The notes under the pieces: generated by a model | What the model saw: only the letters and a program-made list of their open reading frames with translations | Told to the model about the DNA's origin: nothing | The model's database searches: none | Shown: piece after piece, positions 1-64,000 of the stretch | How positions within the stretch are numbered: the stretch's first letter is position 1 | How the letters are laid out: the number at the start of each line of letters is the position of its first letter | Translations under genes and position numbers: made by a program | IMG/VR virus record: IMGVR_UViG_3300045988_179014 | Location: 160,001 to 224,000 of that record | Direction: 5' to 3' (one strand) | Length of the DNA: 64,000 nt | Origin: a virus

Positions 1-101
1 TACCACCACCAGTATCCGCATTAGCCATGATTGGTACTGCAAACACCATCGCTAGAGCCACCGTAACGGCAGCGAACCAATGTGCAAAATGCCTTTTCAT
101 T

Positions 102-1157
102 TTATTCGTCCACCTTTAGGCTTGCGTCATCAATCAGCACGGTATGTTTACTGTCGTTCAAGCCTGTTGCATTTGATACGAGTTTCAGGGTTAATGTACC
201 TGTTTTCTCTAACTTACTTTGGTCTTTGGCCCAAGCAGTGAATTGTACTTGTGCGGTAAGATTCACTGTATATTGCTGGGTTGATTGGTCATATGTGAAT
301 TCAGTATTGCTGGAAGTAATTTTGCCATACCAACGCGGACCAGATGTAAGAAGTTTATCCCCCAAATTGTAGTCATTCCCAGCCCAATCAGCATATACTG
401 GCACATATTCTGAAAACGGTTTAGTAGCATTCTCCGTTATCCATCGAGCTGTAAACATGTCGGAAATGGAGTTAATGTTGAATTCAGTATTACCAGGATG
501 ACCAGAATATTGATTCAGCGCCCATCCCCCAAAAGTTGGATTCAGTAAACGTTCAAGATGCGCTCCAACTTGAGCATTAAATGATTCAGCAGTCCAATAA
601 CTGTATTGAGGGTTGAGACTTCCATCTTCAAGTGTTTGTTTATCCGAATCTGCTGTATAACCTGATTCCTCTGAGGGAAGACTATTACCAGCCAATCCAA
701 CCTCAGTTGAGTTCATAGTAGCAATAATTTTGGATTTTATCTCAGATTTGTCTTGTTCCTCATAGCTTTTTGTTTGCCAATCCTCCATAGATGTTGGGAA
801 GAACAAACCTTCCTGTCTGTAGAAATCTTCAGGGGTGAGCGCATCAGATGGAGGTGGCACAGACGGCGCAGCCACAGTCGCATCTGTCATATCCTGTTCC
901 CCATCGCCAACATTTTGATTACCCCCCAACGGATTCCATAAAATCAAACTGGTAACAAGAGCAGCAATAGTTAAACCTCCACCCGTAAAAATGGCAGCCC
1001 TTTTAATCCTTTCAGGTTTTTGTGCCTGTCTAAGGGCTTTATCTTCTTTCTCCCGGTCCTTAGCATCAGCAGTGATTAATTCTTCAATGGAAAGAATTTT
1101 ATCACTGTCATTTTCCGGAAGGGGAGGAATGTTCAGGTTGTCTTCTACCTTGCTCAT
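102..1157 (-). CDS. Membrane-anchored hypothetical protein (N-terminal TM, large extracytoplasmic domain)
   Basis: The 351-aa ORF starts behind GGAGAACA, N3, then ATG. An N-terminal hydrophobic segment AAIFTGGGLTIAALVTSLILW is present. No recognisable catalytic motif was seen. Confidence 0.5.
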   Translation of the reverse strand: MSKVEDNLNIPPLPENDSDKILSIEELITADAKDREKEDKALRQAQKPERIKRAAIFTGGGLTIAALVTSLILWNPLGGNQNVGDGEQDMTDATVAAPSVPPPSDALTPEDFYRQEGLFFPTSMEDWQTKSYEEQDKSEIKSKIIATMNSTEVGLAGNSLPSEESGYTADSDKQTLEDGSLNPQYSYWTAESFNAQVGAHLERLLNPTFGGWALNQYSGHPGNTEFNINSISDMFTARWITENATKPFSEYVPVYADWAGNDYNLGDKLLTSGPRWYGKITSSNTEFTYDQSTQQYTVNLTAQVQFTAWAKDQSKLEKTGTLTLKLVSNATGLNDSKHTVLIDDASLKVDE

Positions 1158-1235
1158 TGTTCTCCAACTTTGTTGACATGAATAAACAAATAATGTTCAT
1201 GCCGAATATCATCACACTGGAAAACAAAAACCTTG

Positions 1236-1796
1236 TCAGGGCAGAATCATGAACAAACCTGTTATCAATGCAGAACACAAAATCGGTATGGGGAAAGAAA
1301 CACGAGAACGATTCTGGAACTCGTTGTAATGTTCCTTCAAACGATTGGGTATTTGTGCAATATTTAATGTGGGACGTTCACCCATGGAATGCAACACAAT
1401 CATCTGACGAATCATGCCCCATCCAGCAAGCATGATTAATGTTGTCATAACAAAAATAGCCTGAAAATGCCAACCCAGATACCATGGTGACAATCCCAGA
1501 AAAGCCAGAATCGCCCCATAGTCCATAGAATTCAAACGTTTTCCCAATAAACCAGTCAACACAATAACAATACTTAATGCAACAATACCTTGGAATAGTT
1601 GAAACCATGGAAACACTTGGTCAACCAGATAATGACTCAATGCATTAATTGAAACCATAAGAAAATATATTGGCAAGATTTTTCGTAGTGATGTTTTGAA
1701 TAGTTTTACAAGGAGAAGACCAATGATAAGCGACCCTAAATGTAATGCGAACATTGTTTCCAAAAATGCCATGTCAATCATCAATTCTGGTTCCAC
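1236..1796 (-). CDS. Polytopic small membrane protein; weak resemblance to A24/TadV-type prepilin peptidase
   Basis: The 186-aa protein has four or more hydrophobic helices. The segment 'LNSMDYGAILAFLGLSPWYLGW' loosely resembles the peptidase A24 'G-x-G-D-V-K-L-L-A-x-L-G-x-W-L-G' block. The peptidase assignment is tentative. Confidence 0.3.
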   Translation of the reverse strand: MEPELMIDMAFLETMFALHLGSLIIGLLLVKLFKTSLRKILPIYFLMVSINALSHYLVDQVFPWFQLFQGIVALSIVIVLTGLLGKRLNSMDYGAILAFLGLSPWYLGWHFQAIFVMTTLIMLAGWGMIRQMIVLHSMGERPTLNIAQIPNRLKEHYNEFQNRSRVSFPIPILCSALITGLFMILP

Positions 1797-3046
1797 TCTT
1801 GCAACAAATCCAGTTCATCATCGCTGTCTTCATCTTGACCATTCAAAAAAGTGATATGTTGTGATGTCTTGGATTCATCAATGATTTCAACAGTGCTCAT
1901 ATTTTGGTTGTTTTTGTCATGCGTTGAGTTGAAAACATGGGCTTCGTTGTTCTGTTTCTTGTAGTTAAATGGCTGATGTGGTAATCCTATACCAGAAAAA
2001 CTTGGTAGTGGCTCATCATCTGAAGCTATGAACAATGATTCTTCATCTGTTTCCACATTGTTCATGTATCCATCATCAACATTTTGAACAGGTGGTAACG
2101 TATCTTGGTCTTCCAAACGTTCTTGTAAAGCGGCTAAATTGCTTTTCAACTGATACACTTCATCATGCAGTTCTTGGTTTTCGATTGACAGTACTGAGAA
2201 CTCATCCTGTAAAGACTCAAACTTCTGTCGTTCCTGGCTGCTGAGACCATCATCTTTGGATTGATTTTGTTCTTTCAATGATTGTACAAGAATTCGTAGC
2301 CGCTCATTTTCTAGCGTCAGCTCATCATGATTTGCTGTTGGCATGATGTTGATACCATTGGCAATTTCTGCTTCATAACGAAGATTGTGCGCATCCACCT
2401 GTAATCTGTCCACAGTTGTTGCCAATTTTGCAATATGTTCATTACGCAGTTTCAGCAATTCCACCAGTTTGGATACTGTGGTTTTTACTTGAGATAGGAA
2501 ACTGTCCACTTGTCCCATTTCGTAACCTTGAGGAACTTGTAAATCAAATTGGATGTCTACAAGGTCTTCTGGAAGGAAAACGTCATTGTCAATTTCAAAG
2601 GTTGCTGGAATTTGTAGTACTTCCAACACATCTTTGATAGCATTCTCATCCACAGGTTTCAAGTTATCCTCAGTGGTGTGAACTTCTGAATGTTTGTCAT
2701 GTGTATTTGATTGTGTTTGAGAATAGTTGTAATCATCATCAATTGCGAAAGCGGATGTGTCATCGAATTTTACATCATTGACCATTGTGTTTTCAGTATT
2801 TTCTGGTATTGATGATGCTGTTTCAGATGTGTTTGAATCAGAGGAATCTGTAGTACCCTCATCCTTCTCTGCGATAATTGGCTCCACTTTTGGTGCAGTA
2901 ATTCGGGGCATGATTTTGCGTGTTTTAGGTTTACGAATTCTAGGTTTTGGAAGAGTTTTGGATTTCTTCTCATCGTAGTCAACCACTTTGATGGTTTCCT
3001 CGCCAAACCCTTGAACCACACTAGCTATTTTGTTTTTGAGCCCCAT
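1781..3046 (-). CDS. Acidic coiled-coil hypothetical protein
   Basis: The 421-aa protein is rich in D, E and Q, with heptad-like stretches such as 'LENERLRILVQSLKEQNQ'. An AAGGAA SD precedes the ATG. No known motif was seen. Confidence 0.5.
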   Translation of the reverse strand: MGLKNKIASVVQGFGEETIKVVDYDEKKSKTLPKPRIRKPKTRKIMPRITAPKVEPIIAEKDEGTTDSSDSNTSETASSIPENTENTMVNDVKFDDTSAFAIDDDYNYSQTQSNTHDKHSEVHTTEDNLKPVDENAIKDVLEVLQIPATFEIDNDVFLPEDLVDIQFDLQVPQGYEMGQVDSFLSQVKTTVSKLVELLKLRNEHIAKLATTVDRLQVDAHNLRYEAEIANGINIMPTANHDELTLENERLRILVQSLKEQNQSKDDGLSSQERQKFESLQDEFSVLSIENQELHDEVYQLKSNLAALQERLEDQDTLPPVQNVDDGYMNNVETDEESLFIASDDEPLPSFSGIGLPHQPFNYKKQNNEAHVFNSTHDKNNQNMSTVEIIDESKTSQHITFLNGQDEDSDDELDLLQEWNQN

Positions 3047-3101
3047 ATATGATTCCTTACCATAACAATCCGTGGGATAAAAGTTGTTTCAAATTCAAAT
3101 A

Positions 3102-3437
3102 TCAATGTCTGTTCAAATCACGAATTGCATCACCATTAAGGAATTCCGCCTCTGTGTAATAAGGTGATTCCCCAGTTTCGACGGTTAACAGCTCCATCCA
3201 CAACTTCAAATATTCAAGTCGAATGAATTCATAATTTTGTTTCAACCAAGCATTGTCCATGACTGTGTAATTTATGCGATTTATCAATTCGTCTGGATAG
3301 AATGGGGGAACTCTGCCCTCATCAGCACGTAACCTCAATTGTTCATGTAATGCAATAACTTGGTCCAAACCATTCATATAATCACAAATAAGAGCATCTG
3401 CAAGACCTGGGAACTCCGTCGGACGTTTATCAGCCAT
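3102..3437 (-). CDS. Hypothetical protein (start re-assigned to the ATG behind AGGAG rather than the upstream TTG of the ORF track)
   Basis: TTAGGAGAATCGTTAAAA precedes ATG GCT GAT, giving MADKRPTEF. The ORF-track start at 3461 is a TTG with no SD. Confidence 0.45.
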   Translation of the reverse strand: MADKRPTEFPGLADALICDYMNGLDQVIALHEQLRLRADEGRVPPFYPDELINRINYTVMDNAWLKQNYEFIRLEYLKLWMELLTVETGESPYYTEAEFLNGDAIRDLNRH

Positions 3438-3509
3438 TTTTAACGATTCTCCTAAAGCCAATTTAGCTTAATTGATACTATTTTATCGCAAAACAAATCA
3501 GGAATTGGG

Positions 3510-6500
3510 CTAGATTTCTATTGTTTCTTCGGTTTTACCCGTATCTGTTACGCCTTTATTGGTTTTGCGTTGATTATGCATGATGCTTTCCAAAACCGTA
3601 TCCAAATCGGTATCAATTTTGCGTCCTATTTCATCGTTGTACCAGCTGATAATAGCTCCAGCATAGGATGCACGAATATAGTCAAATTGTTTTTCTTGCC
3701 AAGCATATGAAATAGTTTGACGGTCCAAATAAGCGTCAAGGAATTCAGGAATATCAGGCATTTTTCCAGTCTTCATGTAACTGTCAATGTCATAGTTGAT
3801 AGAGGTTGACAGAACATGAAGTTTCTTGGCTCGTTGTGATGGAGTCAAACCATAAACATCCAAGTGGTTGTCATAATCGTTAACCAGCTCATGAGTTACA
3901 TTGTCAGTGAAATTACTGCGGAATTGTGTGCTACCTTTGAAACGTTGGTCATATGCATCCGCCAGTTTCTTGCGTTCATCTTGTTGACGTGGAGACATTT
4001 TCTGGTTACGAGGAGATTCAGGAGCACGACGGAAAATAACTTCTGAAGCTTCTGGGTCAACACCGTCCGAATAACATTCCCAACACAGAATATTGCCATC
4101 CATAGTACGACCACCTTGGAAAATAGCTGTACCATTTTGGTCTTCCTCATAACGAATGAGTTTTCCACAGCTGGCACAGGCACTTTGACCATTGAAAATC
4201 TCTTCACTTGGGTCAGTGCCCATAGTTTTTGCTGTCTCATAGGACGCTACCGCATTACGAGCAAACAAATTATTACTGCGATAGCTCATATTGGTGAATT
4301 CATTCTTGAATCCGCTACGTAATCCATCTGTTATCTTTCCACCAGCCATTTTTGCACCTACAGCACCAGCAGTCATTGCTGTAGCCATGCGTCCAGACCC
4401 TTTGAACAGATTAGAGGTACCACGAGTAAAACGTTCCCCAATTCGATTTGCTGTATTGGACAAATTGGCTGAAGCGAATCGGAATGATGCCATGGAGTCA
4501 ATAATCTTGTGACGACTCCTGAACAACAGCACAGCCAACAAAATAAGGATAACCATTCCCTGTGCCCACGACAGACTAGTATCATCCATCATACGAATCA
4601 CGCTAACTGTCAAAGCAATGGAAATAGCCAAAAGAATTCCAGTGGCCAATCGTTTCCCAATAGTGTTGAGAACAAGCTCACCATAACCTTTGAAAATCTC
4701 CCAACCACGATTTGCCCAACACCCACACAAGAGCATGATAGGAGCAAAAGCCATCAATAGAGCCAACCCAAATGCATAAATAGCTGACATTACAGCAAAC
4801 ACGAATGGTACTGACAGACCAACAGCCGCAACCACTACTGAAGACGAAGCAGTCCATACCCTGTTGAAGGAATTATTACCCACCCATGTATCCCAATAAG
4901 GAACTGGTGTGGTAGCTTTTGGAACAGTGTATTTAACAGATGTAGTACCACCATTTGGACCACTTCCGGACACTGATGTTTCAATTTGCTCTTCTTGATA
5001 ATTGGCCATGGCATCAACTATGCGCCACCAGTCATTAGCAACGCCAGAAGTGTATTTACTAGTTTCTCCTTCGTGCCCCATAGGAACATGAACATTGGTT
5101 TGTGTACTGATTTGATAAATGGCCCAGTTGTTCACCACAGAGCCATCACCTAAAGGCACCTCAGCAGTTCCGACCTGCTCCTCATTACCATTATCAATGT
5201 CTGAAGCACCACTTCCTGCCCAAGAAGCTATTTTCCCTTTTGCCCACAACTTGTTCCAATCAGTACCAAACTGACCTTCAGCCCAAGGACGTACCAAGAA
5301 AGTTTGCCAATACTGACATCCAACCGCTGAACGCATATTAGCAGAAGCTTGTGTCAGAATATCTTGCTCATCCTTTTTGTTTCCATCAATGATTTTCGTT
5401 TTATAGCTACCAATGTCAGTTGCGCACAACTCATTACCATTGACAAGCTCTGAATTAACCGCTGACAATAAAAGTGACTGACCTACCACAGCAATTTTGT
5501 TAGGTAGACCAATCCAGAATGTAGGAGCAGCTGCAATAACAATAGCTGCCATATACATGAAAAGAGAACGAAGCAAACCATTCAGTGCATTACGGTACTG
5601 TCTTTTAACAATTCCGGTATAAAAGATGTGCAATCCTGTCAATGCAAAAATTATGACAATGAGAGGAGTGAATACACCTTGATACAGTGCATCAAATATG
5701 CCACCTTTTCCGCCAATGAGAGCATTCAATCCCATAACTTCAGTCACATCGGAAAAAGCAAAGTTGATAAGACCAATAGTTATGACTACCATAGTTTTCG
5801 TAATGTTGAAAATACCATTGGCCATGACGTCATTAATACCAGTGGATAATTGACTACCTAAACCTTTGTTGAATTGTATTGTTCGGATATCAGAGGAATT
5901 AGTCATATCCTCCCAAGTACTGCGTGGTTCCAAACGCTGCTCATAATACAAATTTGCTTTGGGGTCACTTGGTGCGGTTTTAGAATTACATGCATCAATT
6001 ACCATGTACTTCCATTCACCAATATATGCTGTGTATTGCAAACCTGCCACACCAAATCTGTCATATGGGTTTACTTTAACGCCTTTGTTGTAGTTTTTCT
6101 CCCCAGATGTTGTGGGTGGAGTGGTTGTACCATTACCCCCATTAGGGTTTGGTGTCACTCCATCCAATGTATGTCCCGTGATGTCTTCATTGATTTTCTT
6201 GAAACCTGGACCAAAAAGGTTGAGAATCCAGTTCAAACCTGTTTCCACATTGTCATTACCTGATGTGACAGCACTTTTGGACCGAAACAGGAAAGGAATG
6301 TCAGAGGTTTGAGCCCACTGATAAGCAGTTGCGGCAGGTTCCGGCAAAACATCACACATCACCCATTGTGTAATGTCGAACGCTTCTGCCTTTTTGGCAT
6401 TATGAACTGTTAAGAAGCTTGATAATCCTAAAACACCCAATAGTGTTGTTGCAATTAGAGTTGTAATAATCTTTAGGCTATTTTTGGATGTTCTTGTAAC

Positions 6501-6542
6501 TGTACGAGAAGAATCGATGTATGACGCTTTATTAGTTGTCAT
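3510..6542 (-). CDS. Giant polytopic membrane protein, paralog A (candidate VirB6/TcpH/TraG-like channel component)
   Basis: The start is set at MTTNKASY, preceded by GAGGAGG nine nt upstream, so it overlaps the upstream gene by 11 nt. It has an N-terminal anchor, an ectodomain of about 250 aa, a cluster of six or more TM helices and a charged C-terminal tail. It shares 'CQYWQTFLVRPWAEGQFGTDWNKLWA' and 'NNWAIYQISTQT' with paralog B, and 'YIGEW' with paralogs B and C. Confidence 0.65.
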   Translation of the reverse strand: MTTNKASYIDSSRTVTRTSKNSLKIITTLIATTLLGVLGLSSFLTVHNAKKAEAFDITQWVMCDVLPEPAATAYQWAQTSDIPFLFRSKSAVTSGNDNVETGLNWILNLFGPGFKKINEDITGHTLDGVTPNPNGGNGTTTPPTTSGEKNYNKGVKVNPYDRFGVAGLQYTAYIGEWKYMVIDACNSKTAPSDPKANLYYEQRLEPRSTWEDMTNSSDIRTIQFNKGLGSQLSTGINDVMANGIFNITKTMVVITIGLINFAFSDVTEVMGLNALIGGKGGIFDALYQGVFTPLIVIIFALTGLHIFYTGIVKRQYRNALNGLLRSLFMYMAAIVIAAAPTFWIGLPNKIAVVGQSLLLSAVNSELVNGNELCATDIGSYKTKIIDGNKKDEQDILTQASANMRSAVGCQYWQTFLVRPWAEGQFGTDWNKLWAKGKIASWAGSGASDIDNGNEEQVGTAEVPLGDGSVVNNWAIYQISTQTNVHVPMGHEGETSKYTSGVANDWWRIVDAMANYQEEQIETSVSGSGPNGGTTSVKYTVPKATTPVPYWDTWVGNNSFNRVWTASSSVVVAAVGLSVPFVFAVMSAIYAFGLALLMAFAPIMLLCGCWANRGWEIFKGYGELVLNTIGKRLATGILLAISIALTVSVIRMMDDTSLSWAQGMVILILLAVLLFRSRHKIIDSMASFRFASANLSNTANRIGERFTRGTSNLFKGSGRMATAMTAGAVGAKMAGGKITDGLRSGFKNEFTNMSYRSNNLFARNAVASYETAKTMGTDPSEEIFNGQSACASCGKLIRYEEDQNGTAIFQGGRTMDGNILCWECYSDGVDPEASEVIFRRAPESPRNQKMSPRQQDERKKLADAYDQRFKGSTQFRSNFTDNVTHELVNDYDNHLDVYGLTPSQRAKKLHVLSTSINYDIDSYMKTGKMPDIPEFLDAYLDRQTISYAWQEKQFDYIRASYAGAIISWYNDEIGRKIDTDLDTVLESIMHNQRKTNKGVTDTGKTEETIEI

Positions 6543-9500
6543 CCGATTTTCCTCCTCGGTCTTCAATACGTTCTTTGGCTTGTTTTTCGGAAGCTCTGGC
6601 ACGAGCAAACAAACCATTCAGCTGCTCTACCATCATATCTCTTTGATGGAATCTGTCTTCAGTCTTTGACAAATGCGCCATCTTCTTATCCAAGCGTTCT
6701 TGTTGAGCTTGTATACGTTTACGCTGACGTGTTTGTCGTGGGGTTTCAGATTCGCTACGGGTTTCGCGTGCTTCGTCAATGTGTTCCATGACGGCATTAC
6801 GGTCCTCATGGAAATCATTAATCCGTTGTGCGGCGCGTTCCAGGTTAGAGGATTCAGCATATGTTTCTGATTCAAATTTAGCTTTCTTCGCGTCCAAGCT
6901 TTGTTGCAGTTCAGTGGCTTTAGCGATTCTACGGGTGGTTCTAGACATGGAACCGCTCTTCATTGATGGGGCTTTCGGTTTCATCACCTCATGGCCTTCT
7001 GCATCAATTTTAATTTTGCGCCCATCAACATCCGCATCCTCCAACTTGTGCCATGCCTCCAACTCTCGTTCATAATCTTGATACGCTTTTGTCCCTTTCA
7101 AAACCTCATTGGATGTAGCTTTGAAATCATCATGTTCGCGTAGTTTCTTCTGAGTGTCTTCTTTACCTTGTTTAGCGGCTTTCAGCGCGGTTTCAGCTAT
7201 ACGGAAACCACGACGACGTTGTTTGTTACGAAGACTGGCCAATTCATACTTGGCTGATTCTTTCGCACCAGCCGCCATACCTTTAACACCACCAGACAAA
7301 TATCCCCCGATAGCGCCTGTAGCCAATCCGGAAACAGTTGTACCAGTTCGTGCCAATGCGTTGGAAATCAGTCCTCCGCGTTCCAATGTGTGTTTCCTGC
7401 GCCAACCATCAGGGTCACTTACAAACTGTCCTCCTACAGGTGCTCCCATCTTGGCACTGATACCATCAAAAATCATTGTCAAAATGGGCTTTTTCAAACG
7501 AAGGAAGATGAGACAGGTTACAACCAGCATGAGAGAATTGAGTAAATAATTAGTTGATGCATTACCAAAACCGACCAGTACACGGAACATGACTGCCATC
7601 ACCAACACAAGCACAATTCGTTGGATAACAAGACCAATAATTGTTCCCACGTATCCTTTGAGTTTCATCCGTCCTTGTGTAGGGTGAATTCCAATCAAAA
7701 ACATGAGAGGCAGAATCAGTAACATGATTAATGTCACGAAAACAATCTGAATCTTCGTAATTGTATATGCTAAAACAGTAACCATTCCCAATCCACTGAC
7801 CAGAGGCGAAAGCATTCCCACTTGCATTCGAGCACCCATATCTTTGCCAGCCCATGTGTTCAGGTAACGTCCATCTGTTCCTGCGCCACCATTGGGACCA
7901 GCTTGAAGGTCAACCAAACGATAGAAGTTGCGGTCAATGTTTCCAGATGGTCTGCTTGGGTCAGGATGTGATGCTGTACCAGAAGATGTGGTTTGAAGCT
8001 GATACAGAGCCCAGTTTTTGACTGTAACGCCACCACCCATGTTAATGGAAGCATCACCAACCAAACTACCATTGGTGTTGTTCATACGATTAGGATAATT
8101 AGTATTGGATGCATACAAATGGTCAAAATTGGTTCCCCACTGCCCATGCACCCATGAATTGAAAGCAAAAACACGCCAATTCTCACACATTAACCTACGA
8201 GTTGACTCATGAGGCCCATAATCCAAAGTACGCCCATCTAAACCAACATTTTTGTCAGTGGCTACTGTGCCTGAAGCCGTGCAAACCTCATCACCTTCGG
8301 AGTTACCAACAGAATAAATCGACCCAATAACAGCAGCCTCAACTTGTGCAGGAACTCCATCAATCATCTTCAAAGTTTGTTCCGGACGATACATGAGGAA
8401 AACCCCAGTCATAATCGTTCCTGTCATCAGCAACAAACTCACAGCCTGACGTTTATAATCTTTGTTTTTACCAGCGCTCCACAATGCCATCAATCCTGCA
8501 ATGGCTACAGCAAAAGCTACTAATGGGAAAAACACACTATCACGGAAACCTCCAATTAGTTTGACAACCAGATTATCCAATCCAAGTGTTTCAAAAACTG
8601 GGCTGAATGAAAGGTTAATCACAGTATTGGAAACACGCGTGAAGAAAATAGATACACCCAACCCCATACTGGCAAGAGAGGTCGTGATACTGCTCATAGG
8701 TATCAGTGAGGAGAAAATGGATTTGTCAACCAAACCATATCGTGTATCAAGTCCGGGTTTTTCTTGACCGTTGACATAACCGTTCCCAAAAAACCCATCC
8801 TGAATTGGCGGACGTGTTGCTTGGCATTTAGGGTTAAGGTTTCCATTATGGTCATACAGCATTACTGGATTTGGACCATCTTTTATGTCTTTCCCTTTAG
8901 CATCAGTACAAACAAAACGATTCCACGGAGCATTGAAGTTTCTACTTGGGTCAGCTTGCACCCATTCCCGAAGTTTGGCTTCTGTCAACTGTTCTTTAAT
9001 CCATTTGTCATTGGATTCAGTTTGACTACTTTTCTGAGCTTTTTCAGCTGCTTTATCCCAAGCATCCGGCCAACAGGCATTGAAAGTAGCCAAATTCGTG
9101 GCACGATTGTTTTCGTCTGTATCCAAAGTGCAGGAAATACCATATTTTTCAGCCGCATCAAACAATGTCTTATTGGCTTCTTTCCACGCAGCTAATGTCT
9201 CTGCTTTCTGTGTGCCATCTTTTGACCAAACATAATCTGCATTGTCATTGGCGGGTGGGTTACTGCCTGCTTGACGTGTATCATATGCAGCTTTAGCAGC
9301 CGTTTTACATTCATCTTCTGTCGGACCTGGTGCAATGCTTGTGTTCCCCCATGCTTCATTACTACCACTAGAATTGACGAAAGTACATTGAGCAATCGCT
9401 TCTTTCGGGGCTGGAGGACCACCTTGAATTGATTGCAAATCATCAGGAACTTTTGATTTATCAGGAGAGGAATTACTCAACATGTTAATAAGTTGAGATT

Positions 9501-10551
9501 TGGCATTTGCAGCAACTTCTGTACTGGTCAATTCCCGTGCCTGATATAGTGTGCCCCCATACCCTATCCGATACCAAGCGTATGTGTTAAAGACATTTAG
9601 GTCTGATGTATCCAGGATGGAGTTTAGTGTAGCTGAAGTCGCTCCTTCAAAAAACCCAGTGAACATGCCACCAATAGCGCCCAGAACATCACCATTGGAA
9701 ATACTGTTGGAGAAATTCGTCGCAGCACGGTCAACACCACCAGCTATACCATTAGCAATAGCTGTGACAGACATTGTAAGATTATCCATGAAACCGAAAT
9801 TTGACAATGCTCTAGCTGCTGTCATCACTTTTACATGGTCCCATTCACCCAAATAATTGGTGAATTTCATGTTGTAACCAAAAGTTTCTAGTGCTGTGTA
9901 TTTCACTGTTCTGGCACTAGGGTCTACCGGAGCACCACCACCAGGAAGATTACTGGGCAGACCAAACCAGGCAGCATCCAATGTAGCATTTTCCACTTCC
10001 GCATATTGTGGTCCAGTTCGTGCAATAAATCCCAAAAGGTCCTGAAATAGTTCAGTTCCAAGATTTGGTACATCACAGTTGTGGTATAGAGGAGTTCCAG
10101 CAGTTGAAATGTTTACATCACAGTTTTTACCTGAACCGTTGATACCGTTTGGTGCTCCTCCGGCTGCTGAACCAGTGCTTGTTTCGTTCATATACGAAGT
10201 AGTCAAGATTCGTTGAATTACTGAAGCAAAAGTATTGGTTTCTCGTGTTGCTCCACCTTCTTTGTCGAATTTATCCATTGTGGAGTAAAACGAGTCTTCA
10301 GGGTTGTCTTTTTTTACAATGTATGAGTCAGCAGCTTTGTTGATTTTGTCTTTAGCATCGTTTTCGTCAGCAAATGCGGTCTTGGAGGAATTAACGAAAA
10401 CAGAAGTTATGGTAACGATTAAGAATAAAACGGCCAAGGCCCCGCTGAGAAGCGATTTAAGGGCAGCACGAAAACGAGTGGTACCTTGGGTGGGATGACT
10501 CCCGAACCCCATGTAGGAGGCACCTTTAGACTGTTTACGTGAGGTTTGCAT
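6532..10551 (-). CDS. Giant polytopic membrane protein, paralog B (candidate VirB6/TcpH/TraG-like)
   Basis: The 1339-aa protein has an N-terminal TM, an ectodomain of about 600 aa and a multi-TM core. Its C-terminal tail is a coiled coil rich in K, E and R. 'CENWRVFAFNSWVHGQWGTNFDHLYA', 'KNWALYQLQTT' and 'YLGEW' align with paralog A. Confidence 0.65.
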   Translation of the reverse strand: MQTSRKQSKGASYMGFGSHPTQGTTRFRAALKSLLSGALAVLFLIVTITSVFVNSSKTAFADENDAKDKINKAADSYIVKKDNPEDSFYSTMDKFDKEGGATRETNTFASVIQRILTTSYMNETSTGSAAGGAPNGINGSGKNCDVNISTAGTPLYHNCDVPNLGTELFQDLLGFIARTGPQYAEVENATLDAAWFGLPSNLPGGGAPVDPSARTVKYTALETFGYNMKFTNYLGEWDHVKVMTAARALSNFGFMDNLTMSVTAIANGIAGGVDRAATNFSNSISNGDVLGAIGGMFTGFFEGATSATLNSILDTSDLNVFNTYAWYRIGYGGTLYQARELTSTEVAANAKSQLINMLSNSSPDKSKVPDDLQSIQGGPPAPKEAIAQCTFVNSSGSNEAWGNTSIAPGPTEDECKTAAKAAYDTRQAGSNPPANDNADYVWSKDGTQKAETLAAWKEANKTLFDAAEKYGISCTLDTDENNRATNLATFNACWPDAWDKAAEKAQKSSQTESNDKWIKEQLTEAKLREWVQADPSRNFNAPWNRFVCTDAKGKDIKDGPNPVMLYDHNGNLNPKCQATRPPIQDGFFGNGYVNGQEKPGLDTRYGLVDKSIFSSLIPMSSITTSLASMGLGVSIFFTRVSNTVINLSFSPVFETLGLDNLVVKLIGGFRDSVFFPLVAFAVAIAGLMALWSAGKNKDYKRQAVSLLLMTGTIMTGVFLMYRPEQTLKMIDGVPAQVEAAVIGSIYSVGNSEGDEVCTASGTVATDKNVGLDGRTLDYGPHESTRRLMCENWRVFAFNSWVHGQWGTNFDHLYASNTNYPNRMNNTNGSLVGDASINMGGGVTVKNWALYQLQTTSSGTASHPDPSRPSGNIDRNFYRLVDLQAGPNGGAGTDGRYLNTWAGKDMGARMQVGMLSPLVSGLGMVTVLAYTITKIQIVFVTLIMLLILPLMFLIGIHPTQGRMKLKGYVGTIIGLVIQRIVLVLVMAVMFRVLVGFGNASTNYLLNSLMLVVTCLIFLRLKKPILTMIFDGISAKMGAPVGGQFVSDPDGWRRKHTLERGGLISNALARTGTTVSGLATGAIGGYLSGGVKGMAAGAKESAKYELASLRNKQRRRGFRIAETALKAAKQGKEDTQKKLREHDDFKATSNEVLKGTKAYQDYERELEAWHKLEDADVDGRKIKIDAEGHEVMKPKAPSMKSGSMSRTTRRIAKATELQQSLDAKKAKFESETYAESSNLERAAQRINDFHEDRNAVMEHIDEARETRSESETPRQTRQRKRIQAQQERLDKKMAHLSKTEDRFHQRDMMVEQLNGLFARARASEKQAKERIEDRGGKSDDN

Positions 10552-10585
10552 ATACCTCGTCTCCCCTTGTGTGAGTTATCATCAT

Positions 10586-11197
10586 TCAAGCTTTATTACC
10601 AGACATATCTTTATCGTTTATAGCATAGAGAATTGCTTTACATGTATCAGGTCGATTTCCGCAGAACAAACAATCGTAATTGTATTTTTTTGATTTTTGT
10701 TCATAATAATTGTCATAGGTTTTAATTTTTCGAAAACCTAAACAATACAACAAATCTTCATTACCAATAAGCGGAACACCAGGTTCATCGTCTCGGTCAT
10801 TGGTATTGGGTGTTTTCAAAATCATTTCAACACGGTCAACGCCATATGAAGACATTTTTCGTAATGCTCCAAAAGTCAGCAATGTTCCAAATCCTTCTCG
10901 ACGATATGGAGTGGAAACGCATACTGCATCAATAACACCTGTGACATAGGTTTTCCCACCTGTCAAGCGTGTATTGTGGAAGTGGTAGAGCACAAAACCG
11001 ATAAATGCCCCATCCGAAATTTTAATCATCAAGTGATAAGTGTGGGAATAGTTGAAAAGAGACTTAAGCACACCAAGCCCTAACGATTCATTCGCTATCT
11101 TCTTGATTTCCACGGGCAAAGAAGCGTAAGTCAGTTTTGCACTCATCCCATCACTCTTTCTCAATAAAATGTTGTGAACAGGACAAATATCAGTCAC
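10586..11197 (-). CDS. GNAT-family N-acetyltransferase-like protein
   Basis: 'YRREGFGTLLTFGALRKM' fits GNAT motif A (Q/R-x-x-G-x-G/A). A C-terminal Cys cluster CLFCGNRPDTC follows. Confidence 0.4.
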   Translation of the reverse strand: MTDICPVHNILLRKSDGMSAKLTYASLPVEIKKIANESLGLGVLKSLFNYSHTYHLMIKISDGAFIGFVLYHFHNTRLTGGKTYVTGVIDAVCVSTPYRREGFGTLLTFGALRKMSSYGVDRVEMILKTPNTNDRDDEPGVPLIGNEDLLYCLGFRKIKTYDNYYEQKSKKYNYDCLFCGNRPDTCKAILYAINDKDMSGNKA

Positions 11198-11199
11198 TA

Positions 11200-11661
11200 T
11201 CAGCTGTCATCATCATCCAAAAATGGGTTGTAATCCTCATTTTGTATGTTGCGAATTGATGCTGTTGACGGTTTTCTCATAGAGTTTTTGGAAATGTTCT
11301 TTGATTTTTCATATATTGGAACATCGCGCCAATTGTCTTTGGTAATGATTCCGGTCTCTCCATTCAAAACATCCCAACGGAATTTCCAAAGTGCTTTCAC
11401 CTTCTTGGCGAGAGTAACCACAAGTCTAGGACGGGAAGGTACCACTGAATCGCCCACTTTGTAACCTGCCCAATCTCTTGCTTCCACCATGAACAAATCA
11501 GAAATACCAAACTCGCCTTTGTTTACCATTTCCTCCATGGAAACATCTATCAGACTGTTAATGACATCTTCAACCACATCCACACGAATGTTGGCCTGGC
11601 GGGCTACTCGTTGTACCAAATCTCTTTTGCTTCGACGTTTTCTCATAAATATTTTGTCCAT
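11200..11661 (-). CDS. Divergent HU/IHF-like DNA-binding protein (tentative)
   Basis: 'LVQRVARQANIRVDVVEDVINSLIDVS...GEFGISDLFMVEARDWAGYKVGDSVVPSRPRLVV' follows the HU pattern of helix, V-x-GFG-x-F and R-x-x-R-N-P-x-T-G. The N-terminus is basic. Confidence 0.35.
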   Translation of the reverse strand: MDKIFMRKRRSKRDLVQRVARQANIRVDVVEDVINSLIDVSMEEMVNKGEFGISDLFMVEARDWAGYKVGDSVVPSRPRLVVTLAKKVKALWKFRWDVLNGETGIITKDNWRDVPIYEKSKNISKNSMRKPSTASIRNIQNEDYNPFLDDDDS

Positions 11662-11664
11662 TCT

Positions 11665-12117
11665 TTATTGAGTGAAAGAGCCTACGCCATAGAACACAGC
11701 TGTACGCGCCCATGTAAGAACACACTGTTGAATATGTTCTCGAAAATCTGCTAGTTTAACTGACTCATCACGTTTTTCATCATCAATTTCCCAACCGTCT
11801 CGTGTTTGAAGAAGTTTGGTTGTTGATGTACGAGCTTTCGGGCTGGGAAGAGTTATTTCCACACCTTTTTGGGGGGAATTCACTTTAATGGTCATTCGGT
11901 CTGACATATCCCATGGAAGCCGAGCCATTTCAGACACTTTGCGTCGTAACTGATTCCGAGAATGATACATAATAATGTCATGGTCGTCAGTATTTAAATA
12001 TACATTCCATTTTTTACTTGCAATTTCAAATTCATCTTCCATGGTCTGGTCAATGATTTCTGTGAAGTTGGTTTCTAGCTTCAGGTGTACTAGCATTTTG
12101 CTGTTGTCAATCTTCAC
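11665..12117 (-). CDS. Hypothetical protein
   Basis: This is a 150-aa ORF in the operon context. No motif was recognised. Confidence 0.4.
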   Translation of the reverse strand: MKIDNSKMLVHLKLETNFTEIIDQTMEDEFEIASKKWNVYLNTDDHDIIMYHSRNQLRRKVSEMARLPWDMSDRMTIKVNSPQKGVEITLPSPKARTSTTKLLQTRDGWEIDDEKRDESVKLADFREHIQQCVLTWARTAVFYGVGSFTQ

Positions 12118-12174
12118 GAGTCCTCACTATGATGTGTAAAAATGTCCTGACCTGCGCTTATTTTACCAATGGGA

Positions 12175-12208
12175 AAGGGGCCACTCCTAGATAATGGAGT
12201 GGCCCCTT
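12175..12208 (-). terminator. Perfect 13-bp GC-rich hairpin downstream of HU gene
   Basis: AAGGGGCCACTCC, an 8-nt loop, then GGAGTGGCCCCTT. Only a short T-stretch follows on the minus sense. Confidence 0.45.
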
Positions 12209-12228
12209 GTAATCCGAAAAGATGTCAA

Positions 12229-12525
12229 TTAGTTTTCTTTATCTTCAGCCATCTTGTCTCGGAATTTCTTCAGAGGATGAATTCGCACAGTACGTTTTTC
12301 TGGCGCTTCAAGGTCCTCACCAGTGCGTGGGTTTTTCATGATGCGAGCTGACCGGATGCTTGGGGAGAAAGCAGCAAATCCGCTTACTTTGACTTCACGA
12401 CCTTCTGACACATGTTGCATTACACTATCTTGAAAAACATTGATGAAACGTTCAATCTCTGCTTTTGGTTTTTTCATTTCTTCAGCAATTTCGGCAATCA
12501 GGTCAGGTTTGTTGATGACTGGCAT
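12229..12525 (-). CDS. hup: HU-family histone-like DNA-binding protein
   Basis: 'VSGFAAFSPSIRSARIMKNPRTGEDLEAPEKRTVRIHPLKKFRDKM' matches the HU core 'V-x-GFG-x-F...R-x-G-R-N-P-x-T-G-x-x-I-x-I-x-A...F-x-x-G-K-x-L-K'. The SD AGGAG lies 6 nt upstream. Confidence 0.75.
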   Translation of the reverse strand: MPVINKPDLIAEIAEEMKKPKAEIERFINVFQDSVMQHVSEGREVKVSGFAAFSPSIRSARIMKNPRTGEDLEAPEKRTVRIHPLKKFRDKMAEDKEN

Positions 12526-12601
12526 GGCAGCTCCTAAAAATAGCTTGATTCAACAGCGTCAGGTGTGGTAGTTGTTATGACAAATATCAAGAAATACGGG
12601 T

Positions 12602-12958
12602 TTATCGGTTCTTATTGAAGAATGTTTTCCGAGCACGTCTAGGTGAACTTGATGATTCTACTCGCGCATCACGTAAAATGGCTTGCATACTGGCATCACC
12701 ACCACTTACATCATCATCCATCTCAAACATAGAAGGGCCGTCATCATCATCTTCCTTTTCATCGGTTTCTTCAGTTGCCGGCTCCATCCCGATTTCTGCC
12801 AATGTGGGCAAACTCTCATTTGAGTATTTGTAACGGTCACGAATGGTTTTAATCAAGAACCATAGAAATAACAGCACAATTCCAGCAACAACAACTGCTA
12901 GTACTGTAGCTATTATCTGACGTAAAGCAAAAACAGATTCCAACAGTACATTCAACAT
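12602..12958 (-). CDS. Small membrane protein with acidic C-terminal region
   Basis: It has the TM helix 'VLAVVVAGIVLLFLWFLIKTI' followed by 'EETDEKEDDDDG'. Confidence 0.4.
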   Translation of the reverse strand: MLNVLLESVFALRQIIATVLAVVVAGIVLLFLWFLIKTIRDRYKYSNESLPTLAEIGMEPATEETDEKEDDDDGPSMFEMDDDVSGGDASMQAILRDARVESSSSPRRARKTFFNKNR

Positions 12959-14055
12959 TACATTTTCTCCATTTTTCCACCAACGAACAACGGCAGATAT
13001 CGTTCTGGTTTAATATGTTTTTTCTGAGCACGAATATTCTTCAAAGTTTGCTCCCTGTTGAATTGTTCAAAATTTGTCCCATCTTCCGAAGCAAGAAACG
13101 AATAAAATGGACCATGAACATCTTTCAACAAGTCTTTCCAACGATTGGAAACATTTTTGTATTCAGCAGGTGGCAAAGAAGCAGCAATACCAGCCAAATA
13201 TGGAGGAATGTTAGCATAATTCAAATCAGACAACAGAACCGCTTTGGCCGTGTCGGTAAAATTCCATGATTCGAAAAATACTCCAAACGGGGTCTCCACA
13301 AAAGGTGTTTGAAAATTCTGGGACAAGGTTACATCTGCATGATAATCTTCCAATGGGTCCAGAAGATTCACATGATTCAAGTTCTGTTCAAAATTTTCCT
13401 GCTCCTCAACCAGCTCTAATGTCATATTACGATTGACAGCATACGGTTTGTTACTTTTCTCCAACCGTCCATTCATGGTTTTCAAATCAGCTTTTCCAGA
13501 ATGAAAATATGCCAAGACTTCTTCGTTTGTAGCATATCGTCCCATTTCTTCAGACATTTTCTTGCGTACAGCTGAAATCTTCTTGTATCGCTGGAAACGC
13601 GAAGGAGCAACGCCAAACGGTGCCTCTATAACTGATAGTTCTTTCTTGGCATATGTGATAATCCATTGAAACAAATAATTGGTGGATGATTTGTTCAGTT
13701 TGTCCACATCAAAATGCCGCAACCCTTTAATCATTCCATTGATACCTGCGTAATATAAAACAGTGAACAAATTATCGTCTTTGCCGTTCAAGTGAGAATT
13801 TTTGATTAATTTGTTGATTTCACGGGTTATGAGCGGACCAGCCAAAGAAGCAATACGATTCACCACCAAATCCCTGAGACGCGACTGTGTTTCTAATGCG
13901 TTTCGTAATCCTGGGTCTAAATCAGGTTCCAGTAATTGTTCCAAAGCCCTGTCACCCATATGAAACAATGGAACATAATATATGAGAGCTTCTACAGTAA
14001 TACGGTCATTGGAGTTTTTACTTGTATGGAGTTTGGATTGTTTGGTAACATTCAT
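12958..14055 (-). CDS. Divergent sigma-70-family factor (region 2 recognisable)
   Basis: 'LYYAGINGMIKGLRHFD...STNYLFQWIITYAKKE' aligns to sigma-70 region 2.1-2.4 'LIQEGNIGLMKAVEKFD...FSTYATWWIRQAI'. Its start overlaps the stop of the upstream ATPase gene. Confidence 0.5.
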   Translation of the reverse strand: MNVTKQSKLHTSKNSNDRITVEALIYYVPLFHMGDRALEQLLEPDLDPGLRNALETQSRLRDLVVNRIASLAGPLITREINKLIKNSHLNGKDDNLFTVLYYAGINGMIKGLRHFDVDKLNKSSTNYLFQWIITYAKKELSVIEAPFGVAPSRFQRYKKISAVRKKMSEEMGRYATNEEVLAYFHSGKADLKTMNGRLEKSNKPYAVNRNMTLELVEEQENFEQNLNHVNLLDPLEDYHADVTLSQNFQTPFVETPFGVFFESWNFTDTAKAVLLSDLNYANIPPYLAGIAASLPPAEYKNVSNRWKDLLKDVHGPFYSFLASEDGTNFEQFNREQTLKNIRAQKKHIKPERYLPLFVGGKMEKM

Positions 14056-15296
14056 ATACTGCGTCCCCCTGTTATGGGGCTGGTTGGTAGTCTTCTGGTA
14101 CTAGAGTTGGAAGACGTAGAAATAGGATTGTCTTTCGAAACGGAAGCAGACGAGTTAACTTTCCGAGCTGGATGGCGTACACTTCTTTCTGATGTCAAGA
14201 AACGTTCAGGATTGACACCATGATTCGCAAACTGAACCCGCAACGCATCAGACATGTTTCCCTCCTTGTAAAAAGCATCCTTATTGCTGTCATACAAATA
14301 CAGTGGTTGAGTTGTGATTTTGGCATCCTCACCTGTACCTAATGTTGGAACAATCTCTTGAATATGGCTCACTCGGTGTTGCCCATTACGAAGAAGTACC
14401 AATTGCACAATAATGTCCACAGCATTGGCGATGTCAGTGTTGATAGCACGTACTGGCACATTTGGACGACCTTCAGTAGCAAAATTGGTCATTTTACGTA
14501 AACAAGCAACCGGGTCATCGGCGTGAATAGTGGTCAATGAACCTTCCATACCAGAGTTAGCAGCAGTAAGAAAATCAGCGAACTCTTTACCACGAGTTTC
14601 ACCAATGATTAATCTATCTGTTCTCATACGTTGAAACTGTTGAACAACCCATGACAGGGAGGCAACACTATTGGGGTCCAAACCAGGCTGTGCGGGAACT
14701 GAATGCAAATATGACACGTTTGGTTGTGGTAATACCAGTTCAGGGGTATCTTCAGCAACACCAATACGAACATTTGTTGGAATGAGGTTCGCCATTGCCT
14801 CCAACATGGTTGTTTTACCTGCACCAGTCGCTCCACTGAATGTTATTGTACGGCTCGCTTGCATAGCTGCTATCAAAAATGCCATCATTTCGTCGCTCAT
14901 AGACCCCCGAGCGGCTAAATCCTCCAACTTCCGTAATGAAGTAGATTTCTTGGCGATAGTAACTTGTGGGTAATCAGTGGATGGTGGAAGAACAATATGG
15001 CACCGTCCTCGAATTTCTTGCCCATCCACACTGAAAAACAATCTACCCTCAAACAAAAAACCATTAGGGTCGTATTTTGTCAGATTGCTTTTCACAAATG
15101 GAATCAGACCTTCTTCAATTCCTCTAGCATAATCCGATTCAGAAGACCTACCAATACTTATCTGACTGCGTTGACCATTTCGTTTGAGAAAAAATTGTCC
15201 TGGACCATTAGACTCTATTTCGGACACATCCGCTTCCAACAACAAATTGAAACAACGGTTCCATTCAGACACTTTGCTGATACTGTACATATTCAT
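14052..15296 (-). CDS. CpaF/TadA / VirB11-family secretion ATPase
   Basis: It carries the Walker A 'SGATGAGKTT'. 'AEDTPEL' and 'RTDRLIIGETRGKEFADFLTAANSGMEGSLTTIHADDP' match the type II/IV secretion NTPase signatures (R-x-R-P-D-R-I-I-V-G-E-x-R-G...T-G-H-x-G-x-x-T-x-H-A). Confidence 0.8.
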   Translation of the reverse strand: MNMYSISKVSEWNRCFNLLLEADVSEIESNGPGQFFLKRNGQRSQISIGRSSESDYARGIEEGLIPFVKSNLTKYDPNGFLFEGRLFFSVDGQEIRGRCHIVLPPSTDYPQVTIAKKSTSLRKLEDLAARGSMSDEMMAFLIAAMQASRTITFSGATGAGKTTMLEAMANLIPTNVRIGVAEDTPELVLPQPNVSYLHSVPAQPGLDPNSVASLSWVVQQFQRMRTDRLIIGETRGKEFADFLTAANSGMEGSLTTIHADDPVACLRKMTNFATEGRPNVPVRAINTDIANAVDIIVQLVLLRNGQHRVSHIQEIVPTLGTGEDAKITTQPLYLYDSNKDAFYKEGNMSDALRVQFANHGVNPERFLTSERSVRHPARKVNSSASVSKDNPISTSSNSSTRRLPTSPITGGRSI

Positions 15297-15365
15297 TAGG
15301 TCCAGTTCCTCTCAATTGTTGTCAACAAAGCGCTAATATCGGTCGTTTCACCAAATAAAAACATA

Positions 15366-17654
15366 TTATTTCAATGTTTGAAGCTCTACCACTTTATCCG
15401 CTATCGCATCAATGGAATCATTATGTGCAATTAGAATAACCTGCCCTTGACAGACTTCTTTGATAGTGGAAAGAATAAGTTCAGCACGGTTGGCGTCTTG
15501 GGAAACCAAAACTTCATCAAGAATAATGAGATTACGCGACGCTCCACCATTCAACAACATGGAAATGGACAAACGTAACGCCATTGCTGCTGCTGACAAT
15601 TCTCCACCTGAAAGAAGACCAACAGCTCGTTCAGTCCCATCAGCCAACATAACAGTTGCCTTGAATTGTGCATCCAGTTTCAACCTAGTAAACTTACCCT
15701 CTGTAAATCGGTTGAGAAGGTCTGAAGCATAAATCTCAATAACAGGAATGGAATTGGTGATACGGTCCTCTCGGAATTCCTCAATCACTTTTGTTGTGGT
15801 GGCAGCTAATTCAACACTTTTCAAAACTGCACGATGTTTGTTCAGTTGCTCCTCATAAGATGCAACCTGACGGCTCAAATTGTCAAAACGTTCTTTGGCA
15901 ACATTCAAATCAATTCGTGCTGTTGCCAAATTTGCAGCCTTGGATTTTTCAAGTTCCAAATTCTTGTCCAAAACTGCGCGTAATTTCTCCAAGGACTGTG
16001 GTGTTACAGAACCTGTCGATTTCAATTTGTCCCGACCATTCTGAAGCCGTTTCTCAACTATCTCGATTTCTCGTGACAATGTTTGAGCACGTTCCAACAA
16101 TCGGTCATACTCTGCTTTTACACTTGCCTGCTGTTTCGCTTCATTATATGCATCTTCCAAAGTTGTTAACTGTGTTTCAATTCTTTGGATAGATGTTAAT
16201 GTATTATCGAGATTTTCACGAAGTGTTGATTCCTCTTGAGTTTCCAGCACTTTCAAAGCATCAATCAGAAGTTCAAATTTCTCTATTGCCGTTTCACTTC
16301 TGTCAAGGGCATGTTCCAACTCAATACGTTTTACCCGTAATGTCTCTACTTGTTCCTGTGCATGGATTATCTCTGTCTGCAATGTTTCAACCACTGTGGA
16401 AACATCATCCACGTGCTGAAGACAAGTAGGACAAGCACCATTTTCTCTTTGAAGCACTGTAATGGCTTTTTCCAGTTTTTTGATATCAGACGAATGAGCA
16501 GCACAAGTTGAATCCAGTGTACGAATTTGTTGTTCCAACACACTCACACGTTTGACGGCTTTATCCAATCCTGTAGTAGCACTGTCCAAATCTTTGATTG
16601 ATGATTTGTCCACAAGTTGTTGTGCTTCTGAACGAGAATCACAGATGTTTTTCAATAAACGCTCTAAATCAGACTTTTCAATGTCCAATGAACGTAATTC
16701 ATGTTTCAATCCATTAATTTGTGATTCCAGTTCTGTTAAATCCGTATTCCCCAATAAATGATTAAGCTGTTTCTTTTTTGCCTCTTTTTCTTTAATAATC
16801 ATGGCAAAAGTTGTCTGCATTGATTCTAATTTGGCTTGAAGTGTGGCAATCCCATGACGAACTTCTTCCATCGAAGCAACTTGCTCTGCTTTTACATGTA
16901 TTTCATCACGTAATTTGTTTACTTTTGCAGAGATTGTGTCATGTGTTGTAACTGCTTTTGCTTCAATACTTTGAGTCTTATGGAAGATGGCAGCTTGTTT
17001 CTCCAACTCCTGACGTAATTGGTTCAGTTCTTCTTCGCTGACATCAGAAAGAGCAGCCGCTTTACGGAGAGTGTTGCTTTCTTGACGGGCATTGTCCAAA
17101 GCTGCGGTAATGGATGAGATACCAGTTAATTTCTCAATAACAAGTGCCCGTTCTCTAGGAGTGGCAGAGACTAAATGGTCCACTTGTTTCTGTTGCACAA
17201 GCACGGAGGCAAGAAATCCTTTTTCATCCATTTTCAAACGTTGCCGAATGTATATTTCAGCATGCGAAACTCCGGGACCGGCCACTTGTTTAGGAGTAAG
17301 ATTCCCATGACCATCATCAGTCAATTCCCACACTTCGCATTCCACCGTACCACTTTTGCTAACCATACGACGTTCAATGAGTAATGGTTGGTCATCAACT
17401 TCAATGTTCAACCGAACGAAGCATTTGTCTTTTCCGAATTTGGCTCCATTGCGATAAATAGCAGCTGTTTTGGATACCCCATGTGGCTTTGTGCCAAACA
17501 GTGCCCATGCGATTGAATCCACAATTGTTGATTTACCTGTACCATTGGCTCCGCTGAGAGCAGTGATTCCATCAGATTCGGGCTCAAAAACCACATGAGA
17601 ATGGGAACGAATATTTGAAAGTTCAACACGTGTGAGTTTAATCATGATGTCCAC
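15366..17654 (-). CDS. sbcC: SbcC/Rad50-like SMC-family ATPase (no adjacent SbcD seen)
   Basis: The N-terminus carries the Walker A 'GANGTGKSTIVDSIAWALFG'. A long coiled coil contains a 'CPTC' zinc hook. The C-terminus has the 'LSGGE' signature and the 'LIILDEV' Walker B. Confidence 0.75.
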   Translation of the reverse strand: MDIMIKLTRVELSNIRSHSHVVFEPESDGITALSGANGTGKSTIVDSIAWALFGTKPHGVSKTAAIYRNGAKFGKDKCFVRLNIEVDDQPLLIERRMVSKSGTVECEVWELTDDGHGNLTPKQVAGPGVSHAEIYIRQRLKMDEKGFLASVLVQQKQVDHLVSATPRERALVIEKLTGISSITAALDNARQESNTLRKAAALSDVSEEELNQLRQELEKQAAIFHKTQSIEAKAVTTHDTISAKVNKLRDEIHVKAEQVASMEEVRHGIATLQAKLESMQTTFAMIIKEKEAKKKQLNHLLGNTDLTELESQINGLKHELRSLDIEKSDLERLLKNICDSRSEAQQLVDKSSIKDLDSATTGLDKAVKRVSVLEQQIRTLDSTCAAHSSDIKKLEKAITVLQRENGACPTCLQHVDDVSTVVETLQTEIIHAQEQVETLRVKRIELEHALDRSETAIEKFELLIDALKVLETQEESTLRENLDNTLTSIQRIETQLTTLEDAYNEAKQQASVKAEYDRLLERAQTLSREIEIVEKRLQNGRDKLKSTGSVTPQSLEKLRAVLDKNLELEKSKAANLATARIDLNVAKERFDNLSRQVASYEEQLNKHRAVLKSVELAATTTKVIEEFREDRITNSIPVIEIYASDLLNRFTEGKFTRLKLDAQFKATVMLADGTERAVGLLSGGELSAAAMALRLSISMLLNGGASRNLIILDEVLVSQDANRAELILSTIKEVCQGQVILIAHNDSIDAIADKVVELQTLK

Positions 17655-17780
17655 ATTTTATCAAATTCAGCATTGTTGACTTTTTGCCGGTCAACGCACC
17701 AGAAACGATTTTAAGAGAGGGTTAACAGTTTCCTGATGCAAGTATCACAAACAAGCATTTCCAACAAAACCCCTTGAAAA

Positions 17781-17836
17781 CATGAAAAACGCCCCCGAAT
17801 AAGCTAGGTAGAATCTAACCTATTCAAGAGGCGTTA
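17781..17836 (-). terminator. Putative intrinsic terminator (compound hairpin plus T-run on minus sense)
   Basis: AACGCC...GGCGTT with an inner TAGGT/ACCTA pairing, followed on the minus sense by TTTTTCATGTTTTTC. Confidence 0.35.
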
Positions 17837-17870
17837 CAGGAGATGATTTTGGGTTTGAAATAATTACCTA

Positions 17871-18641
17871 TTAATTGCTTTTCCCGGATTGCAATAGAGC
17901 AGATAATCTTACAATGTCCAACAACGAATATGGTGAAAGTTTCCATTGTCCATCTGTATACACCATTTCAACGCTGAAAACCATACCTTTATCATAGAAA
18001 GCTCCCATAGGAACATATGCACTGCCTGCTTCACTGTCAACATAAACTCGTTTCCAGGAGTTCTCGGAAACTGGTTGAATGGATTGGCCATCTTTTGACA
18101 AATATGTAGTCAATGTAATCAAAGCCTGATAACTGTTGATTTGAAGATTTTTGTTTTCAGCGAATGTGTCAACGAATCTCATATGGTTTTTCAGTTCAGG
18201 GTTGATGACACTCTCATCACCGTTACCCAAAGCATTGACACGTTCAGTTGGTGTGGCATTGGTTGGGGACTGAGCAGCAAGATTTAATACTTCCTGTGCT
18301 GCTGCTAATGCATCTTTACGGTCTTCATCAGCTGTTTTCCCAGTAACGGAACGTTGGGTCTTTTCCACAGTGGTTGATGAAGATGGCGCTGGAGCATTTT
18401 CTTTGTGGTTATTACTTGTTTGAACAGCCAAAACAATACCAACAGTTGCGAGTATAAGAGATAAAGTGAAGAATGACATCAGTGCAAAAAGAGTCATTTT
18501 AGACTGTGTAAAACGCATTTTCGATAGTGTTATCCGTTTTGGAGTATTAGAATCTTTCATAGCGGATTTTTTATTGTTCAGTTTCGCTGTCATCATTATC
18601 TCCTGTTTTGAGGTTATCAGCTTTGTTGTTTTTTGCTGCAT
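17871..18641 (-). CDS. Bitopic membrane protein, possible NTF2-like (VirB8/TcpC-type) ectodomain
   Basis: It has the TM 'LFALMSFFTLSLILATVGIVLAV'. The C-terminal 'YTDGQWKLSPYSL' resembles the terminal strand motif of 24328..25194 ('GNGQWKLYSI') and of 37184..38923 ('ANGKYLVSKFSP'). Confidence 0.35.
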   Translation of the reverse strand: MQQKTTKLITSKQEIMMTAKLNNKKSAMKDSNTPKRITLSKMRFTQSKMTLFALMSFFTLSLILATVGIVLAVQTSNNHKENAPAPSSSTTVEKTQRSVTGKTADEDRKDALAAAQEVLNLAAQSPTNATPTERVNALGNGDESVINPELKNHMRFVDTFAENKNLQINSYQALITLTTYLSKDGQSIQPVSENSWKRVYVDSEAGSAYVPMGAFYDKGMVFSVEMVYTDGQWKLSPYSLLDIVRLSALLQSGKSN

Positions 18642-19083
18642 CTCGTACCATCAGGATACCAACGAAAGCAAAACAGACCGCGAAACAACCAATAATGATG
18701 GGCCAACGATATGCATAAATCTCCAAAAAGGTTGGAAGCCATGTAAACCCTGACTTTGCGGCTGTGTCAGCGATTTCATTACCATAGTGACTATTTGCCA
18801 ACCAATCCAGTGTTCCTTTACCGCCTAAGAAACTTTGCGCATTCAAGAGGAACAAATAAAATACCCCAACCAATAGGAATGGCAGAATGAACAATGCCGC
18901 AATCCAATGGCTGGTTTTCTTGTATCCAGGTGTTGATGATTGTACAGTTTTACGAATCACTGGTTTAACATGAGATTCACCTTTATTGTCATCTACCCGT
19001 TCTTCACTCAATTCCAAATCTTGACGAGTGCTCAAAGCATTTTCGATGAAATCTAATTCTTGTTCACTGAAATTGGTACTCAT
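18571..19083 (-). CDS. Two-TM membrane protein
   Basis: The 170-aa protein has helices 'WIAALFILPFLLVGVFYLFLL' and 'WPIIIGCFAVCFAFVGILMV'. Its start overlaps the upstream stop as TAATG, with GGAG upstream. Confidence 0.45.
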   Translation of the reverse strand: MSTNFSEQELDFIENALSTRQDLELSEERVDDNKGESHVKPVIRKTVQSSTPGYKKTSHWIAALFILPFLLVGVFYLFLLNAQSFLGGKGTLDWLANSHYGNEIADTAAKSGFTWLPTFLEIYAYRWPIIIGCFAVCFAFVGILMVRDAAKNNKADNLKTGDNDDSETEQ

Positions 19084-20357
19084 TACTTTTCTCCTTCAAC
19101 ACCAAGCACGATTCCCAATTCTTGAATAAAGTGTTCTGAAACTGTTTGGATTCGTCCCATGTTGATTTCTGAAGCATCGATTTGTGAAATAATTGTCATT
19201 GCATCGTCATAACAACCAGTATTAAGAGCTGATTGAATAACTGCCAATGACATTTTGTGTGCAAGTGCTATATCAGATTGGGACAAGTTGCTGAGATTAC
19301 CGGACAAATTGTATTCAGCGCTTTTTTCATCAGAGTTTTCATCCCATGTCAATGTGGTGGCATTACGAGAACGAGTCCAAATACGATGACGTTCTTCCAT
19401 ATCATTGAATTTCAACGTTCCCATGTTCATTTCTGCTGCCATCTCCTCGCTTGTGAAATTGCGCTCCTCGCCCCAACGTTTCTTCAACGCCTCAACAGCT
19501 TTTGAACGTTGACGCTGGAAAGTACTCAGCTCTTTCCCTAAATGGATAGTGGGCAAATCATATGGACGATGATTCAATACAGAGTTCAAATAGCCGCTGA
19601 ACGGAACTGATGCAGATTCATCAAATTTTTCAATTGCTGTCATAACCCAAATCGTTATTTGAGATTCTTGGTCTTCAGGGTCAGGAATGAAAATCTGAAT
19701 GGTCTCCATGTCTTTTTTCACAAGAGACCTCCCAAAACGTTTGTAAAACATAACCAAACCTCTAGCAAATTCAGGAGTGAAGTCCACAATCTCTCGACGT
19801 TTGGATTCGTTGCGTGAATAAATATTTCTTGTGGCCCCAGGTTCCAAACGTTTCAACTCATCATCCACTATGGTTTTGACATATGTAGCATTGAGGCAAT
19901 ACGCCTTGTATCGTCCTGGCTCATATTCACGCACCTTTGCTATTCCACGAAGCTTCTGGGTTATTTCTCTCGCAGTTGAATTTTGGCAATTGAAAGAAAC
20001 AATCCCTATTTTTCGTAAAGGAGCGTTTAGGAATCCTTCTGTTTCCGTCATTCCATCCCATATTCTCGGGGGGAAAATGGAATCCACCAACTGAACACCC
20101 AACTTGATACGGTTTTCCTCATACCATTCTACAATTGATTCATGTGGAAACCGAAATGATTTGGCACCGGTAGGAGACTGCACCAATCTCCCTGTAGCCA
20201 AATTCGACTCAATCCATGATTCAATTTCTTCCTCAGTGACTTTTGCCATTTTACGCCATTTGGGTTGGGAATACCACATACCATCAGAAATGATTGCCCC
20301 AATACGAAAATCTACAGGTTCTCGTTTCAGGGTTTCTTTTGTGAACATAGCATTCAT
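19083..20357 (-). CDS. Hypothetical protein with sigma-70 region-2-like segment (possible third sigma-like factor)
   Basis: 'TIWVMTAIEKFDESASVPFSGYLNSVLNHRPYD' aligns to 'NIGLMRAVEKFDxxRGxKFSTYATWWIRQAIxRAI'. Confidence 0.35.
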   Translation of the reverse strand: MNAMFTKETLKREPVDFRIGAIISDGMWYSQPKWRKMAKVTEEEIESWIESNLATGRLVQSPTGAKSFRFPHESIVEWYEENRIKLGVQLVDSIFPPRIWDGMTETEGFLNAPLRKIGIVSFNCQNSTAREITQKLRGIAKVREYEPGRYKAYCLNATYVKTIVDDELKRLEPGATRNIYSRNESKRREIVDFTPEFARGLVMFYKRFGRSLVKKDMETIQIFIPDPEDQESQITIWVMTAIEKFDESASVPFSGYLNSVLNHRPYDLPTIHLGKELSTFQRQRSKAVEALKKRWGEERNFTSEEMAAEMNMGTLKFNDMEERHRIWTRSRNATTLTWDENSDEKSAEYNLSGNLSNLSQSDIALAHKMSLAVIQSALNTGCYDDAMTIISQIDASEINMGRIQTVSEHFIQELGIVLGVEGEK

Positions 20358-20764
20358 ATGTTTGAGGCTCCTTTGTGGTCACCAACGAATTGTGTAAAAT
20401 GTGGAGTCAAATAAGATGTAGTTGAGAACAATGACACCAAAGATTCAAAAAATGTTCGTTGCACTTCCTCATGAGTGAACAATGGTTTCTCAATACTGTA
20501 AACCAATTCTTGCCCATGGTCTTTTTCGCTGTTTATCAACCTAAAAGTTGTAGCTGAAAAAAGATGTTGTAAAGTCCGTTCCAATTGAATTCTTACTGTA
20601 CCCTTGGATTCTTCAGGTGGAACATGAAATGCAACATACAAGTTGGCATTGTTGGAAACATGTGGTAATGTGCTCATGTTTTCTATTCTACCGAAGGACA
20701 TAAAGATTCTGGGTATATGGAAAATATGCAAAACGGGGACTACAACGCAATGTGCAATCCCCAT
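20354..20764 (-). CDS. Hypothetical protein
   Basis: This is a 136-aa ORF coupled to the upstream gene by an ATGA overlap. Confidence 0.35.
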   Translation of the reverse strand: MGIAHCVVVPVLHIFHIPRIFMSFGRIENMSTLPHVSNNANLYVAFHVPPEESKGTVRIQLERTLQHLFSATTFRLINSEKDHGQELVYSIEKPLFTHEEVQRTFFESLVSLFSTTSYLTPHFTQFVGDHKGASNI

Positions 20765-20791
20765 TTTGGTATTGAGTTCTAGTCAGTTAGT

Positions 20792-21697
20792 TCAATCCAC
20801 AAAGTCTGCGTAACCTATGCCCATATCAGCCAACTCTGTTTGAATACGCTCCAAGGCACTGTTCAAAATCTTTTTGAATTTGACAGGAGTAAGTGCGTGC
20901 TTGGCTCGTACTTCTTTAAGCGTGAGAGGCCTAGTCCCTGAATTTGAATCCAACATGAACGCGGCAGTCACAACATCTTTTTCAACAGCGTCCAGCTTCT
21001 CCAAATGTGCATGAAGAGCTGTATACATGCTATTCTGCATTACTTCATCTTCTGAAGATGCCGTCGTATGGTCTCGTGCAACCAAATCCATCAATTCATA
21101 ACTATTGGACCCATCAGAACTTACCACCTTGTTGAGACTGGCAGGAGTTGCGGCAGCATTGGTGATGTAATACATGTCTGCTTGGCTGAGACCCAAGTTG
21201 TTCATAATTATGGTATCTGCTTCTTTTCCAGTGATACCATCCAACTCCAACAATGCACGTTGTTTTGAAATCTTACTAAAATCGCTTACACGATTTTCAG
21301 GTAATTTAACCAAACGTCCTGTTTTATTGCTCCATCGTGTCATGGATTGAAAAATCCAATAGGAAGCTACTGTGGATACTTTATTATTTCGTGCAGGGTC
21401 ATAGTGATAGATAGCAGTTAGCAACCCAGCCATGCCATCTTGAATCAGGTCATCCAGTTCAGGAGCACCAGGGTATTTTGCTTTAAACGCGCGTGCCTTA
21501 CTGTGTACAAGACCAATATACGCCACCACTAAACGGTCAACTGCTTGTTTCCCCACTGTAATTACATCAGTTAAATGTTCTTTTTCTTCATTGGTAATAT
21601 TATTAGACTTCAGGCGTTCTTGTGCTTGTAGCATGTTCTGCACTAGTCTTCCTAAGCGCAGCTCTTCATCTTTCTCCAAGTGCTTATCTCTTGCCAT
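20792..21697 (-). CDS. Sigma-70-family RNA polymerase sigma factor (regions 2 and 4)
   Basis: 'LIQDGMAGLLTAIYHYDPARNNKVSTVASYWIFQSMTRW' covers sigma-70 regions 2.1 to 2.4. The C-terminal 'LTLKEVRAKHALTPVKFKKILNSALERI' looks like a region-4 HTH. The SD AGGAAAAAGGAA precedes the start. Confidence 0.8.
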   Translation of the reverse strand: MARDKHLEKDEELRLGRLVQNMLQAQERLKSNNITNEEKEHLTDVITVGKQAVDRLVVAYIGLVHSKARAFKAKYPGAPELDDLIQDGMAGLLTAIYHYDPARNNKVSTVASYWIFQSMTRWSNKTGRLVKLPENRVSDFSKISKQRALLELDGITGKEADTIIMNNLGLSQADMYYITNAAATPASLNKVVSSDGSNSYELMDLVARDHTTASSEDEVMQNSMYTALHAHLEKLDAVEKDVVTAAFMLDSNSGTRPLTLKEVRAKHALTPVKFKKILNSALERIQTELADMGIGYADFVD

Positions 21698-21740
21698 ATA
21701 TACTATTCCTTTTTCCTACTTACTTGCACTTTGATGACAA

Positions 21741-21770
21741 CCTGTGTTATGCTAAAATATAGTACACAGG
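21741..21770. promoter_or_regulatory. 7-bp inverted repeat CCTGTGT, N16, ACACAGG in the leader of the sigma-factor gene (possible operator)
   Basis: A perfect inverted repeat lies in the 100-bp intergenic region upstream of 20792..21697. No T-run follows it on the minus sense. Confidence 0.3.
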
Positions 21771-21798
21771 ATGAACTAAAATTATAATGGTGTGGTTA

Positions 21799-22311
21799 TT
21801 AAAGCAGATGGCCTGTCACAATAGTGCCATCCGGAAATCGAACCGTAACTAGATGATTTTCCCTCCTTGAATACATGGTAGAAGCATTGGTCCCCTCATT
21901 ACCAGAGCAAACCAATGTAGAACTAGCATACTGATTCGGTTCAGTTTCGTCAAGTTCATCAACCAGTGGGGTTTCGAAATCATGTCCTTGTATGTGTTCA
22001 ACGTGTTCAAGTTCACGGTTAGTGGGTTCATGAACATATTGTGGATGAAAATCCTGCTCGTTTTGGGCGACGGCATTGGCTTTCTCCAACATGTCCTGAA
22101 AACCAACCACATCATCACTATCGAATCCTGATGTGTCATTCACCAATACCCCGTTTTCAGTTAACTCATTGCGAAGTTCGGCTACCATTTGTTGGTCCCA
22201 TGGTGATAATGTCGGCAAAGGAGAACGTAAAGAGGCATCAAAATCATCTGCTATTGATGCCACAGGAATTGTACGAGAATTCTCATCAACTGTAGAAGAA
22301 TCTTGACTCAT
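21799..22311 (-). CDS. Acidic hypothetical protein
   Basis: 170 aa, rich in D and E. Confidence 0.4.
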   Translation of the reverse strand: MSQDSSTVDENSRTIPVASIADDFDASLRSPLPTLSPWDQQMVAELRNELTENGVLVNDTSGFDSDDVVGFQDMLEKANAVAQNEQDFHPQYVHEPTNRELEHVEHIQGHDFETPLVDELDETEPNQYASSTLVCSGNEGTNASTMYSRRENHLVTVRFPDGTIVTGHLL

Positions 22312-22331
22312 TACCTGCCTCCCTACTGACC

Positions 22332-22754
22332 CTAAGTAATTAGATACCCATTACGACATTGCAGCATGTTCACCGTAATATCATTGACCAACAACTCCAA
22401 GTTCTGATTCTCCACAATTGTTGACAACTCTTTCAACACTTTATGGTCTAAATCAAGTACTACATTTTTGTGGTCTTGTAAATATGCAATGCCTAAGGCA
22501 ATTTTGGTCTTACCATCATCATTGTCCGTATAAGCTCTTACAAATGATTGATAGAATTCTCCGTCCATAATAGCAGGGAAGATAGGGTCAATGGTAATAG
22601 GATTGATGTAATTGAACACAGAATACATAAAACGTGCGGATTGCCCGTTTTCATCAGCTAACATATTGCTCATTTGAGATGAAATGTTAATCTTGTTGAT
22701 AGAATCGGTTGTATTTCGTAGCTGCTCCAGTAGTTCCAGAAAGGAGTTAGCCAT
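22332..22754 (-). CDS. Hypothetical protein
   Basis: 140-aa ORF. Confidence 0.4.
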   Translation of the reverse strand: MANSFLELLEQLRNTTDSINKINISSQMSNMLADENGQSARFMYSVFNYINPITIDPIFPAIMDGEFYQSFVRAYTDNDDGKTKIALGIAYLQDHKNVVLDLDHKVLKELSTIVENQNLELLVNDITVNMLQCRNGYLIT

Positions 22755-22780
22755 TGTATTCCTCTTTTCGAGATTAACGA

Positions 22781-23035
22781 TTAACCATTCATGTAATACT
22801 GGAAACCAAAATAAATAAGCGCCATCACTATTACTGCAACTACGAGAATTCCCAATACTCTCATAACCGTAAAAGTAACACGAACCTTCTTCTCACTCAC
22901 AGAACTGTTTTTGTATTTTTTGGTAGTTGTTTTGGATTGAGTGTTGGAGGCACGTTTTAGGTCTTCTACTTGACGTACTTCTGGGTCCTTCAGTCGCCCA
23001 GTTTTTCCCGCTTGTAACTCTTCAAATAGCATCAT
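22781..23035 (-). CDS. Small protein with C-terminal TM anchor
   Basis: It has a basic N-terminus and the TM 'VLGILVVAVIVMALIYFGFQYY'. Confidence 0.35.
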   Translation of the reverse strand: MMLFEELQAGKTGRLKDPEVRQVEDLKRASNTQSKTTTKKYKNSSVSEKKVRVTFTVMRVLGILVVAVIVMALIYFGFQYYMNG

Positions 23036-23658
23036 TCACCTTCTTCAACAGCAGGAACCTCATATCTGGACAAAGTAGAACCCAGAACATGGTCTTTGTG
23101 AACAATAAAAGCCTTTCCAGGAACACAAGCCCCAGAAATGCAAGTTACCAAATACTCGTCATTAAGATATGAAGCACGTTTCAGCAATGGAGATTCTATG
23201 CCTTCATTTGGCGGAAAATTTGCATCAACCAATTCTCCATCCACAGTTAAAATACCAGGTGGAGCCCATGTGAGTTTTCCATAAGGACCAGCTACCACAC
23301 TTACAACAGCATAATCCCCACCTGGCACAAAAGCTTGCCTCAAATGGTCCAGAAACCCTTTTTCTTCAGGATTTTTCACATTGACCAGAATTTGGGCTTG
23401 AGCTGGAATCATGCCTCCACTGTAGGTAATGTTTTTGACAGGCACCAAACCCGCTCCTGAGGTGGTGGGGACAACACGAAGCAATGTAGCGGCAAAAACT
23501 GTGTACAACAAAACAACAGCACAAAAAGCGATGAACAGACCTCGCCCTATTTTTTTGAATAGCAAGGAATTATATGCTGACCGAGCCAAACGAACTTGAG
23601 GTTGATGTTTAGGTGTTGAATCTGGTGTTGTTGAAGTACGCCGAAAAACTTCTGCCAT
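23032..23658 (-). CDS. N-terminally anchored extracytoplasmic protein (CpaB/RcpC-like or sortase-like fold possible)
   Basis: The TM is 'LFIAFCAVVLLYTVFAATLL'. A 'YLVTCISGAC' segment recalls the sortase TLxTC motif, but the conserved His context is absent. Confidence 0.3.
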   Translation of the reverse strand: MAEVFRRTSTTPDSTPKHQPQVRLARSAYNSLLFKKIGRGLFIAFCAVVLLYTVFAATLLRVVPTTSGAGLVPVKNITYSGGMIPAQAQILVNVKNPEEKGFLDHLRQAFVPGGDYAVVSVVAGPYGKLTWAPPGILTVDGELVDANFPPNEGIESPLLKRASYLNDEYLVTCISGACVPGKAFIVHKDHVLGSTLSRYEVPAVEEGE

Positions 23659-23694
23659 GGAAAACCTTCCCGCTGAAAACGAATACTGGCAATA

Positions 23695-24267
23695 TCAGAT
23701 GAAAAACAATCCAGAAATAATCATCACAACCGCAAGGACACCCACGATAGTCTTGATTTTATGCGCTTTCATCCAAGTCACAAAATCATTTATCTTGTCT
23801 TTGATGGATTCTTGTGTGAGTGTTGTTTTGTTTTTAGGTGCAATACCGAAATAAGCACGTCGAACATCTTCCAGTTGTTTTGCTAAATGCTGTGACAGTT
23901 CTTTTGTAAGAATTAATTCAACTTTGTCGCCTTGGCTTGATGTGACTTCCAGAATTGGGGGGTCATTCTTCATGAAAATTGGTTTTCTTACATCTCCATT
24001 AGGAGTCCGAAAATTCAGCACTTGCACCATCACAGCACGGTCAGTTTGCTTGAATAATGCCATTACGTCATCTTCATGAACAACTTTGTCGTCCCCGGCA
24101 AGAAACAATTCATCATCATCAAAATAAGAATCTGTTTCAGAGTCTTCATCAATCAAATCATCATCATCCACTTCTTCGATGAAATCTTCTGCATCCCACT
24201 TGGATTGATTCTCAAGGTTGTTAGCAATTACAGAATCGGATTCTTTTATGGTATTTTTATCATTCAT
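23695..24267 (-). CDS. Acidic protein with C-terminal TM anchor
   Basis: It has the acidic stretch 'EEVDDDDLIDEDSETDSYFDDDE' and the C-terminal TM 'IKTIVGVLAVVMIISGLFFI'. Confidence 0.4.
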   Translation of the reverse strand: MNDKNTIKESDSVIANNLENQSKWDAEDFIEEVDDDDLIDEDSETDSYFDDDELFLAGDDKVVHEDDVMALFKQTDRAVMVQVLNFRTPNGDVRKPIFMKNDPPILEVTSSQGDKVELILTKELSQHLAKQLEDVRRAYFGIAPKNKTTLTQESIKDKINDFVTWMKAHKIKTIVGVLAVVMIISGLFFI

Positions 24268-24327
24268 CTGCTAATTCTTTCTCCCGATTTCAACTGTTCC
24301 TATTGTATCGGTTATCATTCATACCTC

Positions 24328-25194
24328 TCAGCTGGGGGAACTGCTAGCACTAGGTGTGGATGTTGCAACTGGAGTATTTGAGGGTGTATCAGATGGGATT
24401 GTAGTGGCCTTAATAGTATCAATCAATTTAAAATCGAACTGAGTATTGGCATAAGCATCCGAATTAGGGGTATACCATGTTGCCAAAAGAAATTGGTTTT
24501 TCAAATCTGTTATGGAGTAAAGTTTCCACTGTCCGTTTCCATCTTTCGCAAAAGTCAAATTCGCAGTATTGTTAGCAAAAGTTTTTTCCATAACATTGAA
24601 GGTTCCATCCCAAGCTGAATCATTAATAGTTTGAATCCGTTGAGTCGCCACTGAAGTAAAATTAACCGTCACAGTAGCAGCTGTGTGTTGTTTGTCTCCA
24701 ATGTTGACATATGAACCAGTTTTTTTAGTTGTGGCAGACACAGAATCAACAGTGTATCCAGTCAAATTTTGCAATTCATTCTGATTAGTCCATTGAGATA
24801 CAGCACGGTCATCGTAAGATAGAGGGGAACCAGCAAAAACATGAGGTTTCAACGCTGCATATGCCGATTCACGTGAAACGAAAAAGTCTTTGGCTTGATT
24901 AGGGTTAGAGCCAATCAAGTATTGAGCATTCATTATGTTGTCCCCAGTTAAAGTGTTGGGACGAACCCCAAAATTTCCAGCGATGGACAATAGCTCTTTT
25001 GCACGACTGGACAACAACACTTGGTCCTGATTATCGATTTCCACCTGTGACGTAATTTCAGGAGTAGTTGGTTCCTCATTCGGGGTTGTCCACCACACAG
25101 CCAGAAGAACAGTAGCAACTGCAACACTCAATACACCCACAATCAAATAAATCAGCCGATTACGTGTGGTTTTTTCATCAGTTTTGTCAGTCAT
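24328..25194 (-). CDS. Bitopic surface protein with Ser/Thr/Pro-rich C-terminus (possible TcpC/VirB8-like)
   Basis: It has the TM 'LIYLIVGVLSVAVATVLLAVWW', a 'GNGQWKLYSI' strand and the tail 'TPSDTPSNTPVATSTPSASSSPS'. Confidence 0.4.
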   Translation of the reverse strand: MTDKTDEKTTRNRLIYLIVGVLSVAVATVLLAVWWTTPNEEPTTPEITSQVEIDNQDQVLLSSRAKELLSIAGNFGVRPNTLTGDNIMNAQYLIGSNPNQAKDFFVSRESAYAALKPHVFAGSPLSYDDRAVSQWTNQNELQNLTGYTVDSVSATTKKTGSYVNIGDKQHTAATVTVNFTSVATQRIQTINDSAWDGTFNVMEKTFANNTANLTFAKDGNGQWKLYSITDLKNQFLLATWYTPNSDAYANTQFDFKLIDTIKATTIPSDTPSNTPVATSTPSASSSPS

Positions 25195-25233
25195 GATTCT
25201 CCATTATTCCATCTTTTGTCATCATTGTTCATA

Positions 25234-26847
25234 TTAACCAATAAAATGGTAACCGTAATAAGCTCGGCCACCAGTATCCACCAAATTCTCGTTCAAGTAG
25301 TTTGCATCACCCAAAGCAGCCACACGAGTCAGATAAGAGGCATGTGCAATAGTGTCACGTCCATTTACATCACCTAAATACAATAGAATGTGACCATTGA
25401 CCCGAGTAACCCAAATGTCACCAGGTTTTGCTTCAGATTTCTTGGTGTATTGTTGCCATTTAGGGCTCTTCGCCAAATAATTTCCTTGTTCAGTCGTAGA
25501 CCCCCAAGGGATATCAGGGTCACGTGTCAAACGAATCACAGTTGCAACAAAACGGTCACATGAAGCATACAAACCGGACCAAGGGTCGGGGCTGGATTTT
25601 TCTTCTGCTTTTTTCTTGCCTTCAAGGTATTCAGGTTTTGCTTTTTGGCGACCTTCTGAATCTCCAGGCCCAACTCGTGATTCAGCTGAAGTTGGATATG
25701 ACATGCTAATAGCTAATTGCACAATGTCTGAGGTATCTAGATTACCACCGCTACTGTTTAAACAACTACCTCCAGTGTTAGCAGTGTATCCACCTCCGCC
25801 CTTGTAATTGGCCAAGAATTTTTCCGCACCAGCATAACGGTTATCCATACGTGGAATGCCAGCACGTTCAAATCGTTGTTCGAAAATCAAAACTAAATCT
25901 TTAGCAGTTTTGGAAGGGTCGTTAAAACCACCTGCAACCAGATTAGCGCCTTCCCATCCTTCCAGCTCAGTTTTGAAAAATTCAAGTTGCACATTGATGT
26001 CTGTCCAGTGCTTTCCTTGTTGTTTAGCAAAATTCGCAAAAGTGGTTCGACGTTCACCATCCCACTGAGCCAGACCAACTGCTTTACCTCCACCAGTAAC
26101 AGCAGCCAACTCCTCATTGGAGACACTAGAACTCATGAAATTGTTTTGCACCAGTTTAGGGTCGACTTGGGATTCTTGTGACCAGTTTCCAATAATACCA
26201 GCCACCTGATTAAGACTCATTGGTTGTCCCCCCAAGAAGTCGAATTTGGTGGTCATCAACCAATTGGCAATAGAGTTCGCGTTGCCAATCCAATCACCTT
26301 TATCTTCTGCTTGGACACCATTTGTACTTCCTGCAACCCCACACCCATCAGCATTTTCATTACGTCCCACAACTTGAAAAGTGGCCATAACGCCAATGAC
26401 CAATGACGCAATAACGTTAATAACCAATACCCCTACCCAAAATATGGGGTCTAAAAGTAAAGGAACCACAACAGTGACAAAAGCTTTAGCAGTGGCTACT
26501 GTTTTCTTGACAATATTTTTAACACTTCGGGTTTTCTCAACTGTTTTCTGGATTGCTTCTTTACCTTCAGGAGAAACAGTATTACCAGCCATGTCGGCAA
26601 CTTTTGTAGCGGCTGCTTGTTTCAACGCTGCTTTAGGGTTCCTGACCGTGTCTTTGACTGATGAATCCTTCAATGAACTAAAAGGTTGGGAATTGCTACG
26701 TTCAACACCAGAGGTAGATACCGCATCTGACTTTTGAGCAGAATTAGCTGCATTCGATTCCTGCATCTTGCTATTTGATGACATATTGGTGTTTTTGCCA
26801 GGAGAAATATTGTTCTCGCTTTCAGGTAATTCGTTTATTTGAGCCAT
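25234..26847 (-). CDS. Bifunctional cell-wall hydrolase, CwlT/TcpG-like (lytic transglycosylase/muramidase plus NlpC/P60 peptidase) with N-terminal TM
   Basis: The TM is 'VTVVVPLLLDPIFWVGVLVINVIASLVIGV'. 'AGIIGNWSQESQ...GLAQW' is a lytic-transglycosylase-type E-S motif. The C-terminal 'YASCDRFVATV...NGHILLYLG...IAHASY' gives a Cys-His-His arrangement of the NlpC/P60 or CHAP type. Confidence 0.65.
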   Translation of the reverse strand: MAQINELPESENNISPGKNTNMSSNSKMQESNAANSAQKSDAVSTSGVERSNSQPFSSLKDSSVKDTVRNPKAALKQAAATKVADMAGNTVSPEGKEAIQKTVEKTRSVKNIVKKTVATAKAFVTVVVPLLLDPIFWVGVLVINVIASLVIGVMATFQVVGRNENADGCGVAGSTNGVQAEDKGDWIGNANSIANWLMTTKFDFLGGQPMSLNQVAGIIGNWSQESQVDPKLVQNNFMSSSVSNEELAAVTGGGKAVGLAQWDGERRTTFANFAKQQGKHWTDINVQLEFFKTELEGWEGANLVAGGFNDPSKTAKDLVLIFEQRFERAGIPRMDNRYAGAEKFLANYKGGGGYTANTGGSCLNSSGGNLDTSDIVQLAISMSYPTSAESRVGPGDSEGRQKAKPEYLEGKKKAEEKSSPDPWSGLYASCDRFVATVIRLTRDPDIPWGSTTEQGNYLAKSPKWQQYTKKSEAKPGDIWVTRVNGHILLYLGDVNGRDTIAHASYLTRVAALGDANYLNENLVDTGGRAYYGYHFIG

Positions 26848-26855
26848 TATCTACC

Positions 26856-29800
26856 TCATTTGGAATCATCAAGTTTGCTTGCACGTTGATACAGTTCAGC
26901 CGCTTTACGACGACGACCTCGGATTTCGGCTTGTAGAGCACGAAGAGCTTTACCTGACAGGTCTGATTGTTTAGCTTCTAGTTGAGCTACTTCGCGTTTC
27001 AGTCGCTCTGATTCTGCATACAATTTTTGTGCCTCATTTAATCCCATGTTTCCTACTTCTTGACGGGGTGTCTCATTGCGTCGTGATTGTTCCAACTGTT
27101 CTGCTTTAGCTGCTTCCCGCTGGACAATCGCTTCACGTATTCTCCGCGCCTTAGCAGCTTGTTCATCCTTATTAGGGGCATGTGGTGATTTGGCCCCATT
27201 AGTTTGAGGTGTTGTGGGAGTAGCAGGAGTAGATGAGGTGGTATCAACTGGAGGCAACGGAATTTCGTCCACATGTTGCTCAAAGAATGAATCCTCTTCT
27301 GGATAATCCACTGGTGGTATGTCTTCATCCCGAGGAGCTGGAGGACGAGGAGTCATTCCACGGTCACGCAAGCTATTCTTTCGCTGCGCTTCATAAGCAT
27401 TGCGTCGATTGGAAGTGTTTGTTCGAGCTGCACGTTCAGATTCACCAGCTACAAAATCAGACTTTGTTGGAGCATCTGGGACAACCACCTGAGTTGGGTT
27501 GAATACTTCACGGTCATCTTCTTTACGTCCTAACCGCGCTTTCTGCTCTTTTTTGGTTTCAAGATTCTGAGCAATCATTTCACGGTTGATTTGCTCTTCC
27601 ACTCTTTGAACTCCACGGTCAGTCAATCCATCACCTGGACGCATATTGATGAACGCATCTCCATACGCCTTGCTCTTGATTGCAGCTTCAGCATGAGCAC
27701 GTTCAGCATCATTGAGCGCCTCCCCAGCATGGACAATCTCCTGTTCCAAACGTCTACGGTCAGCAGCTTGAGTAGCATCAAATGTACGCAACTCTTGCAA
27801 TTCATTTAGAGCAGAGGCATCTAATTTATCCATACCGGCAGCATCGATTTCTTTAGCGAGAATGCTGTCATATTCGTTCTGATAATTGGCCAAACGGTCT
27901 GTGGAAATGCCACTGGCCAATCTGCGAGCACGGTCAGAATACTGGTCTATCTGGTCTTGTAGAATAGCGGCCTTACCCATGTCACCACTATTGATAGCAA
28001 TATTCAGCTGCAACTTGCTGTCAGAGAGCAAATTCTTCAAATCTTGCAGTTGAGCAAAATCTTGCGCCTCATCATAAGCATCATTGACCGCAGAAATACG
28101 TTCAGTTTTCTCTTCCTCTGAGAAGTTTCCATTACGGATGTCACGTAGTTGAGCCACACGGTCAGCATGTGTTTTTTCACGGAAATCATCGAGTATCTGA
28201 TGCTCCATGTTGCGAACACCACGATAGTTTTCCTCAACTTGCTGTAGACGTTGGTTCTTGTCATCAGCTTGTTCATCAAATGATGCCAATGTGTCCTGAG
28301 CATCACGCAAATCAGTTTCACGTTCATCACGAGTTGTAGCAGCTGTGGTTTCCGCAGCGGCAGCATCTTGCATCTTGGCTCGCATATCCTGTTTGTTATC
28401 AACGCTATTACGGTCATACTGACGAGCAATATTGCCAACTAAGCCAGAACTGCGTTTGAGCTGACGTTTGGCGCCATCCTTGAGGCCGGAGATGGACGCA
28501 CGACGCAGCTCGCCCCAACCGCCTTTCTGGAATGGGTTTGCACCAGTTGCCACCATACCGCCAATAGCACCACCGGCACCCGCCAGTGCAAGGTTCTTCC
28601 CAAATGACCCCATATTTTCTGCACGAGAGCGTAATTTGTCCGCCATACTGCTGGACAATTGTTCACCACCCATGTTGACACGACCCACAAGGTTCATCAA
28701 TTCACGTCTGTACATGAACAATGCCATGGTAACAATAACAACGAATAACAGGGTTAGACCCATATTCGACAGATTACCCAAGATGCCACCATAAATAGCA
28801 ATTGCAACCACTAGGAACACTGCTGATGCAAGGTATTTCAAAACCGCTGCAATAACTTTTTCCAACCATCCAAATAGAATTCGTTTACCTCGACCAGGAT
28901 GTACACCTAGTAAGAAGAACAAGGCTCCAAAAGACAACAGAATAAGTGAAGAAATATAATAAATAAGCGCAAATAATGAAACCACGAAAATTATGAACGT
29001 ACCCAATACTGAAACAATAAATGACATACCAGCAACATTGATTTTTCCAATACCGCTGCTGAGGTCATTGCTCCAATGTGTCCACAGGCCTTCATCAGCC
29101 GCAGAAGCCATAATAACGCGATACCATCGAGGGTCGAAATCATTTGTAGTGAAATTGGGGTCCCCATCGGATTGCGCATTAACCGACAAATACATCTGAT
29201 ATGCCATCAAATTGCATACACGGTTTTTGTTGGGTGCATCAAGACTTAACGTGTTTCCTTGGTCATTGACAGAACCACTAGACCCCAAACTGACACAATA
29301 CATGTCAGGATTGAGGTCAGTTTCTTTCAGTTTGGCACGGAATGGACTGTCTGAAGCTTTTGTATCCAGGTCCGCGAAAGATGCCCCAAAACTGGCTTGT
29401 GTATATGGCTCCAGAACAAATGCTTTCCAGATGGAGCATGTGATAGAGTTTGCGGTCAACGACATTTGTTCGTCCAACGTGGCACCAGATGCAGCAGACA
29501 TACAAATCTTATCGGATGTTGACTCTCCTTCATTATAATCAATTTGAGTTGAGGAACCGCCCATACAATTTTGCCCATTGAATGCACCAATAACACATGT
29601 TGACACCGCATTGGACACAGCCATAGGCGCTTTTGCCAACAGAGCCGGATTCAACAAAAGAGCCAATCCAAAAATAACGGAGAGAGTAATCCATAAAGCA
29701 CCAAACAATGCTTCACGGAATTTACGTTTCACCAGTCCTAGATAAGCAACCCAGAATCCTGCTACTGTCACCACAATAACCAGCAAAGGATAGTAGATAC

Positions 29801-30539
29801 TGGATGTTAAAGCTCCAATAATACCGCCATCTGAACGACCAGTGCCACCAATCACTTTGAGTAGATTGAGACAGCTGCCATTTGGATGTGCTGGGTCAGG
29901 ACAAATAATGTTAGGGTTAAAAGCGCTGACGGCAATGAATTGAGCCACGTTGGTTACTAGTCCAGAAAGACTCATTAGCCCATCGGCAACCCATGGAAGA
30001 GCTTGCATGAAACAGTTGGACCAAGCCGACCGTGTTTTCTCCAGCTTTTCAGCATTTTTCTGATAGTACGTGTCAAAACTGGCATTGCCACCATCAAAAG
30101 TTTTCAGTATCCCGTCAGCTACTTCGGGTTTTTTCTTTGATTTGGTCCAGGGGGCGTCTTTGGCTTCGCCTTCACCTTCGTAAGCGACAAATCCTAACCC
30201 GCCACCTAAAGCTTCTTGCATTGTCCAAGTGCGACCACTGCTGTCAGGTTGTACATATCCACCCACTACTGTGTTACGCCAACCATCTTTACGGTCCATT
30301 CCTAAACCTGTTGTATAAATGCATCCAATTTCTGGACTACCTGCTTCAGCAGTATTAATTAAATTGGATTGTTTCTGTGTCAGTACACTACTGGCGAAGG
30401 GTTGTAATGCGAGTACAACAGCGAGCATAGCAAAGACACCAGCAATCAATCCTAGAAAAGGATGACGCTGATTGTGCGACACTTGAGAAGTCGCGAAATT
30501 CTCGTCAATATACGAGGAGCCGTTTGCACGCTTAATCAT
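26856..30539 (-). CDS. Giant polytopic membrane protein, paralog C (candidate VirB6/TcpH-like) with long C-terminal coiled-coil/charged tail
   Basis: The 1227-aa protein has an N-terminal TM, a multi-TM core ('LLVIVVTVAGFWVAYLGL...', 'FIVSVLGTFIIFVVSLFALIYYISSLILLSFGALFFLLGV') and about 550 aa of K/E/R/Q-rich tail. 'CSIWKAFVLEPYTQASFGASF' and 'RWYRVIMASAADEGLWTHWS' align with the C-W-F-W-G block of paralogs A and B. Confidence 0.65.
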   Translation of the reverse strand: MIKRANGSSYIDENFATSQVSHNQRHPFLGLIAGVFAMLAVVLALQPFASSVLTQKQSNLINTAEAGSPEIGCIYTTGLGMDRKDGWRNTVVGGYVQPDSSGRTWTMQEALGGGLGFVAYEGEGEAKDAPWTKSKKKPEVADGILKTFDGGNASFDTYYQKNAEKLEKTRSAWSNCFMQALPWVADGLMSLSGLVTNVAQFIAVSAFNPNIICPDPAHPNGSCLNLLKVIGGTGRSDGGIIGALTSSIYYPLLVIVVTVAGFWVAYLGLVKRKFREALFGALWITLSVIFGLALLLNPALLAKAPMAVSNAVSTCVIGAFNGQNCMGGSSTQIDYNEGESTSDKICMSAASGATLDEQMSLTANSITCSIWKAFVLEPYTQASFGASFADLDTKASDSPFRAKLKETDLNPDMYCVSLGSSGSVNDQGNTLSLDAPNKNRVCNLMAYQMYLSVNAQSDGDPNFTTNDFDPRWYRVIMASAADEGLWTHWSNDLSSGIGKINVAGMSFIVSVLGTFIIFVVSLFALIYYISSLILLSFGALFFLLGVHPGRGKRILFGWLEKVIAAVLKYLASAVFLVVAIAIYGGILGNLSNMGLTLLFVVIVTMALFMYRRELMNLVGRVNMGGEQLSSSMADKLRSRAENMGSFGKNLALAGAGGAIGGMVATGANPFQKGGWGELRRASISGLKDGAKRQLKRSSGLVGNIARQYDRNSVDNKQDMRAKMQDAAAAETTAATTRDERETDLRDAQDTLASFDEQADDKNQRLQQVEENYRGVRNMEHQILDDFREKTHADRVAQLRDIRNGNFSEEEKTERISAVNDAYDEAQDFAQLQDLKNLLSDSKLQLNIAINSGDMGKAAILQDQIDQYSDRARRLASGISTDRLANYQNEYDSILAKEIDAAGMDKLDASALNELQELRTFDATQAADRRRLEQEIVHAGEALNDAERAHAEAAIKSKAYGDAFINMRPGDGLTDRGVQRVEEQINREMIAQNLETKKEQKARLGRKEDDREVFNPTQVVVPDAPTKSDFVAGESERAARTNTSNRRNAYEAQRKNSLRDRGMTPRPPAPRDEDIPPVDYPEEDSFFEQHVDEIPLPPVDTTSSTPATPTTPQTNGAKSPHAPNKDEQAAKARRIREAIVQREAAKAEQLEQSRRNETPRQEVGNMGLNEAQKLYAESERLKREVAQLEAKQSDLSGKALRALQAEIRGRRRKAAELYQRASKLDDSK

Positions 30540-30593
30540 CTAGTTATCCTCACGGAATTTGTCAGTTAGGAATGGTAGTAATTGGTTAGTGTC

Positions 30594-30643
30594 ATAAAAA
30601 CGAAACACAGTCAATACTCGCAAGGAAAATATCGACTGTGTTT
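30594..30643 (-). terminator. Intrinsic terminator after phoH-like gene
   Basis: A 10-bp stem AAACACAGTC/GACTGTGTTT is followed on the minus sense by CGTTTTTATG. Confidence 0.5.
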
Positions 30644-30663
30644 CTTAGTTAAGGATAACAGAC

Positions 30664-32070
30664 TCAGCTTTCTAAAATCCTGGAAGCCAGCTCAGCCACC
30701 TCTGACCTTTCAGTACGCACCAAAGTAATATGTGCAAATAATTTATTAGTTTTCAAATCTTCAATAACCGACCAAATGTCAGCATGTTTCCCAGACTGTA
30801 GGAACCGGTTGTCAACTTGAGCAGCATCAAATGTCAACACTACTTTGGAATCCTGTCCAACTCGGGAAAGAATGTTCAAAATTTCGGAACGTGAGAAATT
30901 CTGCGCTTCTTCCAGAATGATAAAAGTATTGGCCAAGGAACGTCCTCGTAAATATGTGATAGGAGAAATCTCAACTATTTCACGGAATTGTTTCACTAAT
31001 GATTGTTCCGCATTGGCTAGCACATCTATGGCGTCAAAAACTGCTCCTGCCCATGCTTCCATTTTTTCATCAACATTACCTGGCAAGAATCCCATTTCTT
31101 GTCCCTGCCCCATTTCATGCAAAGAACGAAAAACAATCACTTTTTGATAATTTCCCGCCTGCCATTCATCAATAGCACTAGCAACGGCAAGTAAAGTTTT
31201 TCCAGTACCAGCGCTTCCACCCAAAGACACGATAGGGACATCACAAGCTGCTGATTTAAGATATGCCACTGCAACATCTTGCTCTTTCGTTCTGGCAACA
31301 ACTCTAGCTGCTCGGGTTTTTCGTTTCAATGGCTCCAAACGACTCCCATGAAGTACACCACTGATTAAATAATTACCTTCTACAGTAATAGTAACCAAAG
31401 CATTGTACGAATGGTTCTCGGGTAAATGAGAAAGAACGGTATTGTCTAAGTTAGTTGGAAATTGTTTACCATCATATTGTGCAAACACTGAATTAACATA
31501 TTCATCATTTGTCAAATCAATATGATACTGCCCATCAAAAGGACCTGCTCCAATAATTTGCGTAGTATTGAATTCAAATGCCTCCATTTTCAAATCCAAT
31601 GTTGCATGAAGACGCATAGGCATATCATTGGACAAAATGACTACTTTGTCTTTTTGGCTTTCTGAAACTTCTTCACGTAAATTATATGCTACAGCCAACA
31701 CCGTACTATCATTGGATTGGTCCTGAAGGTGTAAAGGTAATCGTTTCTGCACTGAATGGTTGGGTTCCACTCGCAGAAGAATATTCTTTTTTGTATCAAT
31801 TATTACACCAGTTGACAATTGAATACCATATTGTACACGTTTTTCTTCCAGTAATCGCAACCATTCACGAGCCAAGAAACCGATAGTGGTGTGAGCCCGT
31901 TTATCTTCTAATTCTGAAACAACCACTGCTGGAATTACTAGTTCACAATTTTCCAGAACGTTGAGAAGTTCAGTGCCAGCTATGAGTAGTGATGATGTAT
32001 CTGCTACAATCACTTTTTCTTTGAGTGATTCCGAAAGCGATAGTGGATTATGCTGGGAATCAATGGTCAT
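30664..32070 (-). CDS. phoH: PhoH-like ATPase with N-terminal PIN domain (YlaK-type)
   Basis: 'VSLGGSAGTGKTLLAVASAIDEW' is a PhoH P-loop. 'FIILEEAQN' is the Walker B. The N-terminal region of about 140 aa, with 'VIVADTSSLL...NDMPMRL', is PIN-like. Confidence 0.85.
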   Translation of the reverse strand: MTIDSQHNPLSLSESLKEKVIVADTSSLLIAGTELLNVLENCELVIPAVVVSELEDKRAHTTIGFLAREWLRLLEEKRVQYGIQLSTGVIIDTKKNILLRVEPNHSVQKRLPLHLQDQSNDSTVLAVAYNLREEVSESQKDKVVILSNDMPMRLHATLDLKMEAFEFNTTQIIGAGPFDGQYHIDLTNDEYVNSVFAQYDGKQFPTNLDNTVLSHLPENHSYNALVTITVEGNYLISGVLHGSRLEPLKRKTRAARVVARTKEQDVAVAYLKSAACDVPIVSLGGSAGTGKTLLAVASAIDEWQAGNYQKVIVFRSLHEMGQGQEMGFLPGNVDEKMEAWAGAVFDAIDVLANAEQSLVKQFREIVEISPITYLRGRSLANTFIILEEAQNFSRSEILNILSRVGQDSKVVLTFDAAQVDNRFLQSGKHADIWSVIEDLKTNKLFAHITLVRTERSEVAELASRILES

Positions 32071-32130
32071 TATGGGTTCCTATCTTCAACGATGCTTAAA
32101 CACCAAAACCTGCGTATTCAGTTTTTGGAT

Positions 32131-32172
32131 GAAAAAGAGAGGGCAGGATTTTCTAACACCCATCCCTCTCTT
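32131..32172 (-). terminator. Intrinsic terminator after TadE-like gene pair
   Basis: A 9-bp stem AAGAGAGGG/CCCTCTCTT is followed on the minus sense by TTTTCATCC. An A-run precedes it on the plus strand, so it may act in both directions. Confidence 0.45.
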
Positions 32173-32213
32173 CACGATTTCATATTACCAAATTTAGTTC
32201 ATCACATTTGCAT

Positions 32214-32816
32214 TTACTTCAAGTCGCTATTGCTTCCGAATGCTACAGCACTAACACTGGATTTATGGGTTTGACAAGCAGGAAGACCAAAAACGCCAAA
32301 AAAGTTTGTTGATGTGGTGTAAACATCTGCTGAAATTACTCTATAAACATTACCGTTCAAAGAATGTTGAGGAATCGCCCCATTTCCTTCAATTGTCCAT
32401 GTACTGGTAACTTGTTTCTTGGCTCCACGTTCCGTTCCTAAAGTCACCACAATATATGGCATTTTTCGTTTCACACCATTGACGACAGCAGTGGAACACG
32501 CTTCCGAATTGTACACTTGAGTTTCCGCTGTGCTACCATCAGGTTTCAGTCCATACTGAGTGCGATACTCTCGTACAAAAGCTGATACGGCCTGATTTCC
32601 CAAACTACCAGTTGAATTCACTGATTTCACACCAGTTTCAACAGCTGTTTGTGCCATGGAAGCATAAGCACGGTCTGCATTCACTGATTTAGCGGTATCA
32701 ACAACAAAACCCATGGTAAGAACAAACAACGGAATAGCCAACAAGAACACCACTAAAACACTGTCACCACGGTCAGAGCGTAATCTAGCTTTCAAACGGT
32801 TCATCATTGTTCTCAC
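32214..32816 (-). CDS. TadE-like (Flp-pilus pseudopilin family) protein 2
   Basis: The N-terminus 'RLKARLRSDRGDSVLVVFLLAIPLFVLTMGFVVD' has the TadE pattern of R-G-S/D, a hydrophobic helix, then V-[DE]-F. It is paralogous to the adjacent gene. Confidence 0.6.
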   Translation of the reverse strand: MRTMMNRLKARLRSDRGDSVLVVFLLAIPLFVLTMGFVVDTAKSVNADRAYASMAQTAVETGVKSVNSTGSLGNQAVSAFVREYRTQYGLKPDGSTAETQVYNSEACSTAVVNGVKRKMPYIVVTLGTERGAKKQVTSTWTIEGNGAIPQHSLNGNVYRVISADVYTTSTNFFGVFGLPACQTHKSSVSAVAFGSNSDLK

Positions 32817-33370
32817 CTTTTGACAAGACTTGACTGGTCTAATTTTACTTCAGATTCAGCAGAACCCGCTGTGACACTCACATTGTCTTTGCGTACAATG
32901 GAGAAAAATGAACCGGCAATACCACCATATTCCCACTGCACTTCACAAGTGACTCGTTGTCCAATGAATGTTGTGACATTAGGAGTGCAATTAACACTTT
33001 TAACAGTTGCATTAACAATCCCATTGGACTCATTCAACCCACGAATAATGTTGCATTCAATAGGGGTGGAATTATTGGTGAAAGCATTACTGGCTATACC
33101 ACCACTCAATCCCGTACAGGCAGTTGCTCTACTTTGTCCATATTTTGCTTCGATTGGTGTTCCCATAGTAGCAGTACCATCCCCACCCATGATTGCAACA
33201 GTACGAGCCCCATCACGAGCAACAGATTGAATTTGTGAACGATTGGTGAGATACAAACTAAAATCAACTGCTGTCACAATAAGCATGAACATTATGGGAA
33301 TTACAAAAACAGCTGACACCAACGAATCACCACGGTCAGACTTCAACCGTTTATAGAGTTTTTTAAACAT
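32813..33370 (-). CDS. TadE-like (Flp-pilus pseudopilin family) protein 1
   Basis: 'KRLKSDRGDSLVSAVFVIPIMFMLIVTAVDFSLYLTNRSQIQSVARDGARTVA' matches the TadE consensus '...AVEFALVLPLLLLLLFGIIEFGR...L.HAAREGAR'. Confidence 0.65.
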   Translation of the reverse strand: MFKKLYKRLKSDRGDSLVSAVFVIPIMFMLIVTAVDFSLYLTNRSQIQSVARDGARTVAIMGGDGTATMGTPIEAKYGQSRATACTGLSGGIASNAFTNNSTPIECNIIRGLNESNGIVNATVKSVNCTPNVTTFIGQRVTCEVQWEYGGIAGSFFSIVRKDNVSVTAGSAESEVKLDQSSLVKR

Positions 33371-33430
33371 GAAACACGTCCCTGAAGAATAATCGAATCT
33401 AAAGCAGCAATATCAAGGCACAATAAACAT

Positions 33431-34291
33431 TTATGCAAACTGCCTCAATTGTTCATTCTCGGCACGTAATTTACGAATTTCATCCATATAGTTGACACAT
33501 TGTGAGCATTCATAAATAGCGGGCGGAGTACCCCAACCATTGTTTGCCACTTCAATAATTGACACATAGAATCGACGTTTGGCATCAAGACTCATATGTG
33601 CATCAGCTGTGGAGTTGGGCTCTAAACCAAAAATCATCATACGAAGATAGTCGCTGGATGAAATACACAAACGCTGTGCTCGCCATTTGACGGTTTCTGC
33701 TTCAGGCATTGACATACGTCCTGATAACCGGTTGTTTCGTTTCTCATTCTGAGCTACTAAACGATTGAGTTGAGCATTGATTTCAGCAATACGATTAGCA
33801 TATAGAGCCACCTCGTCTGCATCGTCCTCTTCATCCATCAACACCGCTAATTCCAATTTCGATTGACGTAAGAAAGACTGATTCTTTACAGTATCCTCTA
33901 TCTCTTTCAAAGTTTTTTCAGCAATTTCGCGCCAACCGTTGATGTCTACAGTTCCCAAAGCGCGATTACGGATGAATTGTGACATTGTAATTTTCTCACC
34001 AGCTGCTTTCACCGCTTTTAGTTCTTGGTCCAATGACACACGTTCCTGAGTGGTGACTGTGATGGACACGCGCTGGTCTAAAGGGGCACCACGTCGTTTC
34101 CGGTTGGAGACTCGCGGTTTCCAGTCTTTGAATAAATCAATCATCTCATTGTAGCCCAGTTCCTCCAAAACCTTGAGTTTGTCGTCAACTGACATAACTT
34201 CTGTTGCTACTGTATAACGGTTGTTGGCATTTTGGGCTTGATGCTCTTTGAAACGTTTGGCAACATTGATACGATGACTGTTAGAACTCAT
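33431..34291 (-). CDS. Hypothetical cytoplasmic protein (coiled-coil; Cys pair CSQC near C-terminus)
   Basis: 286 aa with no recognised motif. It sits in the transfer-module context. Confidence 0.4.
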   Translation of the reverse strand: MSSNSHRINVAKRFKEHQAQNANNRYTVATEVMSVDDKLKVLEELGYNEMIDLFKDWKPRVSNRKRRGAPLDQRVSITVTTQERVSLDQELKAVKAAGEKITMSQFIRNRALGTVDINGWREIAEKTLKEIEDTVKNQSFLRQSKLELAVLMDEEDDADEVALYANRIAEINAQLNRLVAQNEKRNNRLSGRMSMPEAETVKWRAQRLCISSSDYLRMMIFGLEPNSTADAHMSLDAKRRFYVSIIEVANNGWGTPPAIYECSQCVNYMDEIRKLRAENEQLRQFA

Positions 34292-34331
34292 ATTGCCTCT
34301 CCATTGGGTTTGATGCTAGGGAATGTGTGTT

Positions 34332-35150
34332 TTATGAACTGCATTGTTGCAACCCTTTTTCCAGAGCATTTTTATCATTGTTACTGATTGATACGCCATA
34401 TTTACTGGCGGTATTTACCCACATTTTAGAATACGTACACTGAAAATTCTGATTGGGTGGCATATATTCGCCAGGCCCTTTATCTGATTTGGAACGGTTT
34501 TCAGATGCGGAAACTGCCAATAGCTGAGAAGTATCATTGGCGAACTCTTGTTTCTTCTCCACGGACCAGCTTTGACCCCCATGGGAAGCAGCGTAACCCA
34601 ATGGAATCACATGGTCAATGTCCAAAGAACCAGGTTTATCTATGGTTTTGCCACTGTATGGGTCTATCCATGTTCCTGATAAAGGTTTACATGTGGTTGG
34701 GTCTGTTTTTACATCTTGACCTTGATTCTGTAGCACAGTTTCCCGAGTATTACAGGGGGAACCTATCCAATGTTTCCATTCAGAACGTTTGTACTCAACT
34801 TTCTGAGCGTCTGCAACTGGTAGAGCCTCCAATGCCGCCAAGTTCGCATCTTTACTCCCTTCCTGTGACGATGTGCTAGTTGGATTGCTTCCTGTCCCAG
34901 TGTTAGTGGAATTGTCATCATCCTTCATATTTGAGTCAGGTATCGAAGGTTTTGTTTGACAGTTCCATTCCAGACTGCCAGCACCACAACCCCAAACATT
35001 GTCAGACCAACCACGGAAGAAATCATATAGCCCACGAATTGAATTGATGTTGTTGGCTTTGGCAATACCAAACAACGCACCCACCAAAATGACCAATACA
35101 ATTCCACTGACTATAGCGCCTTTGAATCCTCCACTGTTCTTTTTCGCCAT
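34332..35150 (-). CDS. Membrane-anchored extracytoplasmic HNH/His-Me-finger nuclease (DUF1524-like)
   Basis: The TM is 'GAIVSGIVLVILVGALFGIA', followed by a linker rich in S and T. The C-terminal 'LDIDHVIPLGYAASHGG...NRSKSDKGPGEYMPP' matches the DUF1524 pattern 'D-x-D-H-I-x-P...N-x-x-K...E-W-x-P'. Confidence 0.55.
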   Translation of the reverse strand: MAKKNSGGFKGAIVSGIVLVILVGALFGIAKANNINSIRGLYDFFRGWSDNVWGCGAGSLEWNCQTKPSIPDSNMKDDDNSTNTGTGSNPTSTSSQEGSKDANLAALEALPVADAQKVEYKRSEWKHWIGSPCNTRETVLQNQGQDVKTDPTTCKPLSGTWIDPYSGKTIDKPGSLDIDHVIPLGYAASHGGQSWSVEKKQEFANDTSQLLAVSASENRSKSDKGPGEYMPPNQNFQCTYSKMWVNTASKYGVSISNNDKNALEKGLQQCSS

Positions 35151-35161
35151 TTCAAGACCTC

Positions 35162-36559
35162 TCAGTCAGTTCCAAAAACTAGGTCACCAACATCTGATGA
35201 AAAATTCATGCCAGATGTGGAAAGTACATCCAAGTTGGTAATTTGACTAAACGCTTGAACACGATGAGTATCTCCAGGCATTTGCTCCAAAAACAGTTGA
35301 GCTTGGTCTCCAGCAGTCCATTGAAGCAGAATCCCTAAATCATCATAACTTTGCTTCAATTTGGAACAGTATTCTCGCAGTGTTTCTTCTGTAGGGGCTT
35401 CAACAACGATTCGGTAAGAACCTTCCACCCATGGGGTTTTATCAGCTGCAAGCATCTCCGACAGCCTGTGAATGTCATCCAACGCTTGGGCCACATCAGC
35501 TGGGAAACTATCAACGGCAGAATCCAAAGAGTTCTGTGCTGCTGAAATGTTTTCCAATTCGTCTTTCTGCTCTTTCTTCTTCTTTTCCAATTCCAGTTTC
35601 ATTTTCTGGTTTGGATGTAATGTGAATCGGGAGTAACAGGTAAATGGAGCGCCTAAACGCGAAGGAAAATACAGGAAGGGAATACCCGCAGGATAATAAA
35701 TGTCTTTGGGGAATTTGGCGAAACTCAAAGTAGCACGATAACCTGACACTTCAACATCATCAAACATCTGAGTAATTTTCAACCAACGGTACTTGTTCTC
35801 AATGGCCGAACCCACTTCAAGGTCAATATCTCCAGGGCCAATCCGGTTTTCGTGGTCAACATCAAGATATGGTGCAGGCATGGCAGGGTAGAATTGCCGT
35901 TTTATTAACAGTAGAATTTCTTCGGATGTGACTCGTTGTGCTTTGAGATGACCAATTGACAAAATACGGAAAAGCTCTTCTTCCTTTTTCCGTGCATCAT
36001 TTTCTTCTTGTGCTGACACTGCTTCAGTAGGTGTCTGAATTATTGTGTCCATCCATGTTTTGAGGGTTTCCATAGCGCCCTTGAAGCCGCTTTCGAAAAC
36101 ATTCAATCCAGCCATGTTCAAAGCGCCACGTTTACCTAAATTAACGCCCAGGAAAGTCATTTTCTTCATATATTGACGGTTTTTCAGATACATGATTTGC
36201 TCTTCAACGTATCGTTCAAAACCAGGACCTGTTTTCCAATCTTTTGAAACTTCTTTTATCTGTTCAGCCCAGGCGTCAACATCTACTGGTGCTGATGTGA
36301 TAATGAGCTGGCATTCGATTGGTTCTTGTTTTTCTGTCATGAGGTTGTTGAAAGCATTGGAAATTCTCATGGCCAAAGCAACTTTTTGCTCAGATGACAG
36401 AAAATCATAAACATTGTTGCTCAACTGGTAATAAGCATAACTATCAGTTTGACTGAATACAATATTGTCAATTACTGCAACAGCTGAAATACCTAACCTT
36501 TTACGATTGTTGGACGACTTGTTCTTTTTGTTTTTCTCGGTCGTCTTTGTGGTTGCCAT
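35162..36559 (-). CDS. Hypothetical cytoplasmic protein of transfer module
   Basis: 465 aa with a basic N-terminus. No recognised motif. Confidence 0.45.
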   Translation of the reverse strand: MATTKTTEKNKKNKSSNNRKRLGISAVAVIDNIVFSQTDSYAYYQLSNNVYDFLSSEQKVALAMRISNAFNNLMTEKQEPIECQLIITSAPVDVDAWAEQIKEVSKDWKTGPGFERYVEEQIMYLKNRQYMKKMTFLGVNLGKRGALNMAGLNVFESGFKGAMETLKTWMDTIIQTPTEAVSAQEENDARKKEEELFRILSIGHLKAQRVTSEEILLLIKRQFYPAMPAPYLDVDHENRIGPGDIDLEVGSAIENKYRWLKITQMFDDVEVSGYRATLSFAKFPKDIYYPAGIPFLYFPSRLGAPFTCYSRFTLHPNQKMKLELEKKKKEQKDELENISAAQNSLDSAVDSFPADVAQALDDIHRLSEMLAADKTPWVEGSYRIVVEAPTEETLREYCSKLKQSYDDLGILLQWTAGDQAQLFLEQMPGDTHRVQAFSQITNLDVLSTSGMNFSSDVGDLVFGTD

Positions 36560-36644
36560 TAATTCTCCTTGCAGAATTGCGCGAACATATGCTGTACTCT
36601 ATACGGGTCAATATCAACTTAAGCGCACACCTATAAACATTTGT

Positions 36645-36682
36645 ATACAACAAAAGAGGCAGGTTTAACACCTGCCTCTTTT
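36645..36682 (-). terminator. Strong intrinsic terminator immediately after small membrane-protein gene
   Basis: A 13-bp stem AAAAGAGGCAGGT/ACCTGCCTCTTTT with a 5-nt loop is followed on the minus sense by TTTTGTTGT. Confidence 0.55.
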
Positions 36683-36710
36683 GCCCTTCTCCAGTGGTCA
36701 GTAGGAAAAA

Positions 36711-37070
36711 TCAATCGGAGAAGTTGTTAGGTAGTTCTGCAAAAGATACTCCAGGTACAGTAACAAGATTTGCACTATTCACCATGTTGATGTCTTTAGC
36801 AGCATTCTTAGCAACGCCAGTCAAACCAGAATCCTTGTTACCAAAGATTTCAGAACCAGCGAAGATTAGAACACCAACCACAGCCGCAATACCAACGAAT
36901 GCCAACAATTTCATCCAAGCACGGTCTTTAAGGAAAAAAATAGCAAAGATAGCAACTGCTGCCAAATAGATAGGGGTGAGCCAGCCTTTAAGGACATTGT
37001 TCCACAAGTCAACAAGACCCGCAGCTGGAATCTCAATTGTCATTTGTTGTAAAGTGTTGAAAATTTCCAT
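36711..37070 (-). CDS. Small two-helix membrane protein (candidate pilin / VirB2-VirB3-like T4SS subunit)
   Basis: The 119-aa protein has two hydrophobic helices, 'WLTPIYLAAVAIFAIFFL' and 'LLAFVGIAAVVGVLIFAGSEIF'. Its gene is followed by a strong terminator, as is typical of highly expressed pilin genes. Confidence 0.4.
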   Translation of the reverse strand: MEIFNTLQQMTIEIPAAGLVDLWNNVLKGWLTPIYLAAVAIFAIFFLKDRAWMKLLAFVGIAAVVGVLIFAGSEIFGNKDSGLTGVAKNAAKDINMVNSANLVTVPGVSFAELPNNFSD

Positions 37071-37183
37071 TGTTCCTGCTCCATGTAGAAGGTTTATTTA
37101 AATCAGATGCAACATCTTTTCTAATTGTTGTAAACTCAATTCTGTTTGCAATATCGAAATGATTGCTGTTTAAACAAAACAAT

Positions 37184-38923
37184 TTATCGTGGCGAACTTG
37201 ATGAACTGGGTTTGCTTTCAGATGATGGTTCTGATGATGTTGCTTCCCCTTCTTTGGCTACATAAAATTGTGGAGAGAATTTGGATACCAAGTATTTTCC
37301 ATTTGCTTGTTTAACCAGTGTCATCACATATGTGGATGTGTATTCCAAACGTGCTGCGGAATCTGCTGTTCCCAATGAAGTACGCCAATTTACACGTACA
37401 CTAACTTTGACCATACTTGGGTCATTAGTTGGATATGCTTCATATTTGACTGCATCATTCATGTCCCCAGCAAATGTGTACGTACCATTTAAACCTTTGA
37501 GCAGTTCAACTGGTGGATTAGTGACAACATATTGGTCTAAAGTCGTATGATTAGATGGAGAGGATTTGGCATAACCCTCCAAGAATCCATAAACCACGGA
37601 TTGCAATGATTTGGCCAATGCTTGGTCAGATTCTCCCGTCCCTAATGGAGCTGAAGAGGGAATTTCAGAACTTTGACCCACTTCTGCTGCTGGAACCACT
37701 GTTGGGGAATCCTTGGTGATGGAGAAATTCCCGGACCCAGCATTGTAGTAAACATTCACATTGAAGAATTGCCAACGAGGTTGTGTACCCGCAGGAGTGT
37801 CGCCAGCCGCCAAAGCAGGCTGTACAAGAGCCCCAATGGTGTACCGAGCTGAATAATCAGTCAATGCTTTAGACTCGTACACTGTAGGGCCGTATAGAAT
37901 AGTTTGTTGGAAACCTTTTGCAGCAGTTCTGTTCTCATTGTCCCCGTTACCCATGGTGCCACTGTAGTAATACCCCAATACCTGTTGAGACACAGAATCC
38001 GAATTAACCGTGAGATAAGCCTTCATGAAATCGGTTGCAAATCCACGACCTGACTCCAAAGGAAAGTTAGTCAAACCAGTGGTATCTTTCACTATTTCCT
38101 GTATTTCAGCTGGAGTAACGGAATCTGCTGGGAAGAATGTTTTATAACCACCAAAACCAACAACAAGAAGAATCGCCCCAACAAAAATCGACTGCATTAT
38201 TTTACGGTTTTTCTGAAGATTCTTTCTGGGGTCCAAGTCGTGTTCTTTAATTTTTCGACCACCAAAAGGTTTCAGTTGTTTCTTCTTCTTGTCAATGAAA
38301 ACATTTTGACTATTATCGTCTTTTTCATTCTCATTGGTTGTTTTATTGGAAGCAGTTTTAGATGCACGTTTACCAAACAATTTCTTTTTAGTTGGTTGGG
38401 GTTCTTCCTCTGACAGGTCATCATCCAATGATTCAGATTCCAACATGTCATCATCTTCTGGCAGAACCGTTGAAACTGTGATAGGTTTTTGAGCTTCCCG
38501 AGCACGTCTTTGTTGTCTAGCGAATCGGCTTTGACGTGCTTGTTCAGCAGCTTCCTCTTCTTCCCATTCCAATTGCTCCTCAACAGACATGTCAACAAAA
38601 GTATCGTCTTCAGGCCCATCATAAGAATTAGCAACTGGAGGGCGTTGTGAGGACCATTTCAATCGTTCATATGCCATTCCGCGTTCATCAAAATCATACT
38701 GGTCAACATGAGTAGGGCGCCCTAATGCGATGTCAGGATTTTGTGTATTATTGGATTTATTGTTTGTGGGCATTCCCTGAATAGGAGGTAAACTCGCCTC
38801 ATCATCCATGGACGTTCTTGAGGATGGTTGTACAGGCATTCTGTTACCAGTAGCACGACTCATTGGACTGGTTCGCTGGTTTCTCCCTGGTACATTGTTT
38901 GGAAGTGGCATCAATAGCTCCAA
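37184..38923 (-). CDS. Bitopic protein with disordered acidic N-terminal half and C-terminal ectodomain (possible VirB8/TcpC-like)
   Basis: The central TM is 'IMQSIFVGAILLVVGFGGYKTFF'. The ectodomain of about 330 aa ends in 'ANGKYLVSKFSPQFYV'. Confidence 0.45.
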   Translation of the reverse strand: MELLMPLPNNVPGRNQRTSPMSRATGNRMPVQPSSRTSMDDEASLPPIQGMPTNNKSNNTQNPDIALGRPTHVDQYDFDERGMAYERLKWSSQRPPVANSYDGPEDDTFVDMSVEEQLEWEEEEAAEQARQSRFARQQRRAREAQKPITVSTVLPEDDDMLESESLDDDLSEEEPQPTKKKLFGKRASKTASNKTTNENEKDDNSQNVFIDKKKKQLKPFGGRKIKEHDLDPRKNLQKNRKIMQSIFVGAILLVVGFGGYKTFFPADSVTPAEIQEIVKDTTGLTNFPLESGRGFATDFMKAYLTVNSDSVSQQVLGYYYSGTMGNGDNENRTAAKGFQQTILYGPTVYESKALTDYSARYTIGALVQPALAAGDTPAGTQPRWQFFNVNVYYNAGSGNFSITKDSPTVVPAAEVGQSSEIPSSAPLGTGESDQALAKSLQSVVYGFLEGYAKSSPSNHTTLDQYVVTNPPVELLKGLNGTYTFAGDMNDAVKYEAYPTNDPSMVKVSVRVNWRTSLGTADSAARLEYTSTYVMTLVKQANGKYLVSKFSPQFYVAKEGEATSSEPSSESKPSSSSSPR

Positions 38924-38976
38924 TTGCTTGGTTTATTAGGCTAATGGCAATATCAATACCTAATACCAGCAAAACA

Positions 38977-41391
38977 TCACATCAAATCATGCAAATCGGG
39001 CAATGCCTCTTCCTCATCTTCCTGCACTGGAATTGATTTAACAGAATGCGAATCAGGTCGCGTCTGACGTATTTCAGGTTTGTAGTTCGAATCATTGAAC
39101 AATGCTTTAAAACTACTTGTTTCCAATGCTGACCTAGATGTACGTGATGAAGCATTGGTCATATTCTTTGCGGTTTGAGAAGAACGAACAACAGGTAATG
39201 GTTTGTCAACAGGTATTGAAAGAACGTCCCGCATATCCGGGTCTAGCTCATCATCCAACGATTCAAAACCAAACCCGCCATCTTCATCTTCTTCTGACAT
39301 CTGGATTGTGTCATATTCATTCATTGAACTGTTACCAGTATATAATGCCGCCAGAGGATGTTCGCTTTCTTCAGAAGATAACATATTCTGTTGTTCCGGA
39401 CCTGGCAACGTGTTCAATGCTGAATCTGTTTTCTCCAATGAAACAGAAACGGTATCTGACTCATCATGACCAATGGAATCAAATTTTGGTTCATAATAGT
39501 TCGCAATGACTTTATCATCCGGAATCATCCAAACTTTCCGTACCAATGCCCCACCTTCATGATTCCGATATCGTGGGTCATCTGGTGATTTGTTGATGAC
39601 AATAGCTGTAGCGCGATAATTGTTTGTTGAGGTTGGAGCACTCAAATTCATGAAAGCCTGAGTGGGCACAATCCAACGTTCCTCTTCACGTGATTGAACA
39701 GTTTGGTTACGACGATTACGCCAATTGCTTGAAAAGAGGAATGTACGATTGTTGTTGGCTTGACTGTAAACAGTGACCATATGTTTCCCAGAAATTTTGG
39801 ACAGTCTGGTAGCCGAATCCTCTGTCGCTCCGCTGTGAACGATAAAGTTGGAACATGTATCCATGATTCCCAACAAATATGCTTCCCCATTGTGTTCAGC
39901 AGCCGCAATTATTTGTTCAAAAGATTGTGAAGACAAAGTCATGGCAATTTTTGATTCACGAGACTTTTCCAACAATGAGGTAACTGCTGTTGGTGGTACT
40001 GCTTGAAACTCATCAATATATACGTTTACTTGGTTTCTGTCTCCAGCATTTCTTCTTCGTGCGGATACAGCATTGAGGTCAGCGAGGATGAGCGACCCCA
40101 TGTAACGCGAGAAGTCTTTTTCCGAGTCAGCATTCAAGGAGAACAGAATCACATTACCCGGCTCTTTCGTCAATTGGTACAAATCAATGGTTCGCGACCC
40201 TTTGGCAGGACGTAACCAACGACCATATTCAGAAGCCATCAATGTGCGCATCTGTCCTTGTAGCGCCCCAAGCTGGCGAGTCAAATCATCAGTACGGTTA
40301 CGAGTTTTCAAAGCAAGATATTCAGCATCTTCTTGAATGTCCGTCCCCTCACATGCTCCTGCCAATTCATCCAAGTTCCCATTGACAGCAGAAGCAATTT
40401 GACAGATGTGTCCATGGTTCCAGTCAATTGATTTGGTTTTGGAACGGTCAGCCAGTCTTAACATGGAAAAAAGAATCTGAAGAATCTGTCTCATATAGCT
40501 TTTGTAGACAGCTGCGGCATTGTCATATTCACGCATGCCCAAAACCATGTCAGCTTTACCAGCACCCCCACTAATCAAAGGGTCATATGTTGCTTGACCT
40601 GGCGATTTAGGAACATCATAACTACCAGGTTCACCATTGACGAAATGATAAAAATTGCATCCATACTCATGAGCCCAAGCAGCAGTTTTGGAAGCCAACT
40701 CAGGAGACCGTTTGAAATCCACAATCACCACTGGCATTTGATTTTTGATGTCATTCAAAATCATTGACAACATGGTAATTGTTTTTCCTGAACCAGCTGA
40801 CCCACTGATAAGAGTTTGTTTCACTGCTTCGGACATATAACGGTAAACGACAGTATCGTTGTCTTCATTCAGTCCTAATGGAGCTTTCTCCTCACTGGCA
40901 AAACTGCCATCCTTCAATTTTTGAATATTCTTGTTACGTTTGAACAATTCAAAAGGTGTTCTGCGATACCGGAAATTATACAACCAACTTCCCTGCAATT
41001 TGAGTTTGTGAGGATTGTTTTTTATCTGTTGAACTTGTACAAAACTGAGAACAAAACCAAATGGACCTGCCAACATGAGATTCACAAGCAACATGGCTGG
41101 AATCATTTCTGTCCAAGTTTCCATAATAGTGGATAGATTATTGAATACTGACAGAAAACGATTCAAGGCATTGGTAGAGGCCCAGACAATCGCCAATACA
41201 ATTTCATATATGAGGATGATTGTAGTGATAACTGATAACTTTTGACGCCCCCACCGTAGCAACAAATAAAAACTGTAACCTACTACAACAGCTGGTAAAA
41301 AAATGATACCAAGCAGGACTAGCAAACCCCATTCGTTGCCGTCCCCGTCCTTGTCATCTTTTTTCTCTTGCTCTGGCCCCAAAAGTAACAC
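38977..41391 (-). CDS. T4SS-type ATPase of the VirD4/TraG coupling-protein or VirB4 family (FtsK-HerA superfamily)
   Basis: The GTG start lies behind GGAGG. Two N-terminal TM helices are present. It has the Walker A 'ISGSAGSGKTITM' and Walker B 'VNVYIDEFQAV'. The long acidic C-terminal tail 'EEDEDGGFGFESLDDELDPD...EDEEEALPDL' is typical of coupling proteins. Confidence 0.65.
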   Translation of the reverse strand: MLLLGPEQEKKDDKDGDGNEWGLLVLLGIIFLPAVVVGYSFYLLLRWGRQKLSVITTIILIYEIVLAIVWASTNALNRFLSVFNNLSTIMETWTEMIPAMLLVNLMLAGPFGFVLSFVQVQQIKNNPHKLKLQGSWLYNFRYRRTPFELFKRNKNIQKLKDGSFASEEKAPLGLNEDNDTVVYRYMSEAVKQTLISGSAGSGKTITMLSMILNDIKNQMPVVIVDFKRSPELASKTAAWAHEYGCNFYHFVNGEPGSYDVPKSPGQATYDPLISGGAGKADMVLGMREYDNAAAVYKSYMRQILQILFSMLRLADRSKTKSIDWNHGHICQIASAVNGNLDELAGACEGTDIQEDAEYLALKTRNRTDDLTRQLGALQGQMRTLMASEYGRWLRPAKGSRTIDLYQLTKEPGNVILFSLNADSEKDFSRYMGSLILADLNAVSARRRNAGDRNQVNVYIDEFQAVPPTAVTSLLEKSRESKIAMTLSSQSFEQIIAAAEHNGEAYLLGIMDTCSNFIVHSGATEDSATRLSKISGKHMVTVYSQANNNRTFLFSSNWRNRRNQTVQSREEERWIVPTQAFMNLSAPTSTNNYRATAIVINKSPDDPRYRNHEGGALVRKVWMIPDDKVIANYYEPKFDSIGHDESDTVSVSLEKTDSALNTLPGPEQQNMLSSEESEHPLAALYTGNSSMNEYDTIQMSEEDEDGGFGFESLDDELDPDMRDVLSIPVDKPLPVVRSSQTAKNMTNASSRTSRSALETSSFKALFNDSNYKPEIRQTRPDSHSVKSIPVQEDEEEALPDLHDLM

Positions 41392-41410
41392 TATCGTTTC
41401 CTCCGTTGTT

Positions 41411-43027
41411 TCATTCCTGGTCAGTTTCCATTACACCAAGAGGGTCAAAATTAAACTTCTCAACCAGTGCAGCATACAAAGGGGTTTCTTGAACAGGAAT
41501 GATGGATGGTACCAAGAATGCTTTGTCCACCTCGATTTTCTCGTCTTCACGTGGGTCATGGAAAGCTTGATTCACCACATCATTGATACCAGCCAGCTTG
41601 TATTCAACACGCTGCACCAATTCCTGTACGTGGTCTCCTGGCATGGGAGCAATGGCATGATTCAATTCTGTAAGAACGGTTCGACGTTTTTCATTGAGTA
41701 TGTAACGTTCCTTTTCCAAAGACTCCAAATCAAAGAAACAATCCGTTGAATCATCACGAGTAGCATCCAATTCAGTACTCACTGTGATTGGTTGACCTTC
41801 AATGGTTTGGATACCTTGTTCCAATGCCAAATACTGATAATCGCCCAAAGCTTTGTTGTAACACGACTGAGACGCTGAAACTGCACGTTCCACTGCTTTA
41901 ACTTGAAGTTCCAAATCATCATTTTGTCTCGATATGTCAACAATATTAGTAATTCGTTCATTGGGTACATTCGCTGTTGACAATTGTTTTTCCAAATCAT
42001 GTGTCAAAGTGGTGTCATCCAATGCTCCAGTCATTCCCTCATGTGGATTGGACATGACTTCGTAATCAAATCCACCATCGTCTGAAATGTTGAATCCAGA
42101 CTCATCAGCTTTCTTGGATGGGCAAGAATAGTCCCAGTCATCATCATTTGGAAGGATTGAACTGTTGTTGGTTTTAAGAAGTCTCATATCCAATGCCTCA
42201 ACATTTTCAGGTTTGACTGCATTTTCCGAAATTGCTGGCAACGCTTCTTCATCGTGCTCTGGTAATCCTTCAATATGGACATACCCCATAGTTACCAAAT
42301 GTTTCAATGAACGAAGAACATCCACCCACAAGAAACCATATGCACAAGATTTCTTCCGTAATGTTTTCAATGTTTCTTCATGTTGTGACACATTCAAAAT
42401 CAAAGATTCTGCGCCATTTTGGGGTTTGGTTTCGACCAGTTGTGATAATTTGGCCTCATCCGCAATTCCATCAATGATTTCACTAGCTACTTTCTCATCT
42501 TTGGGGAGTTGCTCAATCAAGCGAAACAAGTTTAAAGGAGACTCTTCCAGAAAATCCATACTGAAGATTATTCTCTTATCCATGCCTCGTAGGAGTAACG
42601 TCTGAACCTGTTTTATATTGTATTGATTAGCTTTTTTGAATGACTGAACTGTATGGTCTCTCAAAACCGAATCTACTACAGGTATGGCAACTGGTATTTG
42701 ATGTAGAATGTTGTTGTATGATGTTAGCGGTTTGTCGGGATTGTAAAGTTGTTTCACTTTGACTGGGGTGTCTTCAGGAAGTGATGACTCTAAGCTTATA
42801 CGTTCATTCAAAGGGGGAGTGGTTTCGGACAAGGATGCGAACATGATGTTTCCATTACTGGCCCAGATTTTCAGTGTTGAGCCATTGTCCAAAGAAACTT
42901 CCAACAAACATTCGTTTTGATGGATGTCACTCAATGAATTCAGAATAACAGATTGCAAATTGAGATTATGAACATCTTTGTTGTTTTTTACGCGCTTACG
43001 TCTAAAAAATCCCATAAAATGGTCCAT
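41411..43027 (-). CDS. Hypothetical protein
   Basis: 538 aa, no motif recognised. Confidence 0.45.
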   Translation of the reverse strand: MDHFMGFFRRKRVKNNKDVHNLNLQSVILNSLSDIHQNECLLEVSLDNGSTLKIWASNGNIMFASLSETTPPLNERISLESSLPEDTPVKVKQLYNPDKPLTSYNNILHQIPVAIPVVDSVLRDHTVQSFKKANQYNIKQVQTLLLRGMDKRIIFSMDFLEESPLNLFRLIEQLPKDEKVASEIIDGIADEAKLSQLVETKPQNGAESLILNVSQHEETLKTLRKKSCAYGFLWVDVLRSLKHLVTMGYVHIEGLPEHDEEALPAISENAVKPENVEALDMRLLKTNNSSILPNDDDWDYSCPSKKADESGFNISDDGGFDYEVMSNPHEGMTGALDDTTLTHDLEKQLSTANVPNERITNIVDISRQNDDLELQVKAVERAVSASQSCYNKALGDYQYLALEQGIQTIEGQPITVSTELDATRDDSTDCFFDLESLEKERYILNEKRRTVLTELNHAIAPMPGDHVQELVQRVEYKLAGINDVVNQAFHDPREDEKIEVDKAFLVPSIIPVQETPLYAALVEKFNFDPLGVMETDQE

Positions 43028-43102
43028 TCTCTTGGTTAGTTGCCCGGGTAGCTTCTCACTAACCCATTGGTTTCAATATCGCATATGCGCACACCAACGT
43101 CA

Positions 43103-43612
43103 TCAACGATTCATCGCATATTGATACATTTGTTCAAGTAGTGAAACTGTAATTGAATCCTTCAGCTTAGCCATATTCAATAATTCGTTGGCAACCATGT
43201 TACGTTCTCCTATTGACCAGGATTCCAGTACAGCAAAATCCCCTGATAAAGAATAAAACAACCGCGTATCATGTAATGCAACTTCAATTAACGTAATCAC
43301 TCTTTTAGGGTTCTCATACATCAAACGTTCATAATATTCTTTGTAACTAATTGCATGTGGACCATGAACCAACTGAAAATACGGCTTTGTACGAAAAACA
43401 GCTTTGAAAGCAAATTGTTTACTATCTTCTGCTCCTTGAATGATGGGCGCGACGCTATTGAAAACGACTACTTCCTGTACTGGGCCATAACACTCAATAA
43501 ATGTTTTGACATGTGCCCGTTTCTCATATGATGAGTTGATGATGTACTCATTGAATTTTGTGGAATCTGTTATCTCTATTAAATGGATAGCAGAATCAAT
43601 CATAAACTTCAC
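43103..43612 (-). CDS. Hypothetical protein
   Basis: 169 aa. Confidence 0.4.
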   Translation of the reverse strand: MKFMIDSAIHLIEITDSTKFNEYIINSSYEKRAHVKTFIECYGPVQEVVVFNSVAPIIQGAEDSKQFAFKAVFRTKPYFQLVHGPHAISYKEYYERLMYENPKRVITLIEVALHDTRLFYSLSGDFAVLESWSIGERNMVANELLNMAKLKDSITVSLLEQMYQYAMNR

Positions 43613-43616
43613 TTAG

Positions 43617-45449
43617 CTAAATCATGTTGACATGGGACAATTCTTTCTTCTCTTTAGCCAATGCTTGTTCCAGGAAATCAACAGAAGCATTCGGAGACTT
43701 CGCCAAAATATCAAAAACCTGATTACGAACCTCATCCTCCACCCGTTTCCTGTCTTGTTGACGCAAATAATGTCGAACATATTTGAACTGTGTTTTCAAT
43801 GTTGATTCGGTCATGATTTGCGCCAATGGAAACAAATTACCGCCTACCAAAAAATCCATCACCTTGGTAAGCATGAACTGTTCGGGCACGACCACTTGGT
43901 GTTCTGCCATTAAATGCTCCATCTCGTCAACTATAGAACGCAATTCTGACACCAACAATGTTTTTGCTTTAATCAGACTGGGTAGAAAACGCGGTTCCAT
44001 CAATGTCAAAACAATAAGCCGAGCTGAAGCCGAATATATGTTGTTGGTTTTAATATGATGGATAAGTGTTTCCTCATCAACATCTGTAGAGTCGAATTCC
44101 GGGCGTGTTTCTTTCGCCACGTCAGCAGATGGCACATAATGTTTAATTACGGGGGTGGCCTTGTTTACCGCTTCCTGAACTGTGTCGATAGAAGTCAATG
44201 AGTTCAGCGAAACCTGGCGCACAAACTGCTCACGAAGAGGAATGTTAGCAACAGCACGTAGAATCGATGCAGCAGACTCAACATAAGATGACCGTCCTAA
44301 CGGTGTTGACAAATCAAAATTGGCAGCAGTCATGGACAGCACAAACTCCACCAGAGGCACTGCGGAATTTTCAACATATTGTTTCAATTTCTCCGACCCG
44401 TGTGCCATATAGTAATCACAGGGGTCACTGTTGTTCGGGAAAGAAACCACATATGCTTGGTCATGAATGTTGGGAACTGCCTGAAACACTTTGTAAGCTG
44501 CTTCCCGTCCAGCAGCATCCCCATCAAAGCAGAACACTATCCGCCCTTGATTAGTAACTAATCTACGACACAACGCTCCTTGACCTTCTGTGAATGCCGT
44601 GCCTAGAGATGCTACAACATTTGGGATGCCCGATTCCACCAAAGCGACAACATCAAATTGTCCTTCAGCAACATACAAAATTTTGGTTTCATGTGCTGAT
44701 GTTTTAGCTTTGGAGACATTAAACAATGATGAACTTTTATTGTATAAAGGAGTTTCAGGAGAATTTACATATTTCCCCATGCGGTCTGTCTCTTGAAGTT
44801 TACGACCAGAGAATCCGATAGGTTTTCCAGTAATGTCTGTAACAAAGAACATCAATCGTCCCTGCCACAAATCATAGAAAACCCCTTTCTCAGATTTACC
44901 ACACACGCCAGCTTTCAAAATGGTTCCATCACTGTAACCCAATGATTTCAGCTTACGATACAAGGTTTGACGACCTTCAGGTGCATAACCATACAAAAAA
45001 GCGTTTTCATTCAATCCACGACTGCGTATTTCTTCACGAGCAATATGATTGTTAGGAAGTTTACGAAATTCTTTGTAGAAGAAATTGGCTGCATCACGTA
45101 CACAAGAACGAAGTGATTTGTAATCTATATTGTTTTTGTTGTTGCCAATTTCAAGAACTATACCTTTGTCTTCTGCTAGCTTACGTAAAGCTTCAAAAAA
45201 GTCCAGATGCTCATATTTCTCCACAAAAGACAGAATGTCTCCATGCACTCCACAACCGAAACAACGATAATTCTGAAAATGTTCATCCACAGTGAATGAT
45301 GGTGTTTTTTCAGTGTGGAAGGGACACAATCCTTTCCATTTCATACCATGTTGTTTCAGTGAAATACCCGACTGTTGCACATAGTCCACCAAGTTGTATT
45401 GAAGTTTAACTTGGGCCACAACAGCTTTGAAGTTTGTAGTGTTGTTCAT
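43617..45449 (-). CDS. dnaG: DnaG-type DNA primase
   Basis: It has a CHC2 zinc finger 'CPFHTEKTPSFTVDEHFQNYRCFGCGVHGD'. The TOPRIM domain is 'YVAEGQFDVVAL...VFCFDGDAAGREAA'. Confidence 0.85.
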   Translation of the reverse strand: MNNTTNFKAVVAQVKLQYNLVDYVQQSGISLKQHGMKWKGLCPFHTEKTPSFTVDEHFQNYRCFGCGVHGDILSFVEKYEHLDFFEALRKLAEDKGIVLEIGNNKNNIDYKSLRSCVRDAANFFYKEFRKLPNNHIAREEIRSRGLNENAFLYGYAPEGRQTLYRKLKSLGYSDGTILKAGVCGKSEKGVFYDLWQGRLMFFVTDITGKPIGFSGRKLQETDRMGKYVNSPETPLYNKSSSLFNVSKAKTSAHETKILYVAEGQFDVVALVESGIPNVVASLGTAFTEGQGALCRRLVTNQGRIVFCFDGDAAGREAAYKVFQAVPNIHDQAYVVSFPNNSDPCDYYMAHGSEKLKQYVENSAVPLVEFVLSMTAANFDLSTPLGRSSYVESAASILRAVANIPLREQFVRQVSLNSLTSIDTVQEAVNKATPVIKHYVPSADVAKETRPEFDSTDVDEETLIHHIKTNNIYSASARLIVLTLMEPRFLPSLIKAKTLLVSELRSIVDEMEHLMAEHQVVVPEQFMLTKVMDFLVGGNLFPLAQIMTESTLKTQFKYVRHYLRQQDRKRVEDEVRNQVFDILAKSPNASVDFLEQALAKEKKELSHVNMI

Positions 45450-45498
45450 GTATCCATTCTAACGAGATGAGTCGCTTCCACAGAGGGATATATGAACG

Positions 45499-45768
45499 TC
45501 AGAAGTCCCAGTCGTTATCAGTTGTAACTGTTGTATTATTGATATCTGGCCAGTGCATATTGATTTTGTCCATGTTGTGACCACTCCAGGCATCGTTGTC
45601 AATCACAACAACAGGAGCTTCACGAAATTTCATGGCTTTTACTTTCAACAAAGCGTCCCGATTGGTGCTCATGTTGACTTCAGTAAAATTGACTCCGCGT
45701 TTCTCCAACTCATTTTTTGTAGCAGTACAGTTAATACAGTTGTTTTTGCTGTACACAATGACGCTCAT
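45499..45768 (-). CDS. nrdH: NrdH/glutaredoxin-like redoxin
   Basis: 'VIVYSKNNCINCTATKNELEKRGVNFTEVNMSTN' carries the CxxC motif in a glutaredoxin-fold context. Confidence 0.7.
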   Translation of the reverse strand: MSVIVYSKNNCINCTATKNELEKRGVNFTEVNMSTNRDALLKVKAMKFREAPVVVIDNDAWSGHNMDKINMHWPDINNTTVTTDNDWDF

Positions 45769-45870
45769 TATAGAATCCTGTTCTGTTGAAGGGCTTTACC
45801 AACTCCATACATGATACCTGCACTACGCTGAAACCAGTATGAACCTCTTTTGTTGCGTATCTTGAATCAA

Positions 45871-46470
45871 CTACATATTGGAAACATTCTGAAGCCAATG
45901 ACAATAGTATTTGTATTCACACAACGAATCCTGTGCATCCATGAGAGCCCGATGCTTCTTCCCTTTCTCATACCCAAGAACACCTGCATTGGATTGAATA
46001 GCCAATGAAAGACTGGTAACATCAATAGAGCGATGTGATAAGTGTTGATAGAATCGTGGTAAATGAAACGACAGGAAGTTACGGTCCAAAACAATGGTGT
46101 TTCCCCCAAAATATACTGTGGCTTTTTCGTCAACCAAATTCTGTAGCCATCTTGTGAATAAAACATCTGCTTTGTGGTTTTTGATTGATGGTTTATGCCA
46201 CAAATCATGCCATAAACCGGATTGATTGTGCATCACCTGTATCATGGGGTCAGCTGTTGCAATGACATGAGATAAATTACTGACCTGTATCAATGTTTCA
46301 CATGGTTGACCAACAACAGTCCCATCCATATTGGTCAGGATAGCCGCTACCTCCAGCAGTTCATTTAACTCAACAGATGTGCCTGAAGTTTCTACATCTA
46401 TCCATGCAATATATTGGTTTTTGTGGATGGAATGAATTTCCCATGGTGATAAAGTGTCATGTGTACCCAT
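45871..46470 (-). CDS. orn: Oligoribonuclease (DEDDh 3'-5' exonuclease)
   Basis: 'WIDVETSG', 'GNTIVLDRNFL', 'HRSIDVTSL' and 'HRALMDAQDS' align with the Orn motifs WIDLEMTG, GNSIGQDRRFL, YRYLDVSTL and HQAMDDIRES. Confidence 0.8.
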   Translation of the reverse strand: MGTHDTLSPWEIHSIHKNQYIAWIDVETSGTSVELNELLEVAAILTNMDGTVVGQPCETLIQVSNLSHVIATADPMIQVMHNQSGLWHDLWHKPSIKNHKADVLFTRWLQNLVDEKATVYFGGNTIVLDRNFLSFHLPRFYQHLSHRSIDVTSLSLAIQSNAGVLGYEKGKKHRALMDAQDSLCEYKYYCHWLQNVSNM

Positions 46471-46512
46471 GGGAACCTTTCTGCCGTATTAAATGATGAA
46501 ACAAATATCTGG

Positions 46513-46794
46513 TCATTCTGATTCCAGTTCATCATTTTCAGATTTCAATTGTTCAATGAAGTCTTTGATTTCAGAAACCTTGTATCCTTCTTTGGCTCCT
46601 AAAATAATGAGATTGACTATAACCAAATCAGCAAAATCATCTGACTCGGCTCCACGATGAATCTCCATCATGGTTTGTCGAATAGCACGAAGAAACAACG
46701 CTCCCAACTCGATGCGACCATCTGATTCCGTAGCAATCAAAACAGACTTGGAGCGAATCGTTTTTAACAATTCATCAAAACTAGACATGAACAT
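46513..46794 (-). CDS. Hypothetical small acidic protein
   Basis: 93 aa. Confidence 0.35.
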   Translation of the reverse strand: MFMSSFDELLKTIRSKSVLIATESDGRIELGALFLRAIRQTMMEIHRGAESDDFADLVIVNLIILGAKEGYKVSEIKDFIEQLKSENDELESE

Positions 46795-46905
46795 TCCTTC
46801 ACAAAAGATAAAACCCTATGCAATGAAACTCATGACAAATACTATATGGTCAGCAAATGTCAAAGATTAATTGCAGAACATTAACATAAATTCAATATCA
46901 CGGGT

Positions 46906-48135
46906 TTATCGTTGTGATTTCAAATTTTCAAACCATGGTAGAACACGCTGTTTGATGTATCTTTCTATGTTTCCATGCCCTGGATAAATTTCATAGTTCC
47001 AGCGCAAATAATACCTTTTCACCAATGAATCCTGTATTGACACATTGATGTGCAACTCATCCAAATTTGTAACATATAAATAATACAACCCACGTATACG
47101 ATACGCAGTCGGTATCGAAGAAGCCCATTCCAATGAAGAAGCAACTTTTGTCTCTAGAAGACCAACAGGGGTGTTTGAATCCCTATCACACACTACATTG
47201 TTCAAATCAATCACTTGCCATGGATGTTCGGGATTTACATATTGCTGGTTTACTTTGACCACACGATTTTTCCCTTGTTGGAATTTTGCATAATCATTCA
47301 GAAGTCGCGGTCCCCAAACTGCTTCTTGATATCTGCGAGCTTTTCGTCGCCAATCTACCTCCCCAGCTTCATCATTGTTGAACCTTTTGGGAATACCCTG
47401 AACTTTGATTTGTTCAATTCTATTGAACAGCTGTTTGATACGTTGATTTTTCGGGTAGGCTGTAAAATCGTGTAACGCGAATAGTCCCACGTCAGATGCA
47501 GTAATTGTGTCACAATAAGGGACGAAATTTGTGTCACCGTCCTCCAGTTGTGTTATTGGAACGGTATCCCCAATAGGACCGAAATTAGCATCAATGTCAT
47601 ATTTTTGCTTGAAATGCGGACTTTCTGTCAACGCTTCCACCAACATGGTCGTGGTTCTTCGATATGATTCATGATTACGAACCAAACTGGCATATGTTTC
47701 CTCATCATATGGACACATAGGTTTTCTGTTCAATGGAGACCGTGCCCATAGTAACTCCCAATTGGCCATAGTGCGTTTACCACGTTCCACGACAAGAGAA
47801 TCAGCGACCTTCCATGATTTGCGCGACTCATCCACTAACTCTTGTAAACGTTCAGCATCAGCGCCATCCATACAATCAATCAAATTGTTCTCAAGGATTC
47901 GCTTCTCAATTTTCTTGGAATGGTTCTGGGTAGACTTATCTTCCTTGTGATGCGATTGAATGGTCTTAAAACGATTAGCCATCATAGTCAAAGATGCTTC
48001 TTGGGCTTCAGCTTTCGTATCATAATGGTTTTCTTCAACACCTTGACCATAACGACATTTTTCTGGGGAGGTTGAACAACGGTTCACTTTACCAGTTTCA
48101 GGGTTAACATGAAATTTCTTTGAAGCCATTACCAT
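46906..48135 (-). CDS. Hypothetical protein
   Basis: 409 aa, no motif recognised. Confidence 0.4.
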   Translation of the reverse strand: MVMASKKFHVNPETGKVNRCSTSPEKCRYGQGVEENHYDTKAEAQEASLTMMANRFKTIQSHHKEDKSTQNHSKKIEKRILENNLIDCMDGADAERLQELVDESRKSWKVADSLVVERGKRTMANWELLWARSPLNRKPMCPYDEETYASLVRNHESYRRTTTMLVEALTESPHFKQKYDIDANFGPIGDTVPITQLEDGDTNFVPYCDTITASDVGLFALHDFTAYPKNQRIKQLFNRIEQIKVQGIPKRFNNDEAGEVDWRRKARRYQEAVWGPRLLNDYAKFQQGKNRVVKVNQQYVNPEHPWQVIDLNNVVCDRDSNTPVGLLETKVASSLEWASSIPTAYRIRGLYYLYVTNLDELHINVSIQDSLVKRYYLRWNYEIYPGHGNIERYIKQRVLPWFENLKSQR

Positions 48136-48212
48136 TCTCCATCCTCAAAACGCATGATGGACACTTTTTCTAAAACCCTATAGAACATGGCATCATTATT
48201 TGTTGAACAATT

Positions 48213-48263
48213 ACAACAAAAAACAATGCACCAAGAAGAATTTTTACATCCTGGTGCATTGTT
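48213..48263 (-). terminator. Intrinsic terminator after thyX-like gene
   Basis: A 12-bp stem AACAATGCACCA/TGGTGCATTGTT is followed on the minus sense by TTTTTTGTTG. Confidence 0.55.
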
Positions 48264-48294
48264 TAGGTTATAGTCCTTTATTGACCATCAATCT

Positions 48295-49398
48295 TTATGC
48301 AGAATTTTCAATTTGGCGAGTTTCCTGTTCCAAAATATGGCGCAATTGAACCCAATCAGGGCCGAAATTACTGTGCGCCAGTTCTTTGGCATTCAAACCA
48401 ATGTCATTAGCGCCAGTCACGCTGAAAGCCACATGTTCAAATGGACTGAAGTGCTTGTTATCAAACAGCCGTTCCCCAAGACGGATTGTAGCAGTTGATT
48501 TAGATGCACGAGATTTATCGTTATAGGAGATTTGGGCAGACTCGGTGGCAGACAACATGGCCACATTCCTCAAATCCGCAAAACAGGATACATTGGTTGG
48601 TACTTCATCATGGTCAATAAAAGGCAGATGAAGCCAAGAAACCCGTGGAACTGAAACATTCAATGCTTTTTCAACCAATTTGGCCAATGCAACAATAGCA
48701 GGTTGAGCAGTGTTCAAATCCGTGCGCAATTTGAGGAAATTTTCCCAATATGTAGCTGTGATGATAACTTCGTGCATCATAACAGGTTCCAGAATTCGGT
48801 TCACATCCTGTTTATGAATGGACAATGCTAATGGATTTGGATTTTTTGCATTGTAAACTTCTTCATAGTACAAATCTAGTAGTTCAGAATAACGTGAAGC
48901 CAGTGAACCCAACCCAGTGGATTCCTCCCATGGCATCATTCCATCAAGTAGGAAGTCCAGTACTTGTTCCACACACACATCACGCCATACAAGCCACTTT
49001 TTAACTGCCCGTTTTCTTTCCTCAGCAGACAGGAACACTCCACTCATACCTTTCTGATTACGAGTGAAAAGAGGAATGTGAGGTCTTTGCATGACGTCGC
49101 CAATTGTGGTTTTCACCGAACGCGCACGGGATGAAGCCGAGTTACGAGAGAAGGTTCGATGTGTGTTCACTTCTGGAAGAATAGGGCGGGGGAACCGAAC
49201 GATGACGGTAAACACTCGTTGCCCTTCCCCATTCCTGTCAATGTTCGCAATTGTGTCCTCTACCACAGTTGCTTCAAACCCCTCCAACATGGGGTCATGA
49301 TATGTGAAACGCAAATACGGGGATTGACGGTATGGAAGTTGCACCTCCTGAACCAAAATGTCATCAAAATCAGGAACCAAAGGAGAAGCAATAACCAT
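48295..49398 (-). CDS. thyX: ThyX-like flavin-dependent thymidylate synthase (divergent RHR motif)
   Basis: 'NTHRTFSRNSASSRARS' fits [RT]-H-R-x7-S. 'NRILEPVMMHEVIITATYWENFLKLRTDLNAQ' resembles the ThyX 'R-x-x-LP...T...N-x-R...HF-x-x-LR...AQ' block. Confidence 0.5.
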   Translation of the reverse strand: MVIASPLVPDFDDILVQEVQLPYRQSPYLRFTYHDPMLEGFEATVVEDTIANIDRNGEGQRVFTVIVRFPRPILPEVNTHRTFSRNSASSRARSVKTTIGDVMQRPHIPLFTRNQKGMSGVFLSAEERKRAVKKWLVWRDVCVEQVLDFLLDGMMPWEESTGLGSLASRYSELLDLYYEEVYNAKNPNPLALSIHKQDVNRILEPVMMHEVIITATYWENFLKLRTDLNTAQPAIVALAKLVEKALNVSVPRVSWLHLPFIDHDEVPTNVSCFADLRNVAMLSATESAQISYNDKSRASKSTATIRLGERLFDNKHFSPFEHVAFSVTGANDIGLNAKELAHSNFGPDWVQLRHILEQETRQIENSA

Positions 49399-49602
49399 AA
49401 TAAACCTTTCATGGTTGAATCAATAGACAACTTCCGCCATTCTACCGAAACAACCATTATGGGAATGCCACTGCATATGTCTTCATATCCAATAATCATG
49501 TCAAAATCTAAGCATGTTTAACCTATCTGACATGAAACCATTATGAAAACGATAGAATTCTTAGGCCAAAATGATAACGAAAGTTAAGCGACTTTATAAA
49601 TA

Positions 49603-49647
49603 GCAATAACTTTCGGCAGCTAACGAGAACATGCCGAAAGTTATTGC
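49603..49647 (-). terminator. Perfect 16-bp hairpin downstream of GHKL ATPase gene
   Basis: GCAATAACTTTCGGCA, a 13-nt loop, then TGCCGAAAGTTATTGC. It is followed on the minus sense by TATTTATAAAG. Confidence 0.45.
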
Positions 49648-49666
49648 ATTACATGACAATACAGGT

Positions 49667-52165
49667 TTACAGTGATTCCATCCAATCAGCAATCACTGTA
49701 ATAGCTTCATCCAGAAACTTTGGTGTTGTCTGGAAAGCTTCTGCTTGGGCCAACATGGAACATGCTATCTGGTGAGGCTCATTTGTTTTCCAGTATTTTG
49801 CATCTTCCAAAGAACAACGCTCCAGAAAAAGCTGATTTAGTTCGCGTCGTTCCTCATTAACATGCTTGTTGTAATACTCAGTGTCAACACATGGCAGACC
49901 AGATGTCGTGTAAAAAATGTCACGTATATTCTTCAACCAATCATAAGTTGCCTGGATTACTGGATGCTTCACGCTACCATAATCCAATGCATTCTGCATC
50001 CATTTAATGGAAGCGTTATATGACGGCAATTTACTAATCAAATAAATTGCCTCAATTTTCTCTTCTGTAACATGAGACAGCTTGTATTCCGTTATTGACA
50101 AGTGGAAACTTCTGTTCTTGATGAGATTTTTACCCACCCCACTTGTATGAGTAAAATCCACATCAACTAAAACTTCCACACCAGCGGCAATAAGCTGTTC
50201 CAAGTCTGTTTTCAGCAGCATACAACCCATGTAGACAGGTCGGTTGAACGCGGCATCGCCATATTTCTGATGATACCCCAACAAAGTTCTTTGGTAAGCA
50301 CTCTTATTCGGGTATTTTGTCAAAATGACTATAGCGTTTTTCTCAACCAGGTCTGAAACATTGACTGGTTTCTTATTACGATGGCACCTACCAGAGAATT
50401 CCAGCAACTCATCGATGGTCTTATCACTTTCACCATAAGAATACAGTGAAACCTGGTTGTCTTCTGGAACAATGTTTTCACTATTAGCAGCACGATTGGA
50501 TTTAACCAATTTGACAATATGTTCCACGTCTGAAAATACGACTTTTTCAGACGAATCGAACTGTTGATTGAAAACACCTTGTTCCTCAACAGGAATTGAA
50601 TCTGATGCCAGAATGAATGAGAACTTGGAATGCATTCGAGTAAGTGTTTTTCGACACCTGACGACTCGTGACAAATCTTTCTCCGTTTTGATGTTTTGAA
50701 CAACGTAAATTGTTTTAACACCATCCCTTGCAGAGGAAGAGACCTTCAGCGCTTCAGTGGAATCCAGCAAACTGTATCTTTTGGCTGGAGACACAAATCG
50801 GTTACGTATTGCTTCAGTCAAATCACATACATTATTGTATGGAATCAATGATGCCACAGCTGAGAACAAAGCATTTGACGCGGTATTGGAAACATTCATG
50901 AGTAGATGAATTGAGTTCCGTTCGTCAAATGTCAAAGTTGCAAAGACTGACGGATTGTTGAAACGAACGATGTCACGCAGGATATTACGACCGTTGTCAT
51001 CATCGAACTGTGACAGCTCAACTTCCGTCTGTGAGCCATGCACGGTTGTGAACACAATATTATCACAATTCCACTGCGGATTCATACTCCGAAGAATTTC
51101 CAACCGGGCAGAGTCATTCTTCAATTGATAGAATTTTTTGATGACAGCATCGGCCAAAAAGGTGTCGTAACCTTGGAGGGATTTCTTTACTAGCGCGTCC
51201 AATGTAGTCGAAGCTGCATTGTTGGTGATATGGTCACGTGAAGATGTAAATTCCACTACCTTGGGTTTCAGCTCAATGATGACATCAGCATATTTCTCCT
51301 TATCGAGCCCATACCCGCTCTTTGGAAGCTCAAAACGGCTATTGGCGACCGAAGGAGAAGTATACAAAAACCCTGACAACAAGTATGCAAACGTCCATGA
51401 ACTAGACTTGGTCTCCAGAAACGCACTCTTAACTAATTTGGACAACGCATCATGTCGTGCCCAAACGCGGCCTGTAATCCCTCGGGACTGTTCAATTACA
51501 ATAGACCCTAGTTCAATGTAATCATCATTCCCATAATAGGTTTCACCATTGATTACGATTGGAATGTCAAAGGACAAATAACGGTATGAATTCAGAGCTT
51601 GATTAAACTGCTCGATTTCATACATATTATCCTTTACAGGAATGGTGATAGTTGTGCCATTACACGTATTCTCAGATGCAAATGTTTCCATCTGAAAATC
51701 CACCCCATTTGCGTTACGGCTCATCGTCGCTTTGGTGGTTACCCCAGAACAAGTAGTCTCAATGTAGAAAGTATCACTATACGCCAAAGGCGCTTTTGCT
51801 CCCAGCCCAAACGAACCGATTTGTGAAGCATCAGACCCTTTGGTCGTACCACCATACTGTGCAAACACAGTACGGACAGTTTCAGGAGACATCCCCGTTC
51901 CGAAGTCTTTCACCACAAACTTGAGGTGATATGGGTTTGGAGTAGTCACCTCTATGGGATTAGTTTTGGCACCATTGCGAACAGCAGCTTTTGTCGCGTC
52001 AATCGCATTTGATAGCGTCTCCCTTACTGCTGCTTCTATGGGAAATGGATACAAGTCTGTCAATCGCTCAATGATATGAGCGATTGCTGACGGGTTGATG
52101 CCAACCATCACAGACTCACGTGGGTCCTGAAACAGAGACAAGGTTCCTCCTATGTTAAAGTACAA
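49667..52165 (-). CDS. GHKL-superfamily ATPase, Hsp90/HtpG-like N-terminal ATP-binding domain, 832 aa
   Basis: 'RETLSNAIDA' is the N box. 'DFGTGMS' is the D-x-G-x-G-M block. 'QIGSFGLGAKAPLAYSDTFYIET' matches the Hsp90-type 'IGQFGVGFYS...V'. The track start is a TTG, and an alternative ATG (MVGINPS) lies 19 codons downstream. Confidence 0.6.
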   Translation of the reverse strand: MYFNIGGTLSLFQDPRESVMVGINPSAIAHIIERLTDLYPFPIEAAVRETLSNAIDATKAAVRNGAKTNPIEVTTPNPYHLKFVVKDFGTGMSPETVRTVFAQYGGTTKGSDASQIGSFGLGAKAPLAYSDTFYIETTCSGVTTKATMSRNANGVDFQMETFASENTCNGTTITIPVKDNMYEIEQFNQALNSYRYLSFDIPIVINGETYYGNDDYIELGSIVIEQSRGITGRVWARHDALSKLVKSAFLETKSSSWTFAYLLSGFLYTSPSVANSRFELPKSGYGLDKEKYADVIIELKPKVVEFTSSRDHITNNAASTTLDALVKKSLQGYDTFLADAVIKKFYQLKNDSARLEILRSMNPQWNCDNIVFTTVHGSQTEVELSQFDDDNGRNILRDIVRFNNPSVFATLTFDERNSIHLLMNVSNTASNALFSAVASLIPYNNVCDLTEAIRNRFVSPAKRYSLLDSTEALKVSSSARDGVKTIYVVQNIKTEKDLSRVVRCRKTLTRMHSKFSFILASDSIPVEEQGVFNQQFDSSEKVVFSDVEHIVKLVKSNRAANSENIVPEDNQVSLYSYGESDKTIDELLEFSGRCHRNKKPVNVSDLVEKNAIVILTKYPNKSAYQRTLLGYHQKYGDAAFNRPVYMGCMLLKTDLEQLIAAGVEVLVDVDFTHTSGVGKNLIKNRSFHLSITEYKLSHVTEEKIEAIYLISKLPSYNASIKWMQNALDYGSVKHPVIQATYDWLKNIRDIFYTTSGLPCVDTEYYNKHVNEERRELNQLFLERCSLEDAKYWKTNEPHQIACSMLAQAEAFQTTPKFLDEAITVIADWMESL

Positions 52166-52317
52166 TCAGAGTACCATAGAACATATGTGTGGTCAAACCA
52201 AAAGACGAATACTTACCACAACACAAATAATCCATATTTCGCCAGAAAGCTTGTTAAACCCCACAAAACAGGAATTTCAATCACCAAGAAGTCTTCTATA
52301 ATTTGAATATTATTGGT

Positions 52318-54120
52318 TTACTCTGATGCTTCAATCGTTTCATTCAGGAATTCACCAGTGTTTGAATTCATTACAGTAATACGCTCAGTGGTACTGTCAA
52401 CGATTAGATTCTGCTCTTCAGCTTCTTCCCGTAAATAAGCCACTGCCGCTCCAGCTCCCCAAGGATTGAAAACAGAGGGCCAACTTTCTATCATAGTACG
52501 AATATTCTCTTCACGAATCAAATATGGTGGAATGACACTTTCCCCAAAAATTTGTCGGAATTGTCCTTCTGTACGCTCAAAGTAAATAGATGGGTGCGCA
52601 ATGGTATCTGACAAGGATTCTGATGTTGACCAAGTACGACGAAGAATACGTGTCAACTTCTGATGAGTGTAATCCTCTGGAACGGAATATGTTGGCGCCA
52701 ATCCAGTTCGTTGTTTCTGTTCCAATCGAATAATACCTGTTTGACGCAATACCCGCATAGCTTGGGTTATCTGTGATGGTGTCAATTTAAGCCAACGCGC
52801 CATTGGTTTACGTGCCATCAAAATACGAGTTGCACCAACATTTGACAATGGTTGCAGAAAATAATCCACAATTGACAAGCAGTGGAAATACTGTTGTGGG
52901 ATAGTATGTCGTTCCTTTTTTCCCAGCAAAGCCGAAGAAATTTTCCCCACATCCAATACACGCGGGTTGATGAGACGTGTTTCCCGAGTGGTTCTTGCCA
53001 TACCACCAGGTTGTGATAGTTTTCTCTCAACCCGCTTCAGATGCTCATTCAAATCAAATTCTGCATCTGTATCAAATTTTCGGTGTTGGAACAGTGTTTT
53101 CCATCCTTTGTAACAGTAGATGCCATGATACCGGGAACGTGGATGAAATCTACTTAAATCTGCTATCAAAGCACGGAATCCAATAGAAGACCCAGTATAA
53201 GAATCCTTGTCAATCCCCAACTCGATACACGCTATTGCCATGGAGTAATCATCATGACAACAATGAAGAGCAGATTTGAGGAAGGCGCGGCGTGCATGGT
53301 AGGAAGTCTCAGAACGTTGCGTGAGAGCTTTTCTGAGCAACGCTAAGACCTCGGGAGAGGGCTTCGCGTGGGAAAGGTCACCGGCACTCTCTGAGGCGCT
53401 TAGAAAGCCTTCTGGAGCTTCTTCCTGAGAACGGATGATTCTACGTCGTTCAATCCGCCTTTTCTTGGCTGTTTCCAGCTCCTCGCGCAACTGCACGACT
53501 TGAGACAGTCTTGCCATCGAATCATCAGAAATTGTAAGAACTGAGATTTTACGGACATTCTGAGAAAAACCAAACGACTCATCCGCCAATGAATAAGTTG
53601 GATGAACTGATTCTTGGTCTTTCAAAAGAATCTGACTACCAGGACCAACTACATAACCGTTGACAATTCCGCTTCGAATGTCAGCATCCAATTGTATGTT
53701 GGTTCCAGTCAATTGTGAGAAAGCTTCGGAGTATGGACGTAAAGAAGCTTTTGGTAATCCTTCATCCAATAGAGCAACTGGACGTGGGAACCTTAGATAA
53801 ACATGTAATCCGCCTGATTGGGTCATCACCGCCAAGGATTGTCGCAAATCCACTTCCAGAAACGAGCTGAAAAAATCTACTTGGTTGTGGACACTGTTCG
53901 TTCCCTTGTGATGGTCGAAATCCAGAATGAACAATTGATGTTGGGGAATGATGCCATAGTTCCCCTGCCGTGGAATGTGGAGCAGACGGTTGCGTCGTCC
54001 TGGTAAATAACTTCCCACAGGATGTTTGCTATCTGGTTGAATGCGCAAGTAACATGCATCATCCCCTAGACACTTTTCAAGAGCACGACGTAACCCATGT
54101 GGTGTGTTGAGTTCTTGCAT
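52318..54120 (-). CDS. Prim-Pol (bifunctional primase-polymerase N-terminal domain) protein
   Basis: 'QLFILDFDHH' gives the hhhDhD motif. 'MTQSGGLHVYLRF' gives sGxGxH and 'YVVGPGS' the third motif. The C-terminal part of about 350 aa is unassigned. Confidence 0.55.
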   Translation of the reverse strand: MQELNTPHGLRRALEKCLGDDACYLRIQPDSKHPVGSYLPGRRNRLLHIPRQGNYGIIPQHQLFILDFDHHKGTNSVHNQVDFFSSFLEVDLRQSLAVMTQSGGLHVYLRFPRPVALLDEGLPKASLRPYSEAFSQLTGTNIQLDADIRSGIVNGYVVGPGSQILLKDQESVHPTYSLADESFGFSQNVRKISVLTISDDSMARLSQVVQLREELETAKKRRIERRRIIRSQEEAPEGFLSASESAGDLSHAKPSPEVLALLRKALTQRSETSYHARRAFLKSALHCCHDDYSMAIACIELGIDKDSYTGSSIGFRALIADLSRFHPRSRYHGIYCYKGWKTLFQHRKFDTDAEFDLNEHLKRVERKLSQPGGMARTTRETRLINPRVLDVGKISSALLGKKERHTIPQQYFHCLSIVDYFLQPLSNVGATRILMARKPMARWLKLTPSQITQAMRVLRQTGIIRLEQKQRTGLAPTYSVPEDYTHQKLTRILRRTWSTSESLSDTIAHPSIYFERTEGQFRQIFGESVIPPYLIREENIRTMIESWPSVFNPWGAGAAVAYLREEAEEQNLIVDSTTERITVMNSNTGEFLNETIEASE

Positions 54121-54242
54121 GGGTCACCTCCTGGATTCCATCGTAGCATTGGTCCCAGGGTTGTGTCTCACCTGTACACAAGTTTACTTTCCATGCGGTG
54201 TAAGATTTTTTAGAGTACAGTCATCGAATGAAATTTGGTGCC

Positions 54243-55055
54243 TCAAGATTTTTCTATATACAATGCTTGAGGTCTTGGGACAGTGGATATCATTTTACCC
54301 GGAAGCTCAAGATGGATGGACAGGAACCTGGCATCCTTGATGGTCGCAATTGAACCATACGACCTGAAATTGACTTGGGATACATAGTGCAACGGGGACG
54401 TGATGGTGTTGGTCATTTCGCGTCCTTCAGGAGAGTTCAACGTTCCACTAGTGTGCACTTGGTCAAATGGAGCAGAAACAGGTGCAGTAATCCATGACGG
54501 GTACAACTCCATCAAAGGGTCAGCCCAAATGGGGTTGGCAGCGTACTGAGGACCATCACCAAGCCGGAACGCAGGCCCTTGGTACAAAGTTCTTGCATAC
54601 CGTCTGTTCAACGCGTCAGCGGCCTCCTCAGCGGTTTTAGGGGAGCCAATGTCAAGCCATTCCCCATATGTCAATCCTCCATGAGTGACAAGTCTTTGTT
54701 TATCCACTGTGGCAACTGTCATCATTGGGTCAGGGGCGAACCAAGCATTCCGCAAAAACTGCCGACTGTGAGCGTTCGTCCATTCCTCTGGAGCATTCAA
54801 CGCTGCTATCTCATTTGGTCCAACCAACTGATGCCAATTATCATATGTGGAACGATAAAGATACATGAACTTCAACAAAGTCTCATTAGCACCGTATTTT
54901 GGTCCATCCTGAGCAATTTCATTACAACCAATAACATTCCCCATCTGAATGATTTTGTCCACTTGGTTGCAGTTCTTGAGTATTTCTCCACGCCACAGTT
55001 TGTATTGACCATGAAGACCAGGAATGAAAAAAGTCTTGTAATTCTTGAGGGCCAC
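54243..55055 (-). CDS. PPP-family (lambda-phosphatase/ApaH-like) homolog with substituted metal-ligand motifs
   Basis: 'IPGLHGQY' stands in place of GDxHG, 'MGNVIGC' in place of GDxVDRG and 'GANE' in place of GNHE. 'VTHGGL' retains the HGG motif. Confidence 0.45.
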   Translation of the reverse strand: MALKNYKTFFIPGLHGQYKLWRGEILKNCNQVDKIIQMGNVIGCNEIAQDGPKYGANETLLKFMYLYRSTYDNWHQLVGPNEIAALNAPEEWTNAHSRQFLRNAWFAPDPMMTVATVDKQRLVTHGGLTYGEWLDIGSPKTAEEAADALNRRYARTLYQGPAFRLGDGPQYAANPIWADPLMELYPSWITAPVSAPFDQVHTSGTLNSPEGREMTNTITSPLHYVSQVNFRSYGSIATIKDARFLSIHLELPGKMISTVPRPQALYIEKS

Positions 55056-55067
55056 AATACTCCTGAC

Positions 55068-56321
55068 TCAGCTGAACATATCAAGGATTGTACCCATGGT
55101 GGAATTCTTGTTAGAAGTATGAGCAAACAATGATTTGTGCCGCATTTTGGCCATGTGAGCTTCTTCCAATTCCCGCTCTTTATCACGTTGCTGTTGGAAA
55201 CGACGTTCTGCTCGTGCTACCACGCCTTCAACTTGCACCATGTAATCTTCCAGCCAAACCAAACGTGCATTGTCTCGTTTCTCTTTTACTTTTTCATAAC
55301 CGGGTTTTTCCAACATGTTCTCATTCAGAAACTCCCGTAATTTGGTCACAGCCTCTTCAGGACTGTGAACTTGATAACTCACGCCTTCAGGATATTCAGC
55401 GTTCAAGAAATCCATACGCCATTCCCCATTGGTGTATCGAACAGCCCACCACTCTTTGGATTTACCCTGAGAATTGTCCAATACACGTAACTCCATTTCT
55501 GGCATTTGATTCAAATAAAATGGATTGTCTTTTATGAATCTTTCCAATGAGTGTGCACGAAAAGTGGTACTGTTCCATTCCTCACTGACACGAACAGTTA
55601 CCGAATCGCTGGCACGAAAACTTCCTTTTCCCTCTTTCCATCCAAACTCTTCAAATACTTGGTAGGGGCCTTGTGCTTCCTCTTCAACCACTACATGTCC
55701 GGCTTTCAACTGACTCAACAGATAGTCAGTTTGTTTCTCCACTTCGGTATCGTAAAGCGATGTTGAGTTGATGATGACAGTTTCACGCAGAAAGTTGCGA
55801 GCTTGTGCCAATGCGTTTTCCCTATCCCCGTTCAAGTCAATCTCAAGGGTTTCTTTCGGAAAAACACCACTGTTATAGGTCATCTCAAGTTCCCAAATGC
55901 CTCCAATTACTCCTCGGTCATAATCCGCACGTGGTCGACGAAAAGCAGAAACTCGCACACGTGGCACTTCACCAACATTTGTTTGCAGCAATGGAATCTG
56001 TGCTCTTTGAATGGCTGGGTCTTCACCATATTGCAGGAAAGCTTCATCCATCATGTTGGCATAATCTCGTGGAGTTTTACCGGAATTCAAATTGCCGTTA
56101 TATTTTATTATTCCGAATGTTTTTGGAGTGTTGGGGTCTTTTAAAACTGCGTCAACTTGCTCCCGCGCAGCTTCTAACTGTGACCGTTCATTACGTAGAG
56201 CAAGAGCAGTTTCGGCGCCCTGAATTGTGTCATAATCCCGAAATGGGCAGGGTTTAAAAGTAGCGGTGCACTCAGCTACCACGTTATCAGCATTAATGTG
56301 GTAACGTTTTGTTTTGGCCAT
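55068..56321 (-). CDS. Hypothetical protein
   Basis: 417 aa, no motif recognised. Confidence 0.45.
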   Translation of the reverse strand: MAKTKRYHINADNVVAECTATFKPCPFRDYDTIQGAETALALRNERSQLEAAREQVDAVLKDPNTPKTFGIIKYNGNLNSGKTPRDYANMMDEAFLQYGEDPAIQRAQIPLLQTNVGEVPRVRVSAFRRPRADYDRGVIGGIWELEMTYNSGVFPKETLEIDLNGDRENALAQARNFLRETVIINSTSLYDTEVEKQTDYLLSQLKAGHVVVEEEAQGPYQVFEEFGWKEGKGSFRASDSVTVRVSEEWNSTTFRAHSLERFIKDNPFYLNQMPEMELRVLDNSQGKSKEWWAVRYTNGEWRMDFLNAEYPEGVSYQVHSPEEAVTKLREFLNENMLEKPGYEKVKEKRDNARLVWLEDYMVQVEGVVARAERRFQQQRDKERELEEAHMAKMRHKSLFAHTSNKNSTMGTILDMFS

Positions 56322-56802
56322 AATGACCTCCTATGCTCCGTTTCTTCCCTAGAATGATGGGCGCACACTTTTGTATACACATATATATTATCAAACACAA
56401 CCATTTTAAACAATTTCTCTAACATAAGTTGCCATATTGTATAACCTTCAGATGAATATATGGCCGGAGAAAACAAAGTGATTGATTCCATTCATTCATC
56501 AAATTCACACAACCACTCAATACCGTGATACATTCAACACTTCCACTGATTCATCGTTTTCGCTCAATTGAAACTCATAAAATCTTGTGAAAAATGACAA
56601 GAATAAATCCAGCTTTATCAATTATGAACACAAAAACTGAAACATAGGTATGACATTGATTATTGTGGATTTTGAAAGCAATACAACAAAAACACTAACT
56701 GTTTGCATGCACTGTATTCAGTTCATTTGCGCACTACTTCAACAGTTGTATGAATTGGATACATTTTTGCATAACATGATTGGAAGGACTTCTCGCAATG
56801 CA

Positions 56803-56850
56803 TGAAAAACCTCCCAGAACTGGTTGCATCAAACCATAGTTCTGGGAGGT
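56803..56850 (-). terminator. Intrinsic terminator after gyrB-like gene
   Basis: A 12-bp perfect stem CCTCCCAGAACT/AGTTCTGGGAGG is followed on the minus sense by TTTTTCAT. Confidence 0.6.
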
Positions 56851-56875
56851 TCCAGGAAAAAATACTTACTTCATT

Positions 56876-59008
56876 TTACCTTAATTCTTCTTCATCCACC
56901 TCATAGGATTCAATCCAGCGTTTTCGTTCATCAGTATCATCACCAAACGCCAATTCCATAGCATCCATGGCTTTTTCAATGTCTTGAGTGAGAACTTGTG
57001 TGATAACTCGTGTTTCAGGGTTGATGGCAGTCACTTGAAGGTCTGGTGCATTCATTTCGCCCAAACCTTTCAATCTTGTTACTGTGTGTTTGATGTTTGA
57101 CTGTTTCAGTTCAGCCAACAAATCGTCACGTTCCCTATCATCACGAGCGTATAATTTACGAGAATTACGGCCTTCTTTGGTGGAAATCACGAATAGTGGG
57201 GTTTCCATCTTGTACAAACGGCCTGCTTCCAGAATGGGCCGGAACAGATGCCAGAACAATGCATAAATCAAACATGCAATGGCGTTACCATCAGGGTCGG
57301 CATCAACGGCAATGAATACACGACCGTAACGCATCTTGTCCAAATCAAAATCACTACCTGCACCAGCACCAAGTGTTTTCACAATATCTTGTACTTCAGC
57401 GTTGTCAAGCACTTTCTTGATTGATTGTTTGTGTGCATTGATGATTTTTCCGCGAATAGGTAGTAGGGCGTTGATTCGACCATCCCGAGCGGCTTTCATA
57501 GAACTGACAGCAGAATCACCCTCACAAATGTACAATTCCGCTTCATCTGTTCCAGCTAGTTCACAATCCATCAGTTTTTCTGGTAATGCCTCAGACTTCA
57601 ACGTGTTCTTTTTACGGTTCAAATCACGTTGTTCTCTTGCAGCTTGCCGATTCTTAGCTGCTGTTGTCACTTTAACAGCAATTGTTTGCAAAGTATCCGC
57701 ATTTTTACGGTCAGCAATCCATGTTTCAAACAGTTTGGTCAATGCGTCCCGAATAGCACGTTGCACATCCGAACCTGACAGAGCTTCTTTTGATTGTGAT
57801 GTGAAATTAGGTTCAGAAATCTGTACTGAAAGAACTACTGTCAATCCTTCTTTGAAATCATCATCAATTGGAAGGATGTCTTTTTTGGACAATAATCCAC
57901 GCATAGTTTTGAAACGTTCATTGAAAGCCGACACCATGGCGCGTTCAAAAGCGGTTTCATGTACTCCCCCCAGTTTCGTATGAATAGTGTTCACAAAACT
58001 GGACATCGTGTAATCAAAACCAGACCCATAACGAAAAGCCAATTCTATGGGTACTTCACGTTCCACATCTTTGGTAACCACAGTATGTCCATCAGACATC
58101 AGAACAGGAACATTCTTTTCCGTATATTTACCTGTGGTCGTCAACAGAACCGTGTCCATGATTTTTTCATCAGGTTGGTTGATGGCAACCAATGCAGACG
58201 GTCCATCAGGGAAGTGGAAAAACTCTTGTTGAGGTTCACTGACTCCTGTTTGAGGGTTTTCAATCTCCAGAAGCTCATTGTAAACTTCTGCTTCCAAATC
58301 TGGAACCAAGAATGCGGTACCTTTTAGGCGATTGATGATATCTTGGTCATCATATGGGTATTTGGAGGAGAAAACCTCATCTCGTAGCCAACATTTGACA
58401 ATGGTACCAGTGGGGTATCGTTTCTTTTCAGCAGGAGTACGTTTGTCTGCTGACACCTCCAAGTATGTCAAATCATCCAGTGGCGTGAAATCAGCATCAG
58501 GGTTGTCATCTTCAGCAAAAAACCCTGGAGTGCCATCTTTGAATGAGAGCTTGTATTGTTTCTTGTTTCTGTATACAGTGATGTCAGCTCGACGGGAAAC
58601 ATGAACAGTGGAGCTGGCACCAACACCATTCAATCCTGAAGAGAATCGTTTCGAGTCGGTTTCAAATTTACCACCTGATTGAATAACTCCAAGTGCCAGA
58701 TAAATACCAGAACAGGGGCGACCTTCAGAATCTACTCCAACATCAACTGGAATGCCCCGACCTGCGTCCTGAACTGAGAATGAACGGTCCTTGTAGAAAT
58801 GAAGTCTTACATTAGTTCCATGTCCTGACCTTACTTCGTCCAAAGCATTGTCCAGAATTTCTCGGACTGCAACGCCTTTTTGTTTTGAGTATGTTTCCCC
58901 TGAACCTTCCAATGGCCCAAAAGTAAGACTCATACGTTTCAACAGGTGAGTGTGTGCTGACACTGCCTTAATAGAACTGGCGTTGTACTCATCCTTCTTC
59001 AATGCCAC
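56876..59008 (-). CDS. gyrB: Type IIA topoisomerase ATPase/TOPRIM subunit (GyrB/ParE/T4 gp39-like)
   Basis: 'REILDNALDE' is the GHKL N box. 'LNGVGASSTV' is a signature segment. 'ELYICEGDSAVSSMKAARD' and 'YGRVFIAVDADPDGNAI' are the TOPRIM E-G-D and D-x-D-x-D motifs. 'PIRGKIINAHK' matches the PLRGKILNVEK segment. Confidence 0.85.
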   Translation of the reverse strand: MALKKDEYNASSIKAVSAHTHLLKRMSLTFGPLEGSGETYSKQKGVAVREILDNALDEVRSGHGTNVRLHFYKDRSFSVQDAGRGIPVDVGVDSEGRPCSGIYLALGVIQSGGKFETDSKRFSSGLNGVGASSTVHVSRRADITVYRNKKQYKLSFKDGTPGFFAEDDNPDADFTPLDDLTYLEVSADKRTPAEKKRYPTGTIVKCWLRDEVFSSKYPYDDQDIINRLKGTAFLVPDLEAEVYNELLEIENPQTGVSEPQQEFFHFPDGPSALVAINQPDEKIMDTVLLTTTGKYTEKNVPVLMSDGHTVVTKDVEREVPIELAFRYGSGFDYTMSSFVNTIHTKLGGVHETAFERAMVSAFNERFKTMRGLLSKKDILPIDDDFKEGLTVVLSVQISEPNFTSQSKEALSGSDVQRAIRDALTKLFETWIADRKNADTLQTIAVKVTTAAKNRQAAREQRDLNRKKNTLKSEALPEKLMDCELAGTDEAELYICEGDSAVSSMKAARDGRINALLPIRGKIINAHKQSIKKVLDNAEVQDIVKTLGAGAGSDFDLDKMRYGRVFIAVDADPDGNAIACLIYALFWHLFRPILEAGRLYKMETPLFVISTKEGRNSRKLYARDDRERDDLLAELKQSNIKHTVTRLKGLGEMNAPDLQVTAINPETRVITQVLTQDIEKAMDAMELAFGDDTDERKRWIESYEVDEEELR

Positions 59009-59164
59009 TGTATCTCCTTAATCTAAATTTTCGCAACGCCATTTTACCGAATCAGAGTATTGGCAATTTTGCGTTTAAATTTAAAACATTGACATTAATA
59101 AACATGAATATACGATTATTGAATGAATTGAAACAGGGTTTTTGCATTACCATTTATTGTTTAG

Positions 59165-59938
59165 TCAATCCCCTGTGCGGTCATCCCATTCCATTCGCCA
59201 ATGTCGTGGGTCTGAAGGAAGAACAGTTAACACCAACATTGCCAAACCCCCAAACGGTACTAGAAATAGTAACATGAACCACGCTGAGAAGCCTGCATCA
59301 TGTAATCTTCGAGCTGTAAGCGCCAAGAATGGAATAAATGTAACACATATAAACACCAGTAGACAGAAACCGGCTACCAAAGCCAATGAACGTCCTACAC
59401 TTGCGCTGAAGAAATCATCAGTGGAGTACAATGAACGACCCCATCCAAACATTATGAGCATTATTACACCAATGGTATACAACACGCTGAAAAATGCTGA
59501 AATCAATGCAAGCCATAATGTTGCAAACCAATATTCACTTCGAGAAGCATAACCAGAAAATCGTGTATATTTTTTGAAGAAACGAATTACTGCTTGTCGA
59601 AATGTGGCTCCATACAAAGGTTGACTCAATGGAAAATCAGCGGTGGAAGCATTGTTGTAATTGTTCATTGGATGCATGTATGGATAAGCCATATGACTAG
59701 GAGCAGCATAATTGTTTGAACTATTATTTTGAGTGAAAAATGGCGGCATGTTTGAATCCTGAAAACCATGATTTGACGTAACCCCCTGATTCACGAAATC
59801 TGGCTGTCCATTTGTAGGAGCGTGTTCAGGATTGGTTGATGGTTCTGTAGTGTTGTGTATGGAATAGGGTTCATGTGACATGTTGTCTCCTATGAGAAAA
59901 GATTCATGCACAATATCCACCCCATTCCACCTCAACAT
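59165..59938 (-). CDS. DUF805-family inner-membrane protein with low-complexity N-terminus
   Basis: 'RFSGYASRSEYWFATLWLALISAFF' matches the DUF805 'R-x-x-[FY]-W' motif, and several TM helices follow. Confidence 0.5.
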   Translation of the reverse strand: MLRWNGVDIVHESFLIGDNMSHEPYSIHNTTEPSTNPEHAPTNGQPDFVNQGVTSNHGFQDSNMPPFFTQNNSSNNYAAPSHMAYPYMHPMNNYNNASTADFPLSQPLYGATFRQAVIRFFKKYTRFSGYASRSEYWFATLWLALISAFFSVLYTIGVIMLIMFGWGRSLYSTDDFFSASVGRSLALVAGFCLLVFICVTFIPFLALTARRLHDAGFSAWFMLLFLVPFGGLAMLVLTVLPSDPRHWRMEWDDRTGD

Positions 59939-60036
59939 AATAAATCGAACCAGTTGATTGCATCAAACAACACAATACTTGGGCGTTTATAGTATTGCTT
60001 ATTTTGTGTTATTCTCGGAATACTGTTGGGTTGTGA

Positions 60037-60831
60037 TTAATGAATGTATTTACGATAGGTTTCATCAATCAAAAATCCAGGTTTCTGTAACAGGACCTCG
60101 ACTTTTTGAAGAACTGGTTTTGGTGTTTTCTGTACCAGTTTCACAGTCTGTTTTCTAGTGTTTGGGTTTTTGAATAGTTTGGTGAATTCTTGTGCTGTTT
60201 CGTGGGCTCGTTCCTCTATGGTGGTCACTTGTACATTACTGTTCCGGCCAGAAGCTTTCAATGTTTGTTCATAGTCAAAATCCAGCTCATGCCCTGCATC
60301 CACGAGTGCTTGTTGTACAGGATACAGATTCCACATGGTGATGTTTCTGGTCTTCTTCACCCCAGCATTCATTGTGGTGACAGTACACAACCCTTGCTCG
60401 GATGCTGCTGAGTTCCCCATACCATTGTCATCCCTCAACCCCAACTCGTCCAACCACTTACCAATTGTGTTGGCTGTGACATTGAAATAGGTGGCAATAG
60501 TTCCCAGATTCACCCATTTAGGTTCATCACTATTGTTTGCGACTTCTTGGTTCACAATTTGCCGTTCCAGAGTTAAACCAAATTCTTCCAGTTTGGTTTG
60601 TACATGATTCAAATTCCAAATGAGTTTGTTCTCACACACATCAACAAGACCATCAATAAGTGCTTGTTTGGTGGGTTTATGGTCCACAGACAAGTAACCA
60701 GTGGTGTTGAGTACATGAAACAATGTATCTGTTTGTAGCGATTTGAAATTATCAGCTAGTTTTTGTGTACTGGAATGAGATGGCAGTTTTCCCATGAGAT
60801 AACGCTTTACAGGAGGAGCAAGTTTTTCCAT
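60037..60831 (-). CDS. Putative HTH DNA-binding protein
   Basis: 'WVNLGTIATYFNVTANTIGKWLDELGL' looks like a helix-turn-helix. Confidence 0.35.
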   Translation of the reverse strand: MEKLAPPVKRYLMGKLPSHSSTQKLADNFKSLQTDTLFHVLNTTGYLSVDHKPTKQALIDGLVDVCENKLIWNLNHVQTKLEEFGLTLERQIVNQEVANNSDEPKWVNLGTIATYFNVTANTIGKWLDELGLRDDNGMGNSAASEQGLCTVTTMNAGVKKTRNITMWNLYPVQQALVDAGHELDFDYEQTLKASGRNSNVQVTTIEERAHETAQEFTKLFKNPNTRKQTVKLVQKTPKPVLQKVEVLLQKPGFLIDETYRKYIH

Positions 60832-61038
60832 TGTACATTTTCCAATCTGTCTACTGGAAAGAATATAGTTGATTTAGGTTGCTTTTGGATTCCATGACAA
60901 TTTCCAAAATATCTTGTCAAAATATTGGTGTATTCTCAATACAAAAAATAGAGTTTAACTCATTGAGGTTCATATTCATGATAGATGTAATCCGTTGGTT
61001 GTGAATGGTTTTTCAGTGACATGCATGTAGTTGTTGAG

Positions 61039-61680
61039 TCAGAAAAACCCATGAACCATATGATGTTCCAAATGTCCCCAAATGTTTTCCGCCAATGCTA
61101 ACACTTGCTCAGATTCTACAGATTGACGATAATCCAGTTGCAGAAGATTGGGATGACTGATTTTGAGCGGGCACAATCCATCTTCGCGGACACGAATCAA
61201 CAAATTACCATTGTTGAGCAACGCATTGGTTTTACGATAGTCACGAGCACGACGGTCAGAGCCACGATGCCAACGATACCCGTCATATTCCACCATAAAA
61301 GTTCGTCCCATGAAAGTGCCAACAATGTCCACTACAACAATTTTTCCACACGGTAATGTCAATTGCTGTTCCGTGGGTGCTGTAAAACATGCATTGTGTA
61401 TATTGAGATGTTTACGTAACTTGGACTCAATTATGGAACCCTCGTTTTGTCCTCTGCATACTCTGCATTGTGCTGTTCGTTTGTTGCGAGTACGGGTGAA
61501 AACTCTTGCTTCCCAAACATGCCCTTCTTGACAACGCCACCAAACTTTAATGCCTGAATTCGGAACAACAGAATGTGGTGTTAAGTTGAGATGATGATTC
61601 TTGTCATAGAACCATTCCCTAGCAACATGAGGGAACAGGTCCGCCAACGACCCGCCGGTTTCCGGTATGGCCCGTCTCAT
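61039..61680 (-). CDS. Zinc-ribbon plus DUF559/Vsr-like endonuclease-domain protein
   Basis: 'WWRCQEGHVWEARVFTRTRNKRTAQCRVCRG' is a treble-clef-type zinc ribbon. 'VEYDGYRWHRG...RDYRKTNALLNNGNLLIRVRE' matches the DUF559 pattern 'E-x-D-G-x-x-H...D-x-x-R...L...G-W-x-V-L-R'. Confidence 0.45.
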   Translation of the reverse strand: MRRAIPETGGSLADLFPHVAREWFYDKNHHLNLTPHSVVPNSGIKVWWRCQEGHVWEARVFTRTRNKRTAQCRVCRGQNEGSIIESKLRKHLNIHNACFTAPTEQQLTLPCGKIVVVDIVGTFMGRTFMVEYDGYRWHRGSDRRARDYRKTNALLNNGNLLIRVREDGLCPLKISHPNLLQLDYRQSVESEQVLALAENIWGHLEHHMVHGFF

Positions 61681-61715
61681 TGTTCATGTCCAATACTCAT
61701 GATGAAAACAGAATA

Positions 61716-62294
61716 TCAACGACCATAACGTTCACGCAACATCAAATCAATCTCATTCCAGTTTTTGGCATGTTCCACATTCGGAATGGTTTGATTGTAG
61801 GCTTGTTCATAAGCAATAACATGACGATTAGCATTCCTTAAAGCAATAATATTATGTGGTGCATCATCTATGTATGTATCTGCACTGAATCTCCATTTTT
61901 GATGCAGAAACAAAATGTTGTCATATGGTATACCTGATGAATCCAATGCTTTTGCCGTCTGTTGCAACACCATGTCATGTTGACTAGGGCTCCAAAGACG
62001 AGATGTCACAATATTGATTTCATAACCACGATTCGACAAGTCCTGAAGAACCTTGACCGCTCCAGGTAATGGTTTCAAATTTTGGAATAATCCATTATCC
62101 ACAGCTTTACGATGAAGATACTCAAAACTTCCTAAAGGAATCACACCAGTAGTTTCCATGTTGAATTCATGCATGATGACATTGGGAGGAATCTTGTATC
62201 CCAATGTTTGTATGTAATCACAGAATCCTTGGAAATAGTTGAAACAAGTATCATCCAAATCTATCGCAAGAGCTGGTTCATGGTAGTCGTTCAC
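61716..62294 (-). CDS. HAD-superfamily 5'(3')-deoxyribonucleotidase (NT5C-like); start moved to GTG behind GGAG
   Basis: 'AIDLDDTCFNY' is HAD motif I (DxDxT). GGAGACAAAAGCAC precedes the GTG. The upstream ATG of the ORF track has no SD. Confidence 0.65.
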   Translation of the reverse strand: MNDYHEPALAIDLDDTCFNYFQGFCDYIQTLGYKIPPNVIMHEFNMETTGVIPLGSFEYLHRKAVDNGLFQNLKPLPGAVKVLQDLSNRGYEINIVTSRLWSPSQHDMVLQQTAKALDSSGIPYDNILFLHQKWRFSADTYIDDAPHNIIALRNANRHVIAYEQAYNQTIPNVEHAKNWNEIDLMLRERYGR

Positions 62295-63101
62295 GTGCTT
62301 TTGTCTCCAAACAATTGGCAATGATTTCAGCTAACTCTTCAGGGGTTTTGTCATCAGTGTTCAAATAGACATCGAAGAATTCGTAATTGTCCATGGCGGT
62401 TTCTGAATCATGATTACGGGCTTCTTGGGTTACTTCCACTCCATCACGAGCCATTATCCTTTTGGCCTGCACTTCTGGTGACACTTCCAGTCGTACTGCA
62501 TATGCCCCTGCGCCTAAAGCAGCATCAAGTTCGTTTGGGAACCGGTTGTCCGTTATCTGTACTGATTTGTTCTTTGCTAGTTGATGCAATGTGCTGGCCA
62601 ATGTTTTCTTCACCCAATAATTGTTATCTTGTGCTCGACGAACATCAGTCCCCCAATATTGCAAAACCAGCCGAACTGCTTGAGTTTTGATGTATGGGGT
62701 CAAATCCAAGTTTTTTCGCACTTCATCGTACAAATAACCAACTGATACTGTAGCCATCTCCTCTGTCACGCCCATTTGAGCCATGACGGCAGCAACAGCA
62801 TCTTTTTGAGATTCTGCCGCTCGTATAATAGAAAACACTTCACTTATTTCATCTTTGAGAGCTTTGGCATAAAACTCATGTACTCTGTTTTCTTTTGGTA
62901 CATGCAATTTGTCCCATACCAGTGGAGCAACGGTATCCTTTCCCGCCCCAATCTTTCCTGAAAACACCAATAGGACAGCACTACGTCGATGTAAATTATC
63001 CCATGCTGCTTGTGCTACATCTAATGGAACATCATAATCAGCAGCCAACTCAGCTGGGGTGCGTGGAGGAACTTTCACAATAACTCTCATACCATTCATT
63101 T
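62278..63101 (-). CDS. Deoxynucleoside monophosphate kinase (T4 gp1-like)
   Basis: It has the P-loop 'VFSGKIGAGKDTVA'. The start is probably at MNGMRVIVKV, whereas the ORF-track N-terminus is hydrophobic and has no SD. Confidence 0.6.
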
Positions 63102-63443
63102 TAACTATTACATTTTGAAAACATTCACCCATAAACCAAAAGATTATCGCAATAGTATTAGTTCTGTAGAAACAAGCCAATAATTTCTATCATCGTATGA
63201 TAATCTGTAATAATCGTTTAGTTTTGGAGTTATATAATGTAGCCTTATATGGTATTATCATTCGAAACTTAGCAGAGACGAATATTTAATCACACACGGA
63301 GGCCGACATATACAATTCTACCGTTTCAGTTGCTTATTGAATATGGTGTTTCCAGATGCAATCAACACTTCTCCTAATCAGATGAGCAACCACCTTGGAC
63401 GTACCCCCCCAAACTTGGATATTACTCGATTGAAGCATAAACG

Positions 63444-63471
63444 TTGACCCATGGCTGCTGGATGGTAGCAT
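63444..63471 (+). promoter_or_regulatory. Candidate sigma-70-type promoter (TTGACC, N16, TAGCAT) placed for a leaderless or short-leader transcript of the plus-strand gene
   Basis: TTGACC lies at 63444..63449 and TAGCAT at 63466..63471. The ATG follows 6 nt downstream. Confidence 0.25.
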
Positions 63472-63477
63472 GGATAC

Positions 63478-63831
63478 ATGATTGTTCTGATTGATGATGA
63501 GCGCAGCTTCCGTTCCCATGTTGCTGTGGATGATTTATTGGTGTTTCGTCATTCTGGTGAAGCATTGAATTGGCTTACACAGGCTCAGAACATTGAAGTT
63601 GACCAATTGTGGTTGGACCATGATTTGGGCAGTATGAATGAAACAACCGATAGCGTGATGCCAGTTGTGAAAGAACTGGTCAACATGGTGAGAAACCACA
63701 CTGCTCCGAAAATCCATCAGGTGGTGGTTCATACAGCCAACCCAATAGGAGCACAGAACATTGTTGGATATCTGTCTCCATATTTTCCTGTTGTACGTGT
63801 CAGAGCCAATGACTACCTCACAGTTACATGA
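63478..63831 (+). CDS. Stand-alone CheY-like receiver (REC) domain-like protein
   Basis: 'MIVLIDDERSF' matches the REC beta1 'ILIVDDE' strand. 'QLWLDHDLG' is at the phospho-acceptor position, with T at about 87 and K at about 107. This is the only convincing plus-strand gene in the window. Confidence 0.35.
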   Translation: MIVLIDDERSFRSHVAVDDLLVFRHSGEALNWLTQAQNIEVDQLWLDHDLGSMNETTDSVMPVVKELVNMVRNHTAPKIHQVVVHTANPIGAQNIVGYLSPYFPVVRVRANDYLTVT

Positions 63832-64000
63832 TTTCATGGATGGAAACCGTTTGAAGGGTTTGTTCTAATTCGCGTTTCAAATTAGTTGATGTACTTCTGA
63901 GCCAAGATGTCCACTTATGTAATTAGAAACAATCGCAAGTTGTTCAAGCGTTTCTATGGAGAAAAATGATGTATCACACAACCCCGGAAGGTCGTACACT

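Follow-up and report, generated by a model that had tools for sequence, protein, structure and literature searches.

Three diverged extended VirB6-like paralogues in a predicted monoderm-type conjugation module of a giant metagenomic element

Results

Three genes for giant paralogous membrane proteins

The 64-kb stretch of DNA analysed here (the window) carries three intact open reading frames for giant membrane proteins, all located on the minus strand, as are all the other features given with coordinates below. Paralogue A (3510..6542) is an extended VirB6/TrbL-family protein of 1010 aa, paralogue B (6532..10551) is an extended VirB6-fold protein of 1339 aa and paralogue C (26856..30539) is an extended VirB6/TrbL-family protein of 1227 aa. 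The start of A at 6542 is preceded at a distance of 8 nt by a strong Shine-Dalgarno sequence (GAGGAGG), and a second in-frame ATG further upstream, at 6617, would give a product of 1035 aa. With the start at 6542, A overlaps the end of B, stop codon included, by 11 nt, which suggests coupled, stoichiometric expression of the two genes. C is located 16 kb from the B/A pair and has its own hydrolase gene alongside.

Paralogy of the three proteins had been proposed in the initial annotation, with pairwise and profile alignment named as the check, and both kinds of alignment are significant for all three pairs. BLASTP gave E-values of 1e-29 for A-B (23% identity over 678 columns), 5e-23 for A-C and 3e-22 for B-C. 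Pairwise hhalign comparison of the three orthologue families gave a probability of 100% over 440-540 columns each, with E-values of 1.7e-57 (A-B), 8.7e-63 (A-C) and 8e-52 (B-C). Judged by these alignments, A, B and C are true paralogues with a similarity far beyond chance, and a family profile search of the window found exactly three copies.

Domain layout and shared blocks

Topology was derived from hydropathy and the positive-inside rule. A consists of an N-terminal anchor, an ectodomain with a YIGEW motif, a hydrophobic core interrupted by a large central loop, and a tail comprising a four-Cys zinc ribbon plus a helical domain. B has the A-type layout with an extra Cys-rich insert of ~265 aa (roughly residues 346-610), so that its N-terminal ectodomain, containing the YLGEW block and this insert, reaches ~560 aa and is followed after the core by a charged tail. 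C has a short ectodomain (with YEGEG) and a tail of ~600 aa which is charged, coiled-coil-like and Pro-rich. The same architecture with a charged tail had been ascribed to all three, but the tails differ, being long and charged in B and C and bearing the zinc ribbon in A. Likewise, the N-terminal ectodomains measure ~190 aa in A, 135-190 aa in C and ~560 aa in B, instead of the 250 to 600 aa first estimated.

The Cys/Trp blocks of A (5256..5318, residues 409-429, CQYWQTFLVRPWAEGQFGTDW), B (8125..8187, residues 789-809, CENWRVFAFNSWVHGQWGTNF) and C (29376..29438, residues 368-388, CSIWKAFVLEPYTQASFGASF) are mutually aligned by both BLASTP and hhalign, and C409, W412 and G426 (A numbering) are invariant in all three families. 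The block is thus shared as described earlier, but it does not reside in the N-terminal ectodomain: it sits in a second, central loop of ~180-210 aa flanked by two clusters of hydrophobic helices. A Y[IL]GEW motif, reported initially for all three proteins, is present in A (YIGEW at residue 173) and B (YLGEW at 233), while C has YEGEG at residues 120-124. Local hhalign shows this block of A to be homologous to that of B (probability 94.8%, E 4.8e-8), with a weaker match for B-C (68%), and the full-length profile alignment of A and C pairs YIGEW with YEGEG.

The zinc ribbon in the tail of A (4074..4178, residues 789-823, CxxC...CxxC) has an invariant C789, while C792, C820 and C823 are nearly invariant among 88 orthologues. 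Foldseek matches it to the ZZ domain of p62 (6mj7; probability 0.87, target-normalised TM-score 0.57). The tails are the least conserved regions of A, B and C (majority fraction ~0.28-0.30), and the ectodomains and loop reach 0.5-0.6, equal to the TM core, which argues for a structural rather than a variable role of these parts. Invariant Cys pairs occur in the ectodomain and central-loop regions, and the short TM2-TM3 turn and the segment following the last TM helix are Lys/Arg-rich. In some orthologues M23, VanY or transglycosylase domains are inserted in the central loop, just ahead of the second hydrophobic cluster; one B orthologue carries M23 within the N-terminal ectodomain, and some A orthologues carry an EEP (endonuclease/exonuclease/phosphatase) domain there.

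Relationship to VirB6

The VirB6-like character suggested at the outset is upheld by several lines of evidence. The Pfam TrbL model (PF04610) scores 29.6 bits on A against a cut-off of 25.9; C stays under the cut-off with 17.7 bits and B gives no match to this model. In precomputed annotation, PF04610 is assigned to ~45 of the 108 orthologues of A and to ~48 of the 78 orthologues of C. A, B and C all match NCBIfam NF046089 ('CD3337/EF1877 mobilome membrane protein', Firmicute) with E-values of 1e-6 to 1e-16 (2.3e-16 for C), at scores of 27-60 bits which all lie below the curated cut-off of 120. Foldseek returned TrwI, the VirB6 of R388 (PDB 7o3v, 8rtd), as the only high-probability membrane match, and the predicted structure of B is the best VirB6 fold match of all. 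A is thus related to VirB6 by sequence, as judged from the profile match, A and B are related to it by predicted fold, and C is linked to it through its profile alignment to A and B. The type IV secretion system (T4SS) context described below is in line with this assignment.

Gene neighbourhood

The surrounding genes form a predicted monoderm-type conjugation module. A candidate membrane-anchored cell-wall hydrolase (25234..26847; Phage_lysozyme2, Pfam 1.2e-26) begins 8 nt downstream of C, an adjacency repeated in a 727-kb relative, and shows one hydropathy peak as a possible TM segment. A type IV coupling protein (VirD4/TraD-like, 38977..41391) is recognised by Pfam TraG-D_C and TrwB_AAD_bind and by NCBIfam SXT_TraD (5.7e-21), and has N-terminal TM helices and a Walker A motif at residue 197. 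Next to it lies a TcpC-like (VirB8-type) conjugation protein (37184..38923; Pfam TpcC, 29.3 bits against a cut-off of 27). The small protein at 36711..37070, encoded just upstream of the VirB4-like gene, has two TM segments by hydropathy and no match in family searches; it is a candidate VirB3/TcpE analogue by position, following the tcpE-tcpF gene position described earlier (PMC12857230).

The TcpF/VirB4-like protein itself (35162..36559; NCBIfam TcpF 1.1e-17, VirB4_CagE 4.4e-4) covers model positions 8-428 of 813, that is, the N-terminal half only, and both the Walker A/P-loop and the ATPase half are absent from it. This 478-aa form recurs in the 727-kb relative. A NikA/MbpA-like relaxosome accessory protein is encoded at 33431..34291 (Pfam NikA-like, 32.9 bits against a cut-off of 27; NCBIfam MbpA 8.8e-6), and a TadE-like pseudopilin, also conserved in the 727-kb relative, at 32813..33370 (Pfam TadE 6.6e-9). 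A T2SSE-family (TadA/VirB11-like) secretion ATPase with a Walker A motif lies at 14052..15296 (Pfam T2SSE 1.8e-26), and its link to the T4SS is uncertain. No relaxase was recognised within the window. Since this is so and the VirB4-like protein lacks its ATPase half, conjugation is a predicted function only. The gene order of the entire module is conserved on the 727-kb contig, where the C orthologue is 36% identical. The window also contains phage-like genes, namely PhoH, ThyX-like, dNMP kinase, a YqaJ-like recombinase domain and Phage_lysozyme2.

Conservation of the triplication and source element

B lies directly upstream of A at 50 of 50 informative IMG/VR loci, with identities of 26-99%. 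Orthologues of A, B and C share contigs (e.g. those of 727572, 697643, 98173 and 92842 bp, an equal bp figure being taken as one contig), and all three paralogues are kept on every large related contig examined. Core identity is at least 0.23-0.30 within a family and at most 0.23 between families, and each orthologue group has dozens of invariant residues, Cys pairs included. These comparisons indicate that the triplication is old and conserved over a wide family of related elements.

The source is a giant plasmid-like extrachromosomal element of ~345 kb known from metagenomes only. It assembles repeatedly at 337-347 kb, with relatives reaching 727 kb. Pattern scans of GTDB genomes did not detect it, and it was found neither in PLSDB nor among GenBank phages. 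The element and its relatives are catalogued as viral in IMG/VR.

Discussion

Comparison with known systems

A scores above the PF04610 cut-off and, like TrwI, would be a polytopic, helical member of the T4SS inner-membrane complex. However, all three window proteins are longer than the TrwI chain (261 residues) by a factor of 3-4 and have additional parts: an N-terminal anchor and ectodomain, ~200 aa of folded sequence inserted into the central loop, and tails that measure 300-600 aa. Three diverged copies are present here against one in R388, and the context in the window is of the monoderm type, with VirB2, 5, 7, 9 and 10 not recognised. The extended VirB6 proteins of monoderm MPF_FA systems (TcpH of pCW3, ConG of ICEBs1, Orf15 of Tn916) are large homologues with added hydrophilic domains and are likewise accompanied by TcpC-, TcpF- and TcpE-like genes, a coupling protein and an adjoining cell-wall hydrolase. 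These proteins have 700-900 aa (PMC12857230) as compared to 1010-1339 aa here, the model systems described have one VirB6 homologue each as compared to three per element, and the hydrolase domains in the loop of some orthologues of A, B and C are a further difference.

A triplicated VirB6 of this size had been called unusual in the initial annotation. The three copies are confirmed, but Rickettsiales are already well known to carry extended VirB6 genes in several copies (PMC2653234, PMC7648143). The rvh arrays there (RvhB6a-e in Rickettsia, VirB6-1 to -4 in Anaplasma and Ehrlichia) resemble our case in comprising several highly diverged (~80%) extended paralogues of 674-1154 aa or more, mostly in tandem, which arose by ancestral duplication and are each conserved as a separate orthologue group. 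In contrast, rvh is a chromosomal, effector-type P-T4SS of diderm, obligate intracellular Alphaproteobacteria, whereas the present system is monoderm-type and carried on a giant extrachromosomal element. Beyond the TrbL-family (PF04610) core we found no closer similarity to rvh, and the expansion seen here therefore looks independent. In the Legionella Dot/Icm system, a type IVB diderm effector system, DotA (PDB 9ngy) is present in a single copy and has no detected sequence similarity to A, B or C. In the literature searched, we found no account of a monoderm-type system with a triplication of comparable size.

The element resembles the 'Inocle' and 'Hodor' megaplasmids, giant conjugative elements of human-associated Bacillota from the oral cavity (PMC12340149) and the gut (PMC12934698), respectively. 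They share its size range (~245-395 kb), one-directional genes along the replichore, VirB4- and VirD4-type genes, Phage_lysozyme2 domains, absence from plasmid databases and misfiling as huge phages. The GC content of the window (~41%) compares with 32% or 24% in Inocles and 44.6-47.1% in Hodors. Hodor markers are Rep_3, ParAB, sortases, SecYEG and a 7300-aa surface protein, and the Hodor VirB6 is detectable by structure prediction only, with no paralogues mentioned (PMC12934698).

Alternative readings

We consider it likely that A, B and C are ancient 'extended VirB6' paralogues in a monoderm-type (TcpC/TcpF-like) conjugative T4SS of this element. Each paralogue might instead form its own homo-oligomeric VirB6 platform, with a separate task or partner and no co-assembly. 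Such tasks could be different substrates or recipient envelopes, pilus or adhesin assembly as opposed to DNA passage, or evasion of entry exclusion, a mechanism directed against VirB6-type proteins. The completely different tails and the remote position of C beside its own hydrolase gene would suit such a division of labour; moreover, the ICEBs1 exclusion protein targets ConG, and the rickettsial paralogues are likewise thought to be functionally diverged. We nevertheless regard it as rather unlikely, given the retention of all three genes on every large related contig examined and the coupled expression suggested by the B-A overlap. The outward parts are strongly conserved and not diversifying, contrary to what exclusion escape or recipient specificity would predict. 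That a single VirB6 works while two copies decay is hardly credible. B does lack detectable Pfam TrbL similarity, and rickettsial T4SS duplicates include probably degenerate copies, but all three frames exceed 1000 aa, each group is conserved to 23-30% identity with its dozens of invariant residues, and it is B that gives the best VirB6 fold match.

A T4SS that serves for cell-cell attachment, for the delivery of effectors or toxins, or for taking up or releasing DNA, with the giant VirB6 ectodomains as surface organelles, seems improbable to us. A VirB4-like protein devoid of an ATPase domain, the lack of a recognised relaxase, Tad-type ATPase and pseudopilin genes interleaved with the module, and hydrolase and EEP domains in exposed parts of orthologues would be in keeping with such a role, which has been proposed for the monoderm-like T4SS of Patescibacteria. 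However, the module includes a coupling protein whose DNA-binding domain is of the TraD/TrwB type, along with a NikA-like relaxosome protein, and the comparable Inocles and Hodors are read as conjugative, with non-canonical relaxases. As the window covers 64 kb of ~345 kb, the rest of the element may encode a complete VirB4 and a relaxase. The remaining proposal, that the proteins belong to a huge phage, whether as a virion-borne device for membrane penetration or DNA injection or as tape-measure or internal virion proteins, could appeal to the viral filing of related contigs and to the phage-like genes in the window, but virus-calling pipelines are known to misfile giant conjugative plasmids as huge phages (PMC12934698). 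In PHROG searches A and B had no match, and C matched weakly to one family whose function is unknown; a tblastn search of 50,697 GenBank phage records with A was negative; and the ORFs scanned included no recognised gene for a phage structural protein. Tape-measure or internal virion protein matches, named beforehand as contrary evidence, did not appear. With the VirB6 fold and sequence and conjugation genes as neighbours, the virion apparatus suggested earlier is highly improbable.

Proposed role in the conjugation machinery

In the favoured reading of A, B and C as conjugative VirB6 paralogues, each protein would cross the membrane with about six TM helices, and both its N-terminus and its C-terminal tail would lie on the inner side. 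The N-terminal ectodomain and the Cys/Trp-block loop would form two conserved, wall-exposed domains, probably disulfide-bonded; their outward orientation is suggested by the hydrolase insertions, the invariant Cys pairs and the Lys/Arg-rich TM2-TM3 turn and post-TM segment. In R388, the central stalk rests on a membrane-anchored base of five VirB6 subunits, and only two VirB6 helices are actually within the membrane (PMC9259494). The second hydrophobic cluster may therefore not be transmembrane in the assembled machine, in which case the location of the tail would change.

By analogy with R388, DNA would exit the donor cell through a translocon or stalk built of A, B and C. All three genes are invariably retained, and those of B and A overlap; most likely, then, the proteins cooperate in one machine, arranged either in a mixed oligomer or in stacked rings. 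It is on this strict co-conservation and on the overlap of B with A that the plausibility of a hetero-oligomeric channel depends. The divergent inner tails would dock differing cytoplasmic partners (for example the coupling protein, ATPases or the relaxosome), while the enlarged outer domains would span the thick cell wall beside the peptidoglycan hydrolase.

Three paralogous genes and their orthologue families

The three large proteins noticed in the initial annotation are encoded on the minus strand of the window, namely A (3510-6542, 1010 aa), B (6532-10551, 1339 aa) and C (26856-30539, 1227 aa). A second in-frame ATG is present upstream of A, at 6617. The 1010-aa form of A is likely, because a GAGGAGG ribosome-binding site precedes the ATG at 6542 at the right distance and this start gives an 11-nt overlap with the stop codon of B. 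B and A look translationally coupled. Public gene calls vary at this start, with 1035 aa in some JGI entries and 1010 aa in most others.

Pairwise BLASTP comparison of the three proteins gave E-values of 1e-29 for A-B (23% identity across 678 columns), 5e-23 for A-C and 3e-22 for B-C. The Cys/Trp blocks noticed earlier as shared (A409-429, B789-809 and C368-388) align mutually in these comparisons. Profile-profile alignment of the orthologue families with hhalign resulted in E-values of 1.7e-57 (A-B), 8.7e-63 (A-C) and 8e-52 (B-C), with 100% probability over 440-540 columns, and the similarity is thus significant in both kinds of comparison. A profile built from all three families and searched against all ORFs of the window recovered exactly three copies.

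Relatives of A, B and C in a large protein collection number 108, 100 and 78, respectively, and form three separate groups whose co-occurrence is conserved. Residues invariant in the joint alignment of all three families include (in A numbering) G175 of the YxGE motif, P340, the Cys pair C373/C409, W412, G426 and N472. Across 680 core columns, identity is 0.23-0.62 within a family and 0.14-0.23 between families, which argues that the triplication is older than the sampled radiation of the elements. There are 52 related loci in IMG/VR, of which 50 extend far enough upstream of A to be informative; in every one of these 50, the immediate upstream neighbour of the A orthologue is a B orthologue (26-99% identity). 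Proteins of the A, B and C families also occur on contigs of identical size in bp, which were taken to be the same contigs. When 1.84 billion cluster representatives were searched with a profile, 3326 proteins matched at E ≤ 1e-3, including 843 at E ≤ 1e-30, and the best 150 matches are all 936-2115 aa in length. The family is large and known solely from metagenomes.

Relationship to the VirB6 family

The proposal that the three proteins are VirB6-like was supported by two family models. A scores 29.6 bits against the Pfam TrbL/VirB6 model PF04610, above its gathering cut-off of 25.9, while C stays under the cut-off with 17.7 bits and B has no match. Precomputed annotation assigns PF04610 to about 45 of the 108 relatives of A, to about 48 of the 78 of C and to 3 of the 100 of B; B and C are linked to A by hhalign (E 1e-57 and 1e-63). 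All three proteins match NF046089, the 'CD3337/EF1877 family mobilome membrane protein', with 51.8 bits (5.5e-14) for A, 27.3 bits (1.5e-6) for B and 59.6 bits (2.3e-16) for C. None of them reaches the curated cut-off of 120 bits, so they are related to the NF046089 family and are not members of it by the NCBI criterion. The predicted fold of A and B agrees with that of VirB6, consisting of about 7 long, mostly hydrophobic helices bundled as in TrwI. Searches of the A-family profile against PDB sequences returned noise and zinc-finger-like matches only, and the Foldseek comparison was not significant.

On the basis of the PF04610 and NF046089 matches, we regard A, B and C as VirB6-family members of the 'extended' type (PMC12857230). 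As defined after that review, this type combines a VirB6 core and large extra hydrophilic domains with neighbouring TcpC/TcpF/TcpE-type genes and a peptidoglycan hydrolase, and all of these are found here. The initial annotation had offered a virion membrane-penetration apparatus as the other reading. For phage tape-measure, internal virion or ejection proteins, similarity to phage families and a position within a virion module would be expected. Neither was found: PHROGs gave no match for A and B and a single weak one for C, to a family whose function is unknown; A had no tblastn match among GenBank phages; and no phage structural genes were recognised among the ORFs scanned in the window.

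Architecture and topology

The architecture was derived from single-sequence and family-averaged hydropathy together with AlphaFold models of A (pLDDT 85.1, pTM 0.74) and of B residues 1-1100 (pLDDT 80.3, pTM 0.71). The three proteins follow a common plan, in which a short Lys/Arg-rich N-terminus is followed by one anchor helix, an ectodomain, an amphipathic helix, two strong TM helices with a Lys/Arg-rich turn between them (KRQYR in A), a folded loop of 180-210 aa carrying the Cys/Trp block, a second hydrophobic cluster and a tail. This corresponds to the anchor-ectodomain-hydrophobic core arrangement described initially; the shared charged tail does not hold for all three proteins. In A, the tail consists of a Gly-rich linker, a four-Cys zinc ribbon and a helical domain, whereas the tails of B (310 aa) and C (608 aa) are charged and poorly conserved. 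The N-terminal ectodomain is longest in B, at about 560 aa, and comprises about 190 aa in A and 135-190 aa in C, rather than 250 to 600 aa in each, and the Cys/Trp block sits not in this ectodomain but in the loop between the TM pair and the second hydrophobic cluster. The Y[IL]GEW motif, previously ascribed to all three, is only partly shared. Local hhalign of the YxGEW block indicates homology between A and B (probability 94.8%, E 4.8e-8) and a weaker match between B and C (68%), and C has YEGEG, which pairs with the YIGEW of A in the full A-C profile alignment.

B has the layout of A with an additional Cys-rich insert of about 265 aa (residues ~346-610, window ~8722-9516). The insert contains three further conserved Cys pairs and, in the model, a long helical hairpin; the large ectodomain of B, including the insert, has no recognisable fold match in the PDB. 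The zinc ribbon of A (A789-823, window 4074-4178, CxxC...CxxC) resembles a ZZ-type zinc finger domain in Foldseek; in 88 orthologues its C789 is invariant, and C792, C820 and C823 nearly so. We found no mention of a zinc-binding module on a VirB6 protein in the literature consulted on VirB6 systems. Ectodomains and loop are conserved to the level of the TM core and the tails are the least conserved parts. Conservation of the outer regions at this level fits a structural role rather than one in variable recognition.

By hydropathy, each protein is polytopic, with at least five hydrophobic helices and a large, probably extracytoplasmic loop. We infer a topology in which the N-terminus is inside, about 6 helices cross the membrane, both large hydrophilic regions are outside and the tail is inside, because of the positive-inside rule, the invariant Cys pairs in both of the regions placed outside and the hydrolase domains inserted in orthologues. 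The segment A236-272 was considered as a TM helix and set aside, its equivalent in B and C being weakly hydrophobic and followed directly in C by an invariant Cys pair. In the R388 system just two VirB6 helices actually reside in the membrane (PMC9259494), and TM predictors over-count helices in the VirB6 family (PMC12857230); therefore the second hydrophobic cluster is possibly part of an extracytoplasmic stalk in the assembled machine.

Cell wall hydrolase domains in some orthologues

Some orthologues carry enzymatic domains within the regions placed outside. The A-/B-family proteins P0020, P0038 and P0063 have an M23 or VanY domain inserted in the central loop, immediately ahead of the second hydrophobic cluster, and P0098 has both an M23 and a transglycosylase domain at that same site. 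In P0223, a B orthologue, the M23 domain lies in the N-terminal ectodomain. An EEP (endonuclease/exonuclease/phosphatase) domain is present in the ectodomain of P0093 and P0098. Orthologues of this kind in the A and B families are VirB6-VirB1 fusion proteins. VirB1-type hydrolases open the cell wall in Gram-positive T4SSs (PMC12857230), and the fusions provide good indirect evidence that loop and ectodomain are turned towards the cell wall and act together with enzymes that open it.

The conjugation module

Pfam and NCBIfam scans of the neighbouring ORFs revealed a monoderm-type conjugation module extending over about 38 kb on one strand. It begins with a coupling protein (38977-41391, minus strand, as are all genes located below) that has TraG-D_C, TrwB and SXT_TraD matches and a Walker A motif. 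This is followed by a TcpC-like protein recognised in the same scans (37184-38923), a small protein with two TM segments at the position of TcpE/VirB3 (36711-37070), a TcpF/VirB4-like protein (35162-36559), a GmrSD_C/HNH protein beginning 12 nt after it (34332-35150) and a NikA/MbpA-like protein, likewise found in the Pfam/NCBIfam scan (33431-34291). TadE-like pseudopilins and a PhoH/PIN protein come next, and then C. Only 8 nt after C lies the gene for a membrane-anchored Phage_lysozyme2 protein (25234-26847), followed by a row of small proteins, mostly with one predicted TM segment, a sigma-70-like factor, an SbcC-like ATPase and a T2SSE-family ATPase (14052-15296). HU-like proteins and a GNAT protein, then B and finally A complete the order. 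The same gene order is found on a related contig of 727,572 bp, whose C orthologue is only 36% identical.

The T4SS genes near A, B and C include those for the coupling protein, the TcpC-like and NikA-like proteins and the module's single VirB4/TcpF-like protein, which matches the N-terminal half of the family only, covering positions 8-428 of the 813 of the TcpF model and having no Walker A motif. The missing ATPase half was sought in neighbouring ORFs through Walker-A motifs and PDB sequence searches and was not found there; a full VirB4 may lie beyond the window. We considered a recent disruption of VirB4 by the HNH gene and rejected it, since the VirB4/TcpF-like and GmrSD_C/HNH pair has the same arrangement in the distant 727-kb relative (L054, 3733-6018). 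The half-length VirB4 is hence a conserved state. No relaxase was recognised in the window and no tRNAs are present in it. Pfam and NCBIfam scans gave no matches to VirB2, 5, 7, 9 or 10, the matches being to the monoderm-type TcpC and TcpF.

Several smaller genes of the module were also observed. A run of about eight small proteins without family assignment, mostly with one predicted TM segment (20354-25194), is kept in the 727-kb relative (L054, 16436-19661), and these proteins may be further envelope parts of the machine. Two HU-family genes lie close together just upstream of B, at 11200-11661 and 12229-12525; one product is of the canonical type, with 98 aa, and the other is a divergent form of 153 aa. 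Interleaved with the T4SS genes are a T2SSE/TadA-like ATPase, a TadE-like pseudopilin and three further small proteins (14052-15296, 32214-33370, 12602-12958, 20354-20764). Each of these three small proteins has an N-terminal hydrophobic segment and no family match, and our guess is that they are pilin-like. Gram-positive T4SSs are reported to be without VirB11 homologues, so the T2SSE/TadA-like set may represent either a Tad-type pilus apart from the T4SS or an accessory ATPase of an unusual kind.

The giant element

The window lies within a 337,400-bp ENA contig (ERZ27262748, k119_28504), and several assemblies contain identical or near-identical copies of A on contigs that measure 343-347 kb. 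The contigs of more distant relatives measure 400-437, 573, 670-698 and 727 kb. GC content of the window is 39-45%, about 41% overall, and GC skew is negative throughout. Nearly all of the long, non-overlapping ORFs tiling the window are on the minus strand, which together with the negative skew is consistent with one replichore of a large replicon whose genes run in the direction of replication. No match was obtained by megablast of 25 kb of the window, or by tblastn of A, against PLSDB plasmids and GenBank phages. Two pattern scans of GTDB representative genomes (with A and with the A-family alignment) found no relative, and as they used a few back-translated motifs this absence is not absolute. 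Sample identifiers of several related IMG/VR loci resemble those of the Human Microbiome Project. One related record, IMGVR_UViG_3300012642_000011 (437,576 bp), has the B-A locus twice, at 49166-71646 and 365931-388411, in opposite orientation and with identical match statistics, which points to a large inverted duplication or to artefactual fold-back of a ~220-kb element during assembly.

Genes of the huge-phage type are present at 43617-63180 of the window, encoding DnaG, a GyrB-like protein, a second GHKL ATPase, an RNase T-like exonuclease, a YqaJ-like recombinase domain, ThyX-like and NT5C proteins and a dNMP kinase. Just upstream of the window (L055, 1-10000) are the NAD-salvage genes for NAPRTase, a nicotinamidase-like protein and NUDIX/NrtR. 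The occurrence of this huge-phage-type gene set beside a conjugation module is probably why the relatives are filed as viral in IMG/VR.

We regard the element as a giant element of the kind represented by the Inocles and Hodors, recently described giant conjugative elements of human-associated Bacillota, without assigning it to either family. Inocles are circular, 245-395 kb in size, with a GC content of about 32% (alpha to gamma) or 24% (delta) and the marker gene InoC; their ORFs change orientation at origin and terminus, and every member has VirB4 and VirD4 (PMC12340149). Their size range fits our element, but the GC content of the window (0.39-0.45 throughout) stands against the published 32% and 24%, and we rejected Inocle identity. 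Hodors have a mean size of 357 kb, were first filed as huge phages and often contain Phage_lysozyme2 (PMC12934698). Size, Phage_lysozyme2 and misfiling as viral are shared with our element, whereas the GC content of the window is somewhat lower than that of Hodors (44.6-47.1%; PMC12934698). The other published Hodor markers are Rep_3, ParA/ParB/ParM, sortases, SecYEG and a 7300-aa surface protein, and their VirB6 is detectable by structure prediction only (PMC12934698). None of Rep_3, ParA/ParB/ParM, sortases, SecYEG and the 7300-aa protein lies in the stretch covered, namely the window and up to ~10 kb past each of its ends.

Comparison with known systems and proposed role

By sequence and fold, the closest known proteins are VirB6/TrbL and the extended VirB6 proteins of Firmicutes, namely TcpH of pCW3, ConG of ICEBs1, Orf15 of Tn916 and the NF046089 family. 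In copy number, the closest analogy is the rvh system of Rickettsiales, which retains a set of three to five extended VirB6 paralogues, 674-1154 aa long and reaching 4322 aa in Anaplasma (PMC2653234, PMC7648143). The rvh system is a chromosomal effector system of diderms, a P-type T4SS with VirB8-11 and VirD4; the module of the window gave no matches to VirB2, 5, 7, 9 or 10 and is monoderm-type, residing on a giant element. The two evidently share the same pattern of paralogues through independent expansion and not through descent. In the literature consulted, monoderm model systems have one VirB6 homologue each (PMC12857230), and for Hodors one VirB6 is described and paralogues are unmentioned (PMC12934698). 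In the T4SS and giant-element literature we found no description of a triple VirB6 set in a monoderm-type system. The protein family and VirB6 paralogue arrays are already known; what appears to be new is a triple extended VirB6 set belonging to a T4SS of monoderm type that giant elements carry, some members having hydrolase domains inserted in the loop.

All three VirB6-family proteins of this T4SS module are conserved across the family. In R388, VirB6 forms a membrane-anchored pentamer at the base of the central stalk or protochannel (PMC9259494), and DotA of Dot/Icm is likewise a pentameric stalk base (PMC12857230). VirB6-type proteins are also the targets of entry exclusion. By analogy, A, B and C would form the translocon or stalk in a T4SS of monoderm type; their enlarged and disulfide-stabilised outer domains would reach into the cell wall next to the hydrolase, and their differing tails would engage different cytoplasmic partners. 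Judging from the strict co-retention of the genes, the overlap of B and A and the conserved outer surfaces, co-assembly in one machine seems the most economical reading. The main caveats to this mechanism are the VirB4-like protein without an ATPase domain and the lack of a recognised relaxase in the window.

A more specific arrangement is conceivable, although as a whole we consider it rather unlikely. A, B and C could form a mixed pentamer or stacked rings, giving a cell-wall-spanning stalk that does the jobs of VirB2, VirB5 and VirB7-10 in a monoderm. The conserved, disulfide-bonded ectodomains would then be the conduit through peptidoglycan and the three tails would each dock a different cytoplasmic partner. 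Such a stalk would make this a dedicated transfer machine for replicons of at least 345 kb, within a large family of human-microbiome giant elements that had so far escaped recognition.

According to a recent T4SS review, it is unknown what the extra domains of 'extended' VirB6 proteins do (PMC12857230). How monoderm T4SSs pass through the thick cell wall is poorly understood, and the A/B/C locus is a natural experiment on this question, as three diverged extended VirB6 proteins have been kept across hundreds of related elements, with outer domains that are conserved and that in some relatives physically carry peptidoglycan hydrolases. The triple VirB6 profile is also a sensitive marker for giant elements that are filed as viruses and are missing from GTDB pattern scans, PLSDB and GenBank phages. 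If A, B and C were merely redundant paralogues, the finding would amount to routine annotation of T4SS components. If they co-assemble, they would constitute the first VirB6 platform of a heteromeric type and could help to explain how replicons of several hundred kb are transferred.

Follow-up and report, generated by a model that had tools for sequence, protein, structure and literature searches.

A Gram-positive-type T4SS gene set with VirB4 reduced to its N-terminal domain in the conserved core of a giant uncultivated extrachromosomal element

VirB4 is the signature protein by which all T4SS and conjugation systems are detected and classified, and its ATPase is considered indispensable. To our knowledge no T4SS studied to date functions in its absence, and the ATPase half has so far been found in every such system. 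Amongst Gram-positive conjugation loci of the Tcp/MPF_FA type (the pCW3 Tcp locus, ICEBs1 and pLS20-type plasmids), the Tcp loci encode TcpD and TcpE upstream of virB4, and an extended VirB6 subfamily has been described, while a VirB11-like ATPase is universally absent from Gram-positive systems according to a 2025 review (PMC12857230). In R388, the VirB4 N-terminal domain is the binding site for VirB3 and VirB8, and VirB4 has a VirB11 hexamer docked beneath it (PMC12857230). Conjugation genes have also been reported from giant metagenomic elements. Inocles are closed circular replicons of ~245-395 kb whose genes switch strand at origin and terminus and which lack bacterial marker genes; they are 16-fold enriched in the cell fraction and reported in 74% of people, yet lost in liquid culture (Kiguchi et al. 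2025, PMC12340149). The Inocle paper gives no T4SS anatomy, truncated VirB4, VirB11-like ATPase or TadE-like genes. Hodors are conjugative megaplasmids of the human gut with a GC content of 44.6-47.1%, and their defining features are Rep_3, ParA/ParB/ParM, a MOBH-like relaxase, a Sec operon, sortases and 7300-aa proteins; their description makes no mention of DnaG/DnaB/sigma-type content (PMC12934698).

The window analysed here comprises 64,000 nucleotides of an IMG/VR record (IMGVR_UViG_3300045988_179014, positions 160,001 to 224,000). Its positions 22781-43027 carry a Gram-positive-type T4SS (DNA-transfer) gene set, part of the conserved core of an uncultivated extrachromosomal element of ~344 kb. 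The 20-kb co-directional block described in a first-pass annotation is real: its 16 ORFs are all on the minus strand and together occupy 96% of it (Table 1). The same conserved block also holds a VirB11/TadA-like ATPase and two further VirB6 paralogs. Identical gene order recurs in ~25 independent metagenomic loci (GC 33-61%, contigs of 300-830 kb), hence the block is not a chance assemblage. It is surrounded by replication, sigma-factor and nucleotide-metabolism genes, with DnaG adjoining the module, which supports the earlier description of a monoderm T4SS-like set amid such genes. That annotation could name no matching system; the gene order in fact follows Gram-positive conjugation loci of the Tcp/MPF_FA type. 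At the nucleotide level the block matched nothing among GenBank phages or PLSDB plasmids. The VirB4 N-domain, NikA-like and PIN-PhoH genes had been missed in the first-pass annotation.

Table 1. Features of the T4SS-like gene set and associated genes (window coordinates)
Feature	Coordinates	Strand	Basis or remark
Two further giant VirB6-like paralogs, 1339 and 1035 aa	3510..10551	minus	TrbL match, blastp paralogy
VirB11/TrbB/TadA-like secretion ATPase	14052..15296	minus	Pfam T2SSE 2e-26
Four small single-TM proteins (288, 190, 208, 84 aa)	22781..25194	minus	Operon end; TM predictions
VirB1-equivalent cell-wall hydrolase	25234..26847	minus	Pfam Phage_lysozyme2 1e-26
Giant extended VirB6-like polytopic protein, 1227 aa	26856..30539	minus	Paralogy, TM map
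PIN-PhoH ATPase	30664..32070	minus	Pfam PhoH 8e-44, PIN_4 4e-14
TadE-like protein 2, paralog of protein 1	32214..32816	minus	N-terminal motif in common
TadE-like protein 1	32813..33370	minus	Pfam TadE 6.6e-9
NikA/MbpA-like ribbon-helix-helix relaxosome accessory protein	33431..34291	minus	Pfam NikA-like 7e-8, above cut-off
Membrane-anchored nuclease, GmrSD_C/HNH	34332..35150	minus	Pfam GmrSD_C 9e-8
VirB4/TcpF N-terminal domain only, 465 aa	35162..36559	minus	NCBIfam, hhalign, Foldseek
Perfect 14-bp stem, 5-nt loop	36651..36683	minus	Just downstream of 119-aa gene; terminator- or attenuator-like
TcpD/VirB3-like small protein, 119 aa, two TM helices	36711..37070	minus	hhalign
TcpC/VirB8-like bitopic protein	37184..38923	minus	Pfam TcpC 9.7e-7
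VirD4-type coupling protein (T4CP), 804 aa	38977..41391	minus	Pfam, NCBIfam, AF2 model
538-aa acidic protein	41411..43027	minus	Directly upstream of coupling protein

By sequence and structure comparison the parts are identified as a VirD4-type protein, a TcpC/VirB8-like scaffold spanning the wall, a TcpD/VirB3-like protein, the VirB4 N-domain, three VirB6-like channel proteins, a VirB1 equivalent and a NikA-like DNA-binding protein. The coupling protein matched Pfam TraG-D_C (8e-10) and TrwB_AAD_bind (4e-8) as well as NCBIfam SXT_TraD (6e-21), and its AlphaFold (AF2) model retrieved Cag-beta/VirD4, TrwB and DotL ahead of VirB4. Its ATPase domain bears the Walker A motif GSAGSGKT and its C-terminus is a disordered, acidic tail of 168 aa (36 D+E vs 12 K+R). 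A VirD4/VirB4-family ATPase with two TM helices and an acidic tail had been proposed; the VirD4 type and the tail stand, whereas the N-terminus has three hydrophobic segments. Profiles and fold agree on VirD4/TrwB. The best PLSDB match to this protein was in a 437-kb plasmid of Streptomyces anulatus, which was rejected as a cultured relative, being an ordinary large plasmid with T4CP and TcpC similarity only. The acidic protein encoded upstream is syntenic in 14 family loci, with homologs at the equivalent position; it evolves fast (mean column identity 25%) and showed no Pfam or PHROG match and no relaxase signature.

Several bitopic ectodomain proteins had been noticed earlier, and one of them is TcpC/VirB8-like, scoring 29.3 bits on Pfam TcpC against a cut-off of 27. 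It consists of a long disordered cytoplasmic N-terminus, a single TM helix (242-260) and a TcpC ectodomain, and is conserved in 34 loci. The 119-aa protein aligned with a 96-aa ORF lying between the TcpC-like and TcpE genes of the Bacillus plasmid p536 (hhalign probability 94.5, E 8e-8); it did not match TcpE, and no TcpE was recognised in the system. It is therefore TcpD/VirB3-like instead of pilin-like as first thought, while the two helices had been seen correctly and the gene is followed by a terminator- or attenuator-like hairpin. The giant VirB6-like protein within the operon has a 615-aa cytoplasmic tail and matches Pfam TrbL/VirB6 below threshold (0.003), but it is a paralog of the products of 3510-6617 and 6532-10551 (blastp 1e-20 to 1e-24), the former of which matches TrbL above cut-off (7.5e-7). 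The latter two, with blastp paralogy at 1e-20 to 1e-29, are kept as a pair in relatives, so that the proposed giant VirB6-like protein with two giant paralogs holds. For the hydrolase, a CwlT/TcpG-like combination of SLT and NlpC/P60 domains had been suggested. It is a wall hydrolase, with a lysozyme domain of phi29 gp13 type (PDB 3csq, 4e-4) and not SLT; its C-terminal 160 aa are 60% identical to the hydrolase C-terminus of the pLS20-type conjugation operon in Macrococcoides pB8 and gave no Pfam or PDB match, hence NlpC/P60, which these searches did not confirm, is a motif-level guess.

The locus thus has in common with Tcp/MPF_FA systems a coupling protein, a TcpC/VirB8-like protein, a TcpD-like protein whose gene immediately precedes that of VirB4, VirB6 proteins of the extended kind and a bifunctional hydrolase of the cell wall; its first genes follow the matching order TcpC, TcpD, VirB4, with VirB6 and the hydrolase further downstream. 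It differs from them in the VirB4 N-terminal domain standing alone, in three VirB6 paralogs of 1035-1339 aa, in the TadE-like proteins, surface nuclease and PIN-PhoH within the operon, in TcpE and a relaxase not being recognised (~131 kb scanned), and in its position next to DnaG in the core of a 344-kb replicon.

Although a full-length VirB4 ATPase with Walker A/B is expected of a monoderm conjugative T4SS, the 465-aa protein is devoid of a Walker A/P-loop and of the entire ATPase half. It aligned to positions 8-428 of the 813 of NCBIfam ATPase_TcpF (E 1e-17) and over residues 8-426 with an 827-aa plasmid VirB4 (hhalign probability 99.9), and the top 14 Foldseek matches were all TrwK/VirB4. 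The N-terminal fold is that of TrwK/VirB4 in the R388 Trw inner-membrane complex (PDB 7O41, 8RTD); The R388 machine, however, serves a diderm envelope, has an outer-membrane core and retains the complete VirB4 motor, whereas only the scaffold half of VirB4 is encoded here. The best ~120 family homologs are all 448-489 aa long and lack the motor half. With 48-75% identity the gene is among the best conserved of the family, which argues for function and not decay. Absence of any VirB4 had been named as evidence against a transfer system; a VirB4 is present, as the N-terminal scaffold domain only. Tblastn with VirB4 C-terminal halves found no match in the window, in ~131 kb of the element or in ~55 family loci, and the motor half might be encoded elsewhere on the element, in the remaining 62%. 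The 804-aa ATPase as a relocated VirB4 motor was rejected, since profile and fold comparison place it with VirD4/TrwB. A 463-aa gene of the divergent lineage L093 was tested as a VirB4 N-domain and is not one. A VirB4 shortened to its N-terminal half in ~120 family orthologs is a new feature. A T4SS without the VirB4 ATPase might be non-functional for transfer.

The VirB11/TrbB/TadA-like ATPase matched NCBIfam VirB11 (3e-38), TIGR03819 (1e-37) and TrbB alike, all below cut-off (130 bits against a family cut-off of 373 for TIGR03819), in agreement with its earlier assignment to the CpaF/VirB11 family. It is conserved in the family with unchanged neighbours and, in a divergent lineage (L093/L110), lies directly upstream of the T4CP gene. 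Its conservation beside a Gram-positive-type system is likewise a new feature. TIGR03819 denotes the TadA-like ATPase of an actinobacterial 'helicase/secretion neighbourhood', where it co-occurs with TadE-like proteins and for which a role in conjugal transfer has been proposed; the window ATPase, in contrast, has neither a DEAH helicase nor CpaE-like or TadB/C genes as neighbours.

Accessory genes of the module are conserved as well. The surface HNH nuclease of the first-pass annotation is a GmrSD_C/HNH protein, syntenic in 26 loci, with a TM helix (12-30) after a basic N-terminus and a predicted outward orientation. The NikA-like protein also matched NCBIfam MbpA (9e-6), with phmmer E-values down to 1e-110 in relatives. 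PIN-PhoH, flanked by hairpins at 32135-32172 and 30595-30651, has stayed within the module throughout the family and is syntenic in 23 loci. Of the four small proteins at the operon end, those of 190, 208 and 84 aa are matched by homologs at the equivalent place in one relative (L106); for the 288-aa protein no homolog was detected, and none of the four matched Pfam.

The element has a GC content of 41% and is represented by near-identical contigs of 337-347 kb in several samples; its family consists of metagenome-only elements of 300-830 kb with GC 25-61%. No member occurs in 185,579 GTDB species genomes, on which ground the relatives of 680-830 kb were rejected as small-genome (Patescibacteria-like) bacteria. 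Genes of the element are co-oriented and its GC skew is uniformly negative. Our gene scans covered ~131 kb, or 38% of the ~344 kb; 74.8 of the 188.9 kb of the IMG/VR contig UViG_3300045988_187329 were walked, and the upstream side of the element is absent from IMG/VR. The gene content includes a class A PBP, S26 signal peptidase, RecD/PIF1-like helicase, Pol III parts, gyrase B, exonuclease, a sigma factor, NrdH, VirB4 and VirD4, a set equal to the published Inocle gene list. An NlpC/P60+G5 protein is also encoded. Like Inocles, the element is a metagenome-only replicon of ~350 kb with apparently replichore-like gene orientation, and both carry VirB4, VirD4, gyrase, exonuclease, Pol III, a RecD-like helicase, an RpoS-like sigma factor, NrdH, a bifunctional transglycosylase and S26 signal peptidase. 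Described Inocle taxa, in contrast, have a GC content of 24-32%, and neither the Inocle marker InoC (~454 aa, PF13814 domain; the InoC sequence itself was not compared) nor a sortase was seen in ~131 kb. Hodors resemble the element in size (~350 kb), in having first been filed among huge phages, in predicted Bacillota hosts, and in VirB4, VirD4, hard-to-recognise VirB6 and Phage_lysozyme2 domains; on comparison with their published description, none of the Hodor-defining genes was seen in ~131 kb.

We consider it probable (roughly 60%) that the block encodes the machinery by which a giant plasmid-like extrachromosomal element, Inocle-like in kind, transfers DNA across the envelope of its Gram-positive host. 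The first-pass annotation had pointed to relaxase/oriT and capsid/terminase as diagnostic for the rest of the replicon, and neither was seen in ~131 kb; because no relaxase domain was found among the scanned proteins, only the NikA-like accessory protein, and no oriT in a search confined to hairpins, we can only infer transfer. The NikA-like protein, with a nickase not found so far, would mark the element DNA, which the coupling protein would receive; the hydrolase would open the peptidoglycan, and the VirB6 paralogs, TcpC and TcpD would form the channel. The ATPase-less VirB4 may act as scaffold only, being the part that binds VirB3 and VirB8 in R388, while energy would come from the coupling protein and the conserved VirB11/TadA-like ATPase, the latter taking over the lost VirB4 motor role. 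The two TadE-like proteins may be membrane-anchored surface or adhesion modules, and the surface nuclease and PIN-PhoH conserved accessories. Moving 300-830 kb by conjugation through a Gram-positive wall would be demanding, which would count against transfer.

More tentatively, the gene set might represent a monoderm T4SS class not described before, with VirB4 as a scaffold only and with energy provided by the VirB11/TadA-like ATPase and the coupling protein, that moves a widespread family of Inocle-like elements of 300-830 kb between Gram-positive hosts. A large and diversified family under clear purifying selection keeps just the VirB4 N-terminal scaffold half, together with a VirB11-like ATPase. 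If confirmed, the structural as against the enzymatic functions of VirB4 and the interchangeability of secretion ATPases would become directly testable, and the spread of giant elements such as Inocles would be explained. For finding such elements in metagenomes, the module also offers marker genes in the T4CP and the 465-aa protein with the VirB4 N-domain.

The VirB4 without ATPase and the relaxase not found in ~131 kb would also suit an exapted T4SS remnant, no longer transferring the element and serving the envelope in another way, for instance in taking up or releasing DNA, in contact-dependent interaction or in remodelling the surface. The conserved, predicted outward-facing nuclease and the TadE-like proteins inside the operon fit such a role, as membrane nucleases and pseudopilin-like proteins recall competence systems, and so do the many cell-wall genes of the element (PBP, S26 peptidase, NlpC/P60+G5). 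We regard this as unlikely, however, since two hallmarks of DNA export, a coupling protein of VirD4 type and a NikA-like relaxosome protein, are conserved and the genes are ordered as in conjugation loci.

It is less probable still that the replicon is a huge phage, with the T4SS-like genes as a phage-borne module that would, for example, deliver the genome, control superinfection or bring about lysogenic conversion. Family members are filed as viral in IMG/VR, gene co-orientation is strong, the element carries rIIA-like (6e-40), PhoH, ThyX, T4-type RNA ligase, homing endonuclease and intein genes, and one relative has a rIIB-like gene, all of which would fit the first-pass term 'phage-like replicon'. 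Against it, no capsid, portal, terminase or tail gene was found in ~131 kb (38% of the element) with Pfam and PHROGs, the coupling protein and the VirB4 N-domain protein have no relatives in 50,697 GenBank phage records, and the replisome and cell-wall genes are of bacterial type in a gene list that recalls the Inocles, with their enrichment in the cell fraction.

A Tad (Flp) pilus mediating transfer or adhesion, as the first-pass proposal of a Tad-type filament implies, is very improbable: a Pfam TadE domain and a T2SSE ATPase matching TIGR03819 ('TadA family conjugal transfer-associated ATPase') are present, but the ATPase scores equally as VirB11 or TrbB and lies 17 kb away from the TadE-like genes, whose products have no Glu at +5 (SDRGD-SxLVS against the G/xxxxE processing motif), and scans of the window proteins with Pfam, and of ten of these with NCBIfam, detected no Flp pilin, TadB/TadC (T2SSF) platform or A24 prepilin peptidase.

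The two TadE-like proteins themselves had been recognised earlier, and the recognition stands for the Pfam match of the first and for its paralog. In protein 1 the N-terminal SDRGDSxLVS motif and TM helix are followed by a Cys-containing ectodomain. Protein 2 has, in relatives, large variable C-terminal extensions with Flg_new repeats, including a 581-aa Flg_new form in L002, and its ORFs span 1.8-2.5 kb (~600-820 aa) in L002, L034, L035 and L046.

In the 64-kb window every long ORF is on the minus strand; GC is ~0.41 with a skew that is negative throughout, and tRNA genes are absent. Sixteen contiguous ORFs occupy 96 % of the span 22781-43027, for which a domain check ORF by ORF gave the parts listed in the table. 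The component list of the first-pass annotation was found to be essentially correct, subject to individual corrections; amongst its sigma factors, 20792-21697 was upheld (Sigma70_r2) and 12958-14055 and 19083-20357 were not (no Pfam match at E = 1). The products of the latter two genes are strongly conserved across the family of related elements, and 12958-14055 shares a 4-nt overlap with the VirB11-like ATPase gene. One of the two paralogs of the 1227-aa protein passes the Pfam TrbL threshold. Adjoining this pair, the 186-aa product of 1236-1796 has five predicted TM helices and no family match; it was considered as a prepilin-peptidase candidate, a reading left unsupported.

Features of the block and associated genes of the window; block genes are ordered by transcription direction (minus strand)
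Feature	Position	Strand	Basis
Acidic protein, 538 aa	41411-43027	-	no family assignment
Coupling protein (T4CP), 804 aa	38977-41391	-	Pfam TraG-D_C 8e-10, TrwB_AAD_bind 4e-8
TcpC-domain bitopic protein, 579 aa	37184-38923	-	Pfam TcpC 1e-6, above cut-off
Two-TM protein, 119 aa	36711-37070	-	perfect 14-bp hairpin directly after
Predicted VirB4 N-domain soluble protein, 465 aa	35162-36559	-	TcpF model, fold match
GmrSD_C/HNH nuclease with N-terminal anchor, 272 aa	34332-35150	-	Pfam
NikA-like ribbon-helix-helix protein, 286 aa	33431-34291	-	7e-8
Two TadE-like proteins, 185 and 200 aa	32813-33370, 32214-32816	-	Pfam TadE for one, paralogy for the other
PIN-PhoH, 468 aa	30664-32070	-	Pfam
Polytopic protein, 1227 aa	26856-30539	-	weak TrbL/VirB6 match
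Phage_lysozyme2 hydrolase, 537 aa	25234-26847	-	1e-26
Four small single-TM proteins, 84-288 aa	22781-25194	-	TM prediction
T2SSE-family (VirB11-like) ATPase	14052-15296	-	outside the block
Two paralogs of the 1227-aa protein	3510-6617, 6532-10551	-	blastp 1e-20 to 1e-29

By profile and predicted fold, the 465-aa protein is a VirB4 that lacks the motor half. Positions 8-428 of the 813 in the NCBIfam TcpF (VirB4) model align to it (E 1e-17), PHROG 24614 (815 positions) matches it across positions 232-423, and in tblastn it corresponds to the first ~430 residues of 827-846-aa 'ATP-binding proteins' from Nocardiopsis and Bacillus plasmid conjugation loci. A profile of 35 family members matched the Nocardiopsis VirB4 over residues 8-426 (probability 99.9 %, E 3e-36), the alignment ending immediately ahead of its P-loop. 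The AlphaFold model (pLDDT 72) retrieved from the PDB only TrwK/VirB4 of R388, with E ~1e-11 for the top 14 matches and no other match with E < 1. No Walker A motif was found in the protein, and the best 120 homologs amongst the 5.8 billion proteins searched are all 448-489 aa long. With the C-terminal ATPase half of each of two plasmid VirB4s as query, tblastn gave no match in the window, in ~131 kb of the element or in ~55 related loci; the N-terminal half recovered every related locus. Two features run counter to textbook generalisations: a motor-less VirB4 to the view of its ATPase as always present, and the conserved VirB11-like ATPase to a 2025 review (PMC12857230), which describes this component as universally lacking in Gram-positive systems.

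The 804-aa ATPase was considered as a relocated VirB4 motor and ruled out, since its fold is nearest to VirD4/TrwB and its profile gives no more than a marginal alignment with the ATPase domain of VirB4. Its AlphaFold model (pLDDT 76.5) best matches Cag-beta/VirD4, TrwB (TM 0.70) and DotL, VirB4 C-terminal domains appearing only at rank 40 and lower, and these comparisons identify it as a true coupling protein.

The component mix had been said to match no nameable system; its gene order and the parts shared with Gram-positive conjugation loci place it instead in the Tcp/ICEBs1/pLS20 class. The 119-aa family matches a 96-aa ORF between a TcpC-like gene and tcpE on Bacillus plasmid p536 (hhalign probability 94.5 %) and gave no match to TcpE. 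In MPF_FA systems, according to a 2025 review (PMC12857230), the two VirB3-like proteins encoded upstream of virB4 are TcpD and TcpE, and an extended VirB6 subfamily is known. Over its final 160 residues the hydrolase shares 60 % identity with the C-terminus of a hydrolase of Macrococcoides canis pB8, whose gene comes after VirB4 in a pLS20-type conjugation operon that also encodes VirD4, a MobP2 relaxase and a VirB6-like protein. We thus regard the block as a Tcp-type T4SS variant, a more specific reading than an unnameable composite.

Both the parts list and the conservation of the block are direct observations. The coupling protein has >120 metagenome-only relatives (40-59 % identity, contigs of 300-830 kb), and near-identical copies from several samples lie on 337-347 kb contigs, which indicates that the window is part of a ~344-kb element. 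The family was not found in 185,579 GTDB species (one genome each); at the nucleotide level the block matched nothing in PLSDB or amongst GenBank phages, and in the latter, relatives of the T4CP and of the VirB4 N-domain protein were likewise not found. Several members are present in IMG/VR, and GC of the family loci ranges over 25-61 %. About 25 loci share a constant order: rIIA-like, ThyX, RNase T, NrdH, DnaG, an unknown protein, T4CP, TcpC, TcpD-like, VirB4-N, nuclease, NikA-like, TadE, TadE, PhoH and VirB6. Further along, the order is again constant in the four IMG/VR loci examined (L105, L106, L108, L111): sigma factor, SbcC, VirB11-like ATPase, HU, GNAT and two VirB6 paralogs. Inteins are frequent across the family: some T4CP relatives bear them, several T4CP orthologs reach 1050-1400 aa and LAGLIDADG or Hom_end domains are present in some of these, and orthologs of the VirB11-like ATPase (45-61 % identity) often carry an intein at the P-loop, where many of them are split.

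From sequence comparison, we assign a probability of about 0.6 to the block being the apparatus by which a giant plasmid-like element transfers DNA. It would transfer the element between cells, with the VirB4 N-domain protein acting, by analogy with R388, only as a scaffold to which VirB3- and VirB8-like partners bind, and with energy supplied by the T4CP and the VirB11-like ATPase. A divergent lineage (L093/L110) has its gene for this ATPase immediately upstream of that for the T4CP, suggesting that the two are functionally linked. The failure to find a relaxase or oriT in ~131 kb (38 % of the element) counts against transfer; an envelope machine exapted for a non-conjugative role is considered unlikely.

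The window's own element is represented by the IMG/VR contig UViG_3300045988_187329, whose ATPase is 100 % identical to that of the window; it allowed 57 kb beyond the window to be read. These encode T4-type RNA ligases, RecA, DnaB, a sliding clamp, RecG, Pol III delta, a PIF1/RecD-like helicase and an intein-bearing SNF2 helicase (L129 16599-19568), along with a VWA/MoxR pair, Clp ATPase, RNR NrdE, SpoU and an SbcD-like phosphoesterase. The cell-envelope enzymes of the element (L126 16517-18886, L128 15733-16287 and 18881-19984, L129 11330-12442) suggest that it may remodel the host wall: they comprise a class A PBP carrying a PASTA domain, an S26 signal peptidase, a three-PASTA protein and an NlpC/P60+G5 hydrolase. 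The other flank, upstream of the window end, holds an NAD-salvage cluster (L007 1174-4978; NAPRTase, nicotinamidase-like isochorismatase, NUDIX-NrtR), adjoined by dNMP kinase and 5'-nucleotidase genes. DUF4379 treble-clef zinc fingers occur as a single-domain copy (61039-61680) and as five repeats in a 633-aa protein (L128 13125-15023).

Phage-like genes on the element are a weakness of the plasmid-like transfer reading and favour a module of a huge phage. The conserved core includes an rIIA-like gene (49667-52165; PHROG 612, 6e-40, HATPase_c_3), a surprise for an element in which no virion genes are visible, and a relative carries a Phage_T4_rIIB-domain gene (L004 1-1629). However, capsid, portal, terminase and tail families gave no match across the same ~131 kb, and a phage module appears quite improbable.

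Amongst published elements, Inocles, from oral Streptococcus, are circular elements of ~350 kb, plasmid-like and cell-associated, with genes for gyrase, exonuclease, Pol III, RecD-like helicase, RpoS, NrdH, bifunctional transglycosylase, S26 signal peptidase, VirB4 and VirD4 (PMC12340149). This reported list coincides with that of the present element, a likeness judged on genes other than the marker InoC; their GC, however, is 24-32 % as against 41 % here. The Rep_3, Par, MOBH and Sec genes that define Hodor megaplasmids (PMC12934698) were not seen in ~131 kb of this element. A low-GC group of loci (L053-L061, 25-30 %) shares the T4CP at 30-35 % identity, three of them (L057, L058, L061) also sharing the TcpC and TcpD-like genes before a strand switch; compared by GC alone, the group agrees with the Inocle-delta and -alpha taxa as described.

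A Tad-type filament, as proposed earlier, is a weak reading and a Tad pilus highly improbable, as searches of the window detected neither a Flp pilin nor a T2SSF platform nor an A24 peptidase, both TadE-like motifs lack the Glu that prepilin-type signals have at +5, and the 14052-15296 ATPase scores alike, always below cut-off, on VirB11 (3e-38), TIGR03819 ('TadA family conjugal transfer-associated ATPase', 1e-37) and TrbB (7e-33). The Tad component of the block is minor: one protein has the Pfam TadE N-terminal module, and both conserve an SDRGD-SxLVS motif ahead of a TM helix. In relatives the second has hundreds of extra residues with Flg_new repeats, consistent with a membrane-anchored surface protein.

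Amongst loci L024-L064, the JGI metagenome Ga0308157 accounts for five distinct family members, 475-727 kb long, and another sample for one of 828 kb. To our knowledge, the longest phage genome described in 2020 was 735 kb, a size that would be exceeded if such contigs, including the 828-kb one, are single replicons. The 437,576-bp IMGVR_UViG_3300012642_000011 (L090/L092, L106/L107) is a mirror-image duplicate, in which the T4CP and ATPase loci each have a second copy, placed symmetrically on the opposite strand; this is probably an assembly artefact, and the true length would therefore be ~219 kb.
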